IMG/VR virus record: IMGVR_UViG_3300041964_000099
Span: 57,303-121,302 of that record
Source: a virus
Strand: one strand, 5' to 3'
DNA length: 64,000 bases
In this document: positions 1-64,000 of the stretch, one piece after another
Numbering within the stretch: the first letter of the stretch is position 1
Layout: every line of letters begins with the position of its first letter
Position numbers and translations under genes: made by a program
The notes under the pieces: model-generated
What the model saw: only the letters and a program-made list of their open reading frames with translations
Database searches by the model: none
What the model was told of the DNA's origin: nothing

Positions 1-123
1 GGGCTTGAAGGTTTCTTTTTTTAAGAATTCCTTTCGAGTGCTGCTGATACATTACGGCGTCAAGTGTTCTTCAGGAACATTATTGCAGCAAACGGCGTGC
101 ATTCGCGGGCCATAGGACAGTAA

Positions 124-157
124 AAGGCCACCGTTGTCATCACACAACGGTGGCCTT
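124..157. terminator. Perfect 14-bp stem-loop, possible intrinsic terminator (A-tract on left, T-rich on right)
   Basis: AAGGCCACCGTTGT (124-137) / ACAACGGTGGCCTT (144-157), 6-nt loop. Confidence 0.6.
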
Positions 158-212
158 CGCTTTTCTTGTCTCAAGTCATTCAGTATCCAGTCATCACAGA
201 AGGAGAACCAGC

Positions 213-608
213 ATGGCTCATGCTGACGCTGCCACGTCTCATTGTCCAAATATAGCAACAGTTTGTAAACTCCCCCGCAAATCCAAAGGGCTTAGGGTGC
301 AACAAGCGGCTGAACCGCCCAAAAAGCGCACCCTAAACGCTGCCGTACTGCTGAGAGATGCCGCCACACTGCCTGACGCCGAAATTGAATCTCTGATCGA
401 AGCGCTGCACGGGCTGCTCGATGCTCGAAAGCTCGAAGCTGAACCAGAGCCTGAGTCCGGTGGCGATCGCCAAAGCACAGCCAGCAAGGGGCAAGGCGGT
501 CACTTTGTTCGGAAAATGATCAACAACTGCGGCCCCTATCAATATCTGCGCTTCCGCAGTGGGGGAAAATACCGCTCTGTCTACCTTGGCAAAGCTAAGG
601 AGGCGTGA
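213..608 (+). CDS. Hypothetical protein with C-terminal GPYxYLR...SVYLGK basic module (probable DNA-binding)
   Basis: ATG at 213 follows AAGGAG, in frame with track ORF 150..608. Confidence 0.55.
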   Translation: MAHADAATSHCPNIATVCKLPRKSKGLRVQQAAEPPKKRTLNAAVLLRDAATLPDAEIESLIEALHGLLDARKLEAEPEPESGGDRQSTASKGQGGHFVRKMINNCGPYQYLRFRSGGKYRSVYLGKAKEA

Positions 609-1006
609 TGGAGAAGCCAGAACGTGATGAAGTGCAAACGGCACTAGCAATTGTTAAGCTGCATCCCGGCATCACGCGAGAGTCGCTGGCCGTCCAGCTC
701 GGCTATACCCCAACGATCGAGCGGGCTGGGCGCGATGGCCGAATTCCTCGCGCAAAGATCACCCGAATTGTTGAAATCCTGAAGCAAAAACATAAGGTTC
801 AAATCGTTGAACCAAAATTCAAGGATTCTCACGCTCAGCTTCGGCTGTACGCCCACGGCGCAAAAATTCCGCAGCCCAAACCGATATTTCAAAGCAGGGT
901 TGAACCTGCCTGCAATGTCTATGTTGACCCTGCAATTAAAGGGAGCTGGAAGCCGCCGAACTCCTCACGCCAACGCCAACAAATCAATCACAGGAGACAA
1001 GCATAA
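605..1006 (+). CDS. Hypothetical protein, possible winged-helix DNA-binding domain
   Basis: Overlapping start/stop with both neighbours; HPGITRESLAVQLG...KITRIVEILKQKHKV resembles a wHTH. Confidence 0.5.
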   Translation: MMEKPERDEVQTALAIVKLHPGITRESLAVQLGYTPTIERAGRDGRIPRAKITRIVEILKQKHKVQIVEPKFKDSHAQLRLYAHGAKIPQPKPIFQSRVEPACNVYVDPAIKGSWKPPNSSRQRQQINHRRQA

Positions 1007-1467
1007 TGCGCGGAATTTTATGGGCTGTACTGGTTCAACCAGAGCAACTGGAAATCGATCGACGCTATCCTTGCGGCGATCCCCACCACATCACCCTGAA
1101 ATATGATGTTGAGCTTGGCAGAATTGAGGCGCTGAATTGTCTGGGCACAGAGTTTGACGCGATCGTTTGGGCTGAAGCTGCTAACAATCGCATTCAAGCT
1201 TTGCAGGTAAAAGTGCCTGGTTTTATTCCTTCAGAGAATCCGTTCCCGCACATTACGGTGAGCTACATCGAAGGAGTTGAGCCATGCGAATCCAACCAAA
1301 TGTTGGCGGACTATGCAAGTAATCCGGCGCTCAAAGCGATGGCTGAGGCTCGCGGCCAAATCCGCTTTTTTGACAAGTCGCGAATTGTGAAATGCCGAAT
1401 TGAGTTTCAGGAATTTCCTCCAACTGAAACTAATGCGATCGAATTTCAAACAGATATTTGCTCTTAA
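1006..1467 (+). CDS. 2H phosphoesterase superfamily protein
   Basis: Two HxT motifs (PHHITLKY, FPHITVS) about 60 residues apart, followed by GVEPCESNQML. Confidence 0.75.
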   Translation: MRGILWAVLVQPEQLEIDRRYPCGDPHHITLKYDVELGRIEALNCLGTEFDAIVWAEAANNRIQALQVKVPGFIPSENPFPHITVSYIEGVEPCESNQMLADYASNPALKAMAEARGQIRFFDKSRIVKCRIEFQEFPPTETNAIEFQTDICS

Positions 1468-1474
1468 AGAAAAA

Positions 1475-1504
1475 CCCCAGTAGTCCTGGCCGGGATTACT
1501 GGGG
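1475..1504 (-). terminator. GC-rich hairpin followed by a U-tract on the minus strand
   Basis: CCCCAGTAGTCC...GGATTACTGGGG preceded on + by AAAAA, i.e. a terminator for a leftward transcript. Confidence 0.5.
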
Positions 1505-1528
1505 CCACAGAACTATCAAATCAAGATC

Positions 1529-1588
1529 ATGACACAAACCAGCTTGAAACTGCTTCCGCACAGCCTGACGGCGAGGAGCAGGAAATGA
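1529..1588 (+). CDS. 19-aa leader peptide overlapping the initiator start (ATGA)
   Basis: MTQTSLKLLPHSLTARSRK*; its first 13 nt (ATGACACAAACCA) are identical to the initiator's first 13 nt. Confidence 0.35.
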   Translation: MTQTSLKLLPHSLTARSRK

Positions 1589-2736
1589 CACAAACCACAC
1601 CTCAACCCAAAGACAAACCGCACTATCGGTTTTACCTTGAACAGATAAAAGAAGACTACGAACAAGGCAATTTAACCGCGAAAGGAGCGCTACTCATGGC
1701 TCTGCGGATCATGCGGAGACCGGGGCATCAGCTCAGAATCACGAACATGGATGACTTTGCCAAGATCATTGGCTGCAATGCCCGCACCTGCTACAGCTCA
1801 ATTAACAGGCTGAAAGAAGAGAAGCTAATTGAGTGGAAAGATGTCGCGGGCATTGATATCTGGATTCCCGTCAGGAAAGAATCAGCCGTTGCTAAACGCA
1901 AAATTGGCATTGATCAAACGATCAGTGGCACTGATCAAACGATCAATCCTACTGATCAAACGATCAGTGGCACTGATCAAACGATCAATGACACCCCCTT
2001 AGAATCCTTGTCAGAGGCCGATTCTAGCGATCCCCCCAATTCTTTCTCAGATAATTCTTCAATTTTTTCTCAAAGAGAGAGAGAAAGCGCGGAAGATTTT
2101 GAAAAATTAGAACAGCCGTCTGCTTCGTTGCCGGAACAAAACGAACCCCCCACAATCCCAGACAACACGGGTGGAGACCAAAGTTCCGCCGCGCCTGCTG
2201 CGGCCCCGTTCGACTGGAAAACTTATCACTGGGCTGGATACGAAAAGGCTGGAGATGGTGGCAGCGATCCTAAGTTTTGGGATTGGGCCAGAGACTTTGT
2301 TGTTGGACTGGCTGAAAAACGCGCAAATTCAGATAGCCCGATCGGTGAAATTGATGCCTATACCCGCAAGTGCATCCAGACCCGTGCAGCAGCAGGGTAT
2401 GAAAAATATCTGATTTCGATCGGGGTTTTAGCACCTCCTCAAGCCCCACCCCAAGCTGCAAGTCAAACTGAATCGGTGAGAGGTCGCGGCATTCATTGGT
2501 CTGAATCAGGCAGTTGGGAAAATCCTCCCAGTGATTTGAGCGAGGAATTTGCCCTCTTTAAGATTCATTGGTCGCGTTTAGAGCTGGGCTGGAAGAATCC
2601 GGCCTTCCTGGAATGGATTGAAAAAGCTCAGGCCCTGCAAGCTTTCCGTTGGGATAACTACAGCAGTCTGCACACCTTGCCGGACTGGGCTGTAGCGAAG
2701 CTAGCTCACGATCTTTCAAACACAAAATTCCTATGA
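1585..2736 (+). CDS. Phage/plasmid replication initiator (lambda O-like layout: N-terminal wHTH, internal iterons)
   Basis: DDFAKIIGCNARTCYSSINRLKEEKLIEW wHTH, then in-gene 21-bp tandem repeats and a low-complexity linker. Confidence 0.7.
   Translation: MTQTTPQPKDKPHYRFYLEQIKEDYEQGNLTAKGALLMALRIMRRPGHQLRITNMDDFAKIIGCNARTCYSSINRLKEEKLIEWKDVAGIDIWIPVRKESAVAKRKIGIDQTISGTDQTINPTDQTISGTDQTINDTPLESLSEADSSDPPNSFSDNSSIFSQRERESAEDFEKLEQPSASLPEQNEPPTIPDNTGGDQSSAAPAAAPFDWKTYHWAGYEKAGDGGSDPKFWDWARDFVVGLAEKRANSDSPIGEIDAYTRKCIQTRAAAGYEKYLISIGVLAPPQAPPQAASQTESVRGRGIHWSESGSWENPPSDLSEEFALFKIHWSRLELGWKNPAFLEWIEKAQALQAFRWDNYSSLHTLPDWAVAKLAHDLSNTKFL
1911..1987 (+). repeat. Four 21-bp-period iterons TGATCAAACGATCA (candidate origin)
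   Basis: Copies start at 1911, 1932, 1953, 1974; spacers GTGGCAC / ATCCTAC / GTGGCAC. Confidence 0.85.
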
Positions 2737-3188
2737 GCATTCCAAAAATTCGCTTAAAGGCTGATTGCCCCTTGGCAAAGCTGAACGAAATTTTCCCCAA
2801 AGGTGTGCCGGTCGGCTCTACTGAGCCATTGCTTCTTGTGCAGAATCAGCCTTGCTTAGCGCTGTTCCTACGAACTCCGACCGCACGCTTACATGATGAG
2901 CTGATTGATCAAGTTCTAGCCGCACTTCAAGATGATGCCGTTCCTGTGAGCATCACGCTCACAGTAGCAGAGGCGGCGATCGTGCCAATTTTGCCTGAAT
3001 GGGTTGAGTCTCCTGAAGAAGAAGCCCACGGGTTAATTCAGCAGTTTGAAGCGTGGAACTCATTGACTGCCGAGCAGCGTACCAAAACAGTGCTGGCAGC
3101 CAATCGCCTCGTTGCGCTTGACTCAGGCCCAATCAGCTTTCCACTCTGGCTGAAATTGCTCAATTGGAGAGATTCTAAATGCCAATAA
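2733..3188 (+). CDS. Hypothetical protein
   Basis: ATGA-coupled to the initiator; part of the early operon. Confidence 0.6.
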   Translation: MSIPKIRLKADCPLAKLNEIFPKGVPVGSTEPLLLVQNQPCLALFLRTPTARLHDELIDQVLAALQDDAVPVSITLTVAEAAIVPILPEWVESPEEEAHGLIQQFEAWNSLTAEQRTKTVLAANRLVALDSGPISFPLWLKLLNWRDSKCQ

Positions 3189-3484
3189 GAAGTTTGATGC
3201 AAGTAGGCGCGGTCGCCCACCACATTCCAACACGGCTGCTGTTAATCGTTGCTGCAATTGAAACCTATGCCAAGAAGTGCTGGCTGTGGGATGCTCCCCG
3301 ACCAGGAGGCAATCGCTATCCAGTCGAGGAGTGTGAATTGGCACGGCTGGAACATCTGACTGCGGCAGTTTTAGTCATGGGCCAAACCTTGATTTCAGTA
3401 GTGCGGCAAGGCGATCTGATTATTCTCAGCAACGACCATCGCCGCATTGGAGTGCGGCTCAACCATTCAGGCAGGAGGAACTAA
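3179..3484 (+). CDS. Hypothetical protein
   Basis: Overlaps both neighbours in the + strand operon. Confidence 0.55.
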   Translation: MPIRSLMQVGAVAHHIPTRLLLIVAAIETYAKKCWLWDAPRPGGNRYPVEECELARLEHLTAAVLVMGQTLISVVRQGDLIILSNDHRRIGVRLNHSGRRN

Positions 3485-3660
3485 TGCGCTACTCAGAGCT
3501 TGAGCAACTGCTGAAACAAAACCTTGATCCTAAGTTGCGGATTGATCTGCAACTAACGATGAGGAAGCTATCAGAGCAGGACATGGCGGCGCTGAATGAC
3601 GCGATCGCCCTGCTGCGCGAATCAGCTTCAATGGAGCCGATACCGAAACAACCCCTATGA
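3484..3660 (+). CDS. Small hypothetical protein (58 aa, below the track cut-off)
   Basis: MRYSELEQLLKQNLDPKLRIDL...KQPL*; TAATG overlap upstream, ATGA overlap downstream. Confidence 0.55.
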   Translation: MRYSELEQLLKQNLDPKLRIDLQLTMRKLSEQDMAALNDAIALLRESASMEPIPKQPL

Positions 3661-4911
3661 CTTTGGCTGATTGCGAGGCTATAAAGGAACAGATCAGGCT
3701 ATTGTCACCCCAGCCTGACGAAAATCTCCATGCGCCATCGTCAAGACCTTGCCTGCACAGCGATCGGGCAGAAAATGCTGCGTCAACTGATGGCAGCACC
3801 GCTCGGCCTAAGCACGAAGGCCATCGCCGATCACGCCGTCGAGACGGAAACCCTGACGCGCCGCCGTCTCTACCAGCTTGTCGGGACAGGCTGGGTAAAA
3901 GTGAAGGGCGACAATCCGCTGACCTGGCAGCCGTCTCAGAAGCTGATTGCCCAGCCACCGAGCTGTCCGAACCTGGCGACGGCCTAACCGCCCCAGCCGT
4001 ACCGCCTTATCCGATCGGCAAAAAGCTGCAACGACATTCCAGCGGCCATGTGTATGAGATTCGTCACGCCTCCGCTACCCATGCAACCTTAAATTGTGAG
4101 CTGGGTGGCAGGGTTATCTCATCGCTGCTGACCTGGGCAGAAGTTGAAGCTGAATTCGATGTTTTGGCCGACCTGTTTCGATCGGCTGGTTTTGAATGCC
4201 TGCGAATCAAGAAAACGCTGCATGTCCTGATTGGCACTGCTCAGCAGATTGATGAACTGTTCAAGCACTGCTGCTCAACAAAAACGATTCAGGCAGGCCG
4301 GATCAAAGGCGTGCAGACCTTAGTAGGAAAGCGCTGGACATATTTAGGCGGCTGTTTTGCTGGCGAGAAAGGCCGAAAGTATGCCGATATTTATGAGCTG
4401 CTGCCAGAAGGCACGAAGCTGCGGCCTGTGCGCTACTCCTATCAAGGCCGAATGGTCAGCTACCGCAAGCAAAATTATGTGCTGGGGCAGAAAGTGGTGG
4501 CCTGCGCGAAATGGTGGTTCCGCGAGCTGGAGCGCGATCACATCACTTCGAGAGTTCCTGCCCCAAACAATCCTACAAGCGATCGCCTTCAGAAAATCGC
4601 ACAACTTGAAGCTGAATGCGATCGCATTCAGGCTGAAGGCGAAATTGCACCTGCAAACTGCTGGCTAGAGCGCCCCCCCGTGCCACAGCAACAAAGACAA
4701 TCGGCAAGTCTTTTACCGCTCGAAGCAAGCGATTTTTAAGGCTGTCCGGCCTAAACCTGGCAGTCCCAAGATGGTCAAACGTCGCTACGTTGGCATGGCT
4801 GGCAGCGACGAAGACATCGCGGCCCAGGCCGCGATTAAGCGCCGCAATCAACTGCGGCAGCTCCGGCTTCAAATTCAACAGCTAGAAAAGGAGACCTCGA
4901 TCGATGGGTGA
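3657..4911 (+). CDS. Hypothetical protein with an apparent +1 frameshift at a C7 run (4673-4679)
   Basis: Track ORF 3657..4739; the +1 frame continues as RQVFYRSKQAIFK...KRRYVGMAGS...AAIKRRNQLRQL to TGA 4909-4911, overlapping the next ATG. Confidence 0.5.
3730..3987 (+). CDS. Winged-HTH-like ORF nested in the +1 frame of 3657..4739
   Basis: GLSTKAIADHAVETETLTRRRLYQLVGTGWV; the overlapping part of the longer ORF reads like a shadow frame. Confidence 0.45.
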   Translation: MRHRQDLACTAIGQKMLRQLMAAPLGLSTKAIADHAVETETLTRRRLYQLVGTGWVKVKGDNPLTWQPSQKLIAQPPSCPNLATA

Positions 4912-5353
4912 TTCAAAACGACGCAAATTGACAGATCCCAACTATGGAAGGCCACAGTGGTTGTGGAAGTCGCCGCCGACAGAAGACGATTTGCGCCGAT
5001 GGGCGCGAATTGTTCCTGAAGCTTTATCAATTGAGATTGCCTACAAAATTCGCACGAAAGAACTTGTGCCGCCTGAAAATGCCAGGATGCCCGCTGACTG
5101 GCCGTACTATATGCGCTGTTTGGAGGTTTATCCCCCTGCAAATGACTGGATTGAGCAAGAAATCTACAAGCTAATTCAGCAAAAGTTAGTGCCCGAATTT
5201 CGATCGAGAGATCAGGCGTATGTGCGATTACTGCTGATTTTAGGAGCGGCCCAAGCATTTGCTGAGATCTGTGAAGTCGATGACCGCAAATTTTTAGGAA
5301 GCTTAAACAATGCCCCTAATTTCATATCAGCCCTGGAAAGCCGAAAAAGTTGA
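4904..5353 (+). CDS. Hypothetical protein
   Basis: AAGGAG upstream; MGDSKRRK start. Confidence 0.6.
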   Translation: MGDSKRRKLTDPNYGRPQWLWKSPPTEDDLRRWARIVPEALSIEIAYKIRTKELVPPENARMPADWPYYMRCLEVYPPANDWIEQEIYKLIQQKLVPEFRSRDQAYVRLLLILGAAQAFAEICEVDDRKFLGSLNNAPNFISALESRKS

Positions 5354-5690
5354 ATTGGCCGAATGTTTTCAGACAATTCGCCAAATTCGCAAGTACCCAA
5401 TCAAAGTGGGCGATCGCCTGCATCACTGGCAGCAGCAGCGTAGCCCAAAGCGCCGCAAGCTAGGCGAGTCAATCTGCACAGAGATAAAGCCAATTTCCAT
5501 TTCAACGGAAGGAACAATCTGCCTAGACAGCAAACCACTAGACATTTACGCCGCTCGCATCTTCGCGATCGCCGATGGTTTTGAAAATTTAGATACTTTT
5601 TTCAACTTTTTTCAACAAGGTTATAGCTTTCCTTTTAGCGGAGTTGTAATTTGTTGGAAAGAGTTTGAAAAGTGGCAGGAACAAAGCTAA
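5310..5690 (+). CDS. ASCH/PUA-like domain protein
   Basis: QTIR...IKVGDRLHHW...RKLGESICTEIKPI...FAIADGF...FFNFF pattern of phage ASCH-like proteins. Confidence 0.6.
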   Translation: MPLISYQPWKAEKVELAECFQTIRQIRKYPIKVGDRLHHWQQQRSPKRRKLGESICTEIKPISISTEGTICLDSKPLDIYAARIFAIADGFENLDTFFNFFQQGYSFPFSGVVICWKEFEKWQEQS

Positions 5691-5721
5691 TTTTTGCCCC
5701 TAGAAAAAGACATAATATTCT

Positions 5722-5907
5722 ATGAGACTTACTGAAGACGCCAGACGAATGCTATCCACGATCGCGAATAGCGCTGAAACAAATCCGATCGAAATGATCC
5801 ATGCGTTAATTCATGAGGCGTACTATCGCCCTCACGGAGATTGGAACGAAATTTTAGCCAATTTCCGATCGCGATCGCAGTCAACCCCAACTGGAGAATC
5901 AGAGTGA
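5722..5907 (+). CDS. Small ribbon-helix-helix-like protein
   Basis: MRLTEDARRMLSTIA...IEMIHALIHEAY. Confidence 0.4.
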   Translation: MRLTEDARRMLSTIANSAETNPIEMIHALIHEAYYRPHGDWNEILANFRSRSQSTPTGESE

Positions 5908-6212
5908 CAAATTTACCGATTGAACCTGAACAGAAAAATGAAATTCCGCTTGGAATTGCGGCTGAACGCCTCTTCTACGAGGCGCTAAACCAAGAGCGCA
6001 CGGTTATCCTGCCGATGCTCCCTCCCGATAATGATAAGGGTCTTAAACCGGGAGAAACGGCTCCAGCGACCGGAGGTTTGCCCGCCAACTGTAGTGGTTT
6101 AGTGATTGCCGCTCACTGTTCAAGCGCTGATGCAAAAGAATTGATATCGATGGTTCTCTACTGGCAACAGAAACGCATCCACAGAGCAGAAGCTCAAGCA
6201 CAAGCAAATTAA
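5904..6212 (+). CDS. Hypothetical protein
   Basis: GTG at 5904 overlaps the upstream TGA; within track ORF 5841..6212. Confidence 0.5.
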   Translation: MTNLPIEPEQKNEIPLGIAAERLFYEALNQERTVILPMLPPDNDKGLKPGETAPATGGLPANCSGLVIAAHCSSADAKELISMVLYWQQKRIHRAEAQAQAN

Positions 6213-6226
6213 GCGGGGCAATCGTT

Positions 6227-6664
6227 ATGCCAATGATTCGCAACCTTTATCCGAAAAATTGGGATACGATCGCCCGACGCATTAAGCGAGAAGCCAATTG
6301 GCATTGCGAAAGTTGCCAGCGGCCCTGCTTAATGCCGGGAGAAGACCCCTGTGATTTCTGGATTGGGCTGAACTGGTCAATTGGCGCGATCGCCCAGGCT
6401 GTTTCTGACGAGCGAAATCAAATGCAGTTTGGCAAGCTGAAGCGGTTTGAATTGGGCGTGGCCCACCTCAACCACAACCCACCCGATTGCTCGCGAGAAA
6501 ACTTGATTGCGCTCTGTACTGTTTGTCATACGCGCATGGACTTGCAGGCAATAGGCACAAAACGACGGCTCAAGCTAGAACGCAACGGGCAACTTAACCT
6601 ATTGACTCCGATGGTTGATAACGACCCTGCCAAAGTTCAACTGCCGATCGAGGGGGTTATTTAA
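6227..6664 (+). CDS. HNH endonuclease family protein
   Basis: YPKNW...CESC...VAHLNHNPPDCSRENLIALCTVCH. Confidence 0.8.
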   Translation: MPMIRNLYPKNWDTIARRIKREANWHCESCQRPCLMPGEDPCDFWIGLNWSIGAIAQAVSDERNQMQFGKLKRFELGVAHLNHNPPDCSRENLIALCTVCHTRMDLQAIGTKRRLKLERNGQLNLLTPMVDNDPAKVQLPIEGVI

Positions 6665-6745
6665 TAGGGCATTGCCGATTTAATTGTGAGAGGTTGGCAT
6701 CCTCAATTTGATGTGAGTTCAAAACAACTAATTTGGAAGGTAAAA

Positions 6746-7105
6746 ATGCGGAACAACGAAGCAATCATTGCGATTCATGCGAAGGCAATCGAGTATTTTC
6801 GAGCTGAGATGATCAACCTAGTTCTAGCGGAAAGCCCAGCACCTATTCTCCGAAACTGGATAGAAGCGATCGATGGAGTTGAGCAAGCAATGAAATTTCT
6901 CACCTCAAAGGATAACGAGGATGAGGATGAGGATGAGGATGAAGACGAAGAGGAAGACGAAGAGGAAGACGAAGATGAAGACGAAGAGGATGATGATGGG
7001 GGTCTAATGCTGACATTTGCTGTTACACAAAACTCAGTAGAGTTAGGCGCAGAGTTCAAAAAAGCTGCTGAATGGATTAAAAAGCTTGGCAGTTTATCAA
7101 TATAG
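6746..7105 (+). CDS. Small protein with a 27-residue pure Asp/Glu tract
   Basis: ATG 6746 after GGAAGG; D/E tract encoded at 6917-6997. Confidence 0.6.
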   Translation: MRNNEAIIAIHAKAIEYFRAEMINLVLAESPAPILRNWIEAIDGVEQAMKFLTSKDNEDEDEDEDEDEEEDEEEDEDEDEEDDDGGLMLTFAVTQNSVELGAEFKKAAEWIKKLGSLSI

Positions 7106-7138
7106 TCGATCGAAAAGAACAACGATTAAAAGAAGTCA

Positions 7139-7507
7139 ATGAAAAAAAAGAAGCGTAAGGCAACACTCGATGATTTAAGGCGAGGTCGGGCAAAACTCAA
7201 AAACTCCACTGAAGATACACTCGACCCTAATAATGTGATGCCACGGCAGTGTGAAACCTGCCCGTGGAGACCCGATCGCGGCATTCTCAGAGGCCAGCCA
7301 AAGCAAGCAATGCTGGGTTTGATAGAGCAAGTATTAACGATTGCTAATCAGCCCTGTCATAGTCCAGGCTTAGTAGGTAAGCCTGAGAATCAAATTTGCC
7401 GAGGGGCACGCGATTTTCAGCTTCTAGCCTATTTTGCAATGGGGGAGCTGACCGCTCCAACCGATGAAGCTTGGCGTGAAGCGCTCGAAAGACGGCATGA
7501 AAAATGA
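7139..7507 (+). CDS. Cys/His-rich putative Zn-binding protein
   Basis: CETCPWR...CHSP...ICRGA. Confidence 0.6.
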   Translation: MKKKKRKATLDDLRRGRAKLKNSTEDTLDPNNVMPRQCETCPWRPDRGILRGQPKQAMLGLIEQVLTIANQPCHSPGLVGKPENQICRGARDFQLLAYFAMGELTAPTDEAWREALERRHEK

Positions 7508-7547
7508 ATCTCAGTCAGACTTTTAGACCGCAACTCTAGGAAAGCCA

Positions 7548-8009
7548 ATGACAAAAGACAATCAACCCCCTTTCGATCCCAAACTTAAAGAAGCCATTGC
7601 CGAAATGGAAGCGATCGCTAAGAAGCACGGCATCGCCGCCCTATTCTGCCTCGCTTCTGAGACTCACGGAGAATTCAAAGCTTTCTTTCCTTCCTGGTCA
7701 ATTATTCAACTAAGAGAAAAAGAAGGAGAGCAGAGATTCAGAGTTCAAGTTAAAAAAGATCAGCACGATCTTGAGCAGGTTAATGCAAGTCTTCATCTCG
7801 CTTACAGCTTGCGCGATATGGCAGGCGTGCAATACCAAAACTTTGAAACAATTTGCACTGTGTTGACCGAAAAACTCAATGTTGAGCATGTGCCGTTTCA
7901 TGGCAACCAGGATTTTGATGGCTGGCAACAGCCAGATTTAGGCCCAGCTCCTGCAAGAATCATTGATTTTAATGAACAAAGGGGGAAAGGTTTTGGCAGC
8001 GGAAAATAA
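7548..8009 (+). CDS. Hypothetical protein
   Basis: AGGA upstream; 153-aa ORF in the early operon. Confidence 0.6.
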   Translation: MTKDNQPPFDPKLKEAIAEMEAIAKKHGIAALFCLASETHGEFKAFFPSWSIIQLREKEGEQRFRVQVKKDQHDLEQVNASLHLAYSLRDMAGVQYQNFETICTVLTEKLNVEHVPFHGNQDFDGWQQPDLGPAPARIIDFNEQRGKGFGSGK

Positions 8010-8016
8010 GCTTGAA

Positions 8017-8172
8017 ATGACGATCGACGGCAGCGATATTTACCTGCATTTTGCCGTCAGTTCCCCCGAAAAGGCGAAAGAGCTGTTTGACCAGATTGCC
8101 GCCGCCGCTTCTAAATTTCATGTCAGCAATCGAGATAATACGGATGAAATTTCAACGATCGACCCCAAATGA
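8017..8172 (+). CDS. Small hypothetical protein
   Basis: ATG 8017 within track ORF 7963..8172. Confidence 0.4.
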   Translation: MTIDGSDIYLHFAVSSPEKAKELFDQIAAAASKFHVSNRDNTDEISTIDPK

Positions 8173-8497
8173 GACTTATCCTATTATTCGCTTCGTCTCC
8201 CTGGAAAATCGCTGGGAGCTGGGTTTTTGTCCAATGATGTTTGGGATTCGCGTTTGCCTTTCGCAAGTAAATAGCCCTCTCATCACTCTGACCTATTGTG
8301 CTGGGCCTGATGAAGGCTTTGCCCTTCTGCTACTGGCAACACTTGTAGTCATTTTGCAGCCATATCCTGAAACTGTAACGGAGCGTCAACTGCAAGATGA
8401 TTTTCCCCGCTACAGCATCAAGCCCATTAACCTTGATCCGGTCTGCTGGCCCCGACTGATGGAGATGTCAGAAGCAGTTGGGGCAAAAACAACATGA
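8144..8497 (+). CDS. Hypothetical protein
   Basis: Within track ORF 8051..8497; start uncertain; ATGA overlap with the next gene. Confidence 0.5.
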   Translation: MKFQRSTPNETYPIIRFVSLENRWELGFCPMMFGIRVCLSQVNSPLITLTYCAGPDEGFALLLLATLVVILQPYPETVTERQLQDDFPRYSIKPINLDPVCWPRLMEMSEAVGAKTT

Positions 8498-8796
8498 ACC
8501 AACTAGCTTTACTTGCTCGCTGGGCTGCCCTTCGGCCAGCCGACTATGCCGATTTTGTAACGCGGATGCAAAGCTGCCAGTTGCAGCGGCAAGCCCAAGC
8601 TGAGCTGCTGCTGACGGCTGTTGAAGCGGCACTGGCTGAAGGATGGGATTGTCAGCTTAAACCGGCTGCCAGCGGTTGCCATGCCCTAATTGGCCTGGGC
8701 TACTGCCAAGATGCAGACGTGGCCCTTGCAGCCCTGACCGCACTGATTCAGAACCTCGATCGAAATCCAATTAAACAAATAAATGTCCAAAATTAA
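8494..8796 (+). CDS. Hypothetical protein, last gene of the early + operon
   Basis: Coupled start; ends inside the inverted-repeat site. Confidence 0.5.
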   Translation: MNQLALLARWAALRPADYADFVTRMQSCQLQRQAQAELLLTAVEAALAEGWDCQLKPAASGCHALIGLGYCQDADVALAALTALIQNLDRNPIKQINVQN

Positions 8797-8893
8797 ACAT
8801 TTATTGTCCTAGTCTGTATTTGCTACAGGCTAGAACCAGCAAGGCTTTTGGCCTTGACACTAAATGTTTAATTTTGGACAAATAAATGTTTAA
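8771..8893. repeat. Symmetric inverted-repeat site between convergent genes
   Basis: 20-bp perfect arms TGTCCAAAATTAAACATTTA (8784-8803) / TAAATGTTTAATTTTGGACA (8861-8880); extra TTAAACA boxes 22 bp outward; two small hairpins in the spacer. Confidence 0.85.
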
Positions 8894-8905
8894 TGTGCCG
8901 AAAAA

Positions 8906-9405
8906 CTAAGCAAGCTTCAGCAAAGGTTGCACAACCCGAATCAAAGCCGCTTCCGGCTCTGGAGCCATCGGCACATCAATTCGGCAATAGCGATAAGAAT
9001 CACCTTGGCTAGATTCTTCCATGATCATGCAATCAACAAACTCGACCTTGACCGACCAGTGTTGCTGACATAGCAGCAGCGCCCCAGCCCAAAATGCCAG
9101 GTGTGGCGTGACGTTGAAATCTGAAAGCAGCAGGCGATAGTAGTGATCTGGAGTTGTGCCCTCGCTCAGCACCGAAACTGATTTGTTGAACTTCTGCGGC
9201 AAATGCAGTAATGCTTCAACCAAGCTGGATTGAGCATCGTTGAGGCGATGGGAAGCGTACATAGCGAATCTCAGGGAAGCGATCGAGGCGAAGCTTGAAT
9301 CGAAATTTGCTACCTGCGCTGCTGCAAAAACTCTGTATCGTTGAGTTTCGGTCGCAGCAGCAATCCTTAAAAAAAAATGAAAAAATCTTGCTCCGATTCT
9401 GGCAT
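8906..9405 (-). CDS. Hypothetical protein, apparently interrupted by a T9 run (one extra base gives 166 aa)
   Basis: ATG 9405 reads MPESEQDFFIFF then TAA right after T9 (9369-9377); the -1 frame is open into track ORF 8906..9262. Confidence 0.45.
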
Positions 9406-9499
9406 TTCAATCGCCCGATGGCGATAGGAAATTCGCGGAACTCTACCCAAATTTAAGGGTGTCTCGCCTTGGAATTGCCTTTAGTTTACAGCCGCATCT

Positions 9500-9591
9500 A
9501 GTCATGTCAAAATGATTCAGCCTAATCATGATTAAATGATGAGGTTTATAAATGTCATCATTTAGAGGTTTAGTCATTTAGGAGTTTCATC
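9500..9591 (+). promoter_or_regulatory. Candidate centromere/operator repeats upstream of parA
   Basis: Palindrome TAATCATGATTA (9523-9534), GAGGTTT at 9541 and 9565, TCATTTAG at 9558 and 9574; RBS AGGAG. Confidence 0.5.
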
Positions 9592-10389
9592 ATGCACACA
9601 ATTGCGGCCTTGTCGCTCTCAGGCGGCCAGGGCAAGACCACAACGACGCTGTTTCTGTCCAAAATTCTTGCAGGTCGAGGGCTTCGAGTGTTGGCGATCG
9701 ATGCCGATCCTCAAGCTAATCTGACAACGTTTCTTGGTCAGCACATTGAGCCGACCGATCCAACGTTGTTAGAGTTCATGCGCGGAACGGTGAAAGAAAC
9801 TGCTGATGCCGTTTACCCAACGTCTACGCCCAACTTGGCGCTCATTCCAGCAGATGACGGCCTGGAAGGGCTGCAAGAATATCTGTCTGGTACAGGAATG
9901 GGGGCACTGCTGCTAAGACAGCGATTGCAGAAACTTCAGTCAAGTTTTGACTTATGCCTTATAGATTCGCCACCCCAGGCGTACTTGCTGACCAAATCAG
10001 TCATTGGCGCGAGTGATAGTATTGTCATTCCCTGCGAGCTAAATGGAAAAGGATTCGGCTCATTAATTCGCTCCCTGACTGTGCTTTCACAGCTTCAAGA
10101 GATGGATGCAACTCAAGCTGAAGTTGTTGGCATCATGCCATTTCGCGATCGCTGGTTCGGACTGAATCGATCGAAGGATTCGCAATTTTGGCTCAATCAA
10201 ATGATGGATTTGCCAGAAGTGCAATCAGAATGGATGCTGCCCACACTACGCGAATCCGTTCGTGTTCCTGAAGCAATTAGCAAGCAATCTATGCTGGCTG
10301 AAACGCAGCAGCTTGACTATCCCTTTAGCGTGTTGAGCGAGCGTTTGATGGCAAAACTGGCTGTGGCGTCGGAGGTTGTTCATGTCTGA
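9592..10389 (+). CDS. parA: ParA family partition ATPase
   Basis: Deviant Walker A LSGGQGKTT, DADPQANLT, IDSPP motifs; no N-terminal HTH (type Ib-like). Confidence 0.95.
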   Translation: MHTIAALSLSGGQGKTTTTLFLSKILAGRGLRVLAIDADPQANLTTFLGQHIEPTDPTLLEFMRGTVKETADAVYPTSTPNLALIPADDGLEGLQEYLSGTGMGALLLRQRLQKLQSSFDLCLIDSPPQAYLLTKSVIGASDSIVIPCELNGKGFGSLIRSLTVLSQLQEMDATQAEVVGIMPFRDRWFGLNRSKDSQFWLNQMMDLPEVQSEWMLPTLRESVRVPEAISKQSMLAETQQLDYPFSVLSERLMAKLAVASEVVHV

Positions 10390-10744
10390 TAACAACATGG
10401 CTGATTTAATACGCCAGCGGCATCGCAATTCAGTTCCTCCTCGTGAGATGCCGATGACAGCAGCTCCACCACCACCACCCGCTGAGCCGCCCTCACCTGA
10501 AGTGGAAACCAGTATCAGTACCTTGCGGCTCGATAAAGAACTGAAGGCTGAGATGCTAAACCTCTGCAACAGTGAAGACCCGCGCCTGACGCTGGAAGTT
10601 TTGGTTGAAGGGCTGTATCTCAGTGCCCAGGCAAACGGCCATGTTGAAAAAGCATTGGCGATCGCCCGCGATCGTCTCAAGCAGCGCAAGCAGGCCGGAG
10701 TCCAGAAGCGGGCGAAGACCTATGCTCAAAACCTGCAATCATGA
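10382..10744 (+). CDS. Small partition partner (ParB/ParG-like centromere-binding protein)
   Basis: Overlaps the parA end; flexible Pro-rich N-terminus, then STLRLDKEL...LEVLVEGL RHH-like core. Confidence 0.65.
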   Translation: MSDNNMADLIRQRHRNSVPPREMPMTAAPPPPPAEPPSPEVETSISTLRLDKELKAEMLNLCNSEDPRLTLEVLVEGLYLSAQANGHVEKALAIARDRLKQRKQAGVQKRAKTYAQNLQS

Positions 10745-10774
10745 CTAATTGACGGAAGTGCAATTTTTCACAGC

Positions 10775-10880
10775 TTCTATACCTCTACATGATGAAGTGT
10801 CTAACTTTAATCATGTAGAGGTTTCATCATTTATAAGTGATTACATTCTTAAATGCTGTCATGATGACATGATCGGGTCA
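10775..10880. promoter_or_regulatory. Second candidate centromere repeat cluster downstream of the par operon
   Basis: 13-bp inverted repeat ACCTCTACATGAT (10781-10793) / ATCATGTAGAGGT (10810-10822); GAGGTTTCATCATTT resembles the upstream boxes. Confidence 0.5.
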
Positions 10881-10930
10881 TGCCAAAGTTTAGGGTGCGC
10901 GTTTTGGTCGATGTAGCGTCACGTTGCACC

Positions 10931-11506
10931 CTAAGTTTTGCCGTGATTCTGCCTGAAGACAGCCATCAAGTCATTCGGATTCTGAATTGCTTCCCGCAGA
11001 TCGGCGTACTTGCGCTCGATCGCCATCAGCCAAAAAAGCTCAGTTGGATCGCCCCGATAGAGTAGCCAGCGATTGTCAACCCGCTCAAAAACGTAGACTA
11101 AATAGACTCCGAGCTTTCGAGCAGCTTGGCTAGGGCTGTAGCTAAGGCTGGAGAGGTTGAGATCGATCTTGAGAATTGGACGAAATTCGCCCGTGGCTGA
11201 AATTTGATAGCTAAAGCAAAGCAGGTGGGTGTACGGGGGTGTGAGAAGCTGCTTCCACAGATCGACTCGCGATCGCCGTTCGTCACTCCATTCGAGCATG
11301 TCACCATCGGGGATGAAGAACTGCTGTATTTTGTGAGCTGTTGCAAGAGGATCTGCTCTACTTTCTCCACCGGCACTGCTGCTGATGTCAAGGTAGTGTG
11401 TGGCGATTTTTGTGAGCGGGTGGCAGCCGCTCCAGGCGTAATCCGGCGAAGGTTTTCTCGAAGCACGCAGACCAAGGAACGTCGAAAGTCGAGCATAGAG
11501 TTTCAC
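10931..11506 (-). CDS. Hypothetical protein (last gene of the tail operon)
   Basis: Abuts the holin-like gene; no recognisable motif. Confidence 0.55.
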   Translation of the reverse strand: MKLYARLSTFLGLRASRKPSPDYAWSGCHPLTKIATHYLDISSSAGGESRADPLATAHKIQQFFIPDGDMLEWSDERRSRVDLWKQLLTPPYTHLLCFSYQISATGEFRPILKIDLNLSSLSYSPSQAARKLGVYLVYVFERVDNRWLLYRGDPTELFWLMAIERKYADLREAIQNPNDLMAVFRQNHGKT

Positions 11507-11788
11507 TTACTGAGTAGGCTTGCCCATTAGTGTGGCATACGCATTGAGGCGTGCCGTGGGCGTAAGTCGAACAATTGCGGTTCCTGCACCCATTGCACCG
11601 ATCCATCCCAGTGCTTTAGCAGGAGTGAAGTCTTGCTGTACCGATTGCCGTGAGGCCGGTACAACCACACACAAAATCACGAGTAAGTGTAATCCCAGCT
11701 CGATCGGGTCAATTTTTTGACCAAAGATAGAAATGGCAGTGCGTGAACGATTCGGGCACTCGGTTGGGCAGGAATTTGGTTCGGTCAT
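11507..11788 (-). CDS. Putative holin-like membrane protein
   Basis: 93 aa with two hydrophobic segments (LGLHLLVILCVVVP; ALGWIGAMGAGTAIV) at the end of the tail module. Confidence 0.45.
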   Translation of the reverse strand: MTEPNSCPTECPNRSRTAISIFGQKIDPIELGLHLLVILCVVVPASRQSVQQDFTPAKALGWIGAMGAGTAIVRLTPTARLNAYATLMGKPTQ

Positions 11789-11854
11789 GGGGTGACATCA
11801 GGATTGCAATACTCTTAATGTGCCCAGCGGCCAAACCAACAGCGCTCAAAGGTT

Positions 11855-13264
11855 CTACCCAAGCCAAGCTTTGAGGCAACGAGGCGCAAACACATGGTAG
11901 TAAGCAAGATTGCGAGCATCGTTGTTACTTGGAAAGTCACCGTAGCGGGTGTAAAACCTTGTTTGCATCAACAGCTTGCCCTCAGCGATCGCTGTCTCAG
12001 TATTCAAAACCTGATCGAGCTGAACATTACCATCGTCATTTAAGACGCCATCAACAATTTCAGTTGCATTAACTCCAGCCTGAACTGCACTAATCTGCAA
12101 CTGCTTAAACTGAGCTGACTGCATTTCTTTCCAGGGCAAGTTATTCTCAACCGCTTCTGAGTTGCTGTTGTAATCTGAATTAGCTTGTGCCCGAAAAACC
12201 TGAAATCTTTCGCCTGCCAACAATGCCGCAGAAAAAGCAATACCCGAAAAATAGCTCTGATAGGGAGATTTTGTAATGAGGGCATAAGGCGAGAACGGCT
12301 CAGTTAAATCGACCCAATATCTCGGAACAATCCGAGCTGTATCCAGTGGCTCATGCTGTACAACGCTGATCCCTCCTAGAGTTGGATTAATCAAGCTGGC
12401 AAAATCAAAACTAGGTCTTGTAATGTCCGGCAGAACCAATGACTGCTTCACCAAACCGCGATCGCGATAAATTGGCGGCAGACTTTGCGAATCGTCATCT
12501 CGATCCGTTGGATAGCGCGGCAGCAAATTAGCAGTGTAAGCGCTCCATTCTGGCGGGTAAGTCGTTGCGGGAGAGGGATGCCGCTGATCTGAATTTGCGG
12601 TGCGCGGCTGAAAGCCCAAGTGCGTTTGCTCATGGGTTCGGATCACTTGATCGCGGCGATTAAGCAGCCAGGTAAATAGCCTTAAGTTGTAGCTGGGATA
12701 AAGGTTTTCTGGATTGACGATCATCACGCTGCCAATCTGCACAATTTTTTGCTGTTCAGAAATCCAGGTCAGCCAATACTGTCGTCTCGTCTGCCTCGCA
12801 TCGAGCAGCATTGGGGCTGTGCCCAATTCTTGCAGCGTCGTTAAAGCAGTAACGCTCTGATCAGTCATCAGCCAAATCTTTGAGCCGCCAACCTCATACA
12901 TTCCATTCGTAGCGTTGTCATATTCCACTACCGAAGTCTGAAACAAGACAGTGATGTTGCCTGGATTGCTCGTTACCAAAGTACGGCGACGATGCTGCAC
13001 TACTGTTTCTCTAACAGGAATGGTTTCGGCCCCAACTCCCCACCAGTGCCCGTTTGTGTCTTGCAGCAGCGTTAAATTGTTGCGACTGGGCGCAACAGTG
13101 TTGAGTAGGGTCACGTTGAAAAGTGTCGATCGCCCTTGCAATGGATCTGCCAGTTGAACTGAAATTACCTGCCCCACCGTGCCATAACCTGTGCCGATCG
13201 CCACAGATTGATAGCTGTCGATTGTCCGGCCCGTGACAGATCGAACAAGCTGATCGCTAATCAT
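11855..13264 (-). CDS. Hypothetical tail-associated protein
   Basis: ATGA-coupled at 13264 (MISDQ); in the structural operon. Confidence 0.6.
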   Translation of the reverse strand: MISDQLVRSVTGRTIDSYQSVAIGTGYGTVGQVISVQLADPLQGRSTLFNVTLLNTVAPSRNNLTLLQDTNGHWWGVGAETIPVRETVVQHRRRTLVTSNPGNITVLFQTSVVEYDNATNGMYEVGGSKIWLMTDQSVTALTTLQELGTAPMLLDARQTRRQYWLTWISEQQKIVQIGSVMIVNPENLYPSYNLRLFTWLLNRRDQVIRTHEQTHLGFQPRTANSDQRHPSPATTYPPEWSAYTANLLPRYPTDRDDDSQSLPPIYRDRGLVKQSLVLPDITRPSFDFASLINPTLGGISVVQHEPLDTARIVPRYWVDLTEPFSPYALITKSPYQSYFSGIAFSAALLAGERFQVFRAQANSDYNSNSEAVENNLPWKEMQSAQFKQLQISAVQAGVNATEIVDGVLNDDGNVQLDQVLNTETAIAEGKLLMQTRFYTRYGDFPSNNDARNLAYYHVFAPRCLKAWLG

Positions 13265-14262
13265 GCCCAGGCCCACCAAAGATAGTCTTGAGCGCTATTG
13301 ATCGACGAGTGATTGCCAACTTGAAATCCGTTCGCTTGAAATTCGATCGCTAGACTTCCAGGGGTTGAAATGGTTTCCGAAAAAGTTTGATTCGCAACTA
13401 GATAGCGATTGCCACCCCGCAGCCGATTGAACCAGAACCAATCCCCCGTAGTAATCGATCGCAGCAAAACTAGATTGGGGGTCAATCCGGCGTTGACGAT
13501 CGGGCCTGGGCTGAGGTTTGTGCCAGTGTAGCGGCCAGAAGCAAAAACGCCAGGAACAGGGGCAAACAGATAGGCCACATAGTTTCGACTCGATTGAGAA
13601 AAGGTTGAACCAACCGAAAATTGCGTAGTAGTTGGTTGCGTGCTATTCCAGTAAGTTGCGCTTGAAGCGGGAGCTGAAGAGTTAAAAAACAGTGCGTTAG
13701 AACTTGCGTTGTCCAGCGAAGCGCAATATGCGGCCATTGCCCCGCTTAGACTTGTATTCTTCACCCAGATTAGCGTTGGGGCAACGCCTAAATTGTGCGT
13801 TAGAACTCGCGTTGAGCCATTACCGAGCCAGGTCACGATCGCTGTTCCAGCGCTGGGATCTAGCCTCCAGGCCAGCGAAAGATAATCGAAGTTGTTCGCT
13901 CCGTAACTCGGCGTTGAGAAAAATGTGTACCCATTCGCATAGGCTTGCAGTTCGGGCGAATCAGTCGTGACTCGATTTATGGTGTTGGACGGATCAATGA
14001 TCATCGTCCAGTTCTGCGGCTGATTGTTGAGGCGATGCGATCGAGCGCTTGAACTAAGGCATTTTGTCCAAACGATGCCAGGGTTAAACCCGGTATTGAG
14101 CGCTAGAAAACTGCCTGCACCTCCATCTGAGGAGTTGCCGCCAAATCCGGCATAGCTGGCGATCGCCAGTGAATTCGACCGCAAGATAGTGGCCGCCGAT
14201 CGATTGCGAGAATCAATTTTTCCGGTGCGACGACGCGATCGCCAAAGCAAGATGTCTGACAT
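13261..14262 (-). CDS. Tail fibre / receptor-binding-type protein
   Basis: Repeated motifs GFNPGIVWTK, HNLGVAPTLIWVKN, GLTPNLVLLRS, NYVAYLFA, as seen in cyanophage fibre modules. Confidence 0.65.
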   Translation of the reverse strand: MSDILLWRSRRRTGKIDSRNRSAATILRSNSLAIASYAGFGGNSSDGGAGSFLALNTGFNPGIVWTKCLSSSARSHRLNNQPQNWTMIIDPSNTINRVTTDSPELQAYANGYTFFSTPSYGANNFDYLSLAWRLDPSAGTAIVTWLGNGSTRVLTHNLGVAPTLIWVKNTSLSGAMAAYCASLDNASSNALFFNSSAPASSATYWNSTQPTTTQFSVGSTFSQSSRNYVAYLFAPVPGVFASGRYTGTNLSPGPIVNAGLTPNLVLLRSITTGDWFWFNRLRGGNRYLVANQTFSETISTPGSLAIEFQANGFQVGNHSSINSAQDYLWWAWA

Positions 14263-14612
14263 TATTCGATCCGGTTAATGTTCGCGCCAACGATCACTTC
14301 TCCAGCCACAGACGCGACTGCTCGCACCGTAATATTTTTCTGGCGTAGTCCACCTTGAAAACCTTGAAAACCTTGGCGCGACGGCAATGCAACTCGCCCT
14401 AAGCAAATCAATACATTGGCAGCGTTGTAATACTGGAAGATCAAATCGGCTTGAGCAAAGTAGTTATTAGCAGCCGATAAAAACAATTCCTCCGGCAGAG
14501 TTGGATGCAATGCACAGATCAACGTGCCGGGTTGAGTTTCGTCGGTGTGCTGCACGATAATTGGAGCGCCATCAAGTGAACCGCTTGGAAATTGAGCCGA
14601 AAGCGTTGCCAT
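14262..14612 (-). CDS. Small tail/baseplate-associated protein
   Basis: TAATG-coupled to the downstream gene. Confidence 0.55.
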   Translation of the reverse strand: MATLSAQFPSGSLDGAPIIVQHTDETQPGTLICALHPTLPEELFLSAANNYFAQADLIFQYYNAANVLICLGRVALPSRQGFQGFQGGLRQKNITVRAVASVAGEVIVGANINRIE

Positions 14613-14620
14613 ATCAACCT

Positions 14621-17600
14621 CTACGAAAAAACTTGAGATTCTAATCCAGCTCCACTGCTGCCACCACCACCAGCACCAACCGGACTCGACGATCCGTTGT
14701 TAGGTAATCGCAACATCAACGTGCCGTTGTTGTTCCACAGCGCGATCTGATTCGCGCCGGTTGATGGAGGGCTGACCGTCGAGGTCAAAACAAGGCCGTT
14801 TGCATTGCCGACTGCTCCCGTCGCGCCCTGCGCCCCCTGCGCACCCCGCAAAGCGTTCACCTGCCAGTAAGCCGGATCGGGCGGCGAATTGCCCTCGCTA
14901 GGGTCGGGGTTGATGTAAACGTAACTGCCGTCATCTACCGTGCCCAAATTGAAATCAACAAAATCCAGCTTGCTGTAAGTCGCGAGCGGGTTGTAAGTTC
15001 CACGCGGGTTAAAACTCTGCCCAGTTGCCCCTTGAGTGCCGTTGCGGGCCATTCGCTGCCAGTAGGCAACATTGGGCGGTGCATTGCCGCTGCTGGCGAC
15101 AGGATTGAGATAAAGATAGCTGCCATCGTCAGCAGATCCGGCATCCAAGAAAACCAAGTCGTTATAGGCGTAGTTTCCGATCGGGTTGTACGTTCCTGCT
15201 GGCCGAATGCCGTCGAAAACAATTTGCCAGTTTGAGCCTGCGTCTGTGCTGGGGTCAGCGTTGTTGTTAATCGTCAAACTTAAATACAACTTGCCTTGAC
15301 GCCGTACCACGTCATGCACGGCATAAGTCGCGATCGCCGACCAGTCATTGCGAAACCGCAAACCCCTAGCCAGGGGCAGCCAGTTTGTTCCGTCGTCAAA
15401 TAGCGGATCAATATTGGTGCTGGGCTGAACCGCAAACCAGCTTGAATTCCCGGCGCTAACAACGCTGGTGGCGACAAACGTATCAGAACTATTCCAACTG
15501 CCCTTCAGAAAAATTCCTGGGTCGCCTTTATCCCCTTTGAGGCTAATCACCGAAACCCAGCCGCTAAGTTGCTTAAAGTACAGCAGTCCGGCCTGGGGAT
15601 GCGGGTCTCGAAGAAAATAGTAATCCCCTGGCTCGCCAATGCTGTTGCTCGGTTCCGTTGAACCAAACAAAATCTGTGAACCGTCATCCTTCAGCCAGCG
15701 CCCTGCTTCATTTTCAGCAATATCGCTAGGTCGAATCGATCGATCGCCGTCGTCTGTTTCCGTCGATTCAGGGTGGAAACGGTAAGGATTGCCTTTCTCG
15801 GCCAGATAGCGCGATTGGTAAGGGCTGCGATCGCCCGCTGGCACGGCTCGCATATTGACGATGGAAATCACCGGCTCTGCCCAAACCTGAGTACGCTGCT
15901 CTAACCGCGCCAAACTCGACTGTGCAGTGTGAATGCAGCCAAGAAGCTGTGAATCATGGCTGAGGCTCGTTATCGTTGTGCCGTCGTAGGCAAAGGCAAA
16001 AGCAACTTGAACCCCAGCCGGATAATCGCCCGCCCCGCTGACAACCGCAGTTGCGCTCACAGGCGCAAACAAACTGAAGCTGTCAGCCACAGTCGGCAGC
16101 GTCACGATCGTGCCAGAAGCCCACGACGGCAAGTTAAAGGTCTGGCTCGCGCCATCCACAAAACCCAAATTTGGGAATTCTCGCACTTCGGCCCCAGAGC
16201 GAACGTAAACCGTAACGCTGCTGGCATTCAGCTTGGCGCGGCTGGCAAGTCCGGCAATTCGATCGGGATAGTTAGCGCGAACCTGAGCCGTCGTCCCGTT
16301 GCTTGGGTAGTTCAGTGTGATTTGCAGGCTACCCGCAGCCGTCGTTGGGGCACTAAAGGCACAAGGCGCAGAGACGCCGCTTTGAGTGGAAACGATCGCC
16401 CGCAGCACTTCACCAGATTGAATTGCCCCAGTGCGCAAGTAGATCGCGCCGTTGCCATTGATCACAATGGTCTGAGCGGTCTGATTTGCCAACAGGCCAA
16501 AAATTTGCGATGACCCCAGCGCTGGAAAGTTCCGCCGCCCTACCATGCCTTCACGAGACAAGGCTAAGGCACTCAGTCCGGGATAAGGCACAACCCAGCC
16601 GCGATCGAGGACTGGATAAATCCAGTCGCCCATTGCGGCCCCAACCGGACTGTATTCCCCGACTTGAGCATAGAAAAATGGTTGAATGCTGAGGACGCTG
16701 CCCGCTACCGTTGCCGTCTGAAGTGCAATCAAATCAAACTGCGGTCGGACTTTCAACACATAAGCTTCTCCCGTGCGCAAATCGTCTGGAGCAATTAAAT
16801 CTGTACGGCCAAATTCAAAACTGCGTTCCAAGTCAACATTGGCAAAGGCTTCACCGCTGTCAAACGTTGTGCGAAGCGTGCCGTCGCTGGGTTGGGCATA
16901 GCCGCCAAACGTCACCCGCAGCAAATGATCAAAGGCGGAAAATTGAGCAATGCCGCTCAGCTCAACATTCAGGCCCACCCGCTGCCCCGCATCGATCGAC
17001 ACGGCATCAGTGTTGTAAAGCCAAAACTCCAGCGCTCGCCCGACATCGCCGGTCATCGCGTAAGTTGGCAGCCGCAGGCGCGTCACATCCAGCAAATCTA
17101 GGGGCTGATCGCAGCCACCCCCATCCGTCGTACTCGTAACGACAGCGCTAAAGCTTCCAGGCTTCCATAGCCATGCGCCATCGACATCCGCTAGAACGGT
17201 TTCCCCATTAGGAACAGCCGTACTGTCGGTTTCATACTCAAAAATTTTGCCTTCTAAGCTCGTGATCGCCCGCAGCATCCCTTCAACCGGCAGCAGCGGC
17301 AGATCATTTTCTGCATCGATCGTTTCAGACAGCTCGAAGTATTCATCGCCATCTAGCAGCAAGGTAAGCGGCATGGCGATCGGCTCGCCCTGTGCATCCA
17401 CACTGTTGAGCGCTGCCACCTGAACAAAGCTGCTGGCCGTGTTTGAGGTTGAAGCGGCCAGAATGTAGCGCTGCCAGGATTCACCCCCTAACCGCACGCT
17501 GCTGGGCAAAGAGATGCGCAATCTGGATGCAACTGGAATCGTAATCGGGCCAACGATCGGCGACAGAAGATTCACCCCGGCAGGATTTTCACCCACCAAG

Positions 17601-17704
17601 GCAAAGTACAGAGTATGGCTAGCCGTCGTCTGGCCTTCTTCGATCGTTAGCCAGCTCGCCTCAAACGGCAAGCTTGATCGTCCAGATGCAAATTGATACC
17701 GCAT
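14621..17704 (-). CDS. Large tail fibre/spike with collagen-like triplets and carbohydrate-binding-like repeats
   Basis: GDKGDPG, GTQGATG, GAQGAQGATGAVG; about five W/Y...Y..D.V...Y......N.P....W repeats resembling CBM5/12. Confidence 0.7.
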   Translation of the reverse strand: MRYQFASGRSSLPFEASWLTIEEGQTTASHTLYFALVGENPAGVNLLSPIVGPITIPVASRLRISLPSSVRLGGESWQRYILAASTSNTASSFVQVAALNSVDAQGEPIAMPLTLLLDGDEYFELSETIDAENDLPLLPVEGMLRAITSLEGKIFEYETDSTAVPNGETVLADVDGAWLWKPGSFSAVVTSTTDGGGCDQPLDLLDVTRLRLPTYAMTGDVGRALEFWLYNTDAVSIDAGQRVGLNVELSGIAQFSAFDHLLRVTFGGYAQPSDGTLRTTFDSGEAFANVDLERSFEFGRTDLIAPDDLRTGEAYVLKVRPQFDLIALQTATVAGSVLSIQPFFYAQVGEYSPVGAAMGDWIYPVLDRGWVVPYPGLSALALSREGMVGRRNFPALGSSQIFGLLANQTAQTIVINGNGAIYLRTGAIQSGEVLRAIVSTQSGVSAPCAFSAPTTAAGSLQITLNYPSNGTTAQVRANYPDRIAGLASRAKLNASSVTVYVRSGAEVREFPNLGFVDGASQTFNLPSWASGTIVTLPTVADSFSLFAPVSATAVVSGAGDYPAGVQVAFAFAYDGTTITSLSHDSQLLGCIHTAQSSLARLEQRTQVWAEPVISIVNMRAVPAGDRSPYQSRYLAEKGNPYRFHPESTETDDGDRSIRPSDIAENEAGRWLKDDGSQILFGSTEPSNSIGEPGDYYFLRDPHPQAGLLYFKQLSGWVSVISLKGDKGDPGIFLKGSWNSSDTFVATSVVSAGNSSWFAVQPSTNIDPLFDDGTNWLPLARGLRFRNDWSAIATYAVHDVVRRQGKLYLSLTINNNADPSTDAGSNWQIVFDGIRPAGTYNPIGNYAYNDLVFLDAGSADDGSYLYLNPVASSGNAPPNVAYWQRMARNGTQGATGQSFNPRGTYNPLATYSKLDFVDFNLGTVDDGSYVYINPDPSEGNSPPDPAYWQVNALRGAQGAQGATGAVGNANGLVLTSTVSPPSTGANQIALWNNNGTLMLRLPNNGSSSPVGAGGGGSSGAGLESQVFS

Positions 17705-17747
17705 TCGCCTGCGTTGCTCAAAGGCTTACGCCTTCAGTGTTCCCGCT

Positions 17748-17921
17748 TTAACGGAGACGTACACTGCTTCGGGTTGGACGGCTCGCGCCCCTGGTAATCG
17801 TGTTTTCAACCCTGTTAATTTTCAACGTCAAACCATTGCGAGTGCGCTGGGCCTGGGGCGAAATCAAATTCAGCAAACGCACCCATTCAAGTGCGGCTTG
17901 CTGTTGAGAGCGAGTAATCAT
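17748..17921 (-). CDS. Small basic protein (57 aa, below the track cut-off)
   Basis: MITRSQQQAALEWVRLLNL...SVRLR*; ATGA overlap with the stop of 17918..20590. Confidence 0.5.
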   Translation of the reverse strand: MITRSQQQAALEWVRLLNLISPQAQRTRNGLTLKINRVENTITRGASRPTRSSVRLR

Positions 17922-20590
17922 GATGCAAAATTCCTTCGAGTTACTAATGAAAAAGGCATGAGGTCTTTGAGTTCGATCGTTAAACCGCGCGGATTATTGG
18001 GCGGAGAATCATTCGGCGATCCCACCGGCTGATCCTGTCGGTTATTGGAACGACGGCGATAGTGAGTAATCGGAATCTTGCGATCAATTCCGGCCTTCAC
18101 TTGCGATACGTCGGCTGTCAACATTGCAGGCCCACCATCAACACCGCCTTGAATTTTGATCGTGTGATCAACGCTCAAGATGCGAGTGCGATGCGTTTCT
18201 CCCTGCACGTTCAGCCGCGCATAATCTAGGGGCCGCAGCCGCACATTAAACGGCACATCAAACTGATAGCTAATTGAGTTTTGCAAGTCACGAATTAGCA
18301 AGTCAGTTTCAGCATGAGCCAAAGCTTGTGCCACCGTATCGCTTGGCGTACTGATGCTGCCGCCGATCGTGTCTTTGCTTGTCCAGCCTGGAGTGCAGAC
18401 AAAGTGCTCGTACTGCTTAGGACTTTTTTTCGTGCGCGGATCGCCTGATTTGTCTTCAGGCTCATCCCGTTCTTTGTTTGGCGGCTTGCGAGTAGCAGCC
18501 GGTGGGCGATCTGTGTTCTCAGTAAAACTTTCACGGACAGCTTTATCGTTAAAGCCCGCGCCCTGTGCTGAGTCTTCCTTGCGCCACTCTACATAAGCAT
18601 CAACATCCAGCTCGCTAGTTCGAGTGAACTTAAATGCTTCTTGATTGTTGTTGACGCCGGACTTGGTAAAGCGGCTGGGGTAAATTATCCGCTTCACGCG
18701 CACATCTGATTCTTCCCCGGTAATCAAAGGTGGCAGTCGTGTTTCAGGCGTGTCGCCGCTATCTGGATTCGGCATTGATGCGAACGAATTCGTGTAGGTA
18801 CGTTCCTCGATCACGAACATCGCTGGCGACCAGGTAGGGTCGCGTACCCAATGCGTTGTGCTGCTGCCGTCACGATTGCAGCGCTCCCACGAAACATAGG
18901 CCGGTTGTTCCTCGGCATCTTCGTAGTATTGCGAGTAAGGCTCTAATATCAAACCCGATCGCTCACACAGGTTGATGCGCCGGAACTCATACATCGATCG
19001 CCGCACTGGATCATCACTCAGCGAAATTGTTTCAAGCTGATCATCTGACTCAGTTTTGAAGCGACCAAGCCGCCAACCTGTTGCGGTATAGCCAATGTAA
19101 AAGCCATAGGTCGGATCATAGATATAGTCCTTCCGCTTGTACTGCACTGGCCCCCAATAAGTGTCAGGAGCACCATTAATTTCCCCGTCCGGTTTCACAA
19201 CTTGCAAAGCGGTATAAGCCCAGCCATACAGCCATTCTTCATCCATGACCGGCTGCCCATCTTCGCTGGTAGCATGTCGCAATGTTTTGGTTGTGCCGCT
19301 GGTATCCCAATTCAGCGAAAGCGTCTTCAGAGCCGTTGTTTCATCGGGTGGTGTGGCCCAATCTTTGTCGCCAGTCGCGAGCGTGACTCGCTTGGGCGAT
19401 CGCGGTATCCATTGCGGGCGCGGTATCGGACTTTGATCTTGATCATCATCGCTATCCCAGTCGCCCGTCAGCTCCCAGTTATCGTATTGAACTGCATAGC
19501 CTTTATAGTCTGGGCTGTGTTTCGGGCTGCCTTGATATTGGATTTTTAGGTCATTCAAGTCGTAAATCCAGCGGCGACCATCTTGAACAGGCCGCGCATA
19601 AACCGCATTCGGATTCGTGTAATCGAGATAGCAGCGGTTCTGCCGAACATAGTTTTGAGCTTCCTGACTCCAAACTGCCGTAGCATTCAGCGGCGAATCA
19701 TTTGGAACTTCAATTGACCAGTTGGCAATGTAGCCCCGCGCAGAACCGGCTGATTTCGGCGCGACAAATTTCACTCCCACCTGTGCGGCTAAAGCGGCGA
19801 TCGTCACGCCACCCCCCAGCACGCTAATGCTCGGTGGATTTAGCTGACAATTGCCGGAATCTTCACCGTTCAAAACCTTTGTCGTCACCAAATTGCTACG
19901 CAAACGTGAGGAACGATTGTATTCATCCTTGGCCCATTTTCCGGTCAAGCTGACCTCAAATTCCCACAGGCCCGACTCCTCCAATGATTCCTGCAAATCA
20001 TCTATAGCAAAGCCGCGATTAAACAGTGTCAGCTCAGTGTCTTTTTGCAGCCGCGTGCGCAGCTTTTCCGCAGCTTGACGATCGATCGTTGCCAAACTCA
20101 ATGAGCCAGAAGGCTGTTCTTCAAGTGATTCACTCCAGCGAATTTCACCTTTAACAGGCAAATCTTCCAGCACTTTAACCAGGGAAGACGGCACATAGTC
20201 TGTCGGCACGACATCGATCGTGCCTGCAATCACAGCCGATCGCCCTACAGCCAAGCGCCGCCGATCGCGCAACCGTAGCTGAATCGTTGCAGGCTCACCT
20301 GCAATTGCAAACGTATTAACCGCAGGTGTTGCTGATTCCGCAGGCAGAAAAACCTGACCATCAAATTGAATTTGGTCGATCGATCGCCAGTTATCCGGCA
20401 AAGCGATCGTTGCAGTGTCGCCATCCACTGCGGTAATTGTTCCGGGCACTTGAAACGCATCCCATTCCAGCACTGAATCCAGCACAGGAGCAAGTGAACT
20501 CAAAGTTGCGATCGGCGTGATCCGGCGATTGCCTAGTTTTGCAATTGGAATGGCGACACTGGGCGTCGCGGCGCGGCTCAAAGTCCACAT
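17918..20590 (-). CDS. Tail hub / baseplate-type protein
   Basis: 890 aa, two genes downstream of the tape measure; C-terminal VPFNVRLRPLDYARL...RILSVDHTIK is hub-like. Confidence 0.55.
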   Translation of the reverse strand: MWTLSRAATPSVAIPIAKLGNRRITPIATLSSLAPVLDSVLEWDAFQVPGTITAVDGDTATIALPDNWRSIDQIQFDGQVFLPAESATPAVNTFAIAGEPATIQLRLRDRRRLAVGRSAVIAGTIDVVPTDYVPSSLVKVLEDLPVKGEIRWSESLEEQPSGSLSLATIDRQAAEKLRTRLQKDTELTLFNRGFAIDDLQESLEESGLWEFEVSLTGKWAKDEYNRSSRLRSNLVTTKVLNGEDSGNCQLNPPSISVLGGGVTIAALAAQVGVKFVAPKSAGSARGYIANWSIEVPNDSPLNATAVWSQEAQNYVRQNRCYLDYTNPNAVYARPVQDGRRWIYDLNDLKIQYQGSPKHSPDYKGYAVQYDNWELTGDWDSDDDQDQSPIPRPQWIPRSPKRVTLATGDKDWATPPDETTALKTLSLNWDTSGTTKTLRHATSEDGQPVMDEEWLYGWAYTALQVVKPDGEINGAPDTYWGPVQYKRKDYIYDPTYGFYIGYTATGWRLGRFKTESDDQLETISLSDDPVRRSMYEFRRINLCERSGLILEPYSQYYEDAEEQPAYVSWERCNRDGSSTTHWVRDPTWSPAMFVIEERTYTNSFASMPNPDSGDTPETRLPPLITGEESDVRVKRIIYPSRFTKSGVNNNQEAFKFTRTSELDVDAYVEWRKEDSAQGAGFNDKAVRESFTENTDRPPAATRKPPNKERDEPEDKSGDPRTKKSPKQYEHFVCTPGWTSKDTIGGSISTPSDTVAQALAHAETDLLIRDLQNSISYQFDVPFNVRLRPLDYARLNVQGETHRTRILSVDHTIKIQGGVDGGPAMLTADVSQVKAGIDRKIPITHYRRRSNNRQDQPVGSPNDSPPNNPRGLTIELKDLMPFSLVTRRNFAS

Positions 20591-20623
20591 AGCGGTTCTA
20601 AGTCGTAACTCGCTTAGAATTCC

Positions 20624-21175
20624 CTACCCTAGCCGTCTGCGCTTGCCCCGCTCTTGAAACTTGAGAACAAACCCTTTTCCATAAAGCTTTTGGCCTGTCC
20701 CGACCGTTCCAGCCGATTCGTTCAGTTCAATAATGCGGCCCGTGCGAACTGTATAGACTTCCCCTGTTGTTTTGTCCAGCCAGTCTTCTACCTCTGGCCG
20801 CACAAAATCGATCAGCGTCACCGGCACATGCCGCCGTCGATTCGGTGTTGTGCAGTCAAATCCAATCCGCTCAACCAGCATCAACTTGCCAAATTCAGGA
20901 TCAGTCACCGTGGCGTCAAACCCCAAACGCACCAGTGGAGACGGTGCAACCTGCGTCGTCAGCGTGTCTACATAAGTGGGTGCAGCCTGCATTGTCCGCT
21001 GCGGCACATACTTTTCTTGATGCACGTTCAGCCGTAAGTAAAAATGGCCTTCAAACGTCTCAAACCAAGTCTCCGGCACTCGAAATAAAGCCGGATATTC
21101 CGGCTTGCACCGCAGCAGTAAGCGGCGAATTGGCGTTTTAGGGTCGAGAGCAGAATCAGAGCAAATATTCGTCAT
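20624..21175 (-). CDS. Distal-tail-like protein
   Basis: Directly follows the tape measure (ATGA overlap). Confidence 0.5.
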   Translation of the reverse strand: MTNICSDSALDPKTPIRRLLLRCKPEYPALFRVPETWFETFEGHFYLRLNVHQEKYVPQRTMQAAPTYVDTLTTQVAPSPLVRLGFDATVTDPEFGKLMLVERIGFDCTTPNRRRHVPVTLIDFVRPEVEDWLDKTTGEVYTVRTGRIIELNESAGTVGTGQKLYGKGFVLKFQERGKRRRLG

Positions 21176-24100
21176 CGTCGGGCCTGTCGAATTTTACGAG
21201 CGAGTGCATAGCTTTGGGCGTTGTAAATTTGTTCTACCTGCTGCCCTAATCGACCGCTGGCAACATCACCAGCGGTAAAGGTGTTGTTGTTCTCGATCGT
21301 CTGCGTAAACTGCATTGTGCCCAGTGATTGCAGCATCGAATTCACACCGTTTAGGGCCTCAAGCACTTGCGGCGACTCCATTGCACCCGCCAATCTAGGG
21401 GTGCTAGCTGGCATCAAAGTGGGCATCGGTGGCAGTGCCATCGAGGGCGCTTGCGGAATCAACCCCGCTGGCAGCATCACCGGCATCTGACTGCGGCCAA
21501 ACCCGCGATCGAGCATTTGGTTTGCAGCCTGGTTGCTGGTTGTGCGCAACGTTGCCATGCTGCCCAGGCCCAGCTCAGACAGCAAATCTTGCTGCAAGTC
21601 GCGATTCGCGCGGTTTCGATCGCGAGGGTTGAGCGTGCCAATCAAATTGACTTGAGCATTTAGCCGCGCAGCCTGCTGATCACTGCGCTGAGCCGCCAGC
21701 TCAAACGCCTCAAGCTGCCGCGCTGCTGCATCCTGCTGCCGTAGCGTGCCTCCTTGCTCGCGCAAAGACTGGCCCTCCATCATGCTTGCAACCACCTGGC
21801 CGCGAGCGGCCTGAATCTGCGCCGCCGTCGCTTCTGGATTGGCCTCAGTCGTGGCAAGGTCAGCGAGGGCTTTGGCCGTTGCAGACTGGTTGCGAATTTG
21901 AGCAATTCGGTTCTCAGACATCTCTCGATCGCGAGCAAGCTGCTGTTGCCGCTGGTTCAACTCGGTAATGCTGCGCTCCATCTGCTGACGGCGATCGAGG
22001 GTCTGAAGCTGAATTGTTGCGGTCAGACGCGCAATATCGCGCCGCTGAGCTTCGCTGTTGGTCGTTGAACTCAATGCACTCAGCTCAGCGTCAATCAATC
22101 CCTGATTGGCCTGTAGAAGCGTCTTGCGAGCATCTAGAAGGCGATTTTGCTGCTCATAGCTGCGTGAAATCAAGTCAATTTGGCGCTGCTGCTGCTCTAG
22201 CGCCATAATCTTGAACTGATCTTCGTTCTGCTGCTGTAGAAGCTGATCTTCCAGCCTGGATTGCAGAGCTTCGCGTACCTGCTGCTGCCGCTGATACTCT
22301 TTCTCAGCGAGGCTCAGCGTCAGGTCATGAGTGCGCTGGCGTGAGCTGCGAATATTCCGCTGTCGATCCTCTTCAGCATCAGGGTCAGAGAAGGCAGGCA
22401 TGGCTTCAAGCTCAGCCAATTTTTGCTCCTCAATTGCCAGCTCATCTTTTGCCGTTTGCGTCGCAGCCGCAAGCCGCTGCTCATTTGCCTGCCGCGATCG
22501 AATCGCCCCACTGTTCAACCCTTCCTGAATTGCAATATTGGTCAAGGTTTCGGTTTCCTTGACCGCATCTAGCAGCTTCTGGCGAGCATCTTCAGCAATT
22601 TTGAGCTGACGATCGTAAAAATCTTGCTGGGCCTGCACGCGCCGTTTAGCAATGTCAGCTTCTGCCGCTGCCAGCCGCTCTTGACCTTCGACATCAGTAG
22701 CCGAAATCCGAGCGCGTTCCTGCTCAACAATCGCCTGTTCCCGGTCAAGTTGAGCTTCGGTCAAAGCGAGCGATCGCTCGGCGTACTCACCTCGCGACAT
22801 TTCACCTTGAGCCTTTTCCCCTTCTAAAATCGTCTGCTGCTCTTGAGCATCTTCACTAGCGGCCTGTCGAAGCTGATCGAAAAATTGATCTTGAGCTTTC
22901 CGGCGCTGCTGCAAAATTTCAGCCTCAGCCGCTGCCAGTTTTTCTTGGCCTTCAAGATCAGTTGCAGCAAGTTGACTGCGCTGCTGCCGTACCAGCTCCA
23001 ATTCTTTATCAAGGCGAGCCGTGGTCAAGTCGATCGACGCTTGAGCATATTCTTCTTGGCTCATTTTCCCTTCGGACTGCTGAGCTTCCATAAGCTGAAG
23101 CTGCTCATCAGCATCCTGCTGAATTGCTGAGCGCTGCTCTTGAAAGAAACGATCGCGAGATTCGCGCCGCTGCTGATAAATGGCTGCCTCACGAGTTGCG
23201 AGCGCTTCCAGCCCCTCTTTATCATTCGGGTCAAGCTTTTGCCGCTGTTCTTCAATAATTGCTAGCTCCTCATCCAGTCGGGCCTGAGTGATGTCTAGCG
23301 TGGCCTGGTTGTAGGTCTCATCGTCCATCAAAGCTTGAGCGCGACGGCCCTCAAGCTGCGTCTGGGCTTCTTCAAAATCTTTCAACCGCTGCTCACGTTC
23401 TTGCTGCCGCAGCTCGGCTGCATTGGTTGCCTGTTGTGTCAGAATTTCCTGCTCGCTGTTGGCTGTGCGGCGAGTATCTTCGGCTTGAGCTGCATTCGAT
23501 GCCGCCTCAGTCTGGCTGCGATCGGCCCGTAGTGACTCAATTTGCTTCGTGAGGAGATCGCTATCAGTAGCGCTCAAATTGCCCGCATTTAGCTTCGATT
23601 GAGCTTCACCAATTTGAGCATCAATTAGGGCTAAGGCTGACTGCAACTCTTCGGCCCGCAGGCGATCGCGCTCAGCTTTATCGGCTCGAAGCTGTTCAAG
23701 CCGCTGCTCTAATCCTTTGCCTTCGATTTCAAGAAGCTGCCGCTGCTTGGCCGCTTCACCCATCGTTTCATCTGCCGCAGCCTGCTCAATAATCGACTTT
23801 TCCCGGTCGATCGCTTCTGCATCACGCTGATTTGCTTGCTCGCGAGCGCTGGCAACGGCCTCCTGAGCTTTAATTTGAATCTCAGCAGAAACGTTGGCAT
23901 TGTTGGCAAGCTGCTGATAGCGTCGGGCTGCTTCCTCACTGCTAATTTGGCCTAGCTTGACCTGGGCCTCTGTAACTTCAAACAGTTCCTCAGCTTTCTG
24001 TGTTGCTTGCTCACTTGTGCCAACTCCTTTAGCAATAAACTCTAATGCGGCCTGGGCCTTGCCGCCAAGCTGTTCCATTGTTGTGCCCAGTCTTGGCAAT

Positions 24101-27100
24101 TCTGGAGGAGTAATTTGAGTGTTTGGAATCTCCTCAAGTTCCGATCGAATTGACTTCAAAAGCTGTAGCTGAGCGGCTAAATCTTGCTTCTGACGAGCAT
24201 TAACCGGATTCTGCTTCTCCAAATAAGCAATTTGGGCATCGACATCTTCTTTGCGCGTTTTGATAATGTCTTCGCGCAATTTAATTTGTTCGCCTAACCG
24301 TTTCGATTCGGCAGTATTGCCCGCAGCATTCGCTTCAGCCTGCTTATTGCGTAAATTAGCTAGCTCTTGTTCTTCAGCAACCGTCTGGCTCCAGTTCGCT
24401 TGCAGCTTACTGCGATACTCGTCCGCCTGCCGCATCGTAACATCGAACGCTTTCCCTTCATCCGCCAGCCGCGATTGAGCTTCTTCTTCAACAAAAGTTG
24501 GCCCTTTGTCGCCCTGCATGGCGTTGAAAACGTTCAAGTTCTGCGAAAAGTCAGCCAGCTTCGACAGCCAGCTCGCATTTTTCTCTAAATCGTCCAGCCG
24601 CTTTTCAATGTAGGTACTGACTGAATCATTCAGAGCGGCAGCACTGTTGGCCGTTGACTTAAGCTGTGATTCTAAAGTGCTAAGTTTCTGGCTAGTTTCA
24701 GCGACCGCATCACTGTAGTTGGAGACCGCATTTTTGCTTGCTTCTGTCAGTTTGGTGTACAGCCCGATCGCCTCGGTCACAGTGGCGATCGCCGCCGTCA
24801 GCAGCAGCACAGGGCCAAACTCCAGCGCCATTGCTCCTAGTGCCTTGCCAATCCCTGCAAATGCGCTAGAAATGCCCTTCCCAGCCACAACAGATAGCGA
24901 CTGCAAATTTTTCAGGTTCAGCGCTGCCAACTCGCTTGATTTGAGCAGCCCTTTTTGCGCGGTATCGGCTCGAAGAATGCTGCCGCCAAACTCCTGAATG
25001 CTGGCCCCTGCCCCGGTTGCCTGTTTGCCAACGCGATCGAAGCCTACTTTTTCTAAGCTTTGCCCCAACTGCATAATGCTTTCGCCGGAAAGCCGCGTAA
25101 CCGCACCACCAACCTGCTCAAATGTGCCTCTCAGCCGCTGCATCGGTGTGACTGCACTCGTGGCCTGCTGCTGAATTTGCATAAGCTCGCGCTTGCGATT
25201 GGCAAGCTCTGCCCCTTGATTTTTGCGGGCGGCAAAAATGCTGTCAATTTCCTGCTGAACCGCTTTCTGCTGCTCGGCTATCTCTCGAAACTGAGCGCTG
25301 TTGCGCACCGGATCGACCTTAGACTTTTGGCCGTTGAGGTCAGCAAGTTGAGCTTTGCGATCAGCGATCGCCTGTTTGAAGTCAGCAGCTTGACTTTTCA
25401 GTTGAGCGGCAAAATTGCTGCTATCATTTTTCATCGCTGCCTGTTTGTTACCAAAAAATGAGGCAACTTCAGACGAAGTATCGCGAATTCCTTGAGAAAA
25501 ATCTCGCAGTGACTTAGTAGCTTGAGCGGCCCAGCTCGTAACTGATGCAGCAGCTTTCACTGAGAAAGTTTTAATCATGTCCATCATGGCCGGGAGTAGC
25601 CCCGCTCGAATTGCTACCCCTAAGCCAAAAATCACGCCGGTGGCAACAACAAACGGGTCGGTCATGAAGTTGTAAATCATGCCGCCCAATTTCTTCAGCC
25701 CTTCCGCCACGGCCTGCAACGTTAAAAGCAACCCTTTGTTTTTAAGGATGAAATTGTCAAAAATGTAGAACGCTGCAAACACTCCAGCCGACAGCAAACC
25801 AAATGACATAAGCTGCTGCCGCGCCATTGCTCCGGCTAATTTTGCTGCCTCTGTAAATTTGGTGTTGATGAATGTGGCATTGTCGATATTGTTGGCGTAG
25901 ACCGAAACCGTGCTAGAAACCTGCTGAATCGCTGGGGCCAAATTGCGGAATGCACCCCCGGCGACATCAGACGTTGCAACGAGGTCAGCAAACCGCCCAA
26001 TCAATCCCGGCACTTGTTTGGTGAGGTTGAAAAACACCTGATCAAGGCCGGGAAGCACACGGGTTAAACCTGCGAACTGAATTCCTATCCCGGCAAGTTG
26101 CGGAATCATGCCCGCAAACACGCCACCCAGCGGCCCCATCCGGCTCGCCACTAAGCCAGCCAGCGCCGGAATCGCATTCAGGTGCTTACCCAGCATCAAA
26201 AAGCCTGCGCCGCCAAAGCCAATTTGTTTGGCAAGGGTCGCAAAAGTGTTGATCAAGCCATTCGATCGACCTGTCAGGAGAAACAGCACCTCACCCACTC
26301 CAGGCAATGCCTGAAATAGCGTTCCAAATCCTCCTGATAAGAACGTAACGGCCTTGTGCAGCACAAAGGCTTGCAGCGCAATTTTCAAGAAAGGGCCACC
26401 CAAGGCGTAAGCTTGTGTGGCAAGTTGAGCCATCACGTTAATGGCTGGCTGCACGATCGGAATCACCGTCTTGATCGCATTGGCAAACTCAGTAATCGCG
26501 CTCGCGAGCGACTTAACTAGGTACTGAGGAACTTGACCTAGCAGTTCTGCTGTTGAGTTGTACAGCATTGCCAAGGCATCGATCGCCTGCTCTGCTGCGA
26601 CAAATATCTGCCCCACCAAGTTGCCTACTGTGTCGGCAACTGCATCAAGATTCTGGTTGAGATATTGATAAAAGTCATCCAGCCGTTTTACAATCGGGTC
26701 AAGCAGCGGCTCCCCAGCTTTGCGGCCAATTTCGTCAAATACCTCCTGAATATTTGACGTAATACCTGAAACGCTTTTCGCACTTAACGCATTACCGGCC
26801 CGGAAAGCTTCAAGTCTCTTGGTCAGATTTTCAAAAATTGTGCCTTGACTTTTCCAAGTTGCAACCTGCTGGTTCGTAATCCCCAAACTCTTTGCCAGCA
26901 CCGAGTTCATGTCGATCGTGCCACTCAGAATTGAGGTGATTTCCTGACGGGCCTGCCCCATATCGAGGCCAAGCGTACCCATCGCCGCAGCCGCCGAAAG
27001 AGTTAAGTCAGCGGCCTGATCGAGGTTGATGCCAATCTGCGCCGACTGTCCGGCAATAATTTGGAACGATTCAATAAGCTGGTTTGACGTGACGCCCACC

Positions 27101-28794
27101 AGCTCTAGCGAGCCTTCCCGCAGCTTGGCAATCGAAGCATTAATCGGCCCTTCAAGTGCCTGAATTGCCTGAGTCGGATCAGCGATCGCCGATCCATCCA
27201 TTCCCATGACTGAGTTTGTCGCAACCAAACTGCTCTGTGTGGCAAGCAGTTGCTCGCGCAATCGCACGTTTTGACCAATCAGCATGTCAAACGGGCCACC
27301 GACCACAAACTGCTGAAGCGCTTGAACGCCAGAGCTGAAGAAAGCCATCTGCTGAGTGACTTCAAAAACCTTATCGGTAACGCCACCCACAGCGCCCTGA
27401 ATTGACTGGAAAACAGATAGCGGTTCGTTAAAGCCAGCAATTCCACCAAAAACTTGGCTGACCGCACCGACTGGGTTTGCAAGCTGACTCGGAATCTGCT
27501 CGACAAAATCAACGGTATTGCGAATCGTTTCGTCAATTTTATTCGCTGCTGCACCAACGCCCTGTAACGATTTCTGTAAAAATCCCTGTCCAAACGCTGT
27601 GCCTAGTCGCGCCCCAAGTCGGCTCCCAATATCTCCTAATAAACCGTCTGTACCTTCATCCAGCTTGCCAAGTGACTGTAAAAGCTGTTCACGAATTGGC
27701 TTCAATGCGCCACTCTCGCCAGAAAATGCTTTTTTAATCAATGCCTGCAACGAAGCCTGAACGGGTTCTTCAAGCTGTACTAACTGGCCGCCTAAAAGCT
27801 CTTGCACCCCTGGCAGTGCGCCTTCTAGCACTTCCTTAAACGGTGACGGCACATTGCTTAAGTCAACTTGTTCAAATGCCGTTGTTAAGGCGTCATCTAC
27901 GATCGTTGAGAACTGAAAGCCTTCTGCTACATATTCGGCAATCATGCCTCCAGCTTTTTCAAAATCGCCCTGACTGCCGAGCGTAATTGCGTCAGCATTT
28001 TCATATGCTGTTCGCAAACCATCCTCAATCTTTCCAGCAATAACAGTTTCTAGTGCATCGAAAACGTTGCCTTCTAGAAGCTGCTTTATTTCTGGCGGCA
28101 ATGCTGCACCTTTCACCAAACCGCCCAGCGCTCCGCCTGTGATTTGATTCACTCCAGCCGGAAGCTGTGCCTCAATCAGGCGATCGACACCGAAATTTAA
28201 TAGCGGGGAAAGTGCCTCACCAAACAAGTCTTTACCAGCCAGTCTTTTCCCAAAAACTTCCGGCAGTTGGTCAGCAAATGAATTTGTCCAGTCCTCACCA
28301 ATTCTTTTGACATCTTTGAGCAGCGTTTGAGCAATCGATCGTGAAAAGCTCTGAGTTTTTTGCTGAATTTGGGTTTGTGTGCCCATCAGCTCATTCAAAA
28401 GCTGGCCCTGGCTTTCTGTGCCCAAAGCACCCCCTAGCGCTGGCTTGATAACGCTAGAAAGTCCGCCCATCAACTCACTTAAGCTGGCGATTTTTTCAAC
28501 GGCTTCATCTGCCTGCTGGCCCAGGCTTGTAATGAGCTGCTGCGATGCAGGCATGTTTAAGATGCGCTGAAGTAGCCCGATCGCCTGGTTCAGCTCTGCC
28601 AATCTGCCGATCGCGCTGCCGCCCAAAGCCGTGAAAACGGTACTTAGCCCGATCATCTGAGTTTGCAGCAGACCCACGGATGTGCCTAACGCTGCTACCT
28701 GAGTGCCGGTTGATTTAAAGATATCCGAGGCTCGATCGCTCGCCTGGATAACAATGTTGACGGCACTAGAGCGCTCAGTTGCAGAGATTGCCAT
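21172..28794 (-). CDS. Tape measure protein (2540 aa)
   Basis: N-terminal VNIVIQASDRAS, Ala/Gly/Leu/Gln-rich helical sequence, hydrophobic middle, long coiled-coil C-terminal half. Confidence 0.85.
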   Translation of the reverse strand: MAISATERSSAVNIVIQASDRASDIFKSTGTQVAALGTSVGLLQTQMIGLSTVFTALGGSAIGRLAELNQAIGLLQRILNMPASQQLITSLGQQADEAVEKIASLSELMGGLSSVIKPALGGALGTESQGQLLNELMGTQTQIQQKTQSFSRSIAQTLLKDVKRIGEDWTNSFADQLPEVFGKRLAGKDLFGEALSPLLNFGVDRLIEAQLPAGVNQITGGALGGLVKGAALPPEIKQLLEGNVFDALETVIAGKIEDGLRTAYENADAITLGSQGDFEKAGGMIAEYVAEGFQFSTIVDDALTTAFEQVDLSNVPSPFKEVLEGALPGVQELLGGQLVQLEEPVQASLQALIKKAFSGESGALKPIREQLLQSLGKLDEGTDGLLGDIGSRLGARLGTAFGQGFLQKSLQGVGAAANKIDETIRNTVDFVEQIPSQLANPVGAVSQVFGGIAGFNEPLSVFQSIQGAVGGVTDKVFEVTQQMAFFSSGVQALQQFVVGGPFDMLIGQNVRLREQLLATQSSLVATNSVMGMDGSAIADPTQAIQALEGPINASIAKLREGSLELVGVTSNQLIESFQIIAGQSAQIGINLDQAADLTLSAAAAMGTLGLDMGQARQEITSILSGTIDMNSVLAKSLGITNQQVATWKSQGTIFENLTKRLEAFRAGNALSAKSVSGITSNIQEVFDEIGRKAGEPLLDPIVKRLDDFYQYLNQNLDAVADTVGNLVGQIFVAAEQAIDALAMLYNSTAELLGQVPQYLVKSLASAITEFANAIKTVIPIVQPAINVMAQLATQAYALGGPFLKIALQAFVLHKAVTFLSGGFGTLFQALPGVGEVLFLLTGRSNGLINTFATLAKQIGFGGAGFLMLGKHLNAIPALAGLVASRMGPLGGVFAGMIPQLAGIGIQFAGLTRVLPGLDQVFFNLTKQVPGLIGRFADLVATSDVAGGAFRNLAPAIQQVSSTVSVYANNIDNATFINTKFTEAAKLAGAMARQQLMSFGLLSAGVFAAFYIFDNFILKNKGLLLTLQAVAEGLKKLGGMIYNFMTDPFVVATGVIFGLGVAIRAGLLPAMMDMIKTFSVKAAASVTSWAAQATKSLRDFSQGIRDTSSEVASFFGNKQAAMKNDSSNFAAQLKSQAADFKQAIADRKAQLADLNGQKSKVDPVRNSAQFREIAEQQKAVQQEIDSIFAARKNQGAELANRKRELMQIQQQATSAVTPMQRLRGTFEQVGGAVTRLSGESIMQLGQSLEKVGFDRVGKQATGAGASIQEFGGSILRADTAQKGLLKSSELAALNLKNLQSLSVVAGKGISSAFAGIGKALGAMALEFGPVLLLTAAIATVTEAIGLYTKLTEASKNAVSNYSDAVAETSQKLSTLESQLKSTANSAAALNDSVSTYIEKRLDDLEKNASWLSKLADFSQNLNVFNAMQGDKGPTFVEEEAQSRLADEGKAFDVTMRQADEYRSKLQANWSQTVAEEQELANLRNKQAEANAAGNTAESKRLGEQIKLREDIIKTRKEDVDAQIAYLEKQNPVNARQKQDLAAQLQLLKSIRSELEEIPNTQITPPELPRLGTTMEQLGGKAQAALEFIAKGVGTSEQATQKAEELFEVTEAQVKLGQISSEEAARRYQQLANNANVSAEIQIKAQEAVASAREQANQRDAEAIDREKSIIEQAAADETMGEAAKQRQLLEIEGKGLEQRLEQLRADKAERDRLRAEELQSALALIDAQIGEAQSKLNAGNLSATDSDLLTKQIESLRADRSQTEAASNAAQAEDTRRTANSEQEILTQQATNAAELRQQEREQRLKDFEEAQTQLEGRRAQALMDDETYNQATLDITQARLDEELAIIEEQRQKLDPNDKEGLEALATREAAIYQQRRESRDRFFQEQRSAIQQDADEQLQLMEAQQSEGKMSQEEYAQASIDLTTARLDKELELVRQQRSQLAATDLEGQEKLAAAEAEILQQRRKAQDQFFDQLRQAASEDAQEQQTILEGEKAQGEMSRGEYAERSLALTEAQLDREQAIVEQERARISATDVEGQERLAAAEADIAKRRVQAQQDFYDRQLKIAEDARQKLLDAVKETETLTNIAIQEGLNSGAIRSRQANEQRLAAATQTAKDELAIEEQKLAELEAMPAFSDPDAEEDRQRNIRSSRQRTHDLTLSLAEKEYQRQQQVREALQSRLEDQLLQQQNEDQFKIMALEQQQRQIDLISRSYEQQNRLLDARKTLLQANQGLIDAELSALSSTTNSEAQRRDIARLTATIQLQTLDRRQQMERSITELNQRQQQLARDREMSENRIAQIRNQSATAKALADLATTEANPEATAAQIQAARGQVVASMMEGQSLREQGGTLRQQDAAARQLEAFELAAQRSDQQAARLNAQVNLIGTLNPRDRNRANRDLQQDLLSELGLGSMATLRTTSNQAANQMLDRGFGRSQMPVMLPAGLIPQAPSMALPPMPTLMPASTPRLAGAMESPQVLEALNGVNSMLQSLGTMQFTQTIENNNTFTAGDVASGRLGQQVEQIYNAQSYALARKIRQARR

Positions 28795-31770
28795 TTAATT
28801 GCCCTCCGCAGGCGGATTGTCCTTGTTCTTCCGCTGCTGCTCCTGATGCTTTTTGTATGCCGCTCTAAATGCTGCACTGGCCTGCTGTGCTTGACGTGGA
28901 ACCAGCGATCGCCGCTTGTCTGCCTTCAGTACCTTGATGTACTTCTCCATCAGTTCATCCTGCTCAGCGATGCTCAGCGAAACAAAATGCTCTGCATGAT
29001 TGCGCGGGTCGCGATCGTCAGCAGGATTTGGCTTGGGATACTTGAGAGGGCGACCCTGAGCTGAGCGGCCTTTTGTGGTTTGAGAAACAACCTTGCGGTT
29101 CAGTTCGTTGGCCTGGAAGCTGCGCTGAAGCTGATCTACAACATCACCCGATTTGAGGTAAGACTCGATCGAATGCGAATCGACATCGCCGCCAGGGGTC
29201 GTTTTGCCCTCGCTGCGCTGGAATGGCAATCGCGAGAAAGGATCGCGATCGCCCATCACGTTCACCTCATTGATTTGCTTGGAATACAGCCCAAATCCCG
29301 GTGTACCCAAGGTTGCAAGCTGCACTCGCTTAGCAATTTGCGGGCCATTCGGCTTCATCTGCATCAAAATCTCAACCGCATCTCGCGCTACGATGCCACC
29401 CGTGTCATAGGCCACGATGTTGATCGGCAGATGGGATGCTTTTGAGCCGGTGGGTGTGCCTTGCCGATGAACGCGATCGCCATAGGCGTACAGTTGTGCG
29501 GCCAGCCGTGTCGAATCGTTATTCTTGCCGCCAGTCAGCGCACTCTTGAGCGTGCTGCCAAACCCTTTGCCGAGATGGTGGCCGAGATATTCTGGCGAAT
29601 TCACGTCTTTAGTTTCGGCAGGCCCAGCCCGATCAACCACCTCAAATGGAACTGCATAGTTGCTCGTGGTCATCCAGCCGCGATCGCCTTTTGCTTCACG
29701 ATTGCTGGCAGCTTGCAGCCCTTGAGCCAGTTCTGCACTAGAAACACCTGTACCGCCCACAGTGAACAGCAAATTAGAACGGGTCACGTTAGGCACTGTT
29801 GCGGCAATCGCATCAGATTGCCGTATTGCTTCACGAGCAGCGATCGGAAGGTTGCGGGTTCGCTCATTACTCAAAACTTTGTAGGTCGCTTTGGTCACTC
29901 CCATTGCCAATGCGCCGCCTACAAGCGATGCTGACAGCGGATCGTCTTGGGCTAGCTCGCGAATCTTGCTGGCCTGACCCCAAAGCTGGCTGGCACTTTT
30001 CAGCCCTGCTGTTTTCAGCGCCATTCCGATCGCCCGATTGCGAGTTGTCCGCTGCTTGGCCTGACGCTCTGAGCCGCTGAGACTGGAGGTGTAATAGCCG
30101 AAAGCCGTTCGCAGCCGCTCGCGCACGCCACCATCTTTCAAATAATCATCAACTTCATGCCCCGGCACAGTCGAAACCCAGCTTGCAAGGCGTTTTGGCA
30201 GTGCAGAGAAAGGATCTTGTGAAGAAGTCAGCGTTTGGTTGCGCATCGTGCGCCACAGCCGATCGTTTGCAAAGCCAAAGTTTGCTGACCCCATTCGCAC
30301 CAGGTTGATGCGGTCGAGCATGTCTTTGCCCTTCACCCCTTTGCCGTCTTGCGACTTCATCCGCGACAAAATCTCGATCGCTTCGTCAGTAACATTGCCT
30401 CCCGCGCCGTGAGCCAGCAAGTTCAAGTTGGCCTCTTTGTAGCGACGGCCATGAGCGTAGAGCGATGCCGCCAAATCAACCGCAGCATCGTTGCGCCCAC
30501 GCTGCAAATTCTGCAAGTAGCGACCCATTCCCTGCCTTGCGACATGGCCCAGGTAAGCCGGATTGTATGAGCCATTTGCCAAGCGAGGACTGGCCGCCGT
30601 TGGCTCGATATCAAACTCCTTCGACTGCACCGGAATGACGTGCTGAGTCTTGGCAAACCAGCGCTCTTGCGGGCTACCGTCCTGTGGCGTCATCAAATCA
30701 CGAATCCGCTCACTTCGCGATCCGGTGCTGGCAAAACCGCCTACGGTAAATAGCAAATCTGGCTTGTTCGTGCGCTCGATCGGGTGTGACTCAGCCCGCT
30801 GCATCGCCATCTGCGCCGACTCGTTTAGCCCTTCCTTATATTTGGTTCGCATCTCCTGATAGCTGCGGGTGGAAATGCCTGCCAGCAGTGCAACCGTTAA
30901 AATGCTTGCCGTCTGAGGGCTAGTTTTGGTGAGTCGGCCAATCTTCTCAATCTGGCCCCAAATCGAACCAGGGTTGAGACTGCTGCCGCTGGCTTTGCCG
31001 CCTTTAAGTACCTGTGTTGCCGTGGATAAAGCCTTTTGAGCCGATCGCCGCTGTTCCCTCTGCTTCTCCAGCGTTTTGCGCAGCCGCTCCTGACTTTCAG
31101 GATCTCTGTCCAGCGTGCGCAACGTTTCTCGCAACGATTCAGCCTTGAAGTGATTGGCTAGATAAACGCCGCGATCGCGAGCTTCTTGCTGAAGCTGCCG
31201 AATGGTCTGCGTACTGTAGCGATCAGAGTTTCCTGACTGGCTGGCCGTATGCAGTTGAGCCGTCAGCTTTTCAATTTCAGCGTGTTCCGTCGCCGAGGAC
31301 ACTTTAGAGAGATTTAACTGGCAGTTATCAGTCGGCTCAATGCAGCCCATCCCGCATGGCAGACCGTTCTTGCACTGATTCGGCTTGCGGCGATCGCGGC
31401 CCCGATCGAGTCGTAGCCGCTCATGCAGCACCGAAGCCAAATACTCAGGACTGGCATCTAGCCGCACATTCAGCGAATCCAGTAGCGGTGCAAACTCATC
31501 TATGTTGTCGGCAATCCAGCTATCGCGCCGCGCCTGTTCGACAAATTTGTATTGCAGCTTGTCAGTTTCAAGGTTGGCCGTGAAATCCAGCAGCTTCGTG
31601 CCATCGCGAAATATGCCCTCAATCAGCGATGGCTTTGGTACATCCAAATCTAAGATTGCCACCTTCCTGCCGTAGACTCGCTCTAACATCGAATCAAGTA
31701 GCCGAGCAAGCTGACCCTTCAAAGCAGCTAGCTTAGAGGCCGCAGGAATTTTCAAGGCAGAGACAGACAT
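28795..31770 (-). CDS. Multidomain protein: small beta domain, RxD cluster, Cys motif, two alpha/beta-hydrolase-like domains with atypical nucleophile elbows
   Basis: Likely start ATG 31770 (MSVSALK); elbows AHGAG (30400-30414) and AYDTG (29398-29412), each followed by DPF and His motifs. Confidence 0.7.
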   Translation of the reverse strand: MSVSALKIPAASKLAALKGQLARLLDSMLERVYGRKVAILDLDVPKPSLIEGIFRDGTKLLDFTANLETDKLQYKFVEQARRDSWIADNIDEFAPLLDSLNVRLDASPEYLASVLHERLRLDRGRDRRKPNQCKNGLPCGMGCIEPTDNCQLNLSKVSSATEHAEIEKLTAQLHTASQSGNSDRYSTQTIRQLQQEARDRGVYLANHFKAESLRETLRTLDRDPESQERLRKTLEKQREQRRSAQKALSTATQVLKGGKASGSSLNPGSIWGQIEKIGRLTKTSPQTASILTVALLAGISTRSYQEMRTKYKEGLNESAQMAMQRAESHPIERTNKPDLLFTVGGFASTGSRSERIRDLMTPQDGSPQERWFAKTQHVIPVQSKEFDIEPTAASPRLANGSYNPAYLGHVARQGMGRYLQNLQRGRNDAAVDLAASLYAHGRRYKEANLNLLAHGAGGNVTDEAIEILSRMKSQDGKGVKGKDMLDRINLVRMGSANFGFANDRLWRTMRNQTLTSSQDPFSALPKRLASWVSTVPGHEVDDYLKDGGVRERLRTAFGYYTSSLSGSERQAKQRTTRNRAIGMALKTAGLKSASQLWGQASKIRELAQDDPLSASLVGGALAMGVTKATYKVLSNERTRNLPIAAREAIRQSDAIAATVPNVTRSNLLFTVGGTGVSSAELAQGLQAASNREAKGDRGWMTTSNYAVPFEVVDRAGPAETKDVNSPEYLGHHLGKGFGSTLKSALTGGKNNDSTRLAAQLYAYGDRVHRQGTPTGSKASHLPINIVAYDTGGIVARDAVEILMQMKPNGPQIAKRVQLATLGTPGFGLYSKQINEVNVMGDRDPFSRLPFQRSEGKTTPGGDVDSHSIESYLKSGDVVDQLQRSFQANELNRKVVSQTTKGRSAQGRPLKYPKPNPADDRDPRNHAEHFVSLSIAEQDELMEKYIKVLKADKRRSLVPRQAQQASAAFRAAYKKHQEQQRKNKDNPPAEGN

Positions 31771-31892
31771 AAAGATGAAGGGATCAAGTGCTGCGTTTAG
31801 CGTTCCCAATCCCGCTATGGCTCTCGCTGCGGTAAGTGTCAAGGCAGGCTGGGCACTCTGAAAACAACGTTTACCACTCTCTCCCTCCCCCA

Positions 31893-32519
31893 ATGGCTGC
31901 TCCCACCTCTGTTACGCTCACGATTGCGGGTCGCTCTTACGCTGGCTTAGTCAGTGATATGGATGCTCTATTCATGACCGGCTTGTTGCTGCCAAACCTA
32001 TTTGAAATTCAGGAGCAAGAAGCTGGCCTGCAAGCAGCTTTTCAAAGCTTCAAATCCGAACATGCTGCACTGCTTGAATCTGCCACCACTGACGATGAGC
32101 GCGATTCCCTGGTTAAAGACCTGTTTGAAACTTGGGGTGAGCGGCTGCTAATTCGCCTCACTTCTAACCTGGCAATTCGGGCAAGCTTTGCTCAGCGGAC
32201 TGAAGAAATCTTTCCAGACATCGATCCGACCCTAGTTGCTTACAAGCACTGGGTTGATCGCGACGGCAATCATCACGATCGCTCGCGAATTCGGCTATCG
32301 CTTGAAGACGCGATGGAAATTGTCAAAACAGTAATTGAAGCTGAAACTTCACAACTCAAAGCTTCCACGACTCCGGCCCGTGCTACCGATCGCCCTAAGC
32401 CTGAAGGTTTTGGTAAACCAGTCACTAAAAAGTCTGGTCAATCCGCTCAGATTGCTGCACTTGAGCGCCAAATCGCCGACTTGAGAGCAGCCGATTCCGA
32501 AACACTTGCTACTGTCTAA
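31893..32519 (+). CDS. Hypothetical protein
   Basis: ATG 31893 within track ORF 31836..32519; divergent from 28795..31770. Confidence 0.6.
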   Translation: MAAPTSVTLTIAGRSYAGLVSDMDALFMTGLLLPNLFEIQEQEAGLQAAFQSFKSEHAALLESATTDDERDSLVKDLFETWGERLLIRLTSNLAIRASFAQRTEEIFPDIDPTLVAYKHWVDRDGNHHDRSRIRLSLEDAMEIVKTVIEAETSQLKASTTPARATDRPKPEGFGKPVTKKSGQSAQIAALERQIADLRAADSETLATV

Positions 32520-32548
32520 TTCCACCTCTACCTGAACGTCCTGCCACC

Positions 32549-33545
32549 ATGTTTTTATCTCTTCGCGATCACGCCGAACTTGCCAGACTTCGGCTGAGAA
32601 AATTAAAGCACTTCTATCCAGAGCTGTCCTGTTTCACTGTGGCACTTTGCGGCGAAGAGTTTAGACTGGTGGCTCATACCTTTGAGCAAGTTGAATGGTT
32701 TGACAGCGTTCGCTCAGAATTTCTTAAGGATGCCTGGATTAAGGGCGGCATCAAAGTCATCAGTCTTTATTGCAGAACCGTGCTTGTAGATCTCATTTCA
32801 GTATTTTCACCCGTAGAATTGAAAGATAGTTCTTTGAGTGATGAAGCAATGACTACGGCAGAAGCAGCAACGATTCAAACTGACATCCAAACTGGTTTGG
32901 GAAATTCAGACGTTTCTCAGCCAGTCACGCTCGTGCCACTTGCAACGCTGGCAGAACGGGCAAACATCTCCATCGATCAGCTTCTCCCGATGGTGGGCAA
33001 CCAGATCTTTGCCGGCTGGCGACCAATCCTACATCACCAGTGATGCCGCTAAAACGCTGGCTCAATCGATCGCCGAGCAAGATGTTGCTCGGTATCAGGA
33101 AGAAAGAATTAGCTACCTGCTGGGTGCAATTGAACCTGCGTCAATGTCTCAGACTGCTGCTGCAACTGAAACTGGAAATGGCAATGGTGCTGTAGCAACA
33201 GAAAAAGCTTCGCGAAAAGCACGCGGCCCACAGGCGCGGCGCTTCAAAAGTGAAGCCTTTTCCGTTGCCAGAAAAGGTGACGGTGCTATCAAGCCAACCG
33301 AAACCTTGAACAATTTGCTGACGGCTCTGAACGTTACTGATGAAACCAGCCGCGTCAGCATTTTGCAAGATATTGCCGCTCAGAACGAACACGGCAAAAA
33401 GTACGTCAGGGATCTCCGAGCAGGCTTAACCGCTGCCGGTATTACTGAGGACGAAGAACTAAACACGCTCTCGCAGCGCATTATTAGAACGGCTGGGGTT
33501 CAGTACCGCAGATTGCTCAGCGATCAAGGCGAACCTGCCGAGTAA
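32549..33545 (+). CDS. Hypothetical protein apparently split by a +1 frameshift near 33010-33020
   Basis: Track ORFs 32549..33043 and 32940..33545 overlap; protein-like sequence switches frame at GNQIF|AGDQSYITSD. Confidence 0.5.
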
Positions 33546-33560
33546 CAAGTAGCTTTCAAC

Positions 33561-33595
33561 AAAAAGCCGATCGCTTTAAGGGCGATCGGCTTTTT
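33561..33595. terminator. Bidirectional intrinsic terminator between convergent genes
   Basis: AAAAAGCCGATCGC / GCGATCGGCTTTTT perfect 14-bp arms, 7-nt loop. Confidence 0.85.
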
Positions 33596-33649
33596 AATTG
33601 GGTGTGTGCGACCTATTGGCAGCGATGTTTTATTCTGCCTCAGTTGGCC

Positions 33650-34081
33650 TTAAAACACCAGTGTCAAATTGCTATTTGGCAAAGCCCGAACGGGTAGCCG
33701 GAACTCGATCGCCCAAATGTTGAGACGATCGATTTGCTCGCTGTTAAATCGGCTGCTCAAGCCCAATATCGTTTGATTCCAATAGTTCAGAAGCCGGACA
33801 GCATCGATACTGTCCGTCGATCTCTTACCAAACTCAACAGCAAGCCAGGTCAAAACAGGCGATCGACTTGACATCATTAGCATTGCGATGTCGCTGATTT
33901 CAAAGCGTGTAAAAAAACCGTTCCAGTCGGGCGGAGTGAACGCTACAGGATTTAGAAACGCTTGTACCTGTGGATCGTCTTCTGTGGCGACTTCCCAAAG
34001 CTCCGTCTCTGCGGTCGGAGGTGCTTCGGAAGCATAGCCTGTAATCTTGCCGCTCGCATCTCTGCGCACATATGGCTTCAT
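33650..34081 (-). CDS. Fibre assembly chaperone-like protein
   Basis: MKPYVRRDASGKITG...EDDPQVQAFLNP, after a fibre gene, ATGA overlap. Confidence 0.5.
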   Translation of the reverse strand: MKPYVRRDASGKITGYASEAPPTAETELWEVATEDDPQVQAFLNPVAFTPPDWNGFFTRFEISDIAMLMMSSRSPVLTWLAVEFGKRSTDSIDAVRLLNYWNQTILGLSSRFNSEQIDRLNIWAIEFRLPVRALPNSNLTLVF

Positions 34082-34845
34082 CCCCACTCCCCTCTACCGT
34101 GAATGTATCCCTGACAGTAGACAGCCGTTGTAGCGTTGGCTGATGAAACAAAGAAGCGTACCTGCCGATTGACATCGGTCAGAACTTCGATCGGTGTCCG
34201 CACCAGTTGGTTCGCATTGCTTCGACCTTTGGCAACGGCAGCGGCAGCTTCGGGAGATCCTGTGTACACATCGATCGCTGCCGTAGCGTGAACGTGATCC
34301 ATGATGAAAATTGCCCGCACCCGAATACTGTTAGGCACGGTGAGGGTGATTAAATTTGCGGTGTCAATGGATGCGTTGCTGGTGTTGTAGTTTAGATGTG
34401 AAGTGGAGAAGTTAAACTCGTTCCCATGCTGAATAAACGGCCAGAACTCCGAAGAACTGTTGGTAATCAGTGACCCGATAATTCTCGCGCTCCATCCGCT
34501 CGGAGCATTTGATCCGGCAGGGTTCGCATCAAACCCAAAATCAACCGCTCCGGTCGTCAGATTGCAAATGATAAAAGCGTGGTAGGTGCTTGAGGAGTTT
34601 CGCGTATTGTTTGCAAACAGGCCACCATTTCCATCGCCCGCAGCCCAAGCCAAATCGAGCCGCTTCATCATGGTCGAAGTGTTGACCGCAATAACTCTGC
34701 CAGTCGGAGTGATAACAACAGCTCGCCCTGCTGTGAAACTGATTCCGACTGTCGGAACGGCAGGGCTGCGGATCAGTCTCAATCCTTCCGGCGAGCCGAT
34801 CGGAATTGATAGTAAACTGCGGTTGATTGCATTCTGAACTGGCAT
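34078..34845 (-). CDS. Fibre / structural protein
   Basis: KRLDLAWAAGDGNGG...TYHAFII...RIIGSLITNSS, typical of tail-fibre modules. Confidence 0.6.
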   Translation of the reverse strand: MPVQNAINRSLLSIPIGSPEGLRLIRSPAVPTVGISFTAGRAVVITPTGRVIAVNTSTMMKRLDLAWAAGDGNGGLFANNTRNSSSTYHAFIICNLTTGAVDFGFDANPAGSNAPSGWSARIIGSLITNSSSEFWPFIQHGNEFNFSTSHLNYNTSNASIDTANLITLTVPNSIRVRAIFIMDHVHATAAIDVYTGSPEAAAAVAKGRSNANQLVRTPIEVLTDVNRQVRFFVSSANATTAVYCQGYIHGRGEWG

Positions 34846-34855
34846 TTTACGTCGA

Positions 34856-35971
34856 TTACACTACGTCGATATTTCCGATCGCGCTAACCACTTGCCACGT
34901 GGTATTAGCGACAATGCAAATCAGCTCAACGCAGTCGCGGAAGTGCGTCGAGTCCAGTCTACCCCCCGTGCCTACGGTCGAAACAGTGTCACCAAAAAAC
35001 ACCTGCTGACCAGCATTCTGCGCAATCCGCCAGCCGCCTGCGCCCTGACCTGTAACGCGAATTATTGTATCGACTGCCGCAGTCGAGGGTAGCGTCAGCG
35101 TCACTAGAGCTGCGTTATTGGCGCGATAGCCAGTGTTCACAGCGATCGCCTGAGTTGTGCCCGTTACTGCGATAAATGACAGTGCGATGAAAGGCAGCGG
35201 TTGCCAGCTTTGATCGCCGCGCAAAAAGCTGCCGCTGTTGGCTGTGCCGCTGCCTAATCGAGCCGTGGCGATCGTGCCAGAGACGATATCAGAAGCGGTG
35301 ATCGTCGTGTCGCCGATCGAAACCCAGTTTGAATCAGTTGAGGCAGGCAGCGCTGACAAGATGAAGGACAGTCCCACATCGGTTTGCTTGGCGACATCCC
35401 CCACCTGCACGTTATTCAGCGCAAGCCGCGCCGCTTGATCCGCGACAACTTGAATAGAGGTGATCGCGATCGATGGGATGACCGCAACGGCAAGCTGACC
35501 GTTACTGTCCAGCACGGGCACGTTTCCGGCTGCCGTACCCGTGTTCACCGTTGCTGCTGTGCCTAATCCCAGCAGCGATCGCCCTGTCGTGGCGTCCAGC
35601 TCCTCAATTACTCCGGCTCCAGCACTGTTGCGTCCAAGCAATCGCCCAGTTGCCGAAACGTTCTGAATTTTGGCGTAGGTGACGGCATTCAGGGCGATCG
35701 TCGGATTCGGGTAGCTGCCCGTCAAGTCGCCGCCTGCGTTGCCAGTCGGCGGCACGCCCGTTACCCAGGCAGGCAAGCCGCCAGTAATCCCTAAAATGCT
35801 GCCAGCCGCACCGATTGCCAGCCGTGTTAGAAATCCATTGCTATCGCGGTAGTAGATATCGCCGGTGGCATCACTGCCGATTATCGTTTCGATCTGGCCG
35901 CGTAACTGGTTGTTGTAAGAATTAGCAATTACCACAGGTCTAAGTGTCCCAAAATAATAGTGGCCTGCCAA
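34856..35971 (-). CDS. Fibre/whisker-like protein with C-terminal beta-sandwich repeat
   Basis: AGGDLTGSYPNPTI and LGLGTAAT fibre motifs; C-terminal TLTLPSTAAV...GQGAGGWRIAQN domain; true start may be GTG 35935. Confidence 0.65.
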   Translation of the reverse strand: MAGHYYFGTLRPVVIANSYNNQLRGQIETIIGSDATGDIYYRDSNGFLTRLAIGAAGSILGITGGLPAWVTGVPPTGNAGGDLTGSYPNPTIALNAVTYAKIQNVSATGRLLGRNSAGAGVIEELDATTGRSLLGLGTAATVNTGTAAGNVPVLDSNGQLAVAVIPSIAITSIQVVADQAARLALNNVQVGDVAKQTDVGLSFILSALPASTDSNWVSIGDTTITASDIVSGTIATARLGSGTANSGSFLRGDQSWQPLPFIALSFIAVTGTTQAIAVNTGYRANNAALVTLTLPSTAAVDTIIRVTGQGAGGWRIAQNAGQQVFFGDTVSTVGTGGRLDSTHFRDCVELICIVANTTWQVVSAIGNIDVV

Positions 35972-36345
35972 AGCAATGCGCTCAGCGCCACAATTTCAAC
36001 TTGTGCGCTCGGATCGATCGACTCTGCTCTGCCGGTGATGCCGATTGTTGTCGTCACACTTCCTGCTCGAAGCTGTTGATTCGGATTTTGAGTGATTCGC
36101 CAGTTGCCTACGCCCTGGCCGACTAGAAGAATGCGATCGCCAATTTGAGCAGTAATTGGCAAATTGAGCAGCAACAATGTTGGTGAATTTAGAACGTAGG
36201 CATGGTTGACTTGCATTTGATGAGATGCGTTCAGCGACTGCCAGTTAAGGTTGCTGCTGCTCGGTACTATCAACTGCTCGACTGGGATCAAGTGTTGCCG
36301 CCCGTCGATGCGTACAACAAATCTTCTATCAGGGCTGTTAGTCAT
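35929..36345 (-). CDS. Paralog of the C-terminal domain of 34856..35971
   Basis: LNLPITAQIGDRILLVGQGVGNWRITQNPNQQ aligns with LTLPSTAAVDTIIRVTGQGAGGWRIAQNAGQQ. Confidence 0.65.
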   Translation of the reverse strand: MTNSPDRRFVVRIDGRQHLIPVEQLIVPSSSNLNWQSLNASHQMQVNHAYVLNSPTLLLLNLPITAQIGDRILLVGQGVGNWRITQNPNQQLRAGSVTTTIGITGRAESIDPSAQVEIVALSALLWQATIILGHLDLW

Positions 36346-37210
36346 AAATAGACACCTCCTGAAGGCTAAAATCCAATAGTTGCGGCGTAATCACCTGAGC
36401 AACTTCTTGTAGGAAACCTGTCAGTGGTGGCGTCTGAGTCAAGACCCCATTCACCCCTAGAAAAACTGGCTGATTTGGCAACCAGTTCCACTCAGGCAAC
36501 GTAATTGGCCCGTGAGTATGAACTTGATTGGTGGTTTGCCCTTGAATCACTGAGGCTGTAAGCAGGCCCAGTACCGAATAGGCATGGTTGAGATTGCTGC
36601 TATCGGCATAAACAAGCTGATAGTCCTCAACAGCAACCATTCGGCCAGCTTCGATCGTCTGAGCCGCGCGAATCGGTTCAGAAATTGTGCCTGTCATTTC
36701 TGAAGGGATTGGCCCAGAAACAACATCGACCGATCGCATCAGTGTTGACCGGACAATCAACTCTGCGGCCTCTGCCAGAAAAACTGAAGCAAAAGCAAAA
36801 TCGTAGACAAGCAGCCAGTCGTTATTTTCAACTTCTGCAATGGTGATCTTGCCTGTTGCTTTAATCTCGCGAATGTCTTCATCTAGGCATTCTGGATTAG
36901 CCTGCAAATGCTGCAACATGCGCAGCATTAAGGTCTCAGCTTGGGCTTTAGGCAAATCAGTGTAGCTCTTGCTGCGATCAAAGCGGTACATCACTTTATA
37001 AGCAAGCCGCATCTGCACCCAAGAAATATCACCAACTCCATCGGCCAATTCAACGATCGCAATATTGTCCGTCACCGGATCTTCACGAGCAATGGAAGGA
37101 GGCTGATTGACATCTTCCACATTGGCCGGAAAATTAAGGCCCCAGTCATTAATTCGCAAATTTTTGGCGAGATATGCCTTATAACGAATGCGAAGTGTTT
37201 CAGGGGTCAT
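36338..37210 (-). CDS. Neck / tail-terminator-like protein with an extra C-terminal domain
   Basis: Position after head-tail genes; C-terminal WNWLPNQPVFLGVNGVLTQTPP domain. Confidence 0.5.
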   Translation of the reverse strand: MTPETLRIRYKAYLAKNLRINDWGLNFPANVEDVNQPPSIAREDPVTDNIAIVELADGVGDISWVQMRLAYKVMYRFDRSKSYTDLPKAQAETLMLRMLQHLQANPECLDEDIREIKATGKITIAEVENNDWLLVYDFAFASVFLAEAAELIVRSTLMRSVDVVSGPIPSEMTGTISEPIRAAQTIEAGRMVAVEDYQLVYADSSNLNHAYSVLGLLTASVIQGQTTNQVHTHGPITLPEWNWLPNQPVFLGVNGVLTQTPPLTGFLQEVAQVITPQLLDFSLQEVSIYD

Positions 37211-37216
37211 GGTTTC

Positions 37217-37651
37217 CTATTGATTGCGATGGTCGCCCTTACGTCGCAAAATTAATGTCCAAGTCAGCGTTTCTTCTGTGATGCTGATGAAATCGCACTC
37301 GATACCACTGATAACAACGCTGCGATCGGCGTTGAGAACGCCATCAACAAAGTAAGTAATTCCGGTATCCACAAGCTGATCGCGAGTTAAAAACCGGGAA
37401 ATACCTCGAAGCTGAAAGTCGTCTACTTCCAACACGATGTTGGAATTTTGAAACGCTGCGCTTAAACGAGGTGAAACCGTTTCAATTTGCGCGGCCACAG
37501 TCGTGAATTGCGTCACAAAAACCGAGCTGCCGATCGGCCTAACTCGGTGCTGCAAAATCAAATTGCGAGCGGTGTGAACTCCAAAATCTTGACTGAGCGG
37601 CGGCATACTATCTCGCAATGCCACCATTTGCCGTAGAAAATCTGAATTCAT
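37217..37651 (-). CDS. Head closure / adaptor-like protein
   Basis: Position and size (144 aa, beta-rich). Confidence 0.45.
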   Translation of the reverse strand: MNSDFLRQMVALRDSMPPLSQDFGVHTARNLILQHRVRPIGSSVFVTQFTTVAAQIETVSPRLSAAFQNSNIVLEVDDFQLRGISRFLTRDQLVDTGITYFVDGVLNADRSVVISGIECDFISITEETLTWTLILRRKGDHRNQ

Positions 37652-37983
37652 AAAGTGAATCCTGTCGTAGTCGGCAAGGAATCCCTCAGCGCTCTATATT
37701 CCTGGCCGTAAATGGTGCGATCGAAATAGTCTACCTGCGAAAGTGAAGAAGCAACCTGCCCTTTGGCGATCGCCGTGGCTCGACTGACGGTTTCAGTGGT
37801 CTGCTGCCACTCACACTCTAGGAGGTGAGCCGCATACAAAATTACGCCTTCTTCCTGTTCGTCTTCCCAGACCGTTAGCGGGCACTGCCGCTCGCCGCGA
37901 TCGAGAGCGCGACGAACGGCAGCGGGTGCAACCGTGGCAAAGCGAGGATATAGCTCTAAAAATTGCTCCTCACTAATCAGCAT
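37648..37983 (-). CDS. Head-tail connector (DUF4054-like)
   Basis: FLELYPRF...LYAAHLL...TIYGQEY signature. Confidence 0.75.
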   Translation of the reverse strand: MLISEEQFLELYPRFATVAPAAVRRALDRGERQCPLTVWEDEQEEGVILYAAHLLECEWQQTTETVSRATAIAKGQVASSLSQVDYFDRTIYGQEYRALRDSLPTTTGFTL

Positions 37984-38206
37984 TTTCCGCGCGAGCCGCC
38001 GTCCCTAACTTTTTGAGCATAGGCCGCAGCTTATCAGCCACGCGATCAGCGATGCGCTCAACGTCTTCATCAGACAATTTGAATTCGGGAGCTTCGCCGA
38101 CAACCAATTCAGCCGAGTTTGGCATCAAGCGTTCAACAATTTTATCGACCATTTCTTGCTGTGCATCGTTGGACTCAGCAGCAAGTTCGTTGGCATTTCT
38201 AAGCAT
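37973..38206 (-). CDS. Small hypothetical protein
   Basis: In the neck gene cluster. Confidence 0.5.
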   Translation of the reverse strand: MLRNANELAAESNDAQQEMVDKIVERLMPNSAELVVGEAPEFKLSDEDVERIADRVADKLRPMLKKLGTAARAENAD

Positions 38207-38208
38207 GA

Positions 38209-38715
38209 TTATTGGTCTCCAGATTGACGGCTCAGCAAAGCTTCGATTTCAGATTTACGAAGCTTACAGGCTTGAGAAATGCCGTCGCGATCGTCTTTGG
38301 TAATGCAAAGATCGAGCCAATCTGGATCGCTTGCCTGGTCAATGATGTCCAGCGCTTCGCTCATTTCATAGTCTGCGCTAGTGCCAGTAATCCGCCCACC
38401 TTCAGCAATTTGCGGCAGAATAATTCTGACGATGCCTCGCTTTTCAGCCGATGCAAAATAAGGCGACTTCTGCATCTCCAGATAAGCTTCTGTGCTGACA
38501 ATGTTTGCACCAGGAGCAAGAAACGGCACGATCGGATTCATTTCTACGCCTGGTTCAGCGACTTTGCCTTTCGCGCTTGCAGGCGACTCAACCGTAACCG
38601 GGGTAGCAAACCGCATCGGGCCATTGCGCTTGGCAAGCGAGGGATTCAGGATGATCGTGACGTGAGTGTAGGCCGGGGTCGCGGGAGCAGTAGCGGGAGC
38701 AGTAGCGTTACTCAT
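38209..38715 (-). CDS. Hypothetical protein following the major capsid gene
   Basis: Position; 168 aa. Confidence 0.6.
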   Translation of the reverse strand: MSNATAPATAPATPAYTHVTIILNPSLAKRNGPMRFATPVTVESPASAKGKVAEPGVEMNPIVPFLAPGANIVSTEAYLEMQKSPYFASAEKRGIVRIILPQIAEGGRITGTSADYEMSEALDIIDQASDPDWLDLCITKDDRDGISQACKLRKSEIEALLSRQSGDQ

Positions 38716-38788
38716 AAGAAGTGAAAAAGGGGGTGACAGTGGGGAAGAAAACTAGAATCGGGCGCGTAGCACGCCCGATCTATGCAAG

Positions 38789-39700
38789 CTAGATGCCTGC
38801 AACAACGTGAATCGACATCGGGCGGCGAAGCACAACACCTGCGTACTTCAGTACAGCGGGGCGCTCATATCCCAACCCCTTACGCTGCATTTGCAGCCAG
38901 GTCAGAGGCTGCATGATCTTCGCCTTAACTTTTTGCTTGTCGCGGCGGTAGACCATCATGATGTCCAAACCGTCTTGACCCGCACCAGCCAGCTCGTTTA
39001 ACGGCTCAATATCTTTGATGTGGGGGCTATTTTCCAGAAACTGCTTCAGGATCGATGAACCCATTTGATCAGACCAGGGGGTGCTCACCAAATAGTTGTA
39101 CTGACGCAAAGGCAGTAACAGCGTGTTGGGCTTTTCAACCTGTTGAGTTGCTTCGACGATCGCAGTAACAGCGTCAGTCAGAACTGCAAGACACTGACGT
39201 GGCGTGCTGCTGGCGTTGAGCTTGAAGGGCGAATACGAGTGCATCGCATCTGGGTGATTCACAAACCCGGCCATGCCAAGAGCTTTGTCACCAAAGGCGA
39301 TCAAATCATTGAGTTTCTGGCGGCTGGATTCAACCACACCCGCAATATCCTCTGACTCTAAATTGAAGTCTTGGCGGGAGCTAGCTTCAATGTCATCATC
39401 CGAGAAATAATAGGCCGCTGCCCATTTGTAGACTTTCTGAGTGAATTCCTCGCTCAGCAAGTTGATGATCGGGATGTCAGTGAAGTAAGAGCGAACCAGC
39501 TTGAAGAAACCCACTCGCGAAAGGCGGCGATAGGTTGTAGAAGCGGCCCAAGGCGTGTTTTGGATGTCCAAAGGCACAATGCGACCATCGGCAAACGGCA
39601 GCTCAGCCGTTTCTTCGCGATCGATGTCCGCTTCAATTACTTCAAGCCGACGCTGGAAAGCGCCAACTGTGGCGTCATCTAAACGATACGTGGAAGTCAT
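38789..39700 (-). CDS. Major capsid protein (DUF2184 / encapsulin-like HK97 fold)
   Basis: IAFGDKALGMAGFVNHP, KPNTLLLP, GGV-like AGVVLRRPMSI, following the DUF2213 and cement genes. Confidence 0.85.
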   Translation of the reverse strand: MTSTYRLDDATVGAFQRRLEVIEADIDREETAELPFADGRIVPLDIQNTPWAASTTYRRLSRVGFFKLVRSYFTDIPIINLLSEEFTQKVYKWAAAYYFSDDDIEASSRQDFNLESEDIAGVVESSRQKLNDLIAFGDKALGMAGFVNHPDAMHSYSPFKLNASSTPRQCLAVLTDAVTAIVEATQQVEKPNTLLLPLRQYNYLVSTPWSDQMGSSILKQFLENSPHIKDIEPLNELAGAGQDGLDIMMVYRRDKQKVKAKIMQPLTWLQMQRKGLGYERPAVLKYAGVVLRRPMSIHVVAGI

Positions 39701-39712
39701 GGAATTTGAGGG

Positions 39713-39737
39713 TGTGGTAGGGATTGAAAGTGAAAGG
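39713..39737 (-). promoter_or_regulatory. 25-bp leader element CCTTTCACTTTCAATCCCTACCACA (copy 1, upstream of capsid gene)
   Basis: Identical to 52373-52397; ends 12 nt before the ATG. Confidence 0.7.
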
Positions 39738-39761
39738 AATTCGATCAGGTCAAGTGAGAAA

Positions 39762-40571
39762 TTAAGTGCGATTCACTGAAACCAAAACAACAGGTTTGCC
39801 GTTGATGTCAGTCATGATCTCGCTAGCAAAGCTGGCAGTTGGAAAGGCAATTGTGCCAGTGTTGTTGGCCGTAACTCTGCCACCATCAGCGCCAAAAGTG
39901 ACAAAAACAGTGCTGTCTTCATTGATGCCGCTGGTTTCAACGCAAGGAACCCAAACGCCAGTTGCTGAGTTGACGCGATCGATTACATCCACAGCTTCAT
40001 TCGCTGCAAAAGTAAACTTAGCGTTGTTGCCAATAGCGTCTTTCTCGCCAAAGTGGGTGAGATGAGCAATTCCAATCGGGCGATCGGTTACAAGGCCAGG
40101 AATGCGGCAAGTGCCATCAGGGTCGCCGTTGCGACGCGCCACAACGCGACCTGGTTCGATCGGTAGAGAAGTTGAAGCAACAATCAAGTTGGTTGCGGTA
40201 ATGCCACCTGAAACGGTGACGCCAAGTGGAAGGCTAATCTTTCTGGCTGTCAGGGTTACAACATTCGTTGCGGTGTTGAGGCTGGGCACGGCAACATCAT
40301 AAACATCCGAGCTGCGCAGCAAGTTAAGCACGAAATTTGCTGTCTGAGCCTGAGTCAATGCTCCGGCTGTTGTGCCAGTAGCAACTTTGCCACCGGCTGT
40401 TACGGTGATGGTCACACCTGAAGCGACGCCACCACCGGGAGAGGCGATTGTCCAAGTGTCATAGGTGGAAGTTGCCGAGTTGCGATAAGGCTTCGATCGC
40501 GGCATACCCATGCCTTGAAGCGTTCCGGCAACTGCGGCTGCGTAATTGCGTCTGTAAATGGTTTGGGACAT
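39762..40571 (-). CDS. Capsid cement / decoration protein
   Basis: Between protease/scaffold and MCP; IEPGRVVARR...IGIAH...GVWVPC pattern with an inserted N-terminal beta domain. Confidence 0.65.
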   Translation of the reverse strand: MSQTIYRRNYAAAVAGTLQGMGMPRSKPYRNSATSTYDTWTIASPGGGVASGVTITVTAGGKVATGTTAGALTQAQTANFVLNLLRSSDVYDVAVPSLNTATNVVTLTARKISLPLGVTVSGGITATNLIVASTSLPIEPGRVVARRNGDPDGTCRIPGLVTDRPIGIAHLTHFGEKDAIGNNAKFTFAANEAVDVIDRVNSATGVWVPCVETSGINEDSTVFVTFGADGGRVTANNTGTIAFPTASFASEIMTDINGKPVVLVSVNRT

Positions 40572-40631
40572 AAGACTGAAAGGTTGTGGTAGGGATAAAC
40601 GAGCAGTCAGTTAGCGAACGGGGGGGAGAGT

Positions 40632-41969
40632 CTAGCGTTTCGACATCGTGAGCGGGGCTGAAGCGTTGTCCATCCGCTTTTTGTCTCCAGCGCCAATCTC
40701 GCCTTTAGCAGGCTTGTTGTTCTTGCCGCCTGTGCGAACAGAGGCATTTAGTGCCTCGTCAAGTGCATCAGCGTGGAATGCCGAAACGGAATCGCTGCGA
40801 ACACCATTGAGCGTCAGGCTACGGTAGAGACCGGAAACTTCTTCAGGAGCGATCGTGACACCGGGATTTAGAGCCGAAACGAGCGCAGTCTTAATGCTTT
40901 GGCTATCCATGCTGGCATCTAGCTTGATCTCAGGAACGTTGATGCCCTGAGCCGTCAGCTTTTCCATGATTTGACGAGCGCCGTCCATTGCATCAACTCG
41001 CTCTTTCACCTGAACTTGCACCTTGGCTTCGATTTCTTCATCGCTAAGGCCAGGGGCTGCGGTTTCGCTGTCGGCGCGGGTTTCGGTCAATGCTTCTTGC
41101 AGTTGTGCCGTCAAATCATCAAGGTCAAGTTCAAGGCCATCAGCACGGCCCAGCTCGCGATCGCGCTCAGCCGTCAGCGACACGATTTTCTGTTCCAGAT
41201 CAGCAATAGCGCTCGCTGCATCTGCACGAGTTTCGGAGATTTTAGCTAAGTCTGCTTCCACGCTATCAAGGCGCTTAATTTTTGCGCTGATGATACCTGC
41301 AAGGCTTTCAGAGACATCACTGTAGGTCACATTGTCAATTTGAATGGTTGCCATATGAGAGGGTTCAGGGAGGTTGGGTTTAGTGTTCACAGAATCGTGA
41401 TCGAAATCGTGATCACATGAACATTCCTGACATGCGACATCTGCGCAGTCGAAATGAATCGATGCGATCTCTCCGGCACGAGCTTTTCTGACTACGGCTA
41501 AATGGTTGTAAGCCACGTTCTTTTGTCGGTGTGTGTACGGCTCACCGTTGAACACACCAGACTCTTCGATCACGTCGCATCGATACCCACAGGAAAGCTG
41601 CCGCTTATCGCCACGTTCAATTGCGTCGATCGCATCTTTGCGGTGAACATTAAAGACGACCTCAATAAGGCCATCTCCCACAACATGCACTCGGTTATTG
41701 ACCGAACCTGTGGCATATTGGGCAGCATTCTCAGCAGTAACTAGCCCTGGTGGATGTTCCAGGGTTGTAGGTTTGCCGCCAAGCGTTTCCAGGCTTTCTT
41801 CAGAAAGAATGTCATCAGGATGGCGCAGCTCAAAACGGGTTGTTCCATCCACATTGGGATAAGGAAAAACGCCGGTGCGCGTTGCCACACCTCTGACAGT
41901 GAGAAAGCCTTCTTTGGAACGAATAACTTTTGTTACCGTTCCTTTATCAAATCGAATAGCCGTAGTCAT
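40632..41969 (-). CDS. DUF2213-family prohead protease / scaffold
   Basis: EGFL...ATRTGVFPY, GKPTTLEHP, QLSCGY, YNHLAVVRKARAG; coiled-coil C-terminal half. Confidence 0.85.
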   Translation of the reverse strand: MTTAIRFDKGTVTKVIRSKEGFLTVRGVATRTGVFPYPNVDGTTRFELRHPDDILSEESLETLGGKPTTLEHPPGLVTAENAAQYATGSVNNRVHVVGDGLIEVVFNVHRKDAIDAIERGDKRQLSCGYRCDVIEESGVFNGEPYTHRQKNVAYNHLAVVRKARAGEIASIHFDCADVACQECSCDHDFDHDSVNTKPNLPEPSHMATIQIDNVTYSDVSESLAGIISAKIKRLDSVEADLAKISETRADAASAIADLEQKIVSLTAERDRELGRADGLELDLDDLTAQLQEALTETRADSETAAPGLSDEEIEAKVQVQVKERVDAMDGARQIMEKLTAQGINVPEIKLDASMDSQSIKTALVSALNPGVTIAPEEVSGLYRSLTLNGVRSDSVSAFHADALDEALNASVRTGGKNNKPAKGEIGAGDKKRMDNASAPLTMSKR

Positions 41970-42031
41970 GGCACATTGAGAAGTTGCGTAATCTCAATGT
42001 GCCCATTGCATTAGAGTGAATCTCTAAATGC

Positions 42032-42241
42032 TTACTCGGTTACTTCTTCACCAACCTCAACGGTATAGCCACCTTTTTCAAGTTCAATAATTCGATAAGC
42101 AATTTGCTTATCTTCGGCTGTACAAATACCCGTAATTTCATCATCTGTGATTGATTCAACTGCCACAGCCGTTACTGTTTTCTTCAGCTTGTTGCTGAGT
42201 AAGTTAGCAATCATTTGCCGAGTATCATTCATTTCGCTCAT
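42032..42241 (-). CDS. Small stand-alone beta domain (paralog of N-termini of 46647..47172 and 28795..31770)
   Basis: [16 protein letters not shown] vs [16 protein letters not shown] vs IEGIFRDGTKLLDFTA. Confidence 0.55.
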
Positions 42242-45200
42242 GGCGATCGCCTCGAAACAACTTGACGAGCGACCCGATGTGCAATCGGGTCAACAACTTT
42301 AGCCGTCGTCATGCCGCTGCTGGCTCCAGCCGCTACGCCTGCAACATTGACTTCTGCACCAAACATCTTTGGAGAAACGGCCCCAGGCACATGCCCAGAT
42401 GCCGCAGTTCCTGCGGCTGTGCCGACTGCTCCTGCTGCAACCTCAACCAGGCCATCCCGAATAAGCTGCTCGCGATCGGCGGCTGACATTGATTTTATGC
42501 CGCTGAACAAACCATCTGCACCAGATTTAACCACGTCATCATAGGAAACACGCCACGATCGCATCGCGACTCGTGCTGCACCTGATGCAATCGGGGCCAT
42601 CCAGCCAGGAGCTGCACCGGCTGCCATCACAACCGCTTCTTCAATCTGCGGTTTGATGTCGATTTCTCGACCTTTGCCTGTCTGAATGACTGACCGCATT
42701 TCCTGCTGAGCCGATCGTGCCAATTTTCGCGCCTGCTCTACCGGCTTTTTCCAAACCGTCTGACGCTCACCTTGGCGATTGGTAATTTCTTTCCTCACCA
42801 ACCCTCTACGCTGCATTCCAGTCGCAACATCCTGCCGAGACTGGTTTAATGCCAGCCAATAGGCATCACTGCGATCGGTTTTGAGATTTTTGAGCTGTTC
42901 TTCTAACTCAGTAATCCGCTGCATTGCCTTAGTCGGGCGCGAAGGAGGCCGCTTGCGAGTTTTGGCACGGTCGGCCTCTAACTTTTGCAGCGCTTCCAGC
43001 TCACTCGTTAAAGCGGTGCGATCGGGCTGCTCTGCTGCGGGCGGATTTGATGCAGTTTCAGGCTTGGCCGCTGTGGAAGTTGGCTCAGTTGGCGTAGTTG
43101 GTTCAGTTGGCGTAGTCGGCTCAGTTGGACGTGGTGCAGCAGCAGTAGCTACGGCTGCCGCTGGTTTTGGCTCAGATTTGGCCTGAGATTGGCGAGTTGA
43201 TTGAAGTTTGGCCCCTAATGCCACACCTCCCAGACCAATGGCCCCTCCGCCTACCACTGCTGCGGCTGCGGCTGAGCGAGCTATGCGCTTTGAAGAAGCT
43301 TCTGTTTCCTGCGTCGATTCCTCAAATGCTTCCTTTGCCTTGTGCGCTGCCAACGCTCCGCCAGCGGCGATCGCGCCACCCACTAAAGCCGCGCTAGCAA
43401 CTTTTCCAGCAATCCTTGCAGCCACAGCGCGAGCCTTCGGCTTGCGCCTCCAGTACCCACCATTTTCTACCCCGTCATCCTCAACCCATGTGTAACCAGG
43501 GCGAGTAGGACGGCTAGTTGCAGCATTTGCGGCATCTCTGCGAATCTCATGCAGTACAACATTCATCCAGTCCGCTGCATCTTTGCGATCGCGACCTTCC
43601 ATCGCTCGCTCATATGCTTCAGTTGCGCGGCGAAACTTTTCTGCGGCTGCCGGATCGTTGGGATTGACATCTGGGTGGTAAGCCTTGGCTGCCTTCCGAT
43701 AGGCTCTCTTAATTTCTGCGGTTGAAGCAGTTTTTTCAACCTGAAGCACATCATTCCAAGACTCAGTTGAGGCAGGAGTTGAAGGGCGCGATCGTGACTG
43801 CGATTGCTGCTGCTGCCGTGCCTGACTCTGCCGATCCTCTTCTGCCCATTGGCGAGCAGTATCTTTCCAGCGTCGAGACTGTTCTGCCCAGCGCTTTGCA
43901 TCTTCTTCCTGATACTGCTGTTGCCGCTGCCGCCAAGCTTCATTGCGGGCCTGATTCGCTGCCCTTTCAGCAGTATTTTCTGCGGCTCGCTCCTGTCTCT
44001 GGCGATTATGCTCGTTTTCCCACTCACGCCATTGTGCGGCTTGCTGTTGAGACTGAGCCTGTTTTCGAGCGTGTTCACGATGCGTAGCAACCCCTTGAGC
44101 TGCCGCTGCTGCACCAAAAGCAATGCCTGTTGCAGCCGTAACGCCTTTGGCTGCCTTCAGCCCAGCATTTTGCTCTGGCCTTTCCTGTATCAGGTCTGGC
44201 AAAACAGTAAAATGCCCTGCTTCCAGATTCAAATTACGAGCTGCTACCGCGCCTCCGGCCATGCTACCTGCAACAATTCCGCCCACTAAGGCCGCGCTAG
44301 CAAGGTTCTCAGCAACACTTGCAGCCACAGCACTAGCTTTTGGTTTGCGCCTCCAGTACCCGCCATTTTCTACCCCGTCATCTTCAACCCATGTGTAACC
44401 AGGGCGAGTAGGACGGCTAGAAGTTGCCGCTGCATCTTTGCGATCGCCAGGGGTGCAAGCCTTGCCATAAATTTGCGGTTTTACAAACTCCTGAACTTCT
44501 GGATCGCCAAAATAGTTGTTCTGGCGAGTAGGACGGCTAGAAGTTGCCGCTGCATCTTTGCGATCGCCAGGGGTGCGAGCCTTGCCGTAAATTTGCGATT
44601 TTACAAACTCCTGAACTTCTGGATCGCGAAAATAGTTGTTCTGGGTATGGTCTTTGACACCTTCAAAACTTTGCAAATTGCGAGTTGGCAGCTTGGCCGT
44701 AGCAGTATCGATAGGTGAGCCAATAGTGTGCGAATTGCCGAAAGGTTCGGTCAGTCCTCCCCACGGCGTTCCAAATGAAAAAGAATGCAGTCGGTCTTTA
44801 AACTCAGGACGTGCCCGACGCAAAATCTCTTCAGCTTCATGCACGATCATGCCGCCCATGCTGTGCCCCATCATCACAAGCTTGCGATCGGGATTCTTGT
44901 CACCATAGGCAATTACATTTGCAGCCATTTGAACGGCTGCGGGATTGCGACCTTTGCTGATGCTGCGATAGTGAACCCCGACAACATCGAGCGCTCGATC
45001 AACGCTGTTACCACGCTTGCGCCCAGCCGGAATATTTACCGCTGCATTGCTCACCGCAACAGTTTTGAAGTCTTTGCCTTTGTCTTCGCTAAAAGCCAAT
45101 CTTGCAGAAGTAGCAATGCGCTCACCACTGATGACTTGGGGGGCTTCTTCATAAGCCATTCCCCCGGCCCCAAATACAATCGTTTGCTGACGGGCCTTGA

Positions 45201-46650
45201 CGCTGCCAACTTCGATCGCCTTGGCCTGGTCGATCGCCATCTCTGCTGACTTGTCAAATCCGGCGCGATAGCGGGCACGGGTCGCCAGATAAGTTGCGGC
45301 AGGCACTCCAATGGCTGTGGCAGTCGCGATCGCTGCTTTTTTGGCGACAGGCGAGATTTTGGCATTCTCTTTGGCCTTGGACTCAGGAATAGAAGGCGCG
45401 GGCAGGGAGAGTTGCTTTCCTTTCACCTGTGTCGCCACACCCACGCCAGCCGCTAAAACTCCCCCAGCGATCGCTGTTGTAGCAAGCTTGCTGACAAGTC
45501 CTTTTGAGGCAACTGAGCCTAATCCGATCTGGCATTCTTTGTCTTCAGCGATGTAGCCGTTTCCGCATTTTTTGTCCTGCCGCACCGAGTCTTGCTTTGA
45601 CGATGACTGCTTAGCCTCACCCGATTTGCGATCAAAAAACTCTTTCAGCCTATCCACGGTTTCCGTATTCGTCCGTCGTTCCACCTCACCTGTTGGCATG
45701 AACGATCGGATGCGCGGGTTATAAGTCATTTTTGCTTTTTCGGAGACAAAGTAGCTCATGTGGTTGTCCACCGAGTTCACTTGCACCTGATTTTTAGTCC
45801 TAAATCCTGGCAGAGTCAAAACTGGATCGCTGTCAGAGATAAAATGCGCCGACTTCTCAGGCATGGGGACTAATCCGTAATGAGGGCTTCCCATGTTGGC
45901 AACCCGCACGTCTTTGACTCCCATGCGCTTCAAAAGCTCTGCGGCTTCGTTTGTCACCATGCCTCCCGCAGAGTAGCCAACCAAGTTGATTGGTTTTCCG
46001 GTTTTCTTGTGGTAGGCATAGGCTCTGGCTGCCATCCGAATCGCAACTTGGTTTTTGCCTTTACCAACCACCGTGTCCAGCATGGTTTTTAGGCGAGCCT
46101 GAGTAACATCATCAGTGGGTGGCCCGTCCTTGGATTCAACGTCAAACTCTGGATTTTCAACGCCAACCACATGATGATTTTTGAACGATCGAGCCATCTG
46201 ACCCGCAAAGTAATCCCCGGCTGTACCTCCAGTGCCGCCAAATCCGTTAGAGACAAAAGTGACCTGCTCGGCCTCCTTTTTTAGGGAAATCCCCTTGTAT
46301 CCGTTCGACTCACCCAACGGCGAAACTCGCAGCCCCCCTTTCACCTCGTCGGGAACTTCAAACTGCTCGGACTCTTTCAGAGCTTCTTCGACACTGCGAT
46401 CTAAATTCTTTCGATAGCGAACAACCGTAGCCCTATAAGCTGCGGCTGGCACTCCAAGCACTGCGGCTCCTGCGGCCAGCGTCTTCGGATCTACCCCCGC
46501 AATTGATTTTGTAACCGCAGTTTTAGCCGCCTCGATATTGCTTTCTGGCTTAGAAGGCTTGGCTGCGTTCGCGCCAACCGCAGCGATACCCGCTCCGATC
46601 GCCGCAGCTCCCGCAACGCCCGCAACTCCCGTTAAGCCTGCCGCCGTCAT
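42238..46650 (-). CDS. Polyvalent protein: two Ser alpha/beta-hydrolases, J-domain, repeated linker modules
   Basis: GYSAG (45964-45978), GHSMG (44854-44868), J-domain with HPD (43669-43677), RxD motifs at domain borders. Confidence 0.8.
44403..44644. repeat. 120-bp in-frame tandem duplication (40 aa)
   Basis: [40 protein letters not shown] / [40 protein letters not shown]. Confidence 0.9.
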
Positions 46651-47172
46651 TCTCCACCGGCGCGAGCAGCCTTCGCCTGTTTAATCGCTCGCACTACCGT
46701 TTCAGCTTGGTGTGCAGCCAGTGGGGAAAGCTTCTCATGGCACATATCCCCGCGCTGAATGCAGCGCCCTTTGCAGGGCTTACCTTTGCCCGCAGTTGAA
46801 TGCCTTTAGAAGCCCGCGATCGAGCCGCAAGCTGTCATCGTTATTTCGCAGCCTGCCAGTATCAGCATAAAACCCCATCAGAAATGAGTCGCTGCGCGTG
46901 CCAGAAGCCGCCTCACTTTCGTTGTACTGGATGCCGCCATTCTGAATCGTGTAATCGTAAAGCTGATGCTCCTGGTGGAACTTGCCAACGATCGCATCTT
47001 TGTCATTGAGGTCAAACGTCAATACTTTGCTGATGCCGCTGGTAAAAACTGTCTCAATAATCTGCTTCAGCGTTGTTCCAATGCGGCTCATCATTCCCGC
47101 ATCAGGACGCTGCCCAGGCCCAGCAGGATTAGGATTATTGGGTTTGGCTGGTGGGGGTGCAGCGGCGATCAT
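46647..47172 (-). CDS. Beta domain + RxD + Cys-motif protein, interrupted by an extra base near 46789-46791
   Basis: Track ORF stops at 46780; the +1 frame reads [17 protein letters not shown]...GGE* to 46647, overlapping the next ATG. Confidence 0.55.
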
Positions 47173-47600
47173 AGTAAAGCTTCCTCGATATGGTCTTGCA
47201 AAATGTTCAAAGTTTCAGTGCGCAAGGCTGTGCCAACCCCTAGAAAAATGCGATCGCGCATCAGTTTGCGAGCGTACTTAGCGTTCGTTCCGATCACAAC
47301 GCGATCGTCGCTGGCCTGATAGGTAATGCTGGCTCGCAAGCGGCCTGTGGATTGCAGAATTTTTAAGATGCGGCTGTTTTCGGTTTTCCACTCCAGCGTC
47401 TTTGCAGAAAGTGGTTTCCAGGCGATGCCATTAGGGTCTTGCTCGCGTTCAAAACCTTGATCTGTAATCAGCAGCGCCGCTTCGCCAATATCCAGCATTG
47501 CAGGCCGCAGGTTTTGTACCTGAGCCTGCAACTGACTCAACAGCGATCTCACCTCAACATCGTGATAGGTGATAGAAAAAGTTTGGTCAGAGACTGCCAT
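47169..47600 (-). CDS. Phage virion morphogenesis protein (Mu G / P2 S-like)
   Basis: DPNGIAWKPLS...ILQSTGRLRASITY...VVIGTNAKYA. Confidence 0.85.
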   Translation of the reverse strand: MAVSDQTFSITYHDVEVRSLLSQLQAQVQNLRPAMLDIGEAALLITDQGFEREQDPNGIAWKPLSAKTLEWKTENSRILKILQSTGRLRASITYQASDDRVVIGTNAKYARKLMRDRIFLGVGTALRTETLNILQDHIEEALL

Positions 47601-47602
47601 TT

Positions 47603-48010
47603 TTAGCGCTTAGGTTTGTATCCGTAAGCCTCTCGCGCCTCCTGAATTACCTCTCTCTCCTGGGGTGAAAGTTTGTCCTCGCCGCCGACTTCTGCAATCC
47701 GCTCATCGATCGCCTGAAGCGTCTCTTGGCGGTACTTGCCTGCCCTGTGAGCCAGCACACCCAGCGCCGCAGCACCGGCGACATTAGAGGCTACAGTCAG
47801 GCCGCCAATTCCTGCCAACACATTTTTGGCAATGCGCCCTGCACGGCCTTTACTACGGCGGCAATATCCACCGTTTTCTGCCCGTCGATCGTTCACCCAA
47901 GTGAACCCCGCGCCGCACGATCCGCCTTGGTCAGCTCGCCGCACGCTGAGAAAGCCCTCTACATAAGCTGGGGATTGTCCAGCTAAAAAATTCCGTTCTG
48001 CCTTATCCAT
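47603..48010 (-). CDS. Small RxD/linker-module protein with a hydrophobic helix
   Basis: SPAYVEGFLSVRRAD, TWVNDRRAENGGYCRR, then a Gly/Ala-rich hydrophobic segment. Confidence 0.6.
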   Translation of the reverse strand: MDKAERNFLAGQSPAYVEGFLSVRRADQGGSCGAGFTWVNDRRAENGGYCRRSKGRAGRIAKNVLAGIGGLTVASNVAGAAALGVLAHRAGKYRQETLQAIDERIAEVGGEDKLSPQEREVIQEAREAYGYKPKR

Positions 48011-48025
48011 GACTTAATTTAGAGA

Positions 48026-48340
48026 TTGTCCCTTTTAGCATTCCCATGCCCTATTGCACGGGCACAAAAACCCCAGTCTTCAACCCCTATGCTCTCGCCT
48101 CAAAATAATGAACAAACAGATCAGCAACCTGTCTGGATTGAAGGAAACTCTGCTGATGCAATGGAGAAGCTTCTCGAAATGCTGGGTATTCCGATCGAAG
48201 ATGCAGAATTTGACAATCAAAAAGAAAGAAATGAACGTCAATGGGTAATGATTACCGGAAAATCAGCCGCAATCATTCGCGAAGCAATGGTTGAAGTCTC
48301 TCAAAAAATGGCAGCGTCAGAGCAGCCCCCGACTGCCTAA
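48026..48340 (+). CDS. Hypothetical protein (start uncertain)
   Basis: Protein-like from PQNNEQTDQQPVW onward; convergent with MuF. Confidence 0.4.
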   Translation: MSLLAFPCPIARAQKPQSSTPMLSPQNNEQTDQQPVWIEGNSADAMEKLLEMLGIPIEDAEFDNQKERNERQWVMITGKSAAIIREAMVEVSQKMAASEQPPTA

Positions 48341-49057
48341 ATCTTGCTCAACTTGCGATCGCAAGCTAGGAGATAGCCGCTCAATTCCTTGGTTCAAAAC
48401 AGCTTGCTGCTCAGCCTTTGGCGTTGTTCCGGCTGCGCGTCGAAATCCTGGCCCTGCAATCGTTAAAGGATCAGGTGGTGTCCCAACTTGCAGCCCCATT
48501 TCTTTTAGATTCCGCTCTTTCAATGAGTGGGCGCGGCATTTGCAGCCGTAATCACACATTGGATAGGCAACCAGCCAAAACGGATCATCAACTCGAAACA
48601 CTTGGCGATGTAGAGCCAGATGATTCGGGCGCGGTGAGGGCGAGTCACCATGCGACCACTGAAGATAAGGCCGCAGCCGCTGCACATCGGGATCTCGCTG
48701 CTGTGAGAATCGGCCAGCGCTCAGGGCGCGACGAACAGGCGTCTCAAAAATGACGCGCATTCGCCAATCCGCAGGCCCAGCCGGAAGCGGGTCAGGATGC
48801 CAGCCACGGCGAGCTACGAGGCGATCGAACTGTTCAATGAATGTCTCAAATGAGTTGCCTTCAGACAGGGATTGATCAATTAAAAAGCGCATTGACTCCA
48901 GCAAATCGGCGCGAGTTAATCCCGCGATCGTATAGGCCAAGTCATGCTGCTCAGCCTCAAGCTGCTCCCAAGACTCGGTAGGAAGGTTTACTTTTGAGCG
49001 GAAATACTCGATCGCCTCACGGGGCGGGAGGTTGAGATATTCAGGAATGCGTGACAT
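48317..49057 (-). CDS. Phage Mu F-like minor head protein
   Basis: [13 protein letters not shown]...AYTIAGL..., RPYLQW...RPNHLALH...DDPFW...[12 protein letters not shown]. Confidence 0.9.
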
Positions 49058-49106
49058 AAAAGCTGGAAATGCCTATTATTTCGTTAGCATTCCCGATTGT
49101 GACCGT

Positions 49107-49988
49107 ATGACAAAACTCCCTGATGGTGTTGGCATTTTTCTCAAAGGGTTGCAGCGTACTCCTCTACTGACCCCGGTTCAAGAAATTGAGCTGGGTAAAG
49201 CCATTCAAGCAGGGCTAGCTGCCGAAAAAATACACAAACCAACACCTGAAGAAACCAAGATTATTCTTGCAGGCCATCGTGCAAAAAAGCATCTGATTAA
49301 AGCGAATCTGCGCTTGGTATTCAGCATTGCCAAAAAGCCGAAGTACAACGGTCGCGGACTGGAACTGATGGAGCTAATTCAAGAAGGCACTCTGGGCCTC
49401 GATCGAGCTGTCGAGAAGTTTGACCCGACTAAAGGCTATCGCTTTACCACCTATGCGTTCTGGTGGATTCGCCAAGCAATTACCAGGGCGCTTAGTATGC
49501 AGTCACGCACGATTCGCATTCCAACTCACGTTTTGGAAGGATTGAGTAAAGCCCGAACCTTTACGGCTGATTATGTCAAGGAAACAGGGCAAATACCGAC
49601 GATGGAGCAGCTTGCAGAAGTGGCTGATATGTCAGTTGAAAATCTGCGAAACTACAACAAAATTGCCCAGCCGATCACTAGCCTCGATCAAAAAGTTGCT
49701 GATGATTCAAACGCAACGCTGATAGATTTCATTGCGGATGAAAGCAGCGTGCCGCAGCTTGGCTTGGGATTAGACGTTAATCACTATCTCAAAGACTTGA
49801 CGCCGCGAGAATGCAGAGTCTTAGAGCTAACCTATGGCCTCAACGGTTGTGATGCGATTCCCTCACTGAAAATCGCTGAGACTTTAGAAATTACGCGAGA
49901 GCGAGTGCGGCAGCTTCGCACGAAGGCACTGCGGAAGCTAAGAATGAAGATGAATGTTCGCCATCAGCAAGTTAGTTTGGTGAGCTAA
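49107..49988 (+). CDS. Sigma-70 family, group-2-like sigma factor
   Basis: Regions 1.2 ([12 protein letters not shown]), 2 (ANLRLV; ELIQEG...[25 protein letters not shown]), 3 and 4 (TRERVRQL); no region 1.1. Confidence 0.95.
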
Positions 49989-50458
49989 GGTTTTCCAAAC
50001 CCTTTGCCAGCCCCTTTGGGCGATCGCTGAATGACCAATCCAGTTTGGGCAAGATGCTGCTCGATCGATTTTCCATCAGGGCCAGCAAAAAACAGTTGTT
50101 TGTCTTTGGGGTGCGAAATATGATTGTGCGTTTCATATCCCCAGAAGGAAACATCTCGAAACTGCTGCATGATGCTTCGAGCGATCGGGAAGATATGCAG
50201 TGTTTGCGGTGTAATTCCACGCTCACTATCAAGATAAGGGGCGCAACACATCTTCACAATGTCAAGATTGCTCACCATGTCAACGGGTTCTTGAAACTGA
50301 TGGAGATAAAGAACCAATCCGAACAAGTCAGGACGTGAAGCATAGCCGAAATCGAACAAAATCGGCTCTTGATTGAACTGCAAACGGTTTAGATTTGTTT
50401 CGGTGAACCCAAAGCCGTAAAGCGTTCCTTCTAGCATCTCACCTAAAAATTTAATCAT
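49985..50458 (-). CDS. Hypothetical protein
   Basis: 157-aa ORF convergent with the sigma gene. Confidence 0.55.
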
Positions 50459-50527
50459 TGCCTAAATCCGTAAAATCACAATAGATAGTAGTACAGGATT
50501 GATTTACCAAGATAGAAATCAATTACT

Positions 50528-50863
50528 TTGGTGCGTATGCCAATGAATTTGTCATCTTTAGAAATTGAAGCCCAGCCTTTCCCCAATGATGCTTGGATGA
50601 GACTGCAACTGTTGCTTCACAACTACCCCCTAGAAAATCAGGGCGATCGTGTTGCCATCTTTTTCCCTGACAAGCCTGAGCGACCCATCTGCGGTGTGGT
50701 CTGGTTCGATCGCCGTCAATACTGGAATGCCATTGTTGAGAGTCCTAGCGCATGGCAGCAGCTAGGGATAGCGCATCTTGCCTATCAACGAGAGCAAATC
50801 CAGCAGGCGATCGCCATCGCGCTCGCGCCATTTCTGGATGAAAACGTTTTCAAGTCAGCCTGA
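50528..50863 (+). CDS. Hypothetical protein
   Basis: 111-aa ORF, start uncertain. Confidence 0.45.
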   Translation: MVRMPMNLSSLEIEAQPFPNDAWMRLQLLLHNYPLENQGDRVAIFFPDKPERPICGVVWFDRRQYWNAIVESPSAWQQLGIAHLAYQREQIQQAIAIALAPFLDENVFKSA

Positions 50864-51535
50864 ACCCGATTCGGTTGGCACAACACCTGCACCAACAATG
50901 TCTGAGCGCTTCAGGATCATCCCCAAGCTTTCCTGGAAGATTTCGGGGTTTTCTTCTTTCCAATCGGAAAAGTCTTGAGCCAAATTCTCTTCGGTTCGAT
51001 CGACCGGATCGCGCCGCAGCTCATTCGCGTGGAACATAAAGCGGTCAAGCCGTTCAGCATCCAGTCGATCGAGTAAGGTCAGGGCATCATTAATCGTAAA
51101 GCTGACCGAAAGCATCGCCAGTAAGTCCATTTCGCCATGTCCAGACGATTGAGGCGGGTCATACTCGTCATCATTTTGCCAGTCAGGACGCGGCAACGGG
51201 TCAAAGGTATGCAGTTCACCCAGTTTGCAGGGGCGAAACTCGCCGCCCTCACGTCGAAATAGAAATACTTCCTCTAGCTGCATCAAATCCGATCGCAATG
51301 GCGTCAAATCAAACGGCTCTGAGCGATCGAGGCGAGGCAGTAAACCAATAATTGTTTGCATTAGCCGCCAGGAACCTTCATTCTGCACCAGGACGGCAGT
51401 AAGCTGGCTAGATTCTAGCCAGCGTTGATACAAGTCTTGCAGCAGCATTTCCAGCGTTTGCAGCCGCGATCGCGAAGCTGGGCCGTAAAAGGCGACATCT
51501 CCAGATAAGGTACTCAGCTTCAGCGATCGCAGCAT
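50855..51535 (-). CDS. Probable tail assembly chaperone
   Basis: ATG 51535 with GGAG RBS, directly downstream of the tail tube gene. Confidence 0.55.
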   Translation of the reverse strand: MLRSLKLSTLSGDVAFYGPASRSRLQTLEMLLQDLYQRWLESSQLTAVLVQNEGSWRLMQTIIGLLPRLDRSEPFDLTPLRSDLMQLEEVFLFRREGGEFRPCKLGELHTFDPLPRPDWQNDDEYDPPQSSGHGEMDLLAMLSVSFTINDALTLLDRLDAERLDRFMFHANELRRDPVDRTEENLAQDFSDWKEENPEIFQESLGMILKRSDIVGAGVVPTESGSG

Positions 51536-51543
51536 TACAACTC

Positions 51544-52359
51544 CTACGCAGCCGCTGCACCGATGCAGGCGCGGCGCTGGTGCTTGCCCTTGTAAATCAC
51601 TTTGTAAGGCACGCAATCACTCCCGTTATCCTGAACTCGGAAGCTAATCGACATTTCCGGCTTGGTCAAATCGATTTCGCCGTCTTCGAGCTTGACGCTG
51701 ACCGAGGGGAACTTCCATTGCAAGATGGTGCGATCGGTGAGGATCGTGATGACGTTGAGCGCGAAGCTCGAAAAGTCATCTTCCGAGAGTGTGACGGCAG
51801 TAGCCAGGTCTTGAGGCAGGTTGTAAGAAACGTACTTGCCAAGCAAGTCATCAGAGAACTTCATTGCTGCATCTGGGCCTTGTGCAAATGACATAGGCGT
51901 TGCAGGAACAAAACTGGCAAATGGTTGACGAGTCAGAGGCGTTGAAGAATCGTCATCATTGAGCAGAAAAGCTCTAGAGCCTTCCAGGTCAGGGGAAAGA
52001 TTATGACCTTCAGTGGAACTTGCAGCGCCTGCGTAGCTGTTGCGCGTTACGAGCAGGCCGTTCGCAATTAGATTGGCTTCTACGCCGGTTTGCGTCTTGA
52101 ATTCTTTGCCCAGACGCATTCCGATCGAAGTCAAATTCTTGGTTTTCCAGTCGAGCTTGACTTCTGGCTTGGCGGCCATCGGATAGGTGTCCAACACGAC
52201 TGTCTCACCCAAGTGAGACGCACCTTCGATCGTTTGGACTTCGATACCAGGGTTGAAAACTGCACCGGCTGCGGTCGGCATGACCAGCAGGCGGCCTGTC
52301 GGGGTCTCTAGTGAAGCGTTCGCGACACCTTTGATAGTGCGGTATAAATCTCTAGGCAT
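51544..52359 (-). CDS. Major tail tube protein
   Basis: Beta-rich; WKFPSVSVKLEDGEIDLTKPEMSISFRV ending; shares the leader element with the capsid gene; no sheath gene seen. Confidence 0.65.
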   Translation of the reverse strand: MPRDLYRTIKGVANASLETPTGRLLVMPTAAGAVFNPGIEVQTIEGASHLGETVVLDTYPMAAKPEVKLDWKTKNLTSIGMRLGKEFKTQTGVEANLIANGLLVTRNSYAGAASSTEGHNLSPDLEGSRAFLLNDDDSSTPLTRQPFASFVPATPMSFAQGPDAAMKFSDDLLGKYVSYNLPQDLATAVTLSEDDFSSFALNVITILTDRTILQWKFPSVSVKLEDGEIDLTKPEMSISFRVQDNGSDCVPYKVIYKGKHQRRACIGAAAA

Positions 52360-52372
52360 GGGACTTTGGGGT

Positions 52373-52397
52373 TGTGGTAGGGATTGAAAGTGAAAGG
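52373..52397 (-). promoter_or_regulatory. 25-bp leader element (copy 2, upstream of tail tube gene)
   Basis: Identical to 39713-39737; ends 13 nt before the ATG. Confidence 0.7.
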
Positions 52398-52417
52398 GTT
52401 AGGAAACTCGCTCAGCG

Positions 52418-52996
52418 TTAGGTCTGAGGAATGCGAACACGAGTCAGAAACTGATCGAGATCGACGTTGAAGGCATAAGCATTGACCAGCGTATTAGCCG
52501 AAGCAACCGCGTCATCTTTGCCATCTCCATTGGCATCTTTTGAGTCCGAGCCATCAAACCGATGGATGTCAATTTGGACTTTGAGAATGTTGCCGTTTAA
52601 GGTGTGCTTCGAGACCACCTCATAGATTGCTAAATCGTATTGAGGAGGCGTCACAGTTAGAACCGCAGCCGCATTAGTTGCTGAAGCATTGGTGTCAATC
52701 GTGGCACTGTGCGGCGTCGTGGTTAAGTCGATGCTCAAAACAGTGCCGGTGATTTCAGCAGAAGCGATCGCGTCCCGAACGCGCAATTTCGATAAGTTTG
52801 CAGCAGTAATAATGGCCGTACCGTTAGTAACTGCGGCAGTCAATGAAAACGGCGGAGCGGTGCGAGACGGATCAGTAACCCTCAATCGGGCTTGATCCAA
52901 AGCGTCATCTTCAACAGGGGGTTCGACCGTGAGCTGCACGGGCAGCGGTTCGGTCTTGGTGGCTACAGGCCGAGTACCTGTAAGGTTGATTGGCAT
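52418..52996 (-). CDS. Structural protein with an inserted Ig/beta-rich segment
   Basis: Thr/Ala-rich, upstream of the tail tube. Confidence 0.55.
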   Translation of the reverse strand: MPINLTGTRPVATKTEPLPVQLTVEPPVEDDALDQARLRVTDPSRTAPPFSLTAAVTNGTAIITAANLSKLRVRDAIASAEITGTVLSIDLTTTPHSATIDTNASATNAAAVLTVTPPQYDLAIYEVVSKHTLNGNILKVQIDIHRFDGSDSKDANGDGKDDAVASANTLVNAYAFNVDLDQFLTRVRIPQT

Positions 52997-53189
52997 AAAA
53001 AGCCTCTAAATAGGGCAAAGGGCAATGAGCAAACATCTATTGCTCAGCATTCCCGATCGCCGCTTAGGTCACACAAAAAACCGACTCCCTCCATGCACAG
53101 AAGAAGCCAGTATGCGAATTCACTCTAGTCCACCTCTGTTGTGCCCTTCTGCCTGGGCAAAATAACAGCAAGTTTTCGATGCCTTTCTT

Positions 53190-55277
53190 ATGACTGCTGC
53201 TGAGCCGATTTCAATGGAGCTTGCCTTAATTCACTCTGATGGGGTGATGGGTAATGCCGTTACAGGCATGAATGATCCTGCCTATGACAAGACCGTTCAT
53301 TCCTATGTCGATACGGCTACACGGCTTCATCAAAATGAGGTTGAAGACCTGTATGAAGGCAATTGGATCTGTGCCAACTGCATCGACGCTTATCCCCTAG
53401 ACGCAACACGAGAATGGGTTGAAATTAAGCTGGGCGGCAAAGCTCGTGACAAACAAGTAATTGATAGCTTCAACACATATCAGACACGGCTGCATATTGC
53501 CAAAACGATCGAGCTAGCAGATAAGTGGAGTCGGCTGTATGGCGGCGCGGCAATTATTGCTGTGATTGAAGATGGGCAACCCTTTGATAAGCCTGTCCGC
53601 CTCGATCGCATCCGCACGATTCGGCGGCTGGTGGTACTCGATCGCTACAAAGTCCGGCCAGTCATTCACGACACTGACCCGATCAATCCCGACTTCTATG
53701 AGCTGGTGCTGCCTCCTCACCTCACCGAGGCGTTCCAGCTCGCAACCAATCAGCCTCGCGTCGCCGCAGCCGGTCTGCGCATCCACAAATCGCGCGTCAC
53801 CCGATTTGATGGCGTCGAGCTGCCACCTGAGATTATGCGCAGGCGCGAAGGCTGGGGTGGCGGCATCCTCAACCGTATCTACGACACTTTCAACCGTTTT
53901 GAAATGACCAACTCATCCGTTGCCAACCTGGTTGAGGAGGTGAGCATCTTCAAATACGCGATGAAGGGTCTGAAGGAGCTATTGGCGAAGAATGATGAAA
54001 AGAGCGTTTCACAGTTGCGCCGTCGCCTCAGCAGCATGTTCTTGCAGAAGGGCAATAAGAAAGCGCTGGTGTTCGATGCCGATGGTGAAAGTGCAGAAAT
54101 AATGGCCCGCAGCTTTACAGGCTTACCAGAGGTGATGGATCGACTGCAAGCGCATATGGTCGGGGCCAGCGATGTGCCTGCAACCATTCTGTTTGGCCGT
54201 GGCCCGATCGGACTTGCCGCCCAAGGAACCGGCGATGCTGAAGATAAGGTTTGGGGTAAAAAGGTCAAGCGGTATCAGGAAAGCAATTATCGCCCCAAGC
54301 TGACGACGGGAATTGACGATACGGCTGGGCTATTTGATTTGATTTGGCTGGCTCAAGATGGCCCGACCAAAGGCAAAACGCCTGATGATTGGTCTTTCAC
54401 CTTTAAGTCACTTGTTCAGCCAACCCTAGAAGAAGATGTGGCGCTACGCGAGCGGCAGGCCAATGTCGATCGCACTTATAAGGATATGGAAGTGCTGACG
54501 AACGAAGAGATTCGGAACTCGCGCTATGGCGGTTCAGATTACACGATTGAAACAACCCTGGATGAGCTGGCCTGGAGGAAGAAACAGCAGGCAGCCGAAG
54601 AAGGGCTAGACCAGTACAGCGATTACGGCTGGGGTGATGAAGAAGGCACACCTGAAGATGCGGGCACAGCTCAGCTTGAAAGCAGTAACCAACCTGCTCT
54701 ACCTGCTGGGCAAACTGCTGCGCCGGTGGGAGCTACCCCAGCCCTTGCAGGCCGTCAGGATGCTGTACGGCAAGACGATGCCACCCCCATCAAATACGTG
54801 CTGAAGTGGCAGGGGCTACAGCTCGGTGTGACGCATGAACCTGGAGATTTGCGCCACGATCGCCCGATGGCGGCAATTTACTGTCACGTTCGGGGCAGCT
54901 ACGGCGCGGCTGAAGATGGCATGGCGATCGATGCCTATCTGGGGCCGAATCCTGAAAGTGTTGCAGCCTTCAAAGTGCGGCAACTCAAATCTGATGGAAC
55001 AGTTGATGAGACCAAATGGATATTTGGCTGTGATTCGATCGTGCAGGCCAGAGATTTGTATCTGCGGCACATGCCCCAAATGCTGTTTGGCGGCATTGAG
55101 GCAGCCAGCCTCACAGATTTAAGTGCCTATCGCAAAGATGCGGAGAGCTGCGGCTGTGAAGCGTGCCAAACCCTTCAACCCCGGCGCAAAAAAAAACGGC
55201 AAAATCCCCAAAAGCTAAACGAATTGGGAGATGGTCAGAGCATATTGAAGAGTCGATCGATCGAGCCGACAGTTTAG
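53190..55277 (+). CDS. DUF1073-family portal fused to a C-terminal inorganic-pyrophosphatase-like domain
   Basis: SDGVMGNAVTGM, WSRLYGGAAI, IHKSRV, DVPATILFG; C-terminal YCHVRGSYGAAEDGMAIDAYLGP...DETKWIFG. Confidence 0.85.
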   Translation: MTAAEPISMELALIHSDGVMGNAVTGMNDPAYDKTVHSYVDTATRLHQNEVEDLYEGNWICANCIDAYPLDATREWVEIKLGGKARDKQVIDSFNTYQTRLHIAKTIELADKWSRLYGGAAIIAVIEDGQPFDKPVRLDRIRTIRRLVVLDRYKVRPVIHDTDPINPDFYELVLPPHLTEAFQLATNQPRVAAAGLRIHKSRVTRFDGVELPPEIMRRREGWGGGILNRIYDTFNRFEMTNSSVANLVEEVSIFKYAMKGLKELLAKNDEKSVSQLRRRLSSMFLQKGNKKALVFDADGESAEIMARSFTGLPEVMDRLQAHMVGASDVPATILFGRGPIGLAAQGTGDAEDKVWGKKVKRYQESNYRPKLTTGIDDTAGLFDLIWLAQDGPTKGKTPDDWSFTFKSLVQPTLEEDVALRERQANVDRTYKDMEVLTNEEIRNSRYGGSDYTIETTLDELAWRKKQQAAEEGLDQYSDYGWGDEEGTPEDAGTAQLESSNQPALPAGQTAAPVGATPALAGRQDAVRQDDATPIKYVLKWQGLQLGVTHEPGDLRHDRPMAAIYCHVRGSYGAAEDGMAIDAYLGPNPESVAAFKVRQLKSDGTVDETKWIFGCDSIVQARDLYLRHMPQMLFGGIEAASLTDLSAYRKDAESCGCEACQTLQPRRKKKRQNPQKLNELGDGQSILKSRSIEPTV

Positions 55278-57709
55278 GACGGTGGGGCCAATATCGGAAA
55301 GATGCGGGTAAGGAATGCGGGCGATCGCAGGTTGATGACGCCTGGGCGCAGTATCGTGAGGATGCAGCAAAGCGATCGCCCAAGGATCGAGGACTTGTGA
55401 AGCAAGAAATCACCAATAAGCATGGTGAACAGCAAACGGTTTGGAAGAAACCAGTACCGCAGCAGAATCCACACCAACGGCGACAATCGATCGTCTCAGC
55501 AGCAGACTTTAATCGGATTCAACCCGCAAAAATTGAAGGATTAGGAGCGGCTGCAACGTTCAATGAAACGCAAGGTGTCAGTCTGGACGGCAAAAACTAC
55601 GTCCTGAAGACAACGAAACTCAGTTCATTTTCAACCGCAGCTCATGAAATGGTGGTTGCTGACTTAGGCCGATTAGTTGGCGTGCCAGTCAATCGCGTGC
55701 GGTTAGTGCCAACCACTGCGCTCAACCGTCCCGATCGCGCTGCAACTTTGCATGAGGTTGTACCAGGCATCAGCGCCAAACAAGCGCCGATCGCTCAGCA
55801 GGTTGACACCTTTGGACTGGGCCTAAAAGTAGACAAATACACTCCTAAATCATCGGCTTTACAGCGAATTAGTCGGGCCTTGCAACATCCTGACTTAGCT
55901 CGCATCAGCGCTCTAGATTTGTTCGTCGGTCAGACCGATCGCAACCTCGGCAACTTGATTTATGACCCCAAAACCGATCGCTACACCGCGATCGACAACG
56001 AACATGCTTATGATCCTGCCCCCCAACCCATGCCGCTCTATGAAGCGGGCCAGGATGCCCCAAACCAAGTACCCAGTCTCTCGCTGAAGGAAATCTTGGC
56101 AGGCGTGAGCAATCATCCGGTAGGGCTGCCGAGTGAGCGCATGGCGCAAGCCTTCACCGCTGCCGATGACGCTGAACTCGATCGGGCTTTTGCAGGTCAG
56201 GATTTAGAGCCGTTTGTCAGCACATTGGAGAAGCTGCACACCCATTCACCAAGAAGAATTGCTCAGCAGAGACATCGCTATCTGATGGTTGCCAAGGGAC
56301 AAGCTTTTCCCAGCGGAGAAAACACAACGATCGAGCGAACCTGGAATGCCTCGCATCAAGTGCTGAAGCGTCTTCAAGACTATCAGGCCAGACAGCGAGT
56401 AGGTGAGCCACTGCGCACGGATGCCAAGGTAGAGAAAAAGGAACCCGATTTAGCTGACCATATTGCCGATCGCCTGCTGTCAGAAGCGGCTGAGCCGGTG
56501 CGCGGCTGGCTTGACCACATTCGCGGCTGGATGCAGGCCCAAGCAGAAGAAGGGCAGCCCCTAGAAACGGTGCGCGATCGCATGGCTGAGCTGTATGAAC
56601 AGCTTGACCCCGGCCAGTTCTCTCAACTGCTGGGCAATGGCCTCATGCTGAGCCAGCTTGCAGGCCGAGATGAAGTGATGCAGGAAATTGAGGAAGATGA
56701 GCGTCAGGATAGCCTGAGAGCCGACGATCGCCGCATATGGGTTGATGACCCTAGCGTTGAAAACAACGGCTACTACCGTCGCATCAAAGATAGGAAGACA
56801 CCTGCGATCGTTAGCCCATTTGTCAGTCAGAAAGAGTTTAGCCAGTTTCGCCAGGTAAAGGACGTGCGGCATAAAAGCGGCGTCAATACTTCATTTTTTG
56901 TAGAGTCACCCAATGGCGATCGTAAAGTGTTCAAACAGGCATTGCGCAGTGAAGCAATCAGCGTTGCCAGTGAAGTGCTAGCGTCGGAAATTGGCTTACA
57001 GGCTGGAATTAAGGTAAATCGATCGCGCCTGATTCCGGCTGCGGCACGTTCTGAATTTAAGGCCGCAGGTAATGTTGCAACGCTGCATGATCTCGTTCCA
57101 GGTCGGGCTGTGATTGACCTAAAGCGATCGAAGTGGGCAGATACAGATATTCAAATGTCTAGCTGGGCTAGTTACAACTTTGATGCGCTCTTAAACGCAA
57201 CTCAGCATCAAGACTTGGCAAAACTGCTGGCTTTCGATACGTTTGTTGCTAACTCCGATCGCCACTCAGGGAACTTGTTCTACGATCCTCGCAAGGGTTT
57301 CCACGGCATCGACTTGGGCTACAGTTTTGGTGAGCCGGTCGCGATCAAAATGGCTGAAGTTTTGGAAAATACAAGCGATACAACGCTGGAGATGCTGGCT
57401 GAAGATGACCACGCCCGCACTAATCTGACGCACTATGTCACCACGCTTGAAACGTTGCGGCAGCAAAACAGTGCAGACTCATTGAGGTCTCGAAGACTTC
57501 GCTATACAGCGGCAGCGCTGGGCAATCCTCGGTTTGAAACCGAATTTCAGCAGCACGTTCAGATGCAGCAATTACAGCCTGACGAACCATTGAAATATGC
57601 CTCAATGAACGTAGAGCTAGTAAATCATGAGTTTGAAACGCTTCGTCAAAATCAAGCCGCGATTCCCCGCATCATTAATCGCCTCAAACCCTACACTCAA
57701 CAGCCATGA
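55163..57709 (+). CDS. Protein with two HipA/PI3-4-kinase-like domains flanking a Mu-portal-C-terminus-like helical segment; possibly fused to the portal by -1 slippage at A9 (55188-55196)
   Basis: HEMVVADLG...DLFVGQTDRNLGN...AIDNEHAY and SEVLASEIG...DTFVANSDRHSGN...GIDLGYSF. Confidence 0.8.
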   Translation: MPNPSTPAQKKTAKSPKAKRIGRWSEHIEESIDRADSLGRWGQYRKDAGKECGRSQVDDAWAQYREDAAKRSPKDRGLVKQEITNKHGEQQTVWKKPVPQQNPHQRRQSIVSAADFNRIQPAKIEGLGAAATFNETQGVSLDGKNYVLKTTKLSSFSTAAHEMVVADLGRLVGVPVNRVRLVPTTALNRPDRAATLHEVVPGISAKQAPIAQQVDTFGLGLKVDKYTPKSSALQRISRALQHPDLARISALDLFVGQTDRNLGNLIYDPKTDRYTAIDNEHAYDPAPQPMPLYEAGQDAPNQVPSLSLKEILAGVSNHPVGLPSERMAQAFTAADDAELDRAFAGQDLEPFVSTLEKLHTHSPRRIAQQRHRYLMVAKGQAFPSGENTTIERTWNASHQVLKRLQDYQARQRVGEPLRTDAKVEKKEPDLADHIADRLLSEAAEPVRGWLDHIRGWMQAQAEEGQPLETVRDRMAELYEQLDPGQFSQLLGNGLMLSQLAGRDEVMQEIEEDERQDSLRADDRRIWVDDPSVENNGYYRRIKDRKTPAIVSPFVSQKEFSQFRQVKDVRHKSGVNTSFFVESPNGDRKVFKQALRSEAISVASEVLASEIGLQAGIKVNRSRLIPAAARSEFKAAGNVATLHDLVPGRAVIDLKRSKWADTDIQMSSWASYNFDALLNATQHQDLAKLLAFDTFVANSDRHSGNLFYDPRKGFHGIDLGYSFGEPVAIKMAEVLENTSDTTLEMLAEDDHARTNLTHYVTTLETLRQQNSADSLRSRRLRYTAAALGNPRFETEFQQHVQMQQLQPDEPLKYASMNVELVNHEFETLRQNQAAIPRIINRLKPYTQQP

Positions 57710-57987
57710 ACCAATTTCGCCAGTTGCACTCTGATGTCGTAGAGCTGACCTTTTCAGTCAGCGGGAACACCGTTATTGGTGAAATTCCTAAGCACCTCAC
57801 GCGAGCAGTTGAGGACGTGAGACAGCTTCAGCGAATGACGATCGAGCAATACTTGCTGAACTACTGTGGCAGCGCTGGCAATCTGCTTTCACTAGAGCGA
57901 TCGGGCAGCGGTATTGTCCGGGTCGATGGAGAAAGTGACACATTAGATGTCACAAATGTCATTGATGTCACGCGATCGACAGATTAA
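57706..57987 (+). CDS. Small hypothetical protein
   Basis: ATGA-coupled to the kinase gene. Confidence 0.55.
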   Translation: MNQFRQLHSDVVELTFSVSGNTVIGEIPKHLTRAVEDVRQLQRMTIEQYLLNYCGSAGNLLSLERSGSGIVRVDGESDTLDVTNVIDVTRSTD

Positions 57988-58648
57988 CTGTCCGTAGTGA
58001 CAAATTAACTGTCCTCAACTGTCCGTTTTGACAAATTAACTGTCCTCAACTGTCCGTTTTGACAAATTAAATGTCGCTGATGACAAATTAAGTGTCGCCT
58101 TTCAGTAATTAGTGACAAATTAAATGTCGCTGGTGACAAATTAATGTCATTGAGACAAATTCGTGTCGCCATCGGGCCGCTCACACACATTGTCAGCCCC
58201 GATCGCCTTGTGCAAAATTCTCAAATTAGGCGTCGCCTTCCTGCAAAATTCTCAAATTAATGTCGCAAATTGGAAATTCTCAAATTAATGTCGCTATTCT
58301 CAAATTAGTGTCGCTGGAGGCGATCGGAGTGACGTTCATTCGATCCGGGAAATCTTGCCCCTAGAATCTCTCGATCGCCCATTCTGCAAGGCTTCCAGAA
58401 CCGCGAAATTTTGGTGTGCTCGCATGGCTCAGCCCATCAAAAACGCCAAAATTCCTCAATTAGTCAATCGATCGCACATTCGATGTCGCTTTCCCGACTC
58501 GAACCGCTAAAACATCGCAGTATCAGGAGTTGCACAGCTTTTGGAGTGGTGAAATCTAACCGCTAAATTTGACTTTGCGACATCTAATTTGTCACTGACG
58601 ATCGCCCTTGAGCGACATTAATTTGAGAAAACGACACGAATTTGAGAA
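57978..58648. repeat. Array of CAAATT-N2-4-TGTC boxes (about 12 forward, 3 reverse)
   Basis: GACAAATTAACTGTC at 57999, 58030 (31-bp period), variants at 58061, 58082, 58114, 58135, 58154; TTCTCAAATTAATGTCGC at 58249, 58277; reverse copies near 58578, 58612, 58632. Confidence 0.85.
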
Positions 58649-60295
58649 TCAAGCATTTTCCAGCCAGGTGAAATCTAAATCGGCATTGCCACTAGCGAAC
58701 GCATAGACCAGAGCATCTGCAAAGTCAGGGCTGGAGACGCCGCGCTTATCCATTTCCTTTTTGCCTTCGATCAGAATGAGGCCCGTGTCCGTAAATTTGT
58801 AGAGCGGCTGCGACAATTCGGCAATTAGTTGAGCGTGGTTCGGAATTGAAATCAGTTCGTCAAACGGATGCTCTTTGATGCGATTGACATGCTCATACGT
58901 TTTCTCAAATCGCCGTCGCAATGTCCACCAGATTTCAGCTCGCGGATTCTTGAAAGTGTCTTTGGCTTCGCGATCGAATTCAGGCAGGAATCGATCGCGA
59001 CTCACTGTACCTGAACCGTAGATCGGCTGGAGTTGGAACGGTATGTTCTCAGCACTCTTGAGTGTGCCGCTGACGCCAGAGCCGACACCGTTGGCATCAT
59101 AGTTAAGCCGTTTGGTGCGGCGCAGTGTACACCAGTCGCGAGCGCGATAAGCGGTCTGAGTCGTGTTGCCCAGACTCCAGCTTTCGATATCTTCCATCCG
59201 CACGACAGGGCCACGTCGCATGATAATCACGTTCAGGTCTCCGCCCTCATCAGCGATGTCTAGACCGACGACGCGATCGCCCACCGCTGGCAGCGATAGC
59301 TCAACCGCAGCCATTACCCAAGCAGCCGGAATCGTTACGCCTTCTTGACTTGCAGCGTAATCGATGTCGATCTCTTGAGCTAACACGATCGGATCGAGCG
59401 TGTCCTTCATCTTGGCGTACCAAGCTGGCCCCTTGCGAGGGTCATCGCGCCAATTGAAGGTGAAAATTGAAAACTTTTTGCTGAATCGCTTCTTAGCAAA
59501 AGCATTACCCGTGCCGTTCGGGGTGGAGACGTAGATTTTTACGTCAGAGTTATTGCTAACAGCAGCGTCAACTTTTTGGGCGCGAGCGACGAAGGCAAAC
59601 TCATCCAGAAAATACAAGCGCGATCGCCCACCGCGGCCCATGTTGTCACCACTCTCGCCGGTGATGGTTGAGCCGTTATCTCCATTGTTGAATTTGAGGA
59701 AGCCATCGCTGAAGCGTTTCGGCTTCATCCACAGCGGAAGCTGGGCCAGAATCATCCGCGCTTTTTCAAACAGCGAGTCAGGGTCGCCAATTCGATCGAC
59801 CAGGATTTCTTTGCGCGACCCGAAGGTGATCTTGGCCCCTGGTACAAAGATGAACTGATGCACGGCGAAGCCAACACAGAGCCACGACAGGCCCATGTCA
59901 CGGCTTTTCTCGACTACGCCATCTTCCTTACCTCGGATGCGATCGATCAGCCATTCCAGATACTCTTCCTGGCGGCGAAACAGGTTGAATGGAATATTTG
60001 AGGGGGTGCGGCGCGGATCATATGTCCAGCACCAGTTTGAGATGAAATAGGCCGGAGATTTTCGGCACTTCTCCCACTCCTCGCCGCGATAGGCCATGTC
60101 CGTTCGGGCGCGATCGAACATGGCAACCCGTGTTTGGATTGCGGCTACCAGTTCTGGCTCAGCATTGTCAAGCTGGGGAATCGCGTCGATCGCCTGCTGC
60201 ACTCCAGGCGGATAGTGGCTGATCGTCTTGCGGCCACCGGCCTCAGTTCGCGATCGAGAGAACCCTTTATGAATTGCGCCAAAACTCCAGCCCAT
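58649..60295 (-). CDS. terL: Terminase large subunit
   Basis: VEKSRDMGLSW (Walker A region), YFLDEFAF (Walker B), VSTPNG, VGLDIA nuclease motif, SPDFADAL. Confidence 0.95.
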   Translation of the reverse strand: MGWSFGAIHKGFSRSRTEAGGRKTISHYPPGVQQAIDAIPQLDNAEPELVAAIQTRVAMFDRARTDMAYRGEEWEKCRKSPAYFISNWCWTYDPRRTPSNIPFNLFRRQEEYLEWLIDRIRGKEDGVVEKSRDMGLSWLCVGFAVHQFIFVPGAKITFGSRKEILVDRIGDPDSLFEKARMILAQLPLWMKPKRFSDGFLKFNNGDNGSTITGESGDNMGRGGRSRLYFLDEFAFVARAQKVDAAVSNNSDVKIYVSTPNGTGNAFAKKRFSKKFSIFTFNWRDDPRKGPAWYAKMKDTLDPIVLAQEIDIDYAASQEGVTIPAAWVMAAVELSLPAVGDRVVGLDIADEGGDLNVIIMRRGPVVRMEDIESWSLGNTTQTAYRARDWCTLRRTKRLNYDANGVGSGVSGTLKSAENIPFQLQPIYGSGTVSRDRFLPEFDREAKDTFKNPRAEIWWTLRRRFEKTYEHVNRIKEHPFDELISIPNHAQLIAELSQPLYKFTDTGLILIEGKKEMDKRGVSSPDFADALVYAFASGNADLDFTWLENA

Positions 60296-60305
60296 CAGGT
60301 TCTCC

Positions 60306-61052
60306 TTATGCCGCTTCGCCGGTCATCATTTCGACAAAGGCAGCTTTGATGCGCTCGCGAGCCTCATCCATGCGCTCACCCACGGTTTCAATCATTTCTT
60401 CAGGAATCCAACCGGCTTCCCTCAGCACATTCAACGCCTGAATCTCGTTTTGTTCGCTGGCTCCGGCTGCCGATCGCGCCAGGGCTGAAGCCGACTCCAT
60501 GCAAGTCGTGATGTCGCGGAATTGCCACTTAGCAGGCACGATCACAGCGGTCAGCGTCTCACCATCCTTGTCTACGGTGGTTTCCGTTTCAGTCAGTGGA
60601 TGAGCGAGCATCAGCTCTGCACGGGCGATCAGCTTTTGGGATAGCTCCCATTCCTTCTCACGCTGGTCTTCCCGTCGCTTCTCCCAATTGATCTTGGCTT
60701 TTTCCCAGCGCTTCTCGCTACGAGTCTGCTGGTATTTGTCCCATGCGACGGCGCGATCGACCCAGTTCCACTTCTTTGAAGCAGCTCGCCACGGTGGGGG
60801 CGCTGAGTTGGACTTTTTCTGACTTTTCTGCAACCGCTCATCGTTGTAGGCTCGCAGCAGCGATCGACTGCCACCAAGCAGTTTGAACTGTGCAAAGCGG
60901 ATGAACCACTCATCCGGTTCTTCAGTTTGTTGCTCCCAGATCTGATCGCTCACACTATTTCGGACGCTGCGGTAACGCTGATACGGCAATGCTTTCAGGA
61001 TTCCCGAATCCGACTGGAGAAGCGAAATACACCTGATGGCAGCCTGAAACAT
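60306..61052 (-). CDS. Terminase small subunit-like protein (start may be GTG 60953)
   Basis: WEQQTEE...F..F..LGGSRSL..AY...W...W.W..RA.AWD pattern directly upstream of terL. Confidence 0.65.
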   Translation of the reverse strand: MFQAAIRCISLLQSDSGILKALPYQRYRSVRNSVSDQIWEQQTEEPDEWFIRFAQFKLLGGSRSLLRAYNDERLQKSQKKSNSAPPPWRAASKKWNWVDRAVAWDKYQQTRSEKRWEKAKINWEKRREDQREKEWELSQKLIARAELMLAHPLTETETTVDKDGETLTAVIVPAKWQFRDITTCMESASALARSAAGASEQNEIQALNVLREAGWIPEEMIETVGERMDEARERIKAAFVEMMTGEAA

Positions 61053-61189
61053 CGGATTTTCAGGTCTGATCAGGCGATTTTCAGATCATTTGAGCAGTCA
61101 TCAGGCGATTCCCAGATAGTGATCAGATCCTGAAGCGCTGAAAGCTATATGGGGTAGGCTTTAGGGAAATACCGATCGAGTGCTGAATT

Positions 61190-61606
61190 ATGCAAAATGA
61201 CCAAAACCCTGACGCGCAACAGGTCAATGCAGGGATAGAGATCGAGTTTGCGATCGACCCTGAGCAGTTGCGACGGGCAAACGAAATCATGCAGCAGATG
61301 CAGCCGTTCGACCCTGAAGCGGTGCAAGATATCCCGCTAGGTCATGCGTTGCCGACGCCTTGCCGATGCGTTCAGTTCAGCCCATCGTTTCGCCTAGTGG
61401 AAGGGAAGCCTGTCCAGGTTCAGGGTGATTTGTTACGCCATTCTAGTCAGCCGACGCTGGAGGATGGTGATTTGGCAATTGGTTCGATTCCGAGCCATGC
61501 GGAACTGGTTGCAGAACTTTCACAGGCGCTCTACCAGCTCACCGATGCCGGTCTGATTCTGATCGAGGGCAAAAAAGAAGAGGATTCAAATTATGGAACT
61601 GGCTGA
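61190..61606 (+). CDS. Hypothetical protein ending in a copy of the TerL C-terminal segment
   Basis: SIPSHAELVAELSQALYQLTDAGLILIEGKKE matches TerL at 25/32 residues. Confidence 0.55.
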   Translation: MQNDQNPDAQQVNAGIEIEFAIDPEQLRRANEIMQQMQPFDPEAVQDIPLGHALPTPCRCVQFSPSFRLVEGKPVQVQGDLLRHSSQPTLEDGDLAIGSIPSHAELVAELSQALYQLTDAGLILIEGKKEEDSNYGTG

Positions 61607-62345
61607 CATTTTGCCGCAACTGACCGATTGGTTTCCAGTCGAAGACCACAAGAAACGGCAGCTTAAGGGCGGCGGTTCCTGGTACTTTATTCCCCATCAA
61701 GCGATTCGCGATCGCCTCAACCAGGTCTGTCCGGGCGAATGGTCAACCGAATATGATGGCCCTCATCTGACAGAAACGGGAGACCCCATCTACCACTGCC
61801 GATTGACCATTTGCGGCATTACCCGCACGGGCATTGGCGACAAAAGTAATGAGCCATCCCTCTATGGCACAGCCGCGCAGCGAGCCTTTCGCAAGGCATT
61901 TGTCGATAGTGCTGAAATGTTTGGAATTGGAGAATATTTAGACGAACAGAAGGACGATCGCACCAAGCGCAAATTCATCCAGTACATGCAGAAGAACGGC
62001 AATGGTGAGGCAGCCGTACTGCTGAAGGATCAGATGAGCGAAGGCGATACCACGGGCAAAGGCCGCAGCCCTGGCCCTCCCCCAAAGCAGAGCCGCCCGT
62101 TTGGTCAGAAAACCACAGCGGCAGTCGTTCGCGTCATTACAGAGGCCCAGCGCAAACGCCTGTTTGCGATCGCCACACAGGAGGGCAAATACAGTGATCA
62201 GGGCTTTCGCAGCTTGGTAGAAGCGGCTGGCTATGCCAGCTCTAAAGATATTTTGGTTAAAGACTACGACCGGCTGTGTGATGAGGCGAAAGATGTTCAA
62301 AAAGCCATCGATCATAACCGCAAGGCCCAAGGTGTCACCCCCTAG
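61593..62345 (+). CDS. Rad52/Rad22 (Sak-like) single-strand annealing protein
   Basis: FIPHQAIRDRLNQVCPGEW...CRLTICGITRTGIG...AFRKAF...FGIGEYL. Confidence 0.8.
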   Translation: MELADILPQLTDWFPVEDHKKRQLKGGGSWYFIPHQAIRDRLNQVCPGEWSTEYDGPHLTETGDPIYHCRLTICGITRTGIGDKSNEPSLYGTAAQRAFRKAFVDSAEMFGIGEYLDEQKDDRTKRKFIQYMQKNGNGEAAVLLKDQMSEGDTTGKGRSPGPPPKQSRPFGQKTTAAVVRVITEAQRKRLFAIATQEGKYSDQGFRSLVEAAGYASSKDILVKDYDRLCDEAKDVQKAIDHNRKAQGVTP

Positions 62346-62357
62346 AAAAGGAGCTTT

Positions 62358-63443
62358 ATGCAAACTTCCTACCGCAACCCGCAGGAGTTTTTTGACGGCA
62401 TTCTCCAGCAGCATCACCCCCAAAGAGTGACTGAGATGGAACCCAGAGAAATCGTCAACCTGTTAATTGCAGCGGCGCGGCAAGTTTATGTAGCCTCATA
62501 TGAGATCAGCAGAGTGCTGATGTCGCCAAGACTTTATTATCGGCTGAACAACCAAAGGTGTGATCCGGCGTTTGGTGTGGCGCGATCGACTTTGGAGGCA
62601 ATAAGTGAGGTGCTTGATGTAACGGTTCTGGCGATGGCAGCGCTGGAACTGAATGAGGAATCACAAGATTTCATCGTCCTGTGCGATCACCACATGATGT
62701 CTCTGCAAGGCCATCCCAGTCCGATAATTGGGCTAGAGGGGCTGCAAAGGTGTGGTCATTCTGCGATCGTTCTCATCTGTGGAGATGCGCCCTTACGACA
62801 GCGAAAATGGCTACTTAAAGGCGTGATGGATAGCGGCAGCTATGGCATCCTTGATGCGCGGCTAAACGGTGAGGACGTGCCAATCCAGCAGGCCGACGAT
62901 AATAGTCTCTCGATCATCATTCCGCACCACGATTTTGCGTTTGGGCCGCAACGGGATGATGTTGTCACAGCAGTGCTTGGCAGGCTGCCCGCTAAGGATG
63001 TTGAGATTAGCATTCAAGGCGATCGCAGAATGACTGCATTCTGCGATCGCCACGGGTTGAGAAAGCCTGATAACGATCGCCTGCTGTACAAAGGCACGAT
63101 TGCTAAATGCTCAATGCACTCGGCAGTCGATCTTGAAGCAGGCCAGTTCATCATTTTTGTAGAGCTGTTCACTTACGATCCGGTTGTGCCTTCAGAGCCG
63201 ACGCCTGAAGAGATTGACGCAGCGCGATCGCGCTTCAATACGTTGCAGAAAAGTTTGGTGATGCCAGAGGTTATGGCAGAGCTGCGTCAGGTTTTGTGGC
63301 AGCTTAGCTATTCCCCAGTTGAATACGATCGGCGGCTGGCTGAAGCAGTTCAGCGGTCGATGAAGGAACGGCGAAATAATCTGATGACCCCGACTGAATT
63401 TAAGATGATCGAAGAAAAGATGAGCCAACATGAACGCGGATAA
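62358..63443 (+). CDS. Hypothetical protein
   Basis: AAGGAG RBS; 361 aa. Confidence 0.65.
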   Translation: MQTSYRNPQEFFDGILQQHHPQRVTEMEPREIVNLLIAAARQVYVASYEISRVLMSPRLYYRLNNQRCDPAFGVARSTLEAISEVLDVTVLAMAALELNEESQDFIVLCDHHMMSLQGHPSPIIGLEGLQRCGHSAIVLICGDAPLRQRKWLLKGVMDSGSYGILDARLNGEDVPIQQADDNSLSIIIPHHDFAFGPQRDDVVTAVLGRLPAKDVEISIQGDRRMTAFCDRHGLRKPDNDRLLYKGTIAKCSMHSAVDLEAGQFIIFVELFTYDPVVPSEPTPEEIDAARSRFNTLQKSLVMPEVMAELRQVLWQLSYSPVEYDRRLAEAVQRSMKERRNNLMTPTEFKMIEEKMSQHERG

Positions 63444-63957
63444 ATCAGAGCTGTGGGGCGATGCTGTGATTGTCGGCATTGCCTTTTTGCTAGCGGGAGC
63501 AATGAATATTTGGCCCCAGTGGTCGCTCGTTTGGATGGGGCTGTTTGCCCTCATCACTTTGGTGTTTGCCGTGAAGTCACTGCGCTGGATTCGGATGAAT
63601 TCAATGCAGCGATCGAGCCAAATGAGAGTCACACACCGGCTCATTGAGTGGGCTGGGCAGCCCAAAGACGCGACGCCAGAAGCATTAGATCGGCTGGGTG
63701 CATGGTTGACATTTGTGCTGCCACAGTCAGAAATCTGTGACCTTTGGCTGAATGTGTATTCGATTGTGGCCCACCATCCTCAAGAGTTTGAGACACTGAA
63801 ATCGCTCAGCTCGCGACTGGTAATTTGTTCTAAGACTCTTGAATCACAACAGTTTGCGATGCGACTGTTGAAGGAAGTTAATAAAGTAAATGAGTTATCG
63901 CTCAACGACCTCGCTAGACTACTGAGAGAGTCTAGCGAGATCCGGCAAAATGGGTAG
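63430..63957 (+). CDS. Hypothetical membrane protein (two N-terminal TM helices)
   Basis: AVIVGIAFLLAGAM and WSLVWMGLFALITLVFAV. Confidence 0.65.
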   Translation: MNADKSELWGDAVIVGIAFLLAGAMNIWPQWSLVWMGLFALITLVFAVKSLRWIRMNSMQRSSQMRVTHRLIEWAGQPKDATPEALDRLGAWLTFVLPQSEICDLWLNVYSIVAHHPQEFETLKSLSSRLVICSKTLESQQFAMRLLKEVNKVNELSLNDLARLLRESSEIRQNG

Positions 63958-64000
63958 TGGCAAAGGATTTGGCAAAAAGCCGAATGGCGATCGCAGTTTG

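Follow-up and report, generated by a model that had tools for sequence, protein, structure and literature searches.

The head-assembly module and its genes

The window is a 64,000-nucleotide stretch of a viral genome (IMG/VR record IMGVR_UViG_3300041964_000099, positions 57,303 to 121,302), and the genes described here lie between its positions 28,795 and 57,709. This part makes up the head-assembly module; the phage is uncultured, cyanophage-like and long-tailed, with a genome of about 121 kb. Neither blastn against isolate phages nor a single-protein scan of viral contigs gave a match. The protease-scaffold gene lies between portal/MuF genes and the decoration and capsid genes. A MuF-like minor head protein (48317..49057, minus strand; PF04233, phrog_220) is a marker of the head-assembly module. 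The major capsid protein (38789..39700, minus strand) has 303 aa and matched PF09950 and phrog_264.

The protease-scaffold is a 445-aa protein (40632..41969, minus strand). It matched PF09979 with 122 bits (cut-off 22) over residues 18-171 and the head maturation protease family phrog_530 with an E value of 2.4e-65. Residues 1-165 form the DUF2213 domain, and a coiled-coil scaffold occupies about residues 205-445, with helices predicted in the model at 221-300, 310-340 and beyond. An AF2 model of modest confidence (mean pLDDT 62.6) was searched with Foldseek. The best match was T4 gp21 (5jbl; E 1e-4, probability 1.0, TM 0.52 on target), and the model suggested that the DUF2213 domain is a serine protease of the herpesvirus-assemblin/T4-gp21 fold. 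His72, Ser126 and His156 were at least 92% conserved in 112 homologs and are likely the catalytic residues.

Between the protease and capsid genes lies an ORF for a β-rich 269-aa protein (39762..40571, minus strand). It matched only phrog_33525, a family of unknown function, and no sequence relative with a solved structure was found. In Pam3, Pa193 and TLS the cement or decoration protein gene occupies the same position; the Pam3 paper, which contains no cleavage data, supports this placement. By this positional analogy, the 269-aa protein is probably a cement or decoration protein rather than the scaffold. The sequence-only reading had assigned two TRAD motifs and one VRSD motif to the scaffold. 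The motifs exist, but not a single RxD occurs in the 269-aa ORF; TRAD and VRSD belong to the coiled-coil half of the protease protein, at its C-terminal end.

Several large or unusual proteins surround these genes. The 1470-aa protein g42238 (42238..46650, minus strand) contains two lipase-like hydrolase domains (Cutinase/lipase matches), a J-domain (Pfam DnaJ, residues 967-1014) and a conserved C-terminal domain. Upstream of it are g46780 (46780..47172, minus strand; 130 aa), whose counterpart in relatives is an N-terminal domain within their cargo protein and which had earlier been mislabelled 46647, and g47603 (47603..48010, minus strand; 135 aa), which matched no Pfam or PHROG family. On the plus strand, a portal-InPase fusion (53190..55277) has Pfam portal and pyrophosphatase-like InPase domains at residues 50-427 and 536-647. 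It is followed by an 848-aa kinase ORF (55163..57709, plus strand) with two HipA/PI3K-like units (Pfam HipA_2 and PI3_PI4_kinase). Adjoining the tape measure gene is g28795 (28795..31893, minus strand; 1032 aa), which has two degenerate hydrolase repeats. No peptidase family match was found by Pfam or PHROG in g42238, the portal, the kinase ORF or g28795.

The kinase ORF overlaps the portal ORF, and its sole in-frame start is a GTG at 55163. A -1 shift at a run of nine A residues (55188-55196) would join the two frames, and the kinase ORF may be fused to the portal through this run.

The R-x-D-[A/S] motif in head and cargo proteins

All RxD motifs listed in the sequence-only reading were present and could be located by residue. 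The capsid has RLD at residue 6. In the protease-scaffold, RFD is at residue 6, and RxD[AS] is at residues 110, 233, 248, 298, 324 and 391. The portal contains RQDA 522, RQDD 527 and RKDA 648, and the kinase ORF contains RADS 34, RKDA 45, REDA 65, RTDA 418, RQDS 514 and RADD 519. Those of g42238 are RQDK 357, RKDA 697, 737 and 1022, RRDA 1037, RSDA 1260 and RQDV 1272. The smaller proteins have RPDA 22, RSDS 93 and RLDR 116 (g46780) and RADQ 25 (g47603), and g28795 has RRDS 122, RLDA 144 and RLDR 161.

The sequence-only reading had described the motif as RxD. RxD[AS] occurred 20 times in head proteins against 3.4 expected, a count reached by 0 of 1000 shuffles, whereas RxD followed by any other residue occurred 18 times against 15.4 expected, which was not significant. 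The working motif requires Ala or Ser after Asp, that is, R-x-D↓A/S, the arrow marking the predicted cut. Tail proteins showed no enrichment of RxD[AS] (2 versus 2.1 expected). Over the whole genome, head-region ORFs contained 24 RxD[AS] against 5.2 expected, and the remainder of the 121 kb contained 15 against 17.4. When every pattern of the forms a.bc, ab.c, abc and a.b was scanned without bias, R.DA came out as the most enriched (16 versus 2.85 expected; Poisson p 6e-8).

The enrichment was also analyzed against local composition by shuffling within blocks of 15, 30 or 60 residues, with the internal duplicate of g42238 dropped. The observed 22-23 sites, against about 4.2 expected, were never reached; for the cargo proteins alone, the numbers were 17 and 3.4. 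In pattern counts against shuffles, K.D[AS] was not enriched in head proteins, nor was R.E[AS] (2 versus 3.9 expected), and versions of the motif with Lys or Glu were rejected for this phage. The tape measure contained 10 RxD, none of them followed by Ala or Ser, which led us to reject the motif as a feature of helical proteins at large.

Within the protease-scaffold, the six RxD[AS] sites compare with 0.41 expected. RVDA 324 and RxD[S/A/G] 391 were conserved in nine homologs. Not every RxD can be a cut site, because some lie inside the protease fold (the conserved HRKDA 110 and YRCD 130) or at its N-terminus. The residue after the N-terminal RFD varies among homologs, and this RFD may be structural rather than a cut site. 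Several scaffold sites lie within predicted helices, an observation that counts against reading them as cut sites.

The sequence-only reading had placed the sites at domain borders of the cargo proteins. Our analysis agreed: in g42238, the portal and the kinase ORF, none of the 12 RxD[AS] fell inside a domain interval, the intervals being approximate, drawn from Pfam, PHROG and BLAST matches, and covering 52%, 84% and 39% of the three proteins, respectively. All five sites of g42238 (697, 737, 1022, 1037 and 1260) were outside. Sites 737 and 1037 are located 5-15 residues upstream of a WVxD..GGYWRR tag and a Gly/Ala-rich hydrophobic helix; sites 697 and 737 are part of one internal duplication. 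The tag recurs among the cargo proteins. In g47603, a WVxD..GGYCRR version with a hydrophobic helix directly follows RRAD↓Q. RxD sites in general often stand before the conserved tag, or in pairs around a short aromatic helix.

In the portal, RQD↓A 522 (54753-54764) and RKD↓A 648 (55131-55142) lie on either side of the InPase domain. Three homologs (P0099-P0101) keep [RK]QD↓[AS] about 10 residues upstream of the InPase core, and the linker differs among them. The two units of the kinase ORF are paralogous, and each has sites ahead of it (34, 45, 65, 418 and 514).

A gene of its own here, g46780 is part of a fusion in relatives, with a site cluster at the junction. The protein shared 48% identity with residues 33-154 of L004_1562 and residues 19-106 of L082_480, and its RSD↓S site was conserved in four relatives. 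A stretch of 45 conserved codons in a different frame connects it to g42238. An N-terminal module and its site cluster (RRDS 122, RLDA 144) are shared by g28795 with the cargo proteins. Its residues 50-199 matched residues 8-142 of L082_480, and its body matched the hydrolase domains of g42238. Three RxD[AS] against 0.85 expected are weak evidence when g28795 is taken alone. One of the three, at residue 467, lies inside a domain interval.

Capsid leaders and DUF2213 relatives

An 8-residue leader of the capsid protein is predicted from its sequence to be removed at R6-L7-D8↓D9 (nucleotides 39674-39685). In the capsid alignment, L7, D8 and G13 were invariant, and D8 aligned with D32 of phage TLS. 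The residue after the predicted cut is Asp, not Ala or Ser, which counts against the rule. Capsids of relatives have RLD[D/A/N] after leaders of 5-18 residues; in phage CL131 the site reads RMD↓A. Among about 90 capsid N-termini, x-[LMFV]-D-[AS] was present in nearly all, no more than about 30 residues from the annotated start.

TLS offers the single experimental anchor, with Lys rather than Arg at P3. Edman degradation of its capsid protein gave the N-terminus ASDMGIW (PMC11447400). D32 is the residue before this N-terminus; the sequence immediately before it is K-N-D, and this is the sole [KR]xD[AS] in the TLS capsid protein. The scaffold of TLS contained nine [KR]xD[AS] against 0.8 expected, and the remainder of its genome contained six against 12.8. 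The aligned sites K-N-D↓A-S and R-L-D↓D indirectly support the earlier proposal that the DUF2213 head protease cuts after Asp. The authors of the TLS study surmised, by analogy with another phage, that 45 residues are removed (PMC11447400); this figure does not match their own Edman sequence.

Other phages were considered as anchors. PB1/Pa193 was rejected; its DUF2213 protein contains no [KR]xD[AS], and the authors of the Pa193 study did not settle whether cleavage occurs. For Shigella phage Sf11, capsid mass spectrometry starts at residue 40. Sf11 is uninformative because its gp41 matches DUF2213 no more than marginally and residues 39/40 are A↓K. In Vibrio phage XM1, 30 capsid residues are missing. 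N-terminal sequences are absent from the papers on Rogue1 and AHP24.

Related loci were gathered by a search with an alignment of the protease. A comparison of predicted linkers with tail proteins across related genomes had been suggested as a check, and the relatives proved to be enriched alike. In L002, a 1975-aa protein contained 12 motifs against 1.56 expected and the protease contained 10 against 0.46. The corresponding numbers in L004 were 5 against 0.89 for the large protein and 4 against 0.49 for the protease, and the protease of L082 had 8 against 0.47. The enrichment affected both the protease-scaffold and the giant upstream proteins, and tail genes of the three relatives contained about none.

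The pattern also held in a wider sample of the family. Protease-scaffolds of about 70 distinct DUF2213 loci contained 232 motifs against 29.3 expected, and genes downstream of the capsid gene in these loci contained 0.53 times the expectation. In the scaffold parts only, P3 was preferentially Arg (163 versus 16.2), Asn (50 versus 12.4) or Lys (86 versus 34). In a distant DUF2213 clade, D[AS] was retained (1.8x), and P3 was Leu, Tyr or Val. Across DUF2213 scaffolds, D[AS] was enriched 1.5-1.8x and E[AS], at 1.08-1.16x, was not. The motif tracked the DUF2213 protease clade, and PB1/Pa193-type DUF2213 proteins had no such motif.

Proposed processing and known systems

Taken together, the evidence makes it likely that R-x-D↓A/S is the cleavage code of the DUF2213 head protease, serving capsid trimming, degradation of its own scaffold and separation of polyvalent cargo. 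That this phage cuts its proteins at these sites, carries the cargo inside the capsid and ejects it into the host is an inference. In the assembled prohead, the protease would cut after Asp in Arg-x-Asp↓Ala/Ser. The scaffold tail would be chopped at five or six sites, so that the pieces could exit, and the short capsid leader would be clipped off at RLD↓D. Multi-enzyme head proteins would be severed at their module joints. Such cuts would detach the pyrophosphatase-like domain, and probably also the kinase units, from the portal, and would release from the 1470-aa protein its lipase-like domains, J-domain segment and C-terminal domain. Several products would start with the conserved tag followed by a hydrophobic helix.

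A broader proposal, which we put forward only tentatively, joins these elements into a loading-and-release code. Any enzyme could become head cargo if placed behind a small, hitherto undescribed two-part tag, consisting of the R-x-D↓A/S cut site and then G[FY]xWVxDxxVExGGY[WY]R[RK] with a Gly/Ala-rich hydrophobic helix. Tagged enzymes would be strung in polyproteins, cut apart by the head protease and delivered with membrane-active N-termini into the cyanobacterial host. Giant polyproteins would include a portal-pyrophosphatase-kinase protein, made by the shift at the A9 run, and a g46780-g42238 fusion.

R-x-D-[A/S] could instead be a docking or structural element, such as a helix cap or a scaffold or capsid-interior contact for loading, with the proteins staying intact. 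Sites before the tag or paired at a short aromatic helix look as a binding module would, several scaffold sites are helical, and part of the Pa193 DUF2213 scaffold remains bound in the mature capsid, cleavage being not established there (PMC11456595). We nevertheless consider docking unlikely. The homologous TLS position is a real mature N-terminus, the leaders ahead of the capsid RLD are unconserved, and the motif is conserved while flanking linkers diverge. Moreover, P3 shifts with the protease clade and Asp-Ala/Ser stays constant, as the subsite preference of an enzyme predicts.

Cutting by a host protease, or processing after ejection, is less probable still. The sequence holds nothing that ties the cargo sites to a time of cutting, and, as Iyer et al. 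2017 argue (PMC5512222), processing of polyvalent proteins may follow delivery. Against this, the motif is dense in the scaffold fused to the protease and is present in the capsid leader, both of them classic prohead-protease substrates, it co-varies with the DUF2213 clade, and the cargo proteins contain no embedded peptidase domain by Pfam. Chance, or a by-product of composition and internal duplication in linker-rich proteins, is highly improbable: two g42238 sites do stem from one duplication and the tape measure does carry RxD at chance-like counts, but none of 1000 global or local shuffles reached the observed count, duplicate removal had no effect, the Lys and Glu variants are not enriched, and the enrichment recurs in independent genomes.

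If the cleavage code is correct, a rule [R/K/N]-x-Asp↓Ala/Ser with clade-dependent P3 would predict mature capsid, scaffold and portal products and would help to recognize head-packaged effector proteins by sequence alone. In this phage group, puzzling giant ORFs with lipase-like, J-domain, HipA-like kinase and pyrophosphatase-like domains would gain a testable model, in which pre-made enzymes are delivered with the DNA. The rule concerns a large, little-studied protease family. Well over a thousand phages with sequenced genomes carry a DUF2213 protease, among them coliphages of the T1 type, phages of Klebsiella, Vibrio and Acinetobacter, and many cyanophages; T1 or TLS could serve directly as a test system. 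No consensus cleavage motif for DUF2213 proteases is stated in searchable papers.

Polyvalent proteins are multi-effector, portal- or MuF-linked proteins predicted to be packaged and delivered, and a portal-InPase fusion was explicitly described by Iyer et al. 2017 (PMC5512222). The proteins here likewise combine unrelated effector-type domains in one polypeptide with portal/MuF linkage (portal and InPase; hydrolases and DnaJ; two HipA-like kinases). The words lipase, DnaJ and HipA do not occur in that paper, and the combination of lipase-like, J-domain and HipA-like kinase domains is absent there. Iyer et al. propose self-processing by embedded metallopeptidase domains; here none was found, and the joints carry the head-protease motif. 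An embedded peptidase is common in polyvalent proteins and is not strictly defining. In phage CL131, the virion proteome includes a 1393-aa portal fusion and a large protein adjoining the tape measure, and its supplement lists virion proteins with no peptide-level termini (PMC6293099). One CL131 virion protein, ORF048, is the positional counterpart of g28795. By analogy with this proteome, the cargo here may be packaged in the virion and delivered to the host.

Among solved structures, the only relative by sequence is Pa193 gp24 (PDB 9b40; E 1.8e-5 to residues 108-168). It has a protease-like domain and a helical scaffold, of which fragment 286-326 stays under the capsid vertices (PMC11456595). 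It differs in that its PB1 ortholog contains no [KR]xD[AS].

T1-like coliphages share with this phage the DUF2213 Pfam family (TLS gp33) and the gene order portal-MuF-protease-scaffold-decoration-capsid; in TLS, the capsid site is homologous to R-L-D and the scaffold is dense in [KR]xD[AS]. T1-like phages differ in preferring Lys at P3 and in having no giant multi-enzyme head proteins. In T4, one protease, gp21, trims the capsid, destroys the scaffold and processes packaged and injected proteins (internal proteins, Alt), with [L/I]-x-Glu as its rule. Like gp21, the closest structural match, the DUF2213 protease is predicted to recognize an acidic residue before the cut and to have specificity two residues upstream. 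The likeness is in fold only, as Pfam gave no Peptidase_S77 match to the protease ORF (E 0.01). The T4-type rule does not apply to the head proteins here, R.E[AS] and scaffold E[AS] being not enriched; Asp takes the place of Glu and Arg that of Leu/Ile, and the protease is fused to its scaffold. The cargo is also multi-domain, with predicted internal cuts and not only cuts at an N-terminal targeting peptide. The giant-phage head proteases phiKZ gp175 and SPN3US gp245 ([S/A/G]-x-Glu) act on numerous head proteins, large ejection proteins among them. Cutting of numerous substrates at a shared motif is predicted here too; the systems differ in motif, in the branch of the protease family, in genome size and in the architecture of the head, and portal fusions are among the cargo here. 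We regard the Asp cleavage rule as a variation on the T4/phiKZ theme, not a new kind of system.

The head module and its R-x-D motif

The source virus record is 121,302 bp long and was judged 98% complete, and the window is its right-hand 64 kb. The head module and one tail-adjacent gene occupy 28795-57709. The module encodes the major capsid protein (PF09950; 38789-39700, minus strand), a 269-aa beta-rich ORF (39762-40571), a 445-aa DUF2213 protein (protease ORF; 40632-41969), and a 1470-aa protein (g42238; 42238-46650, minus strand) that combines a J-domain with two lipase-like hydrolase domains. It also includes three small ORFs, one being Mu G-like; a minor head protein of MuF type (48317-49057); and a portal with a fused InPase domain (53190-55277), whose ORF is overlapped by an 848-aa ORF with two HipA/PI3K-like kinase units (kinase ORF; 55163-57709). 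In Pam3, Pa193 and TLS a cement or decoration protein occupies the gene position of the 269-aa ORF, which makes that role more likely for it than scaffold. By protease, the closest isolate phages (Aphanizomenon phage CL131, Synechococcus S-CBS4, Listeria B054 and Erwinia phiEt88) share only ~30-33% identity.

A sequence-only reading had regarded R-x-D as the mark of processing sites in the head proteins. Every motif on its list was present. The two TRAD and the VRSD that it assigned to a separate scaffold sit in the coiled-coil C-terminal half of the protease ORF, and the 269-aa ORF has zero RxD. Its protein "46647" corresponds to ORF 46780-47172 (g46780). Plain RxD was hardly informative; the signal was carried by RxD followed by Ala or Ser (RxD[AS]). 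The head proteins contained 20 RxD[AS] against 3.4 expected, a count reached in 0 of 1000 shuffles, whereas RxD with another following residue occurred 18 times against 15.4. K.D[AS] and R.E[AS] showed no excess in the head proteins. Tail proteins had 2 RxD[AS] (2.1 expected), and none of the ten RxD in the tape measure was followed by Ala or Ser. In an unbiased scan of all a.bc, ab.c, abc and a.b patterns, R.DA ranked first (16 vs 2.85, p 6e-8). Counted over the genome's 149 ORFs, RxD[AS] numbered 24 in the head region (5.2 expected) and 15 elsewhere (17.4 expected). Shuffling within 15-, 30- or 60-residue blocks, which preserves linker composition, gave ~4.2 expected against 22-23 observed, also after the internal duplicate of g42238 was removed. 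For the cargo proteins alone (the multi-domain head proteins presumed to be packaged), the block shuffles gave 17 vs 3.4.

Protease and capsid proteins in DUF2213 phages

AlphaFold2, run with nine homologs, gave a four-part model of the protease ORF of modest confidence (mean pLDDT 62.6). Residues 1-165 form a beta-rich domain; a disordered linker, a hairpin and long helices make up the other three parts. Among solved structures, the model significantly matched just one, that of T4 gp21, the prohead protease (5jbl; E 1e-4, probability 1.0). Across 112 diverse members of the family, conservation of His72, Ser126 and His156 is 92% or higher, and the order and spacing of the three appear to recall the assemblin triad. 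By sequence, the sole relative of solved structure was the Pa193 "scaffolding protein" gp24, of which residues 286-326 remain beneath the capsid vertices. In the scaffold part of the protease alignment, RVDA 324 and RxD[S/A/G] 391 are conserved. HRxDA 110, YRCD 130 and the N-terminal RFD may be structural, because the first two lie within the protease fold and the residue after RFD is variable.

Protease homologs at 42-56% identity were found, and the related loci were retrieved. The motif was enriched in the head cargo and protease-scaffolds of relatives, and the tail genes of four loci (L002, L003, L004 and L082) had essentially none. In L002, a 1975-aa protein directly upstream of the protease had 12 RxD[AS] (1.56 expected) and the protease-scaffold had 10 (0.46). 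The corresponding counts in L004 were 5 (0.89) and 4 (0.49), and the proteases of L082 and L003 had 8 (0.47) and 5 (0.43). The relatives' cargo proteins alone had 24 against 5.0. In the protease-scaffold ORFs of ~70 distinct DUF2213 loci, RxD[AS] numbered 232 against 29.3; the ratio was 2.8x in the two genes that come next, for decoration and capsid proteins, 1.6x in upstream head genes and 0.53x further downstream.

In D[AS] sites of the scaffold parts, the residue two before the Asp (P3) was Arg in 163 (16.2 expected), Asn in 50 (12.4) and Lys in 86 (34). The residue between them (P2) was preferably Phe, Tyr or Leu. A distant clade (L102-L135) of mainly rhizobial prophages, with others from Alphaproteobacteria, kept D[AS] at 1.8x, but its P3 was Leu, Tyr or Val in place of Arg. 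The Asp rule may thus apply there with a hydrophobic P3, recalling the [L/I]-x-E of T4. Because P3 differs between these groups and D[AS] is retained, Asp-Ala/Ser is family-wide, and P3 shifts with the protease clade, as would be expected of an enzyme subsite preference. The capsid N-termini in the distant clade read x-x-D-A.

T1-like phage TLS, in which the DUF2213 protein gp33 is the "head maturation protease", provided an experimental anchor. The mature capsid protein of TLS, sequenced by Edman degradation, begins with ASDMGIW (PMC11447400). In the gene, this peptide is preceded by ...LRGAKND, that is, K-N-D↓A-S (the arrow marks the proposed cut), and K-N-D-A is the sole [KR]xD[AS] in the protein. 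Nine [KR]xD[AS] occur in the TLS scaffold, where 0.8 would be expected, and 6 elsewhere in the TLS genome (12.8). Reasoning from phage Rogue1, the TLS authors "surmise" a loss of 45 residues (PMC11447400). That figure is at odds with their own Edman sequence: ASDMGIW begins at RefSeq residue 33 (L153 15072-16061), or at residue 28 if translation begins at the second Met. We used the Edman result. In the capsid alignment, TLS D32 pairs with D8 of the window capsid protein (R6-L7-D8↓D9), and L7, D8 and G13 are invariant. In relatives, the capsid protein has RLD[D/A/N] behind a leader that is not conserved and spans 5-18 residues; in CL131 the motif is RMD↓A. Among ~90 capsid proteins from the retrieved loci, nearly all have x-[LMFV]-D-[AS] no further than ~30 residues from the annotated start.

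Beyond the second gene downstream of the protease, the ORFs of the ~70 loci, mostly tail genes, had 23 RxD[AS] against 43 expected. This scarcity, and that in TLS outside the head genes, possibly reflects avoidance of accidental cleavage.

Sites and modules of the cargo proteins

The proposed clustering at domain borders held for g42238, the portal and the kinase ORF: none of their 12 RxD[AS] lay inside domain intervals, which cover 52%, 84% and 39% of them, respectively (product of the chance probabilities ~5e-5, with approximate domain borders). Three of the four portal RxD without Ala or Ser lay inside domains. In g28795, the tail-adjacent ORF, one site lies within a domain interval and the count was weak (3 vs 0.85). 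This ORF adjoins the tape measure gene and shares the N-terminal module and site cluster of the cargo proteins.

The InPase domain of the portal (536-647) is bracketed by RQD↓A 522 and RKD↓A 648. In three homologs, [RK]QD↓[AS] stands ~ten residues before the InPase core despite differing Pro/Glu-rich linkers. In a MuF protein with two InPase domains, Y-R-A-D↓S precedes a CGCEAC peptide, as in the window. An InPase protein of unrelated context had zero RxD. g46780 is the N-terminal domain of large cargo proteins in L004, L082 and L002, with RSD↓S conserved in every one.

A ~20-residue module, G[FY]xWVxDxxVExGGY[WY]R[RK], recurs 5-15 residues after many sites, always with an RxD[AS] a few residues ahead and usually with a Gly/Ala-rich hydrophobic helix next (g42238 751-805 and 1052-1105; g47603 30-90; kinase ORF 522-545; five copies in L002 3941-9868). 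It matched no Pfam or PHROG family and may be a loading or membrane-insertion tag. Other cargo sites come as pairs flanking a short aromatic helix. A second module (g42238 1270-1306 and kinase ORF 63-100; 61% identity over 38 residues) directly follows paired RxD sites in these otherwise unrelated proteins.

Two frame anomalies were observed. g46780 and g42238 form a single unbroken gene in relatives (L004 4984-9672, L082 6782-8224). Between them, window 46650-46806 (minus strand) holds 45 conserved codons (49-51% identity) in a different frame; no start codon precedes these codons, and an ATGA stop/start overlap restores the frame. The break would be due either to recoding or to a pair of indels, arisen by mutation or as an assembly error. 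The only in-frame start of the kinase ORF is a GTG, overlapping the portal ORF by 115 nt, with no evident ribosome-binding site. A -1 shift at an A9 run (55188-55196) within this overlap (55163-55277) would join the portal-InPase to the kinases; the CL131 portal fusion is one 1393-aa ORF. Taken together, the A9 run and the break mean that the assembly may contain homopolymer indel errors.

Proposed processing and comparison with known systems

We propose, as the most likely reading, that one head protease acts inside the prohead, where it would fragment its own scaffold, trim the capsid protein and cut internal proteins, here "polyvalent" multi-enzyme proteins. The rule in the window phage would be Arg-x-Asp↓Ala/Ser. 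We infer cleavage in this phage and the packaging and delivery of the cargo; the CL131 virion proteome includes its 1393-aa portal fusion and the large protein beside the tape measure. That the motif serves docking or structure and is left uncut is unlikely, given the TLS capsid N-terminus, the variable capsid leaders and the clade-dependent P3. That a different enzyme makes the cuts, or that they follow ejection, is less likely still, because the motif also pervades the scaffold and the capsid leader. Chance or composition is scarcely credible, being excluded by the shuffles, the pattern scan, duplicate removal and recurrence in other genomes.

No paper stating a cleavage consensus for DUF2213 proteases was found in the searchable literature. 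The proposed system resembles those of T4 and phiKZ-like phages in its single head protease at work in the prohead on scaffold, capsid and internal proteins. It resembles the polyvalent proteins of Iyer et al. 2017 (PMC5512222) in its multi-enzyme head proteins, including the portal-InPase fusion. Those authors described portal-InPase fusions, argued for packaging and delivery, and proposed embedded metallopeptidases for processing, whereas Pfam found no embedded peptidase domain in the window cargo proteins. The window, as predicted from sequence, is a well-supported instance of Asp-rule head maturation in DUF2213 phages. Motif-directed head maturation with packaged effectors is a known kind of system, and the proposed R-x-D↓A/S rule is a variant of it.
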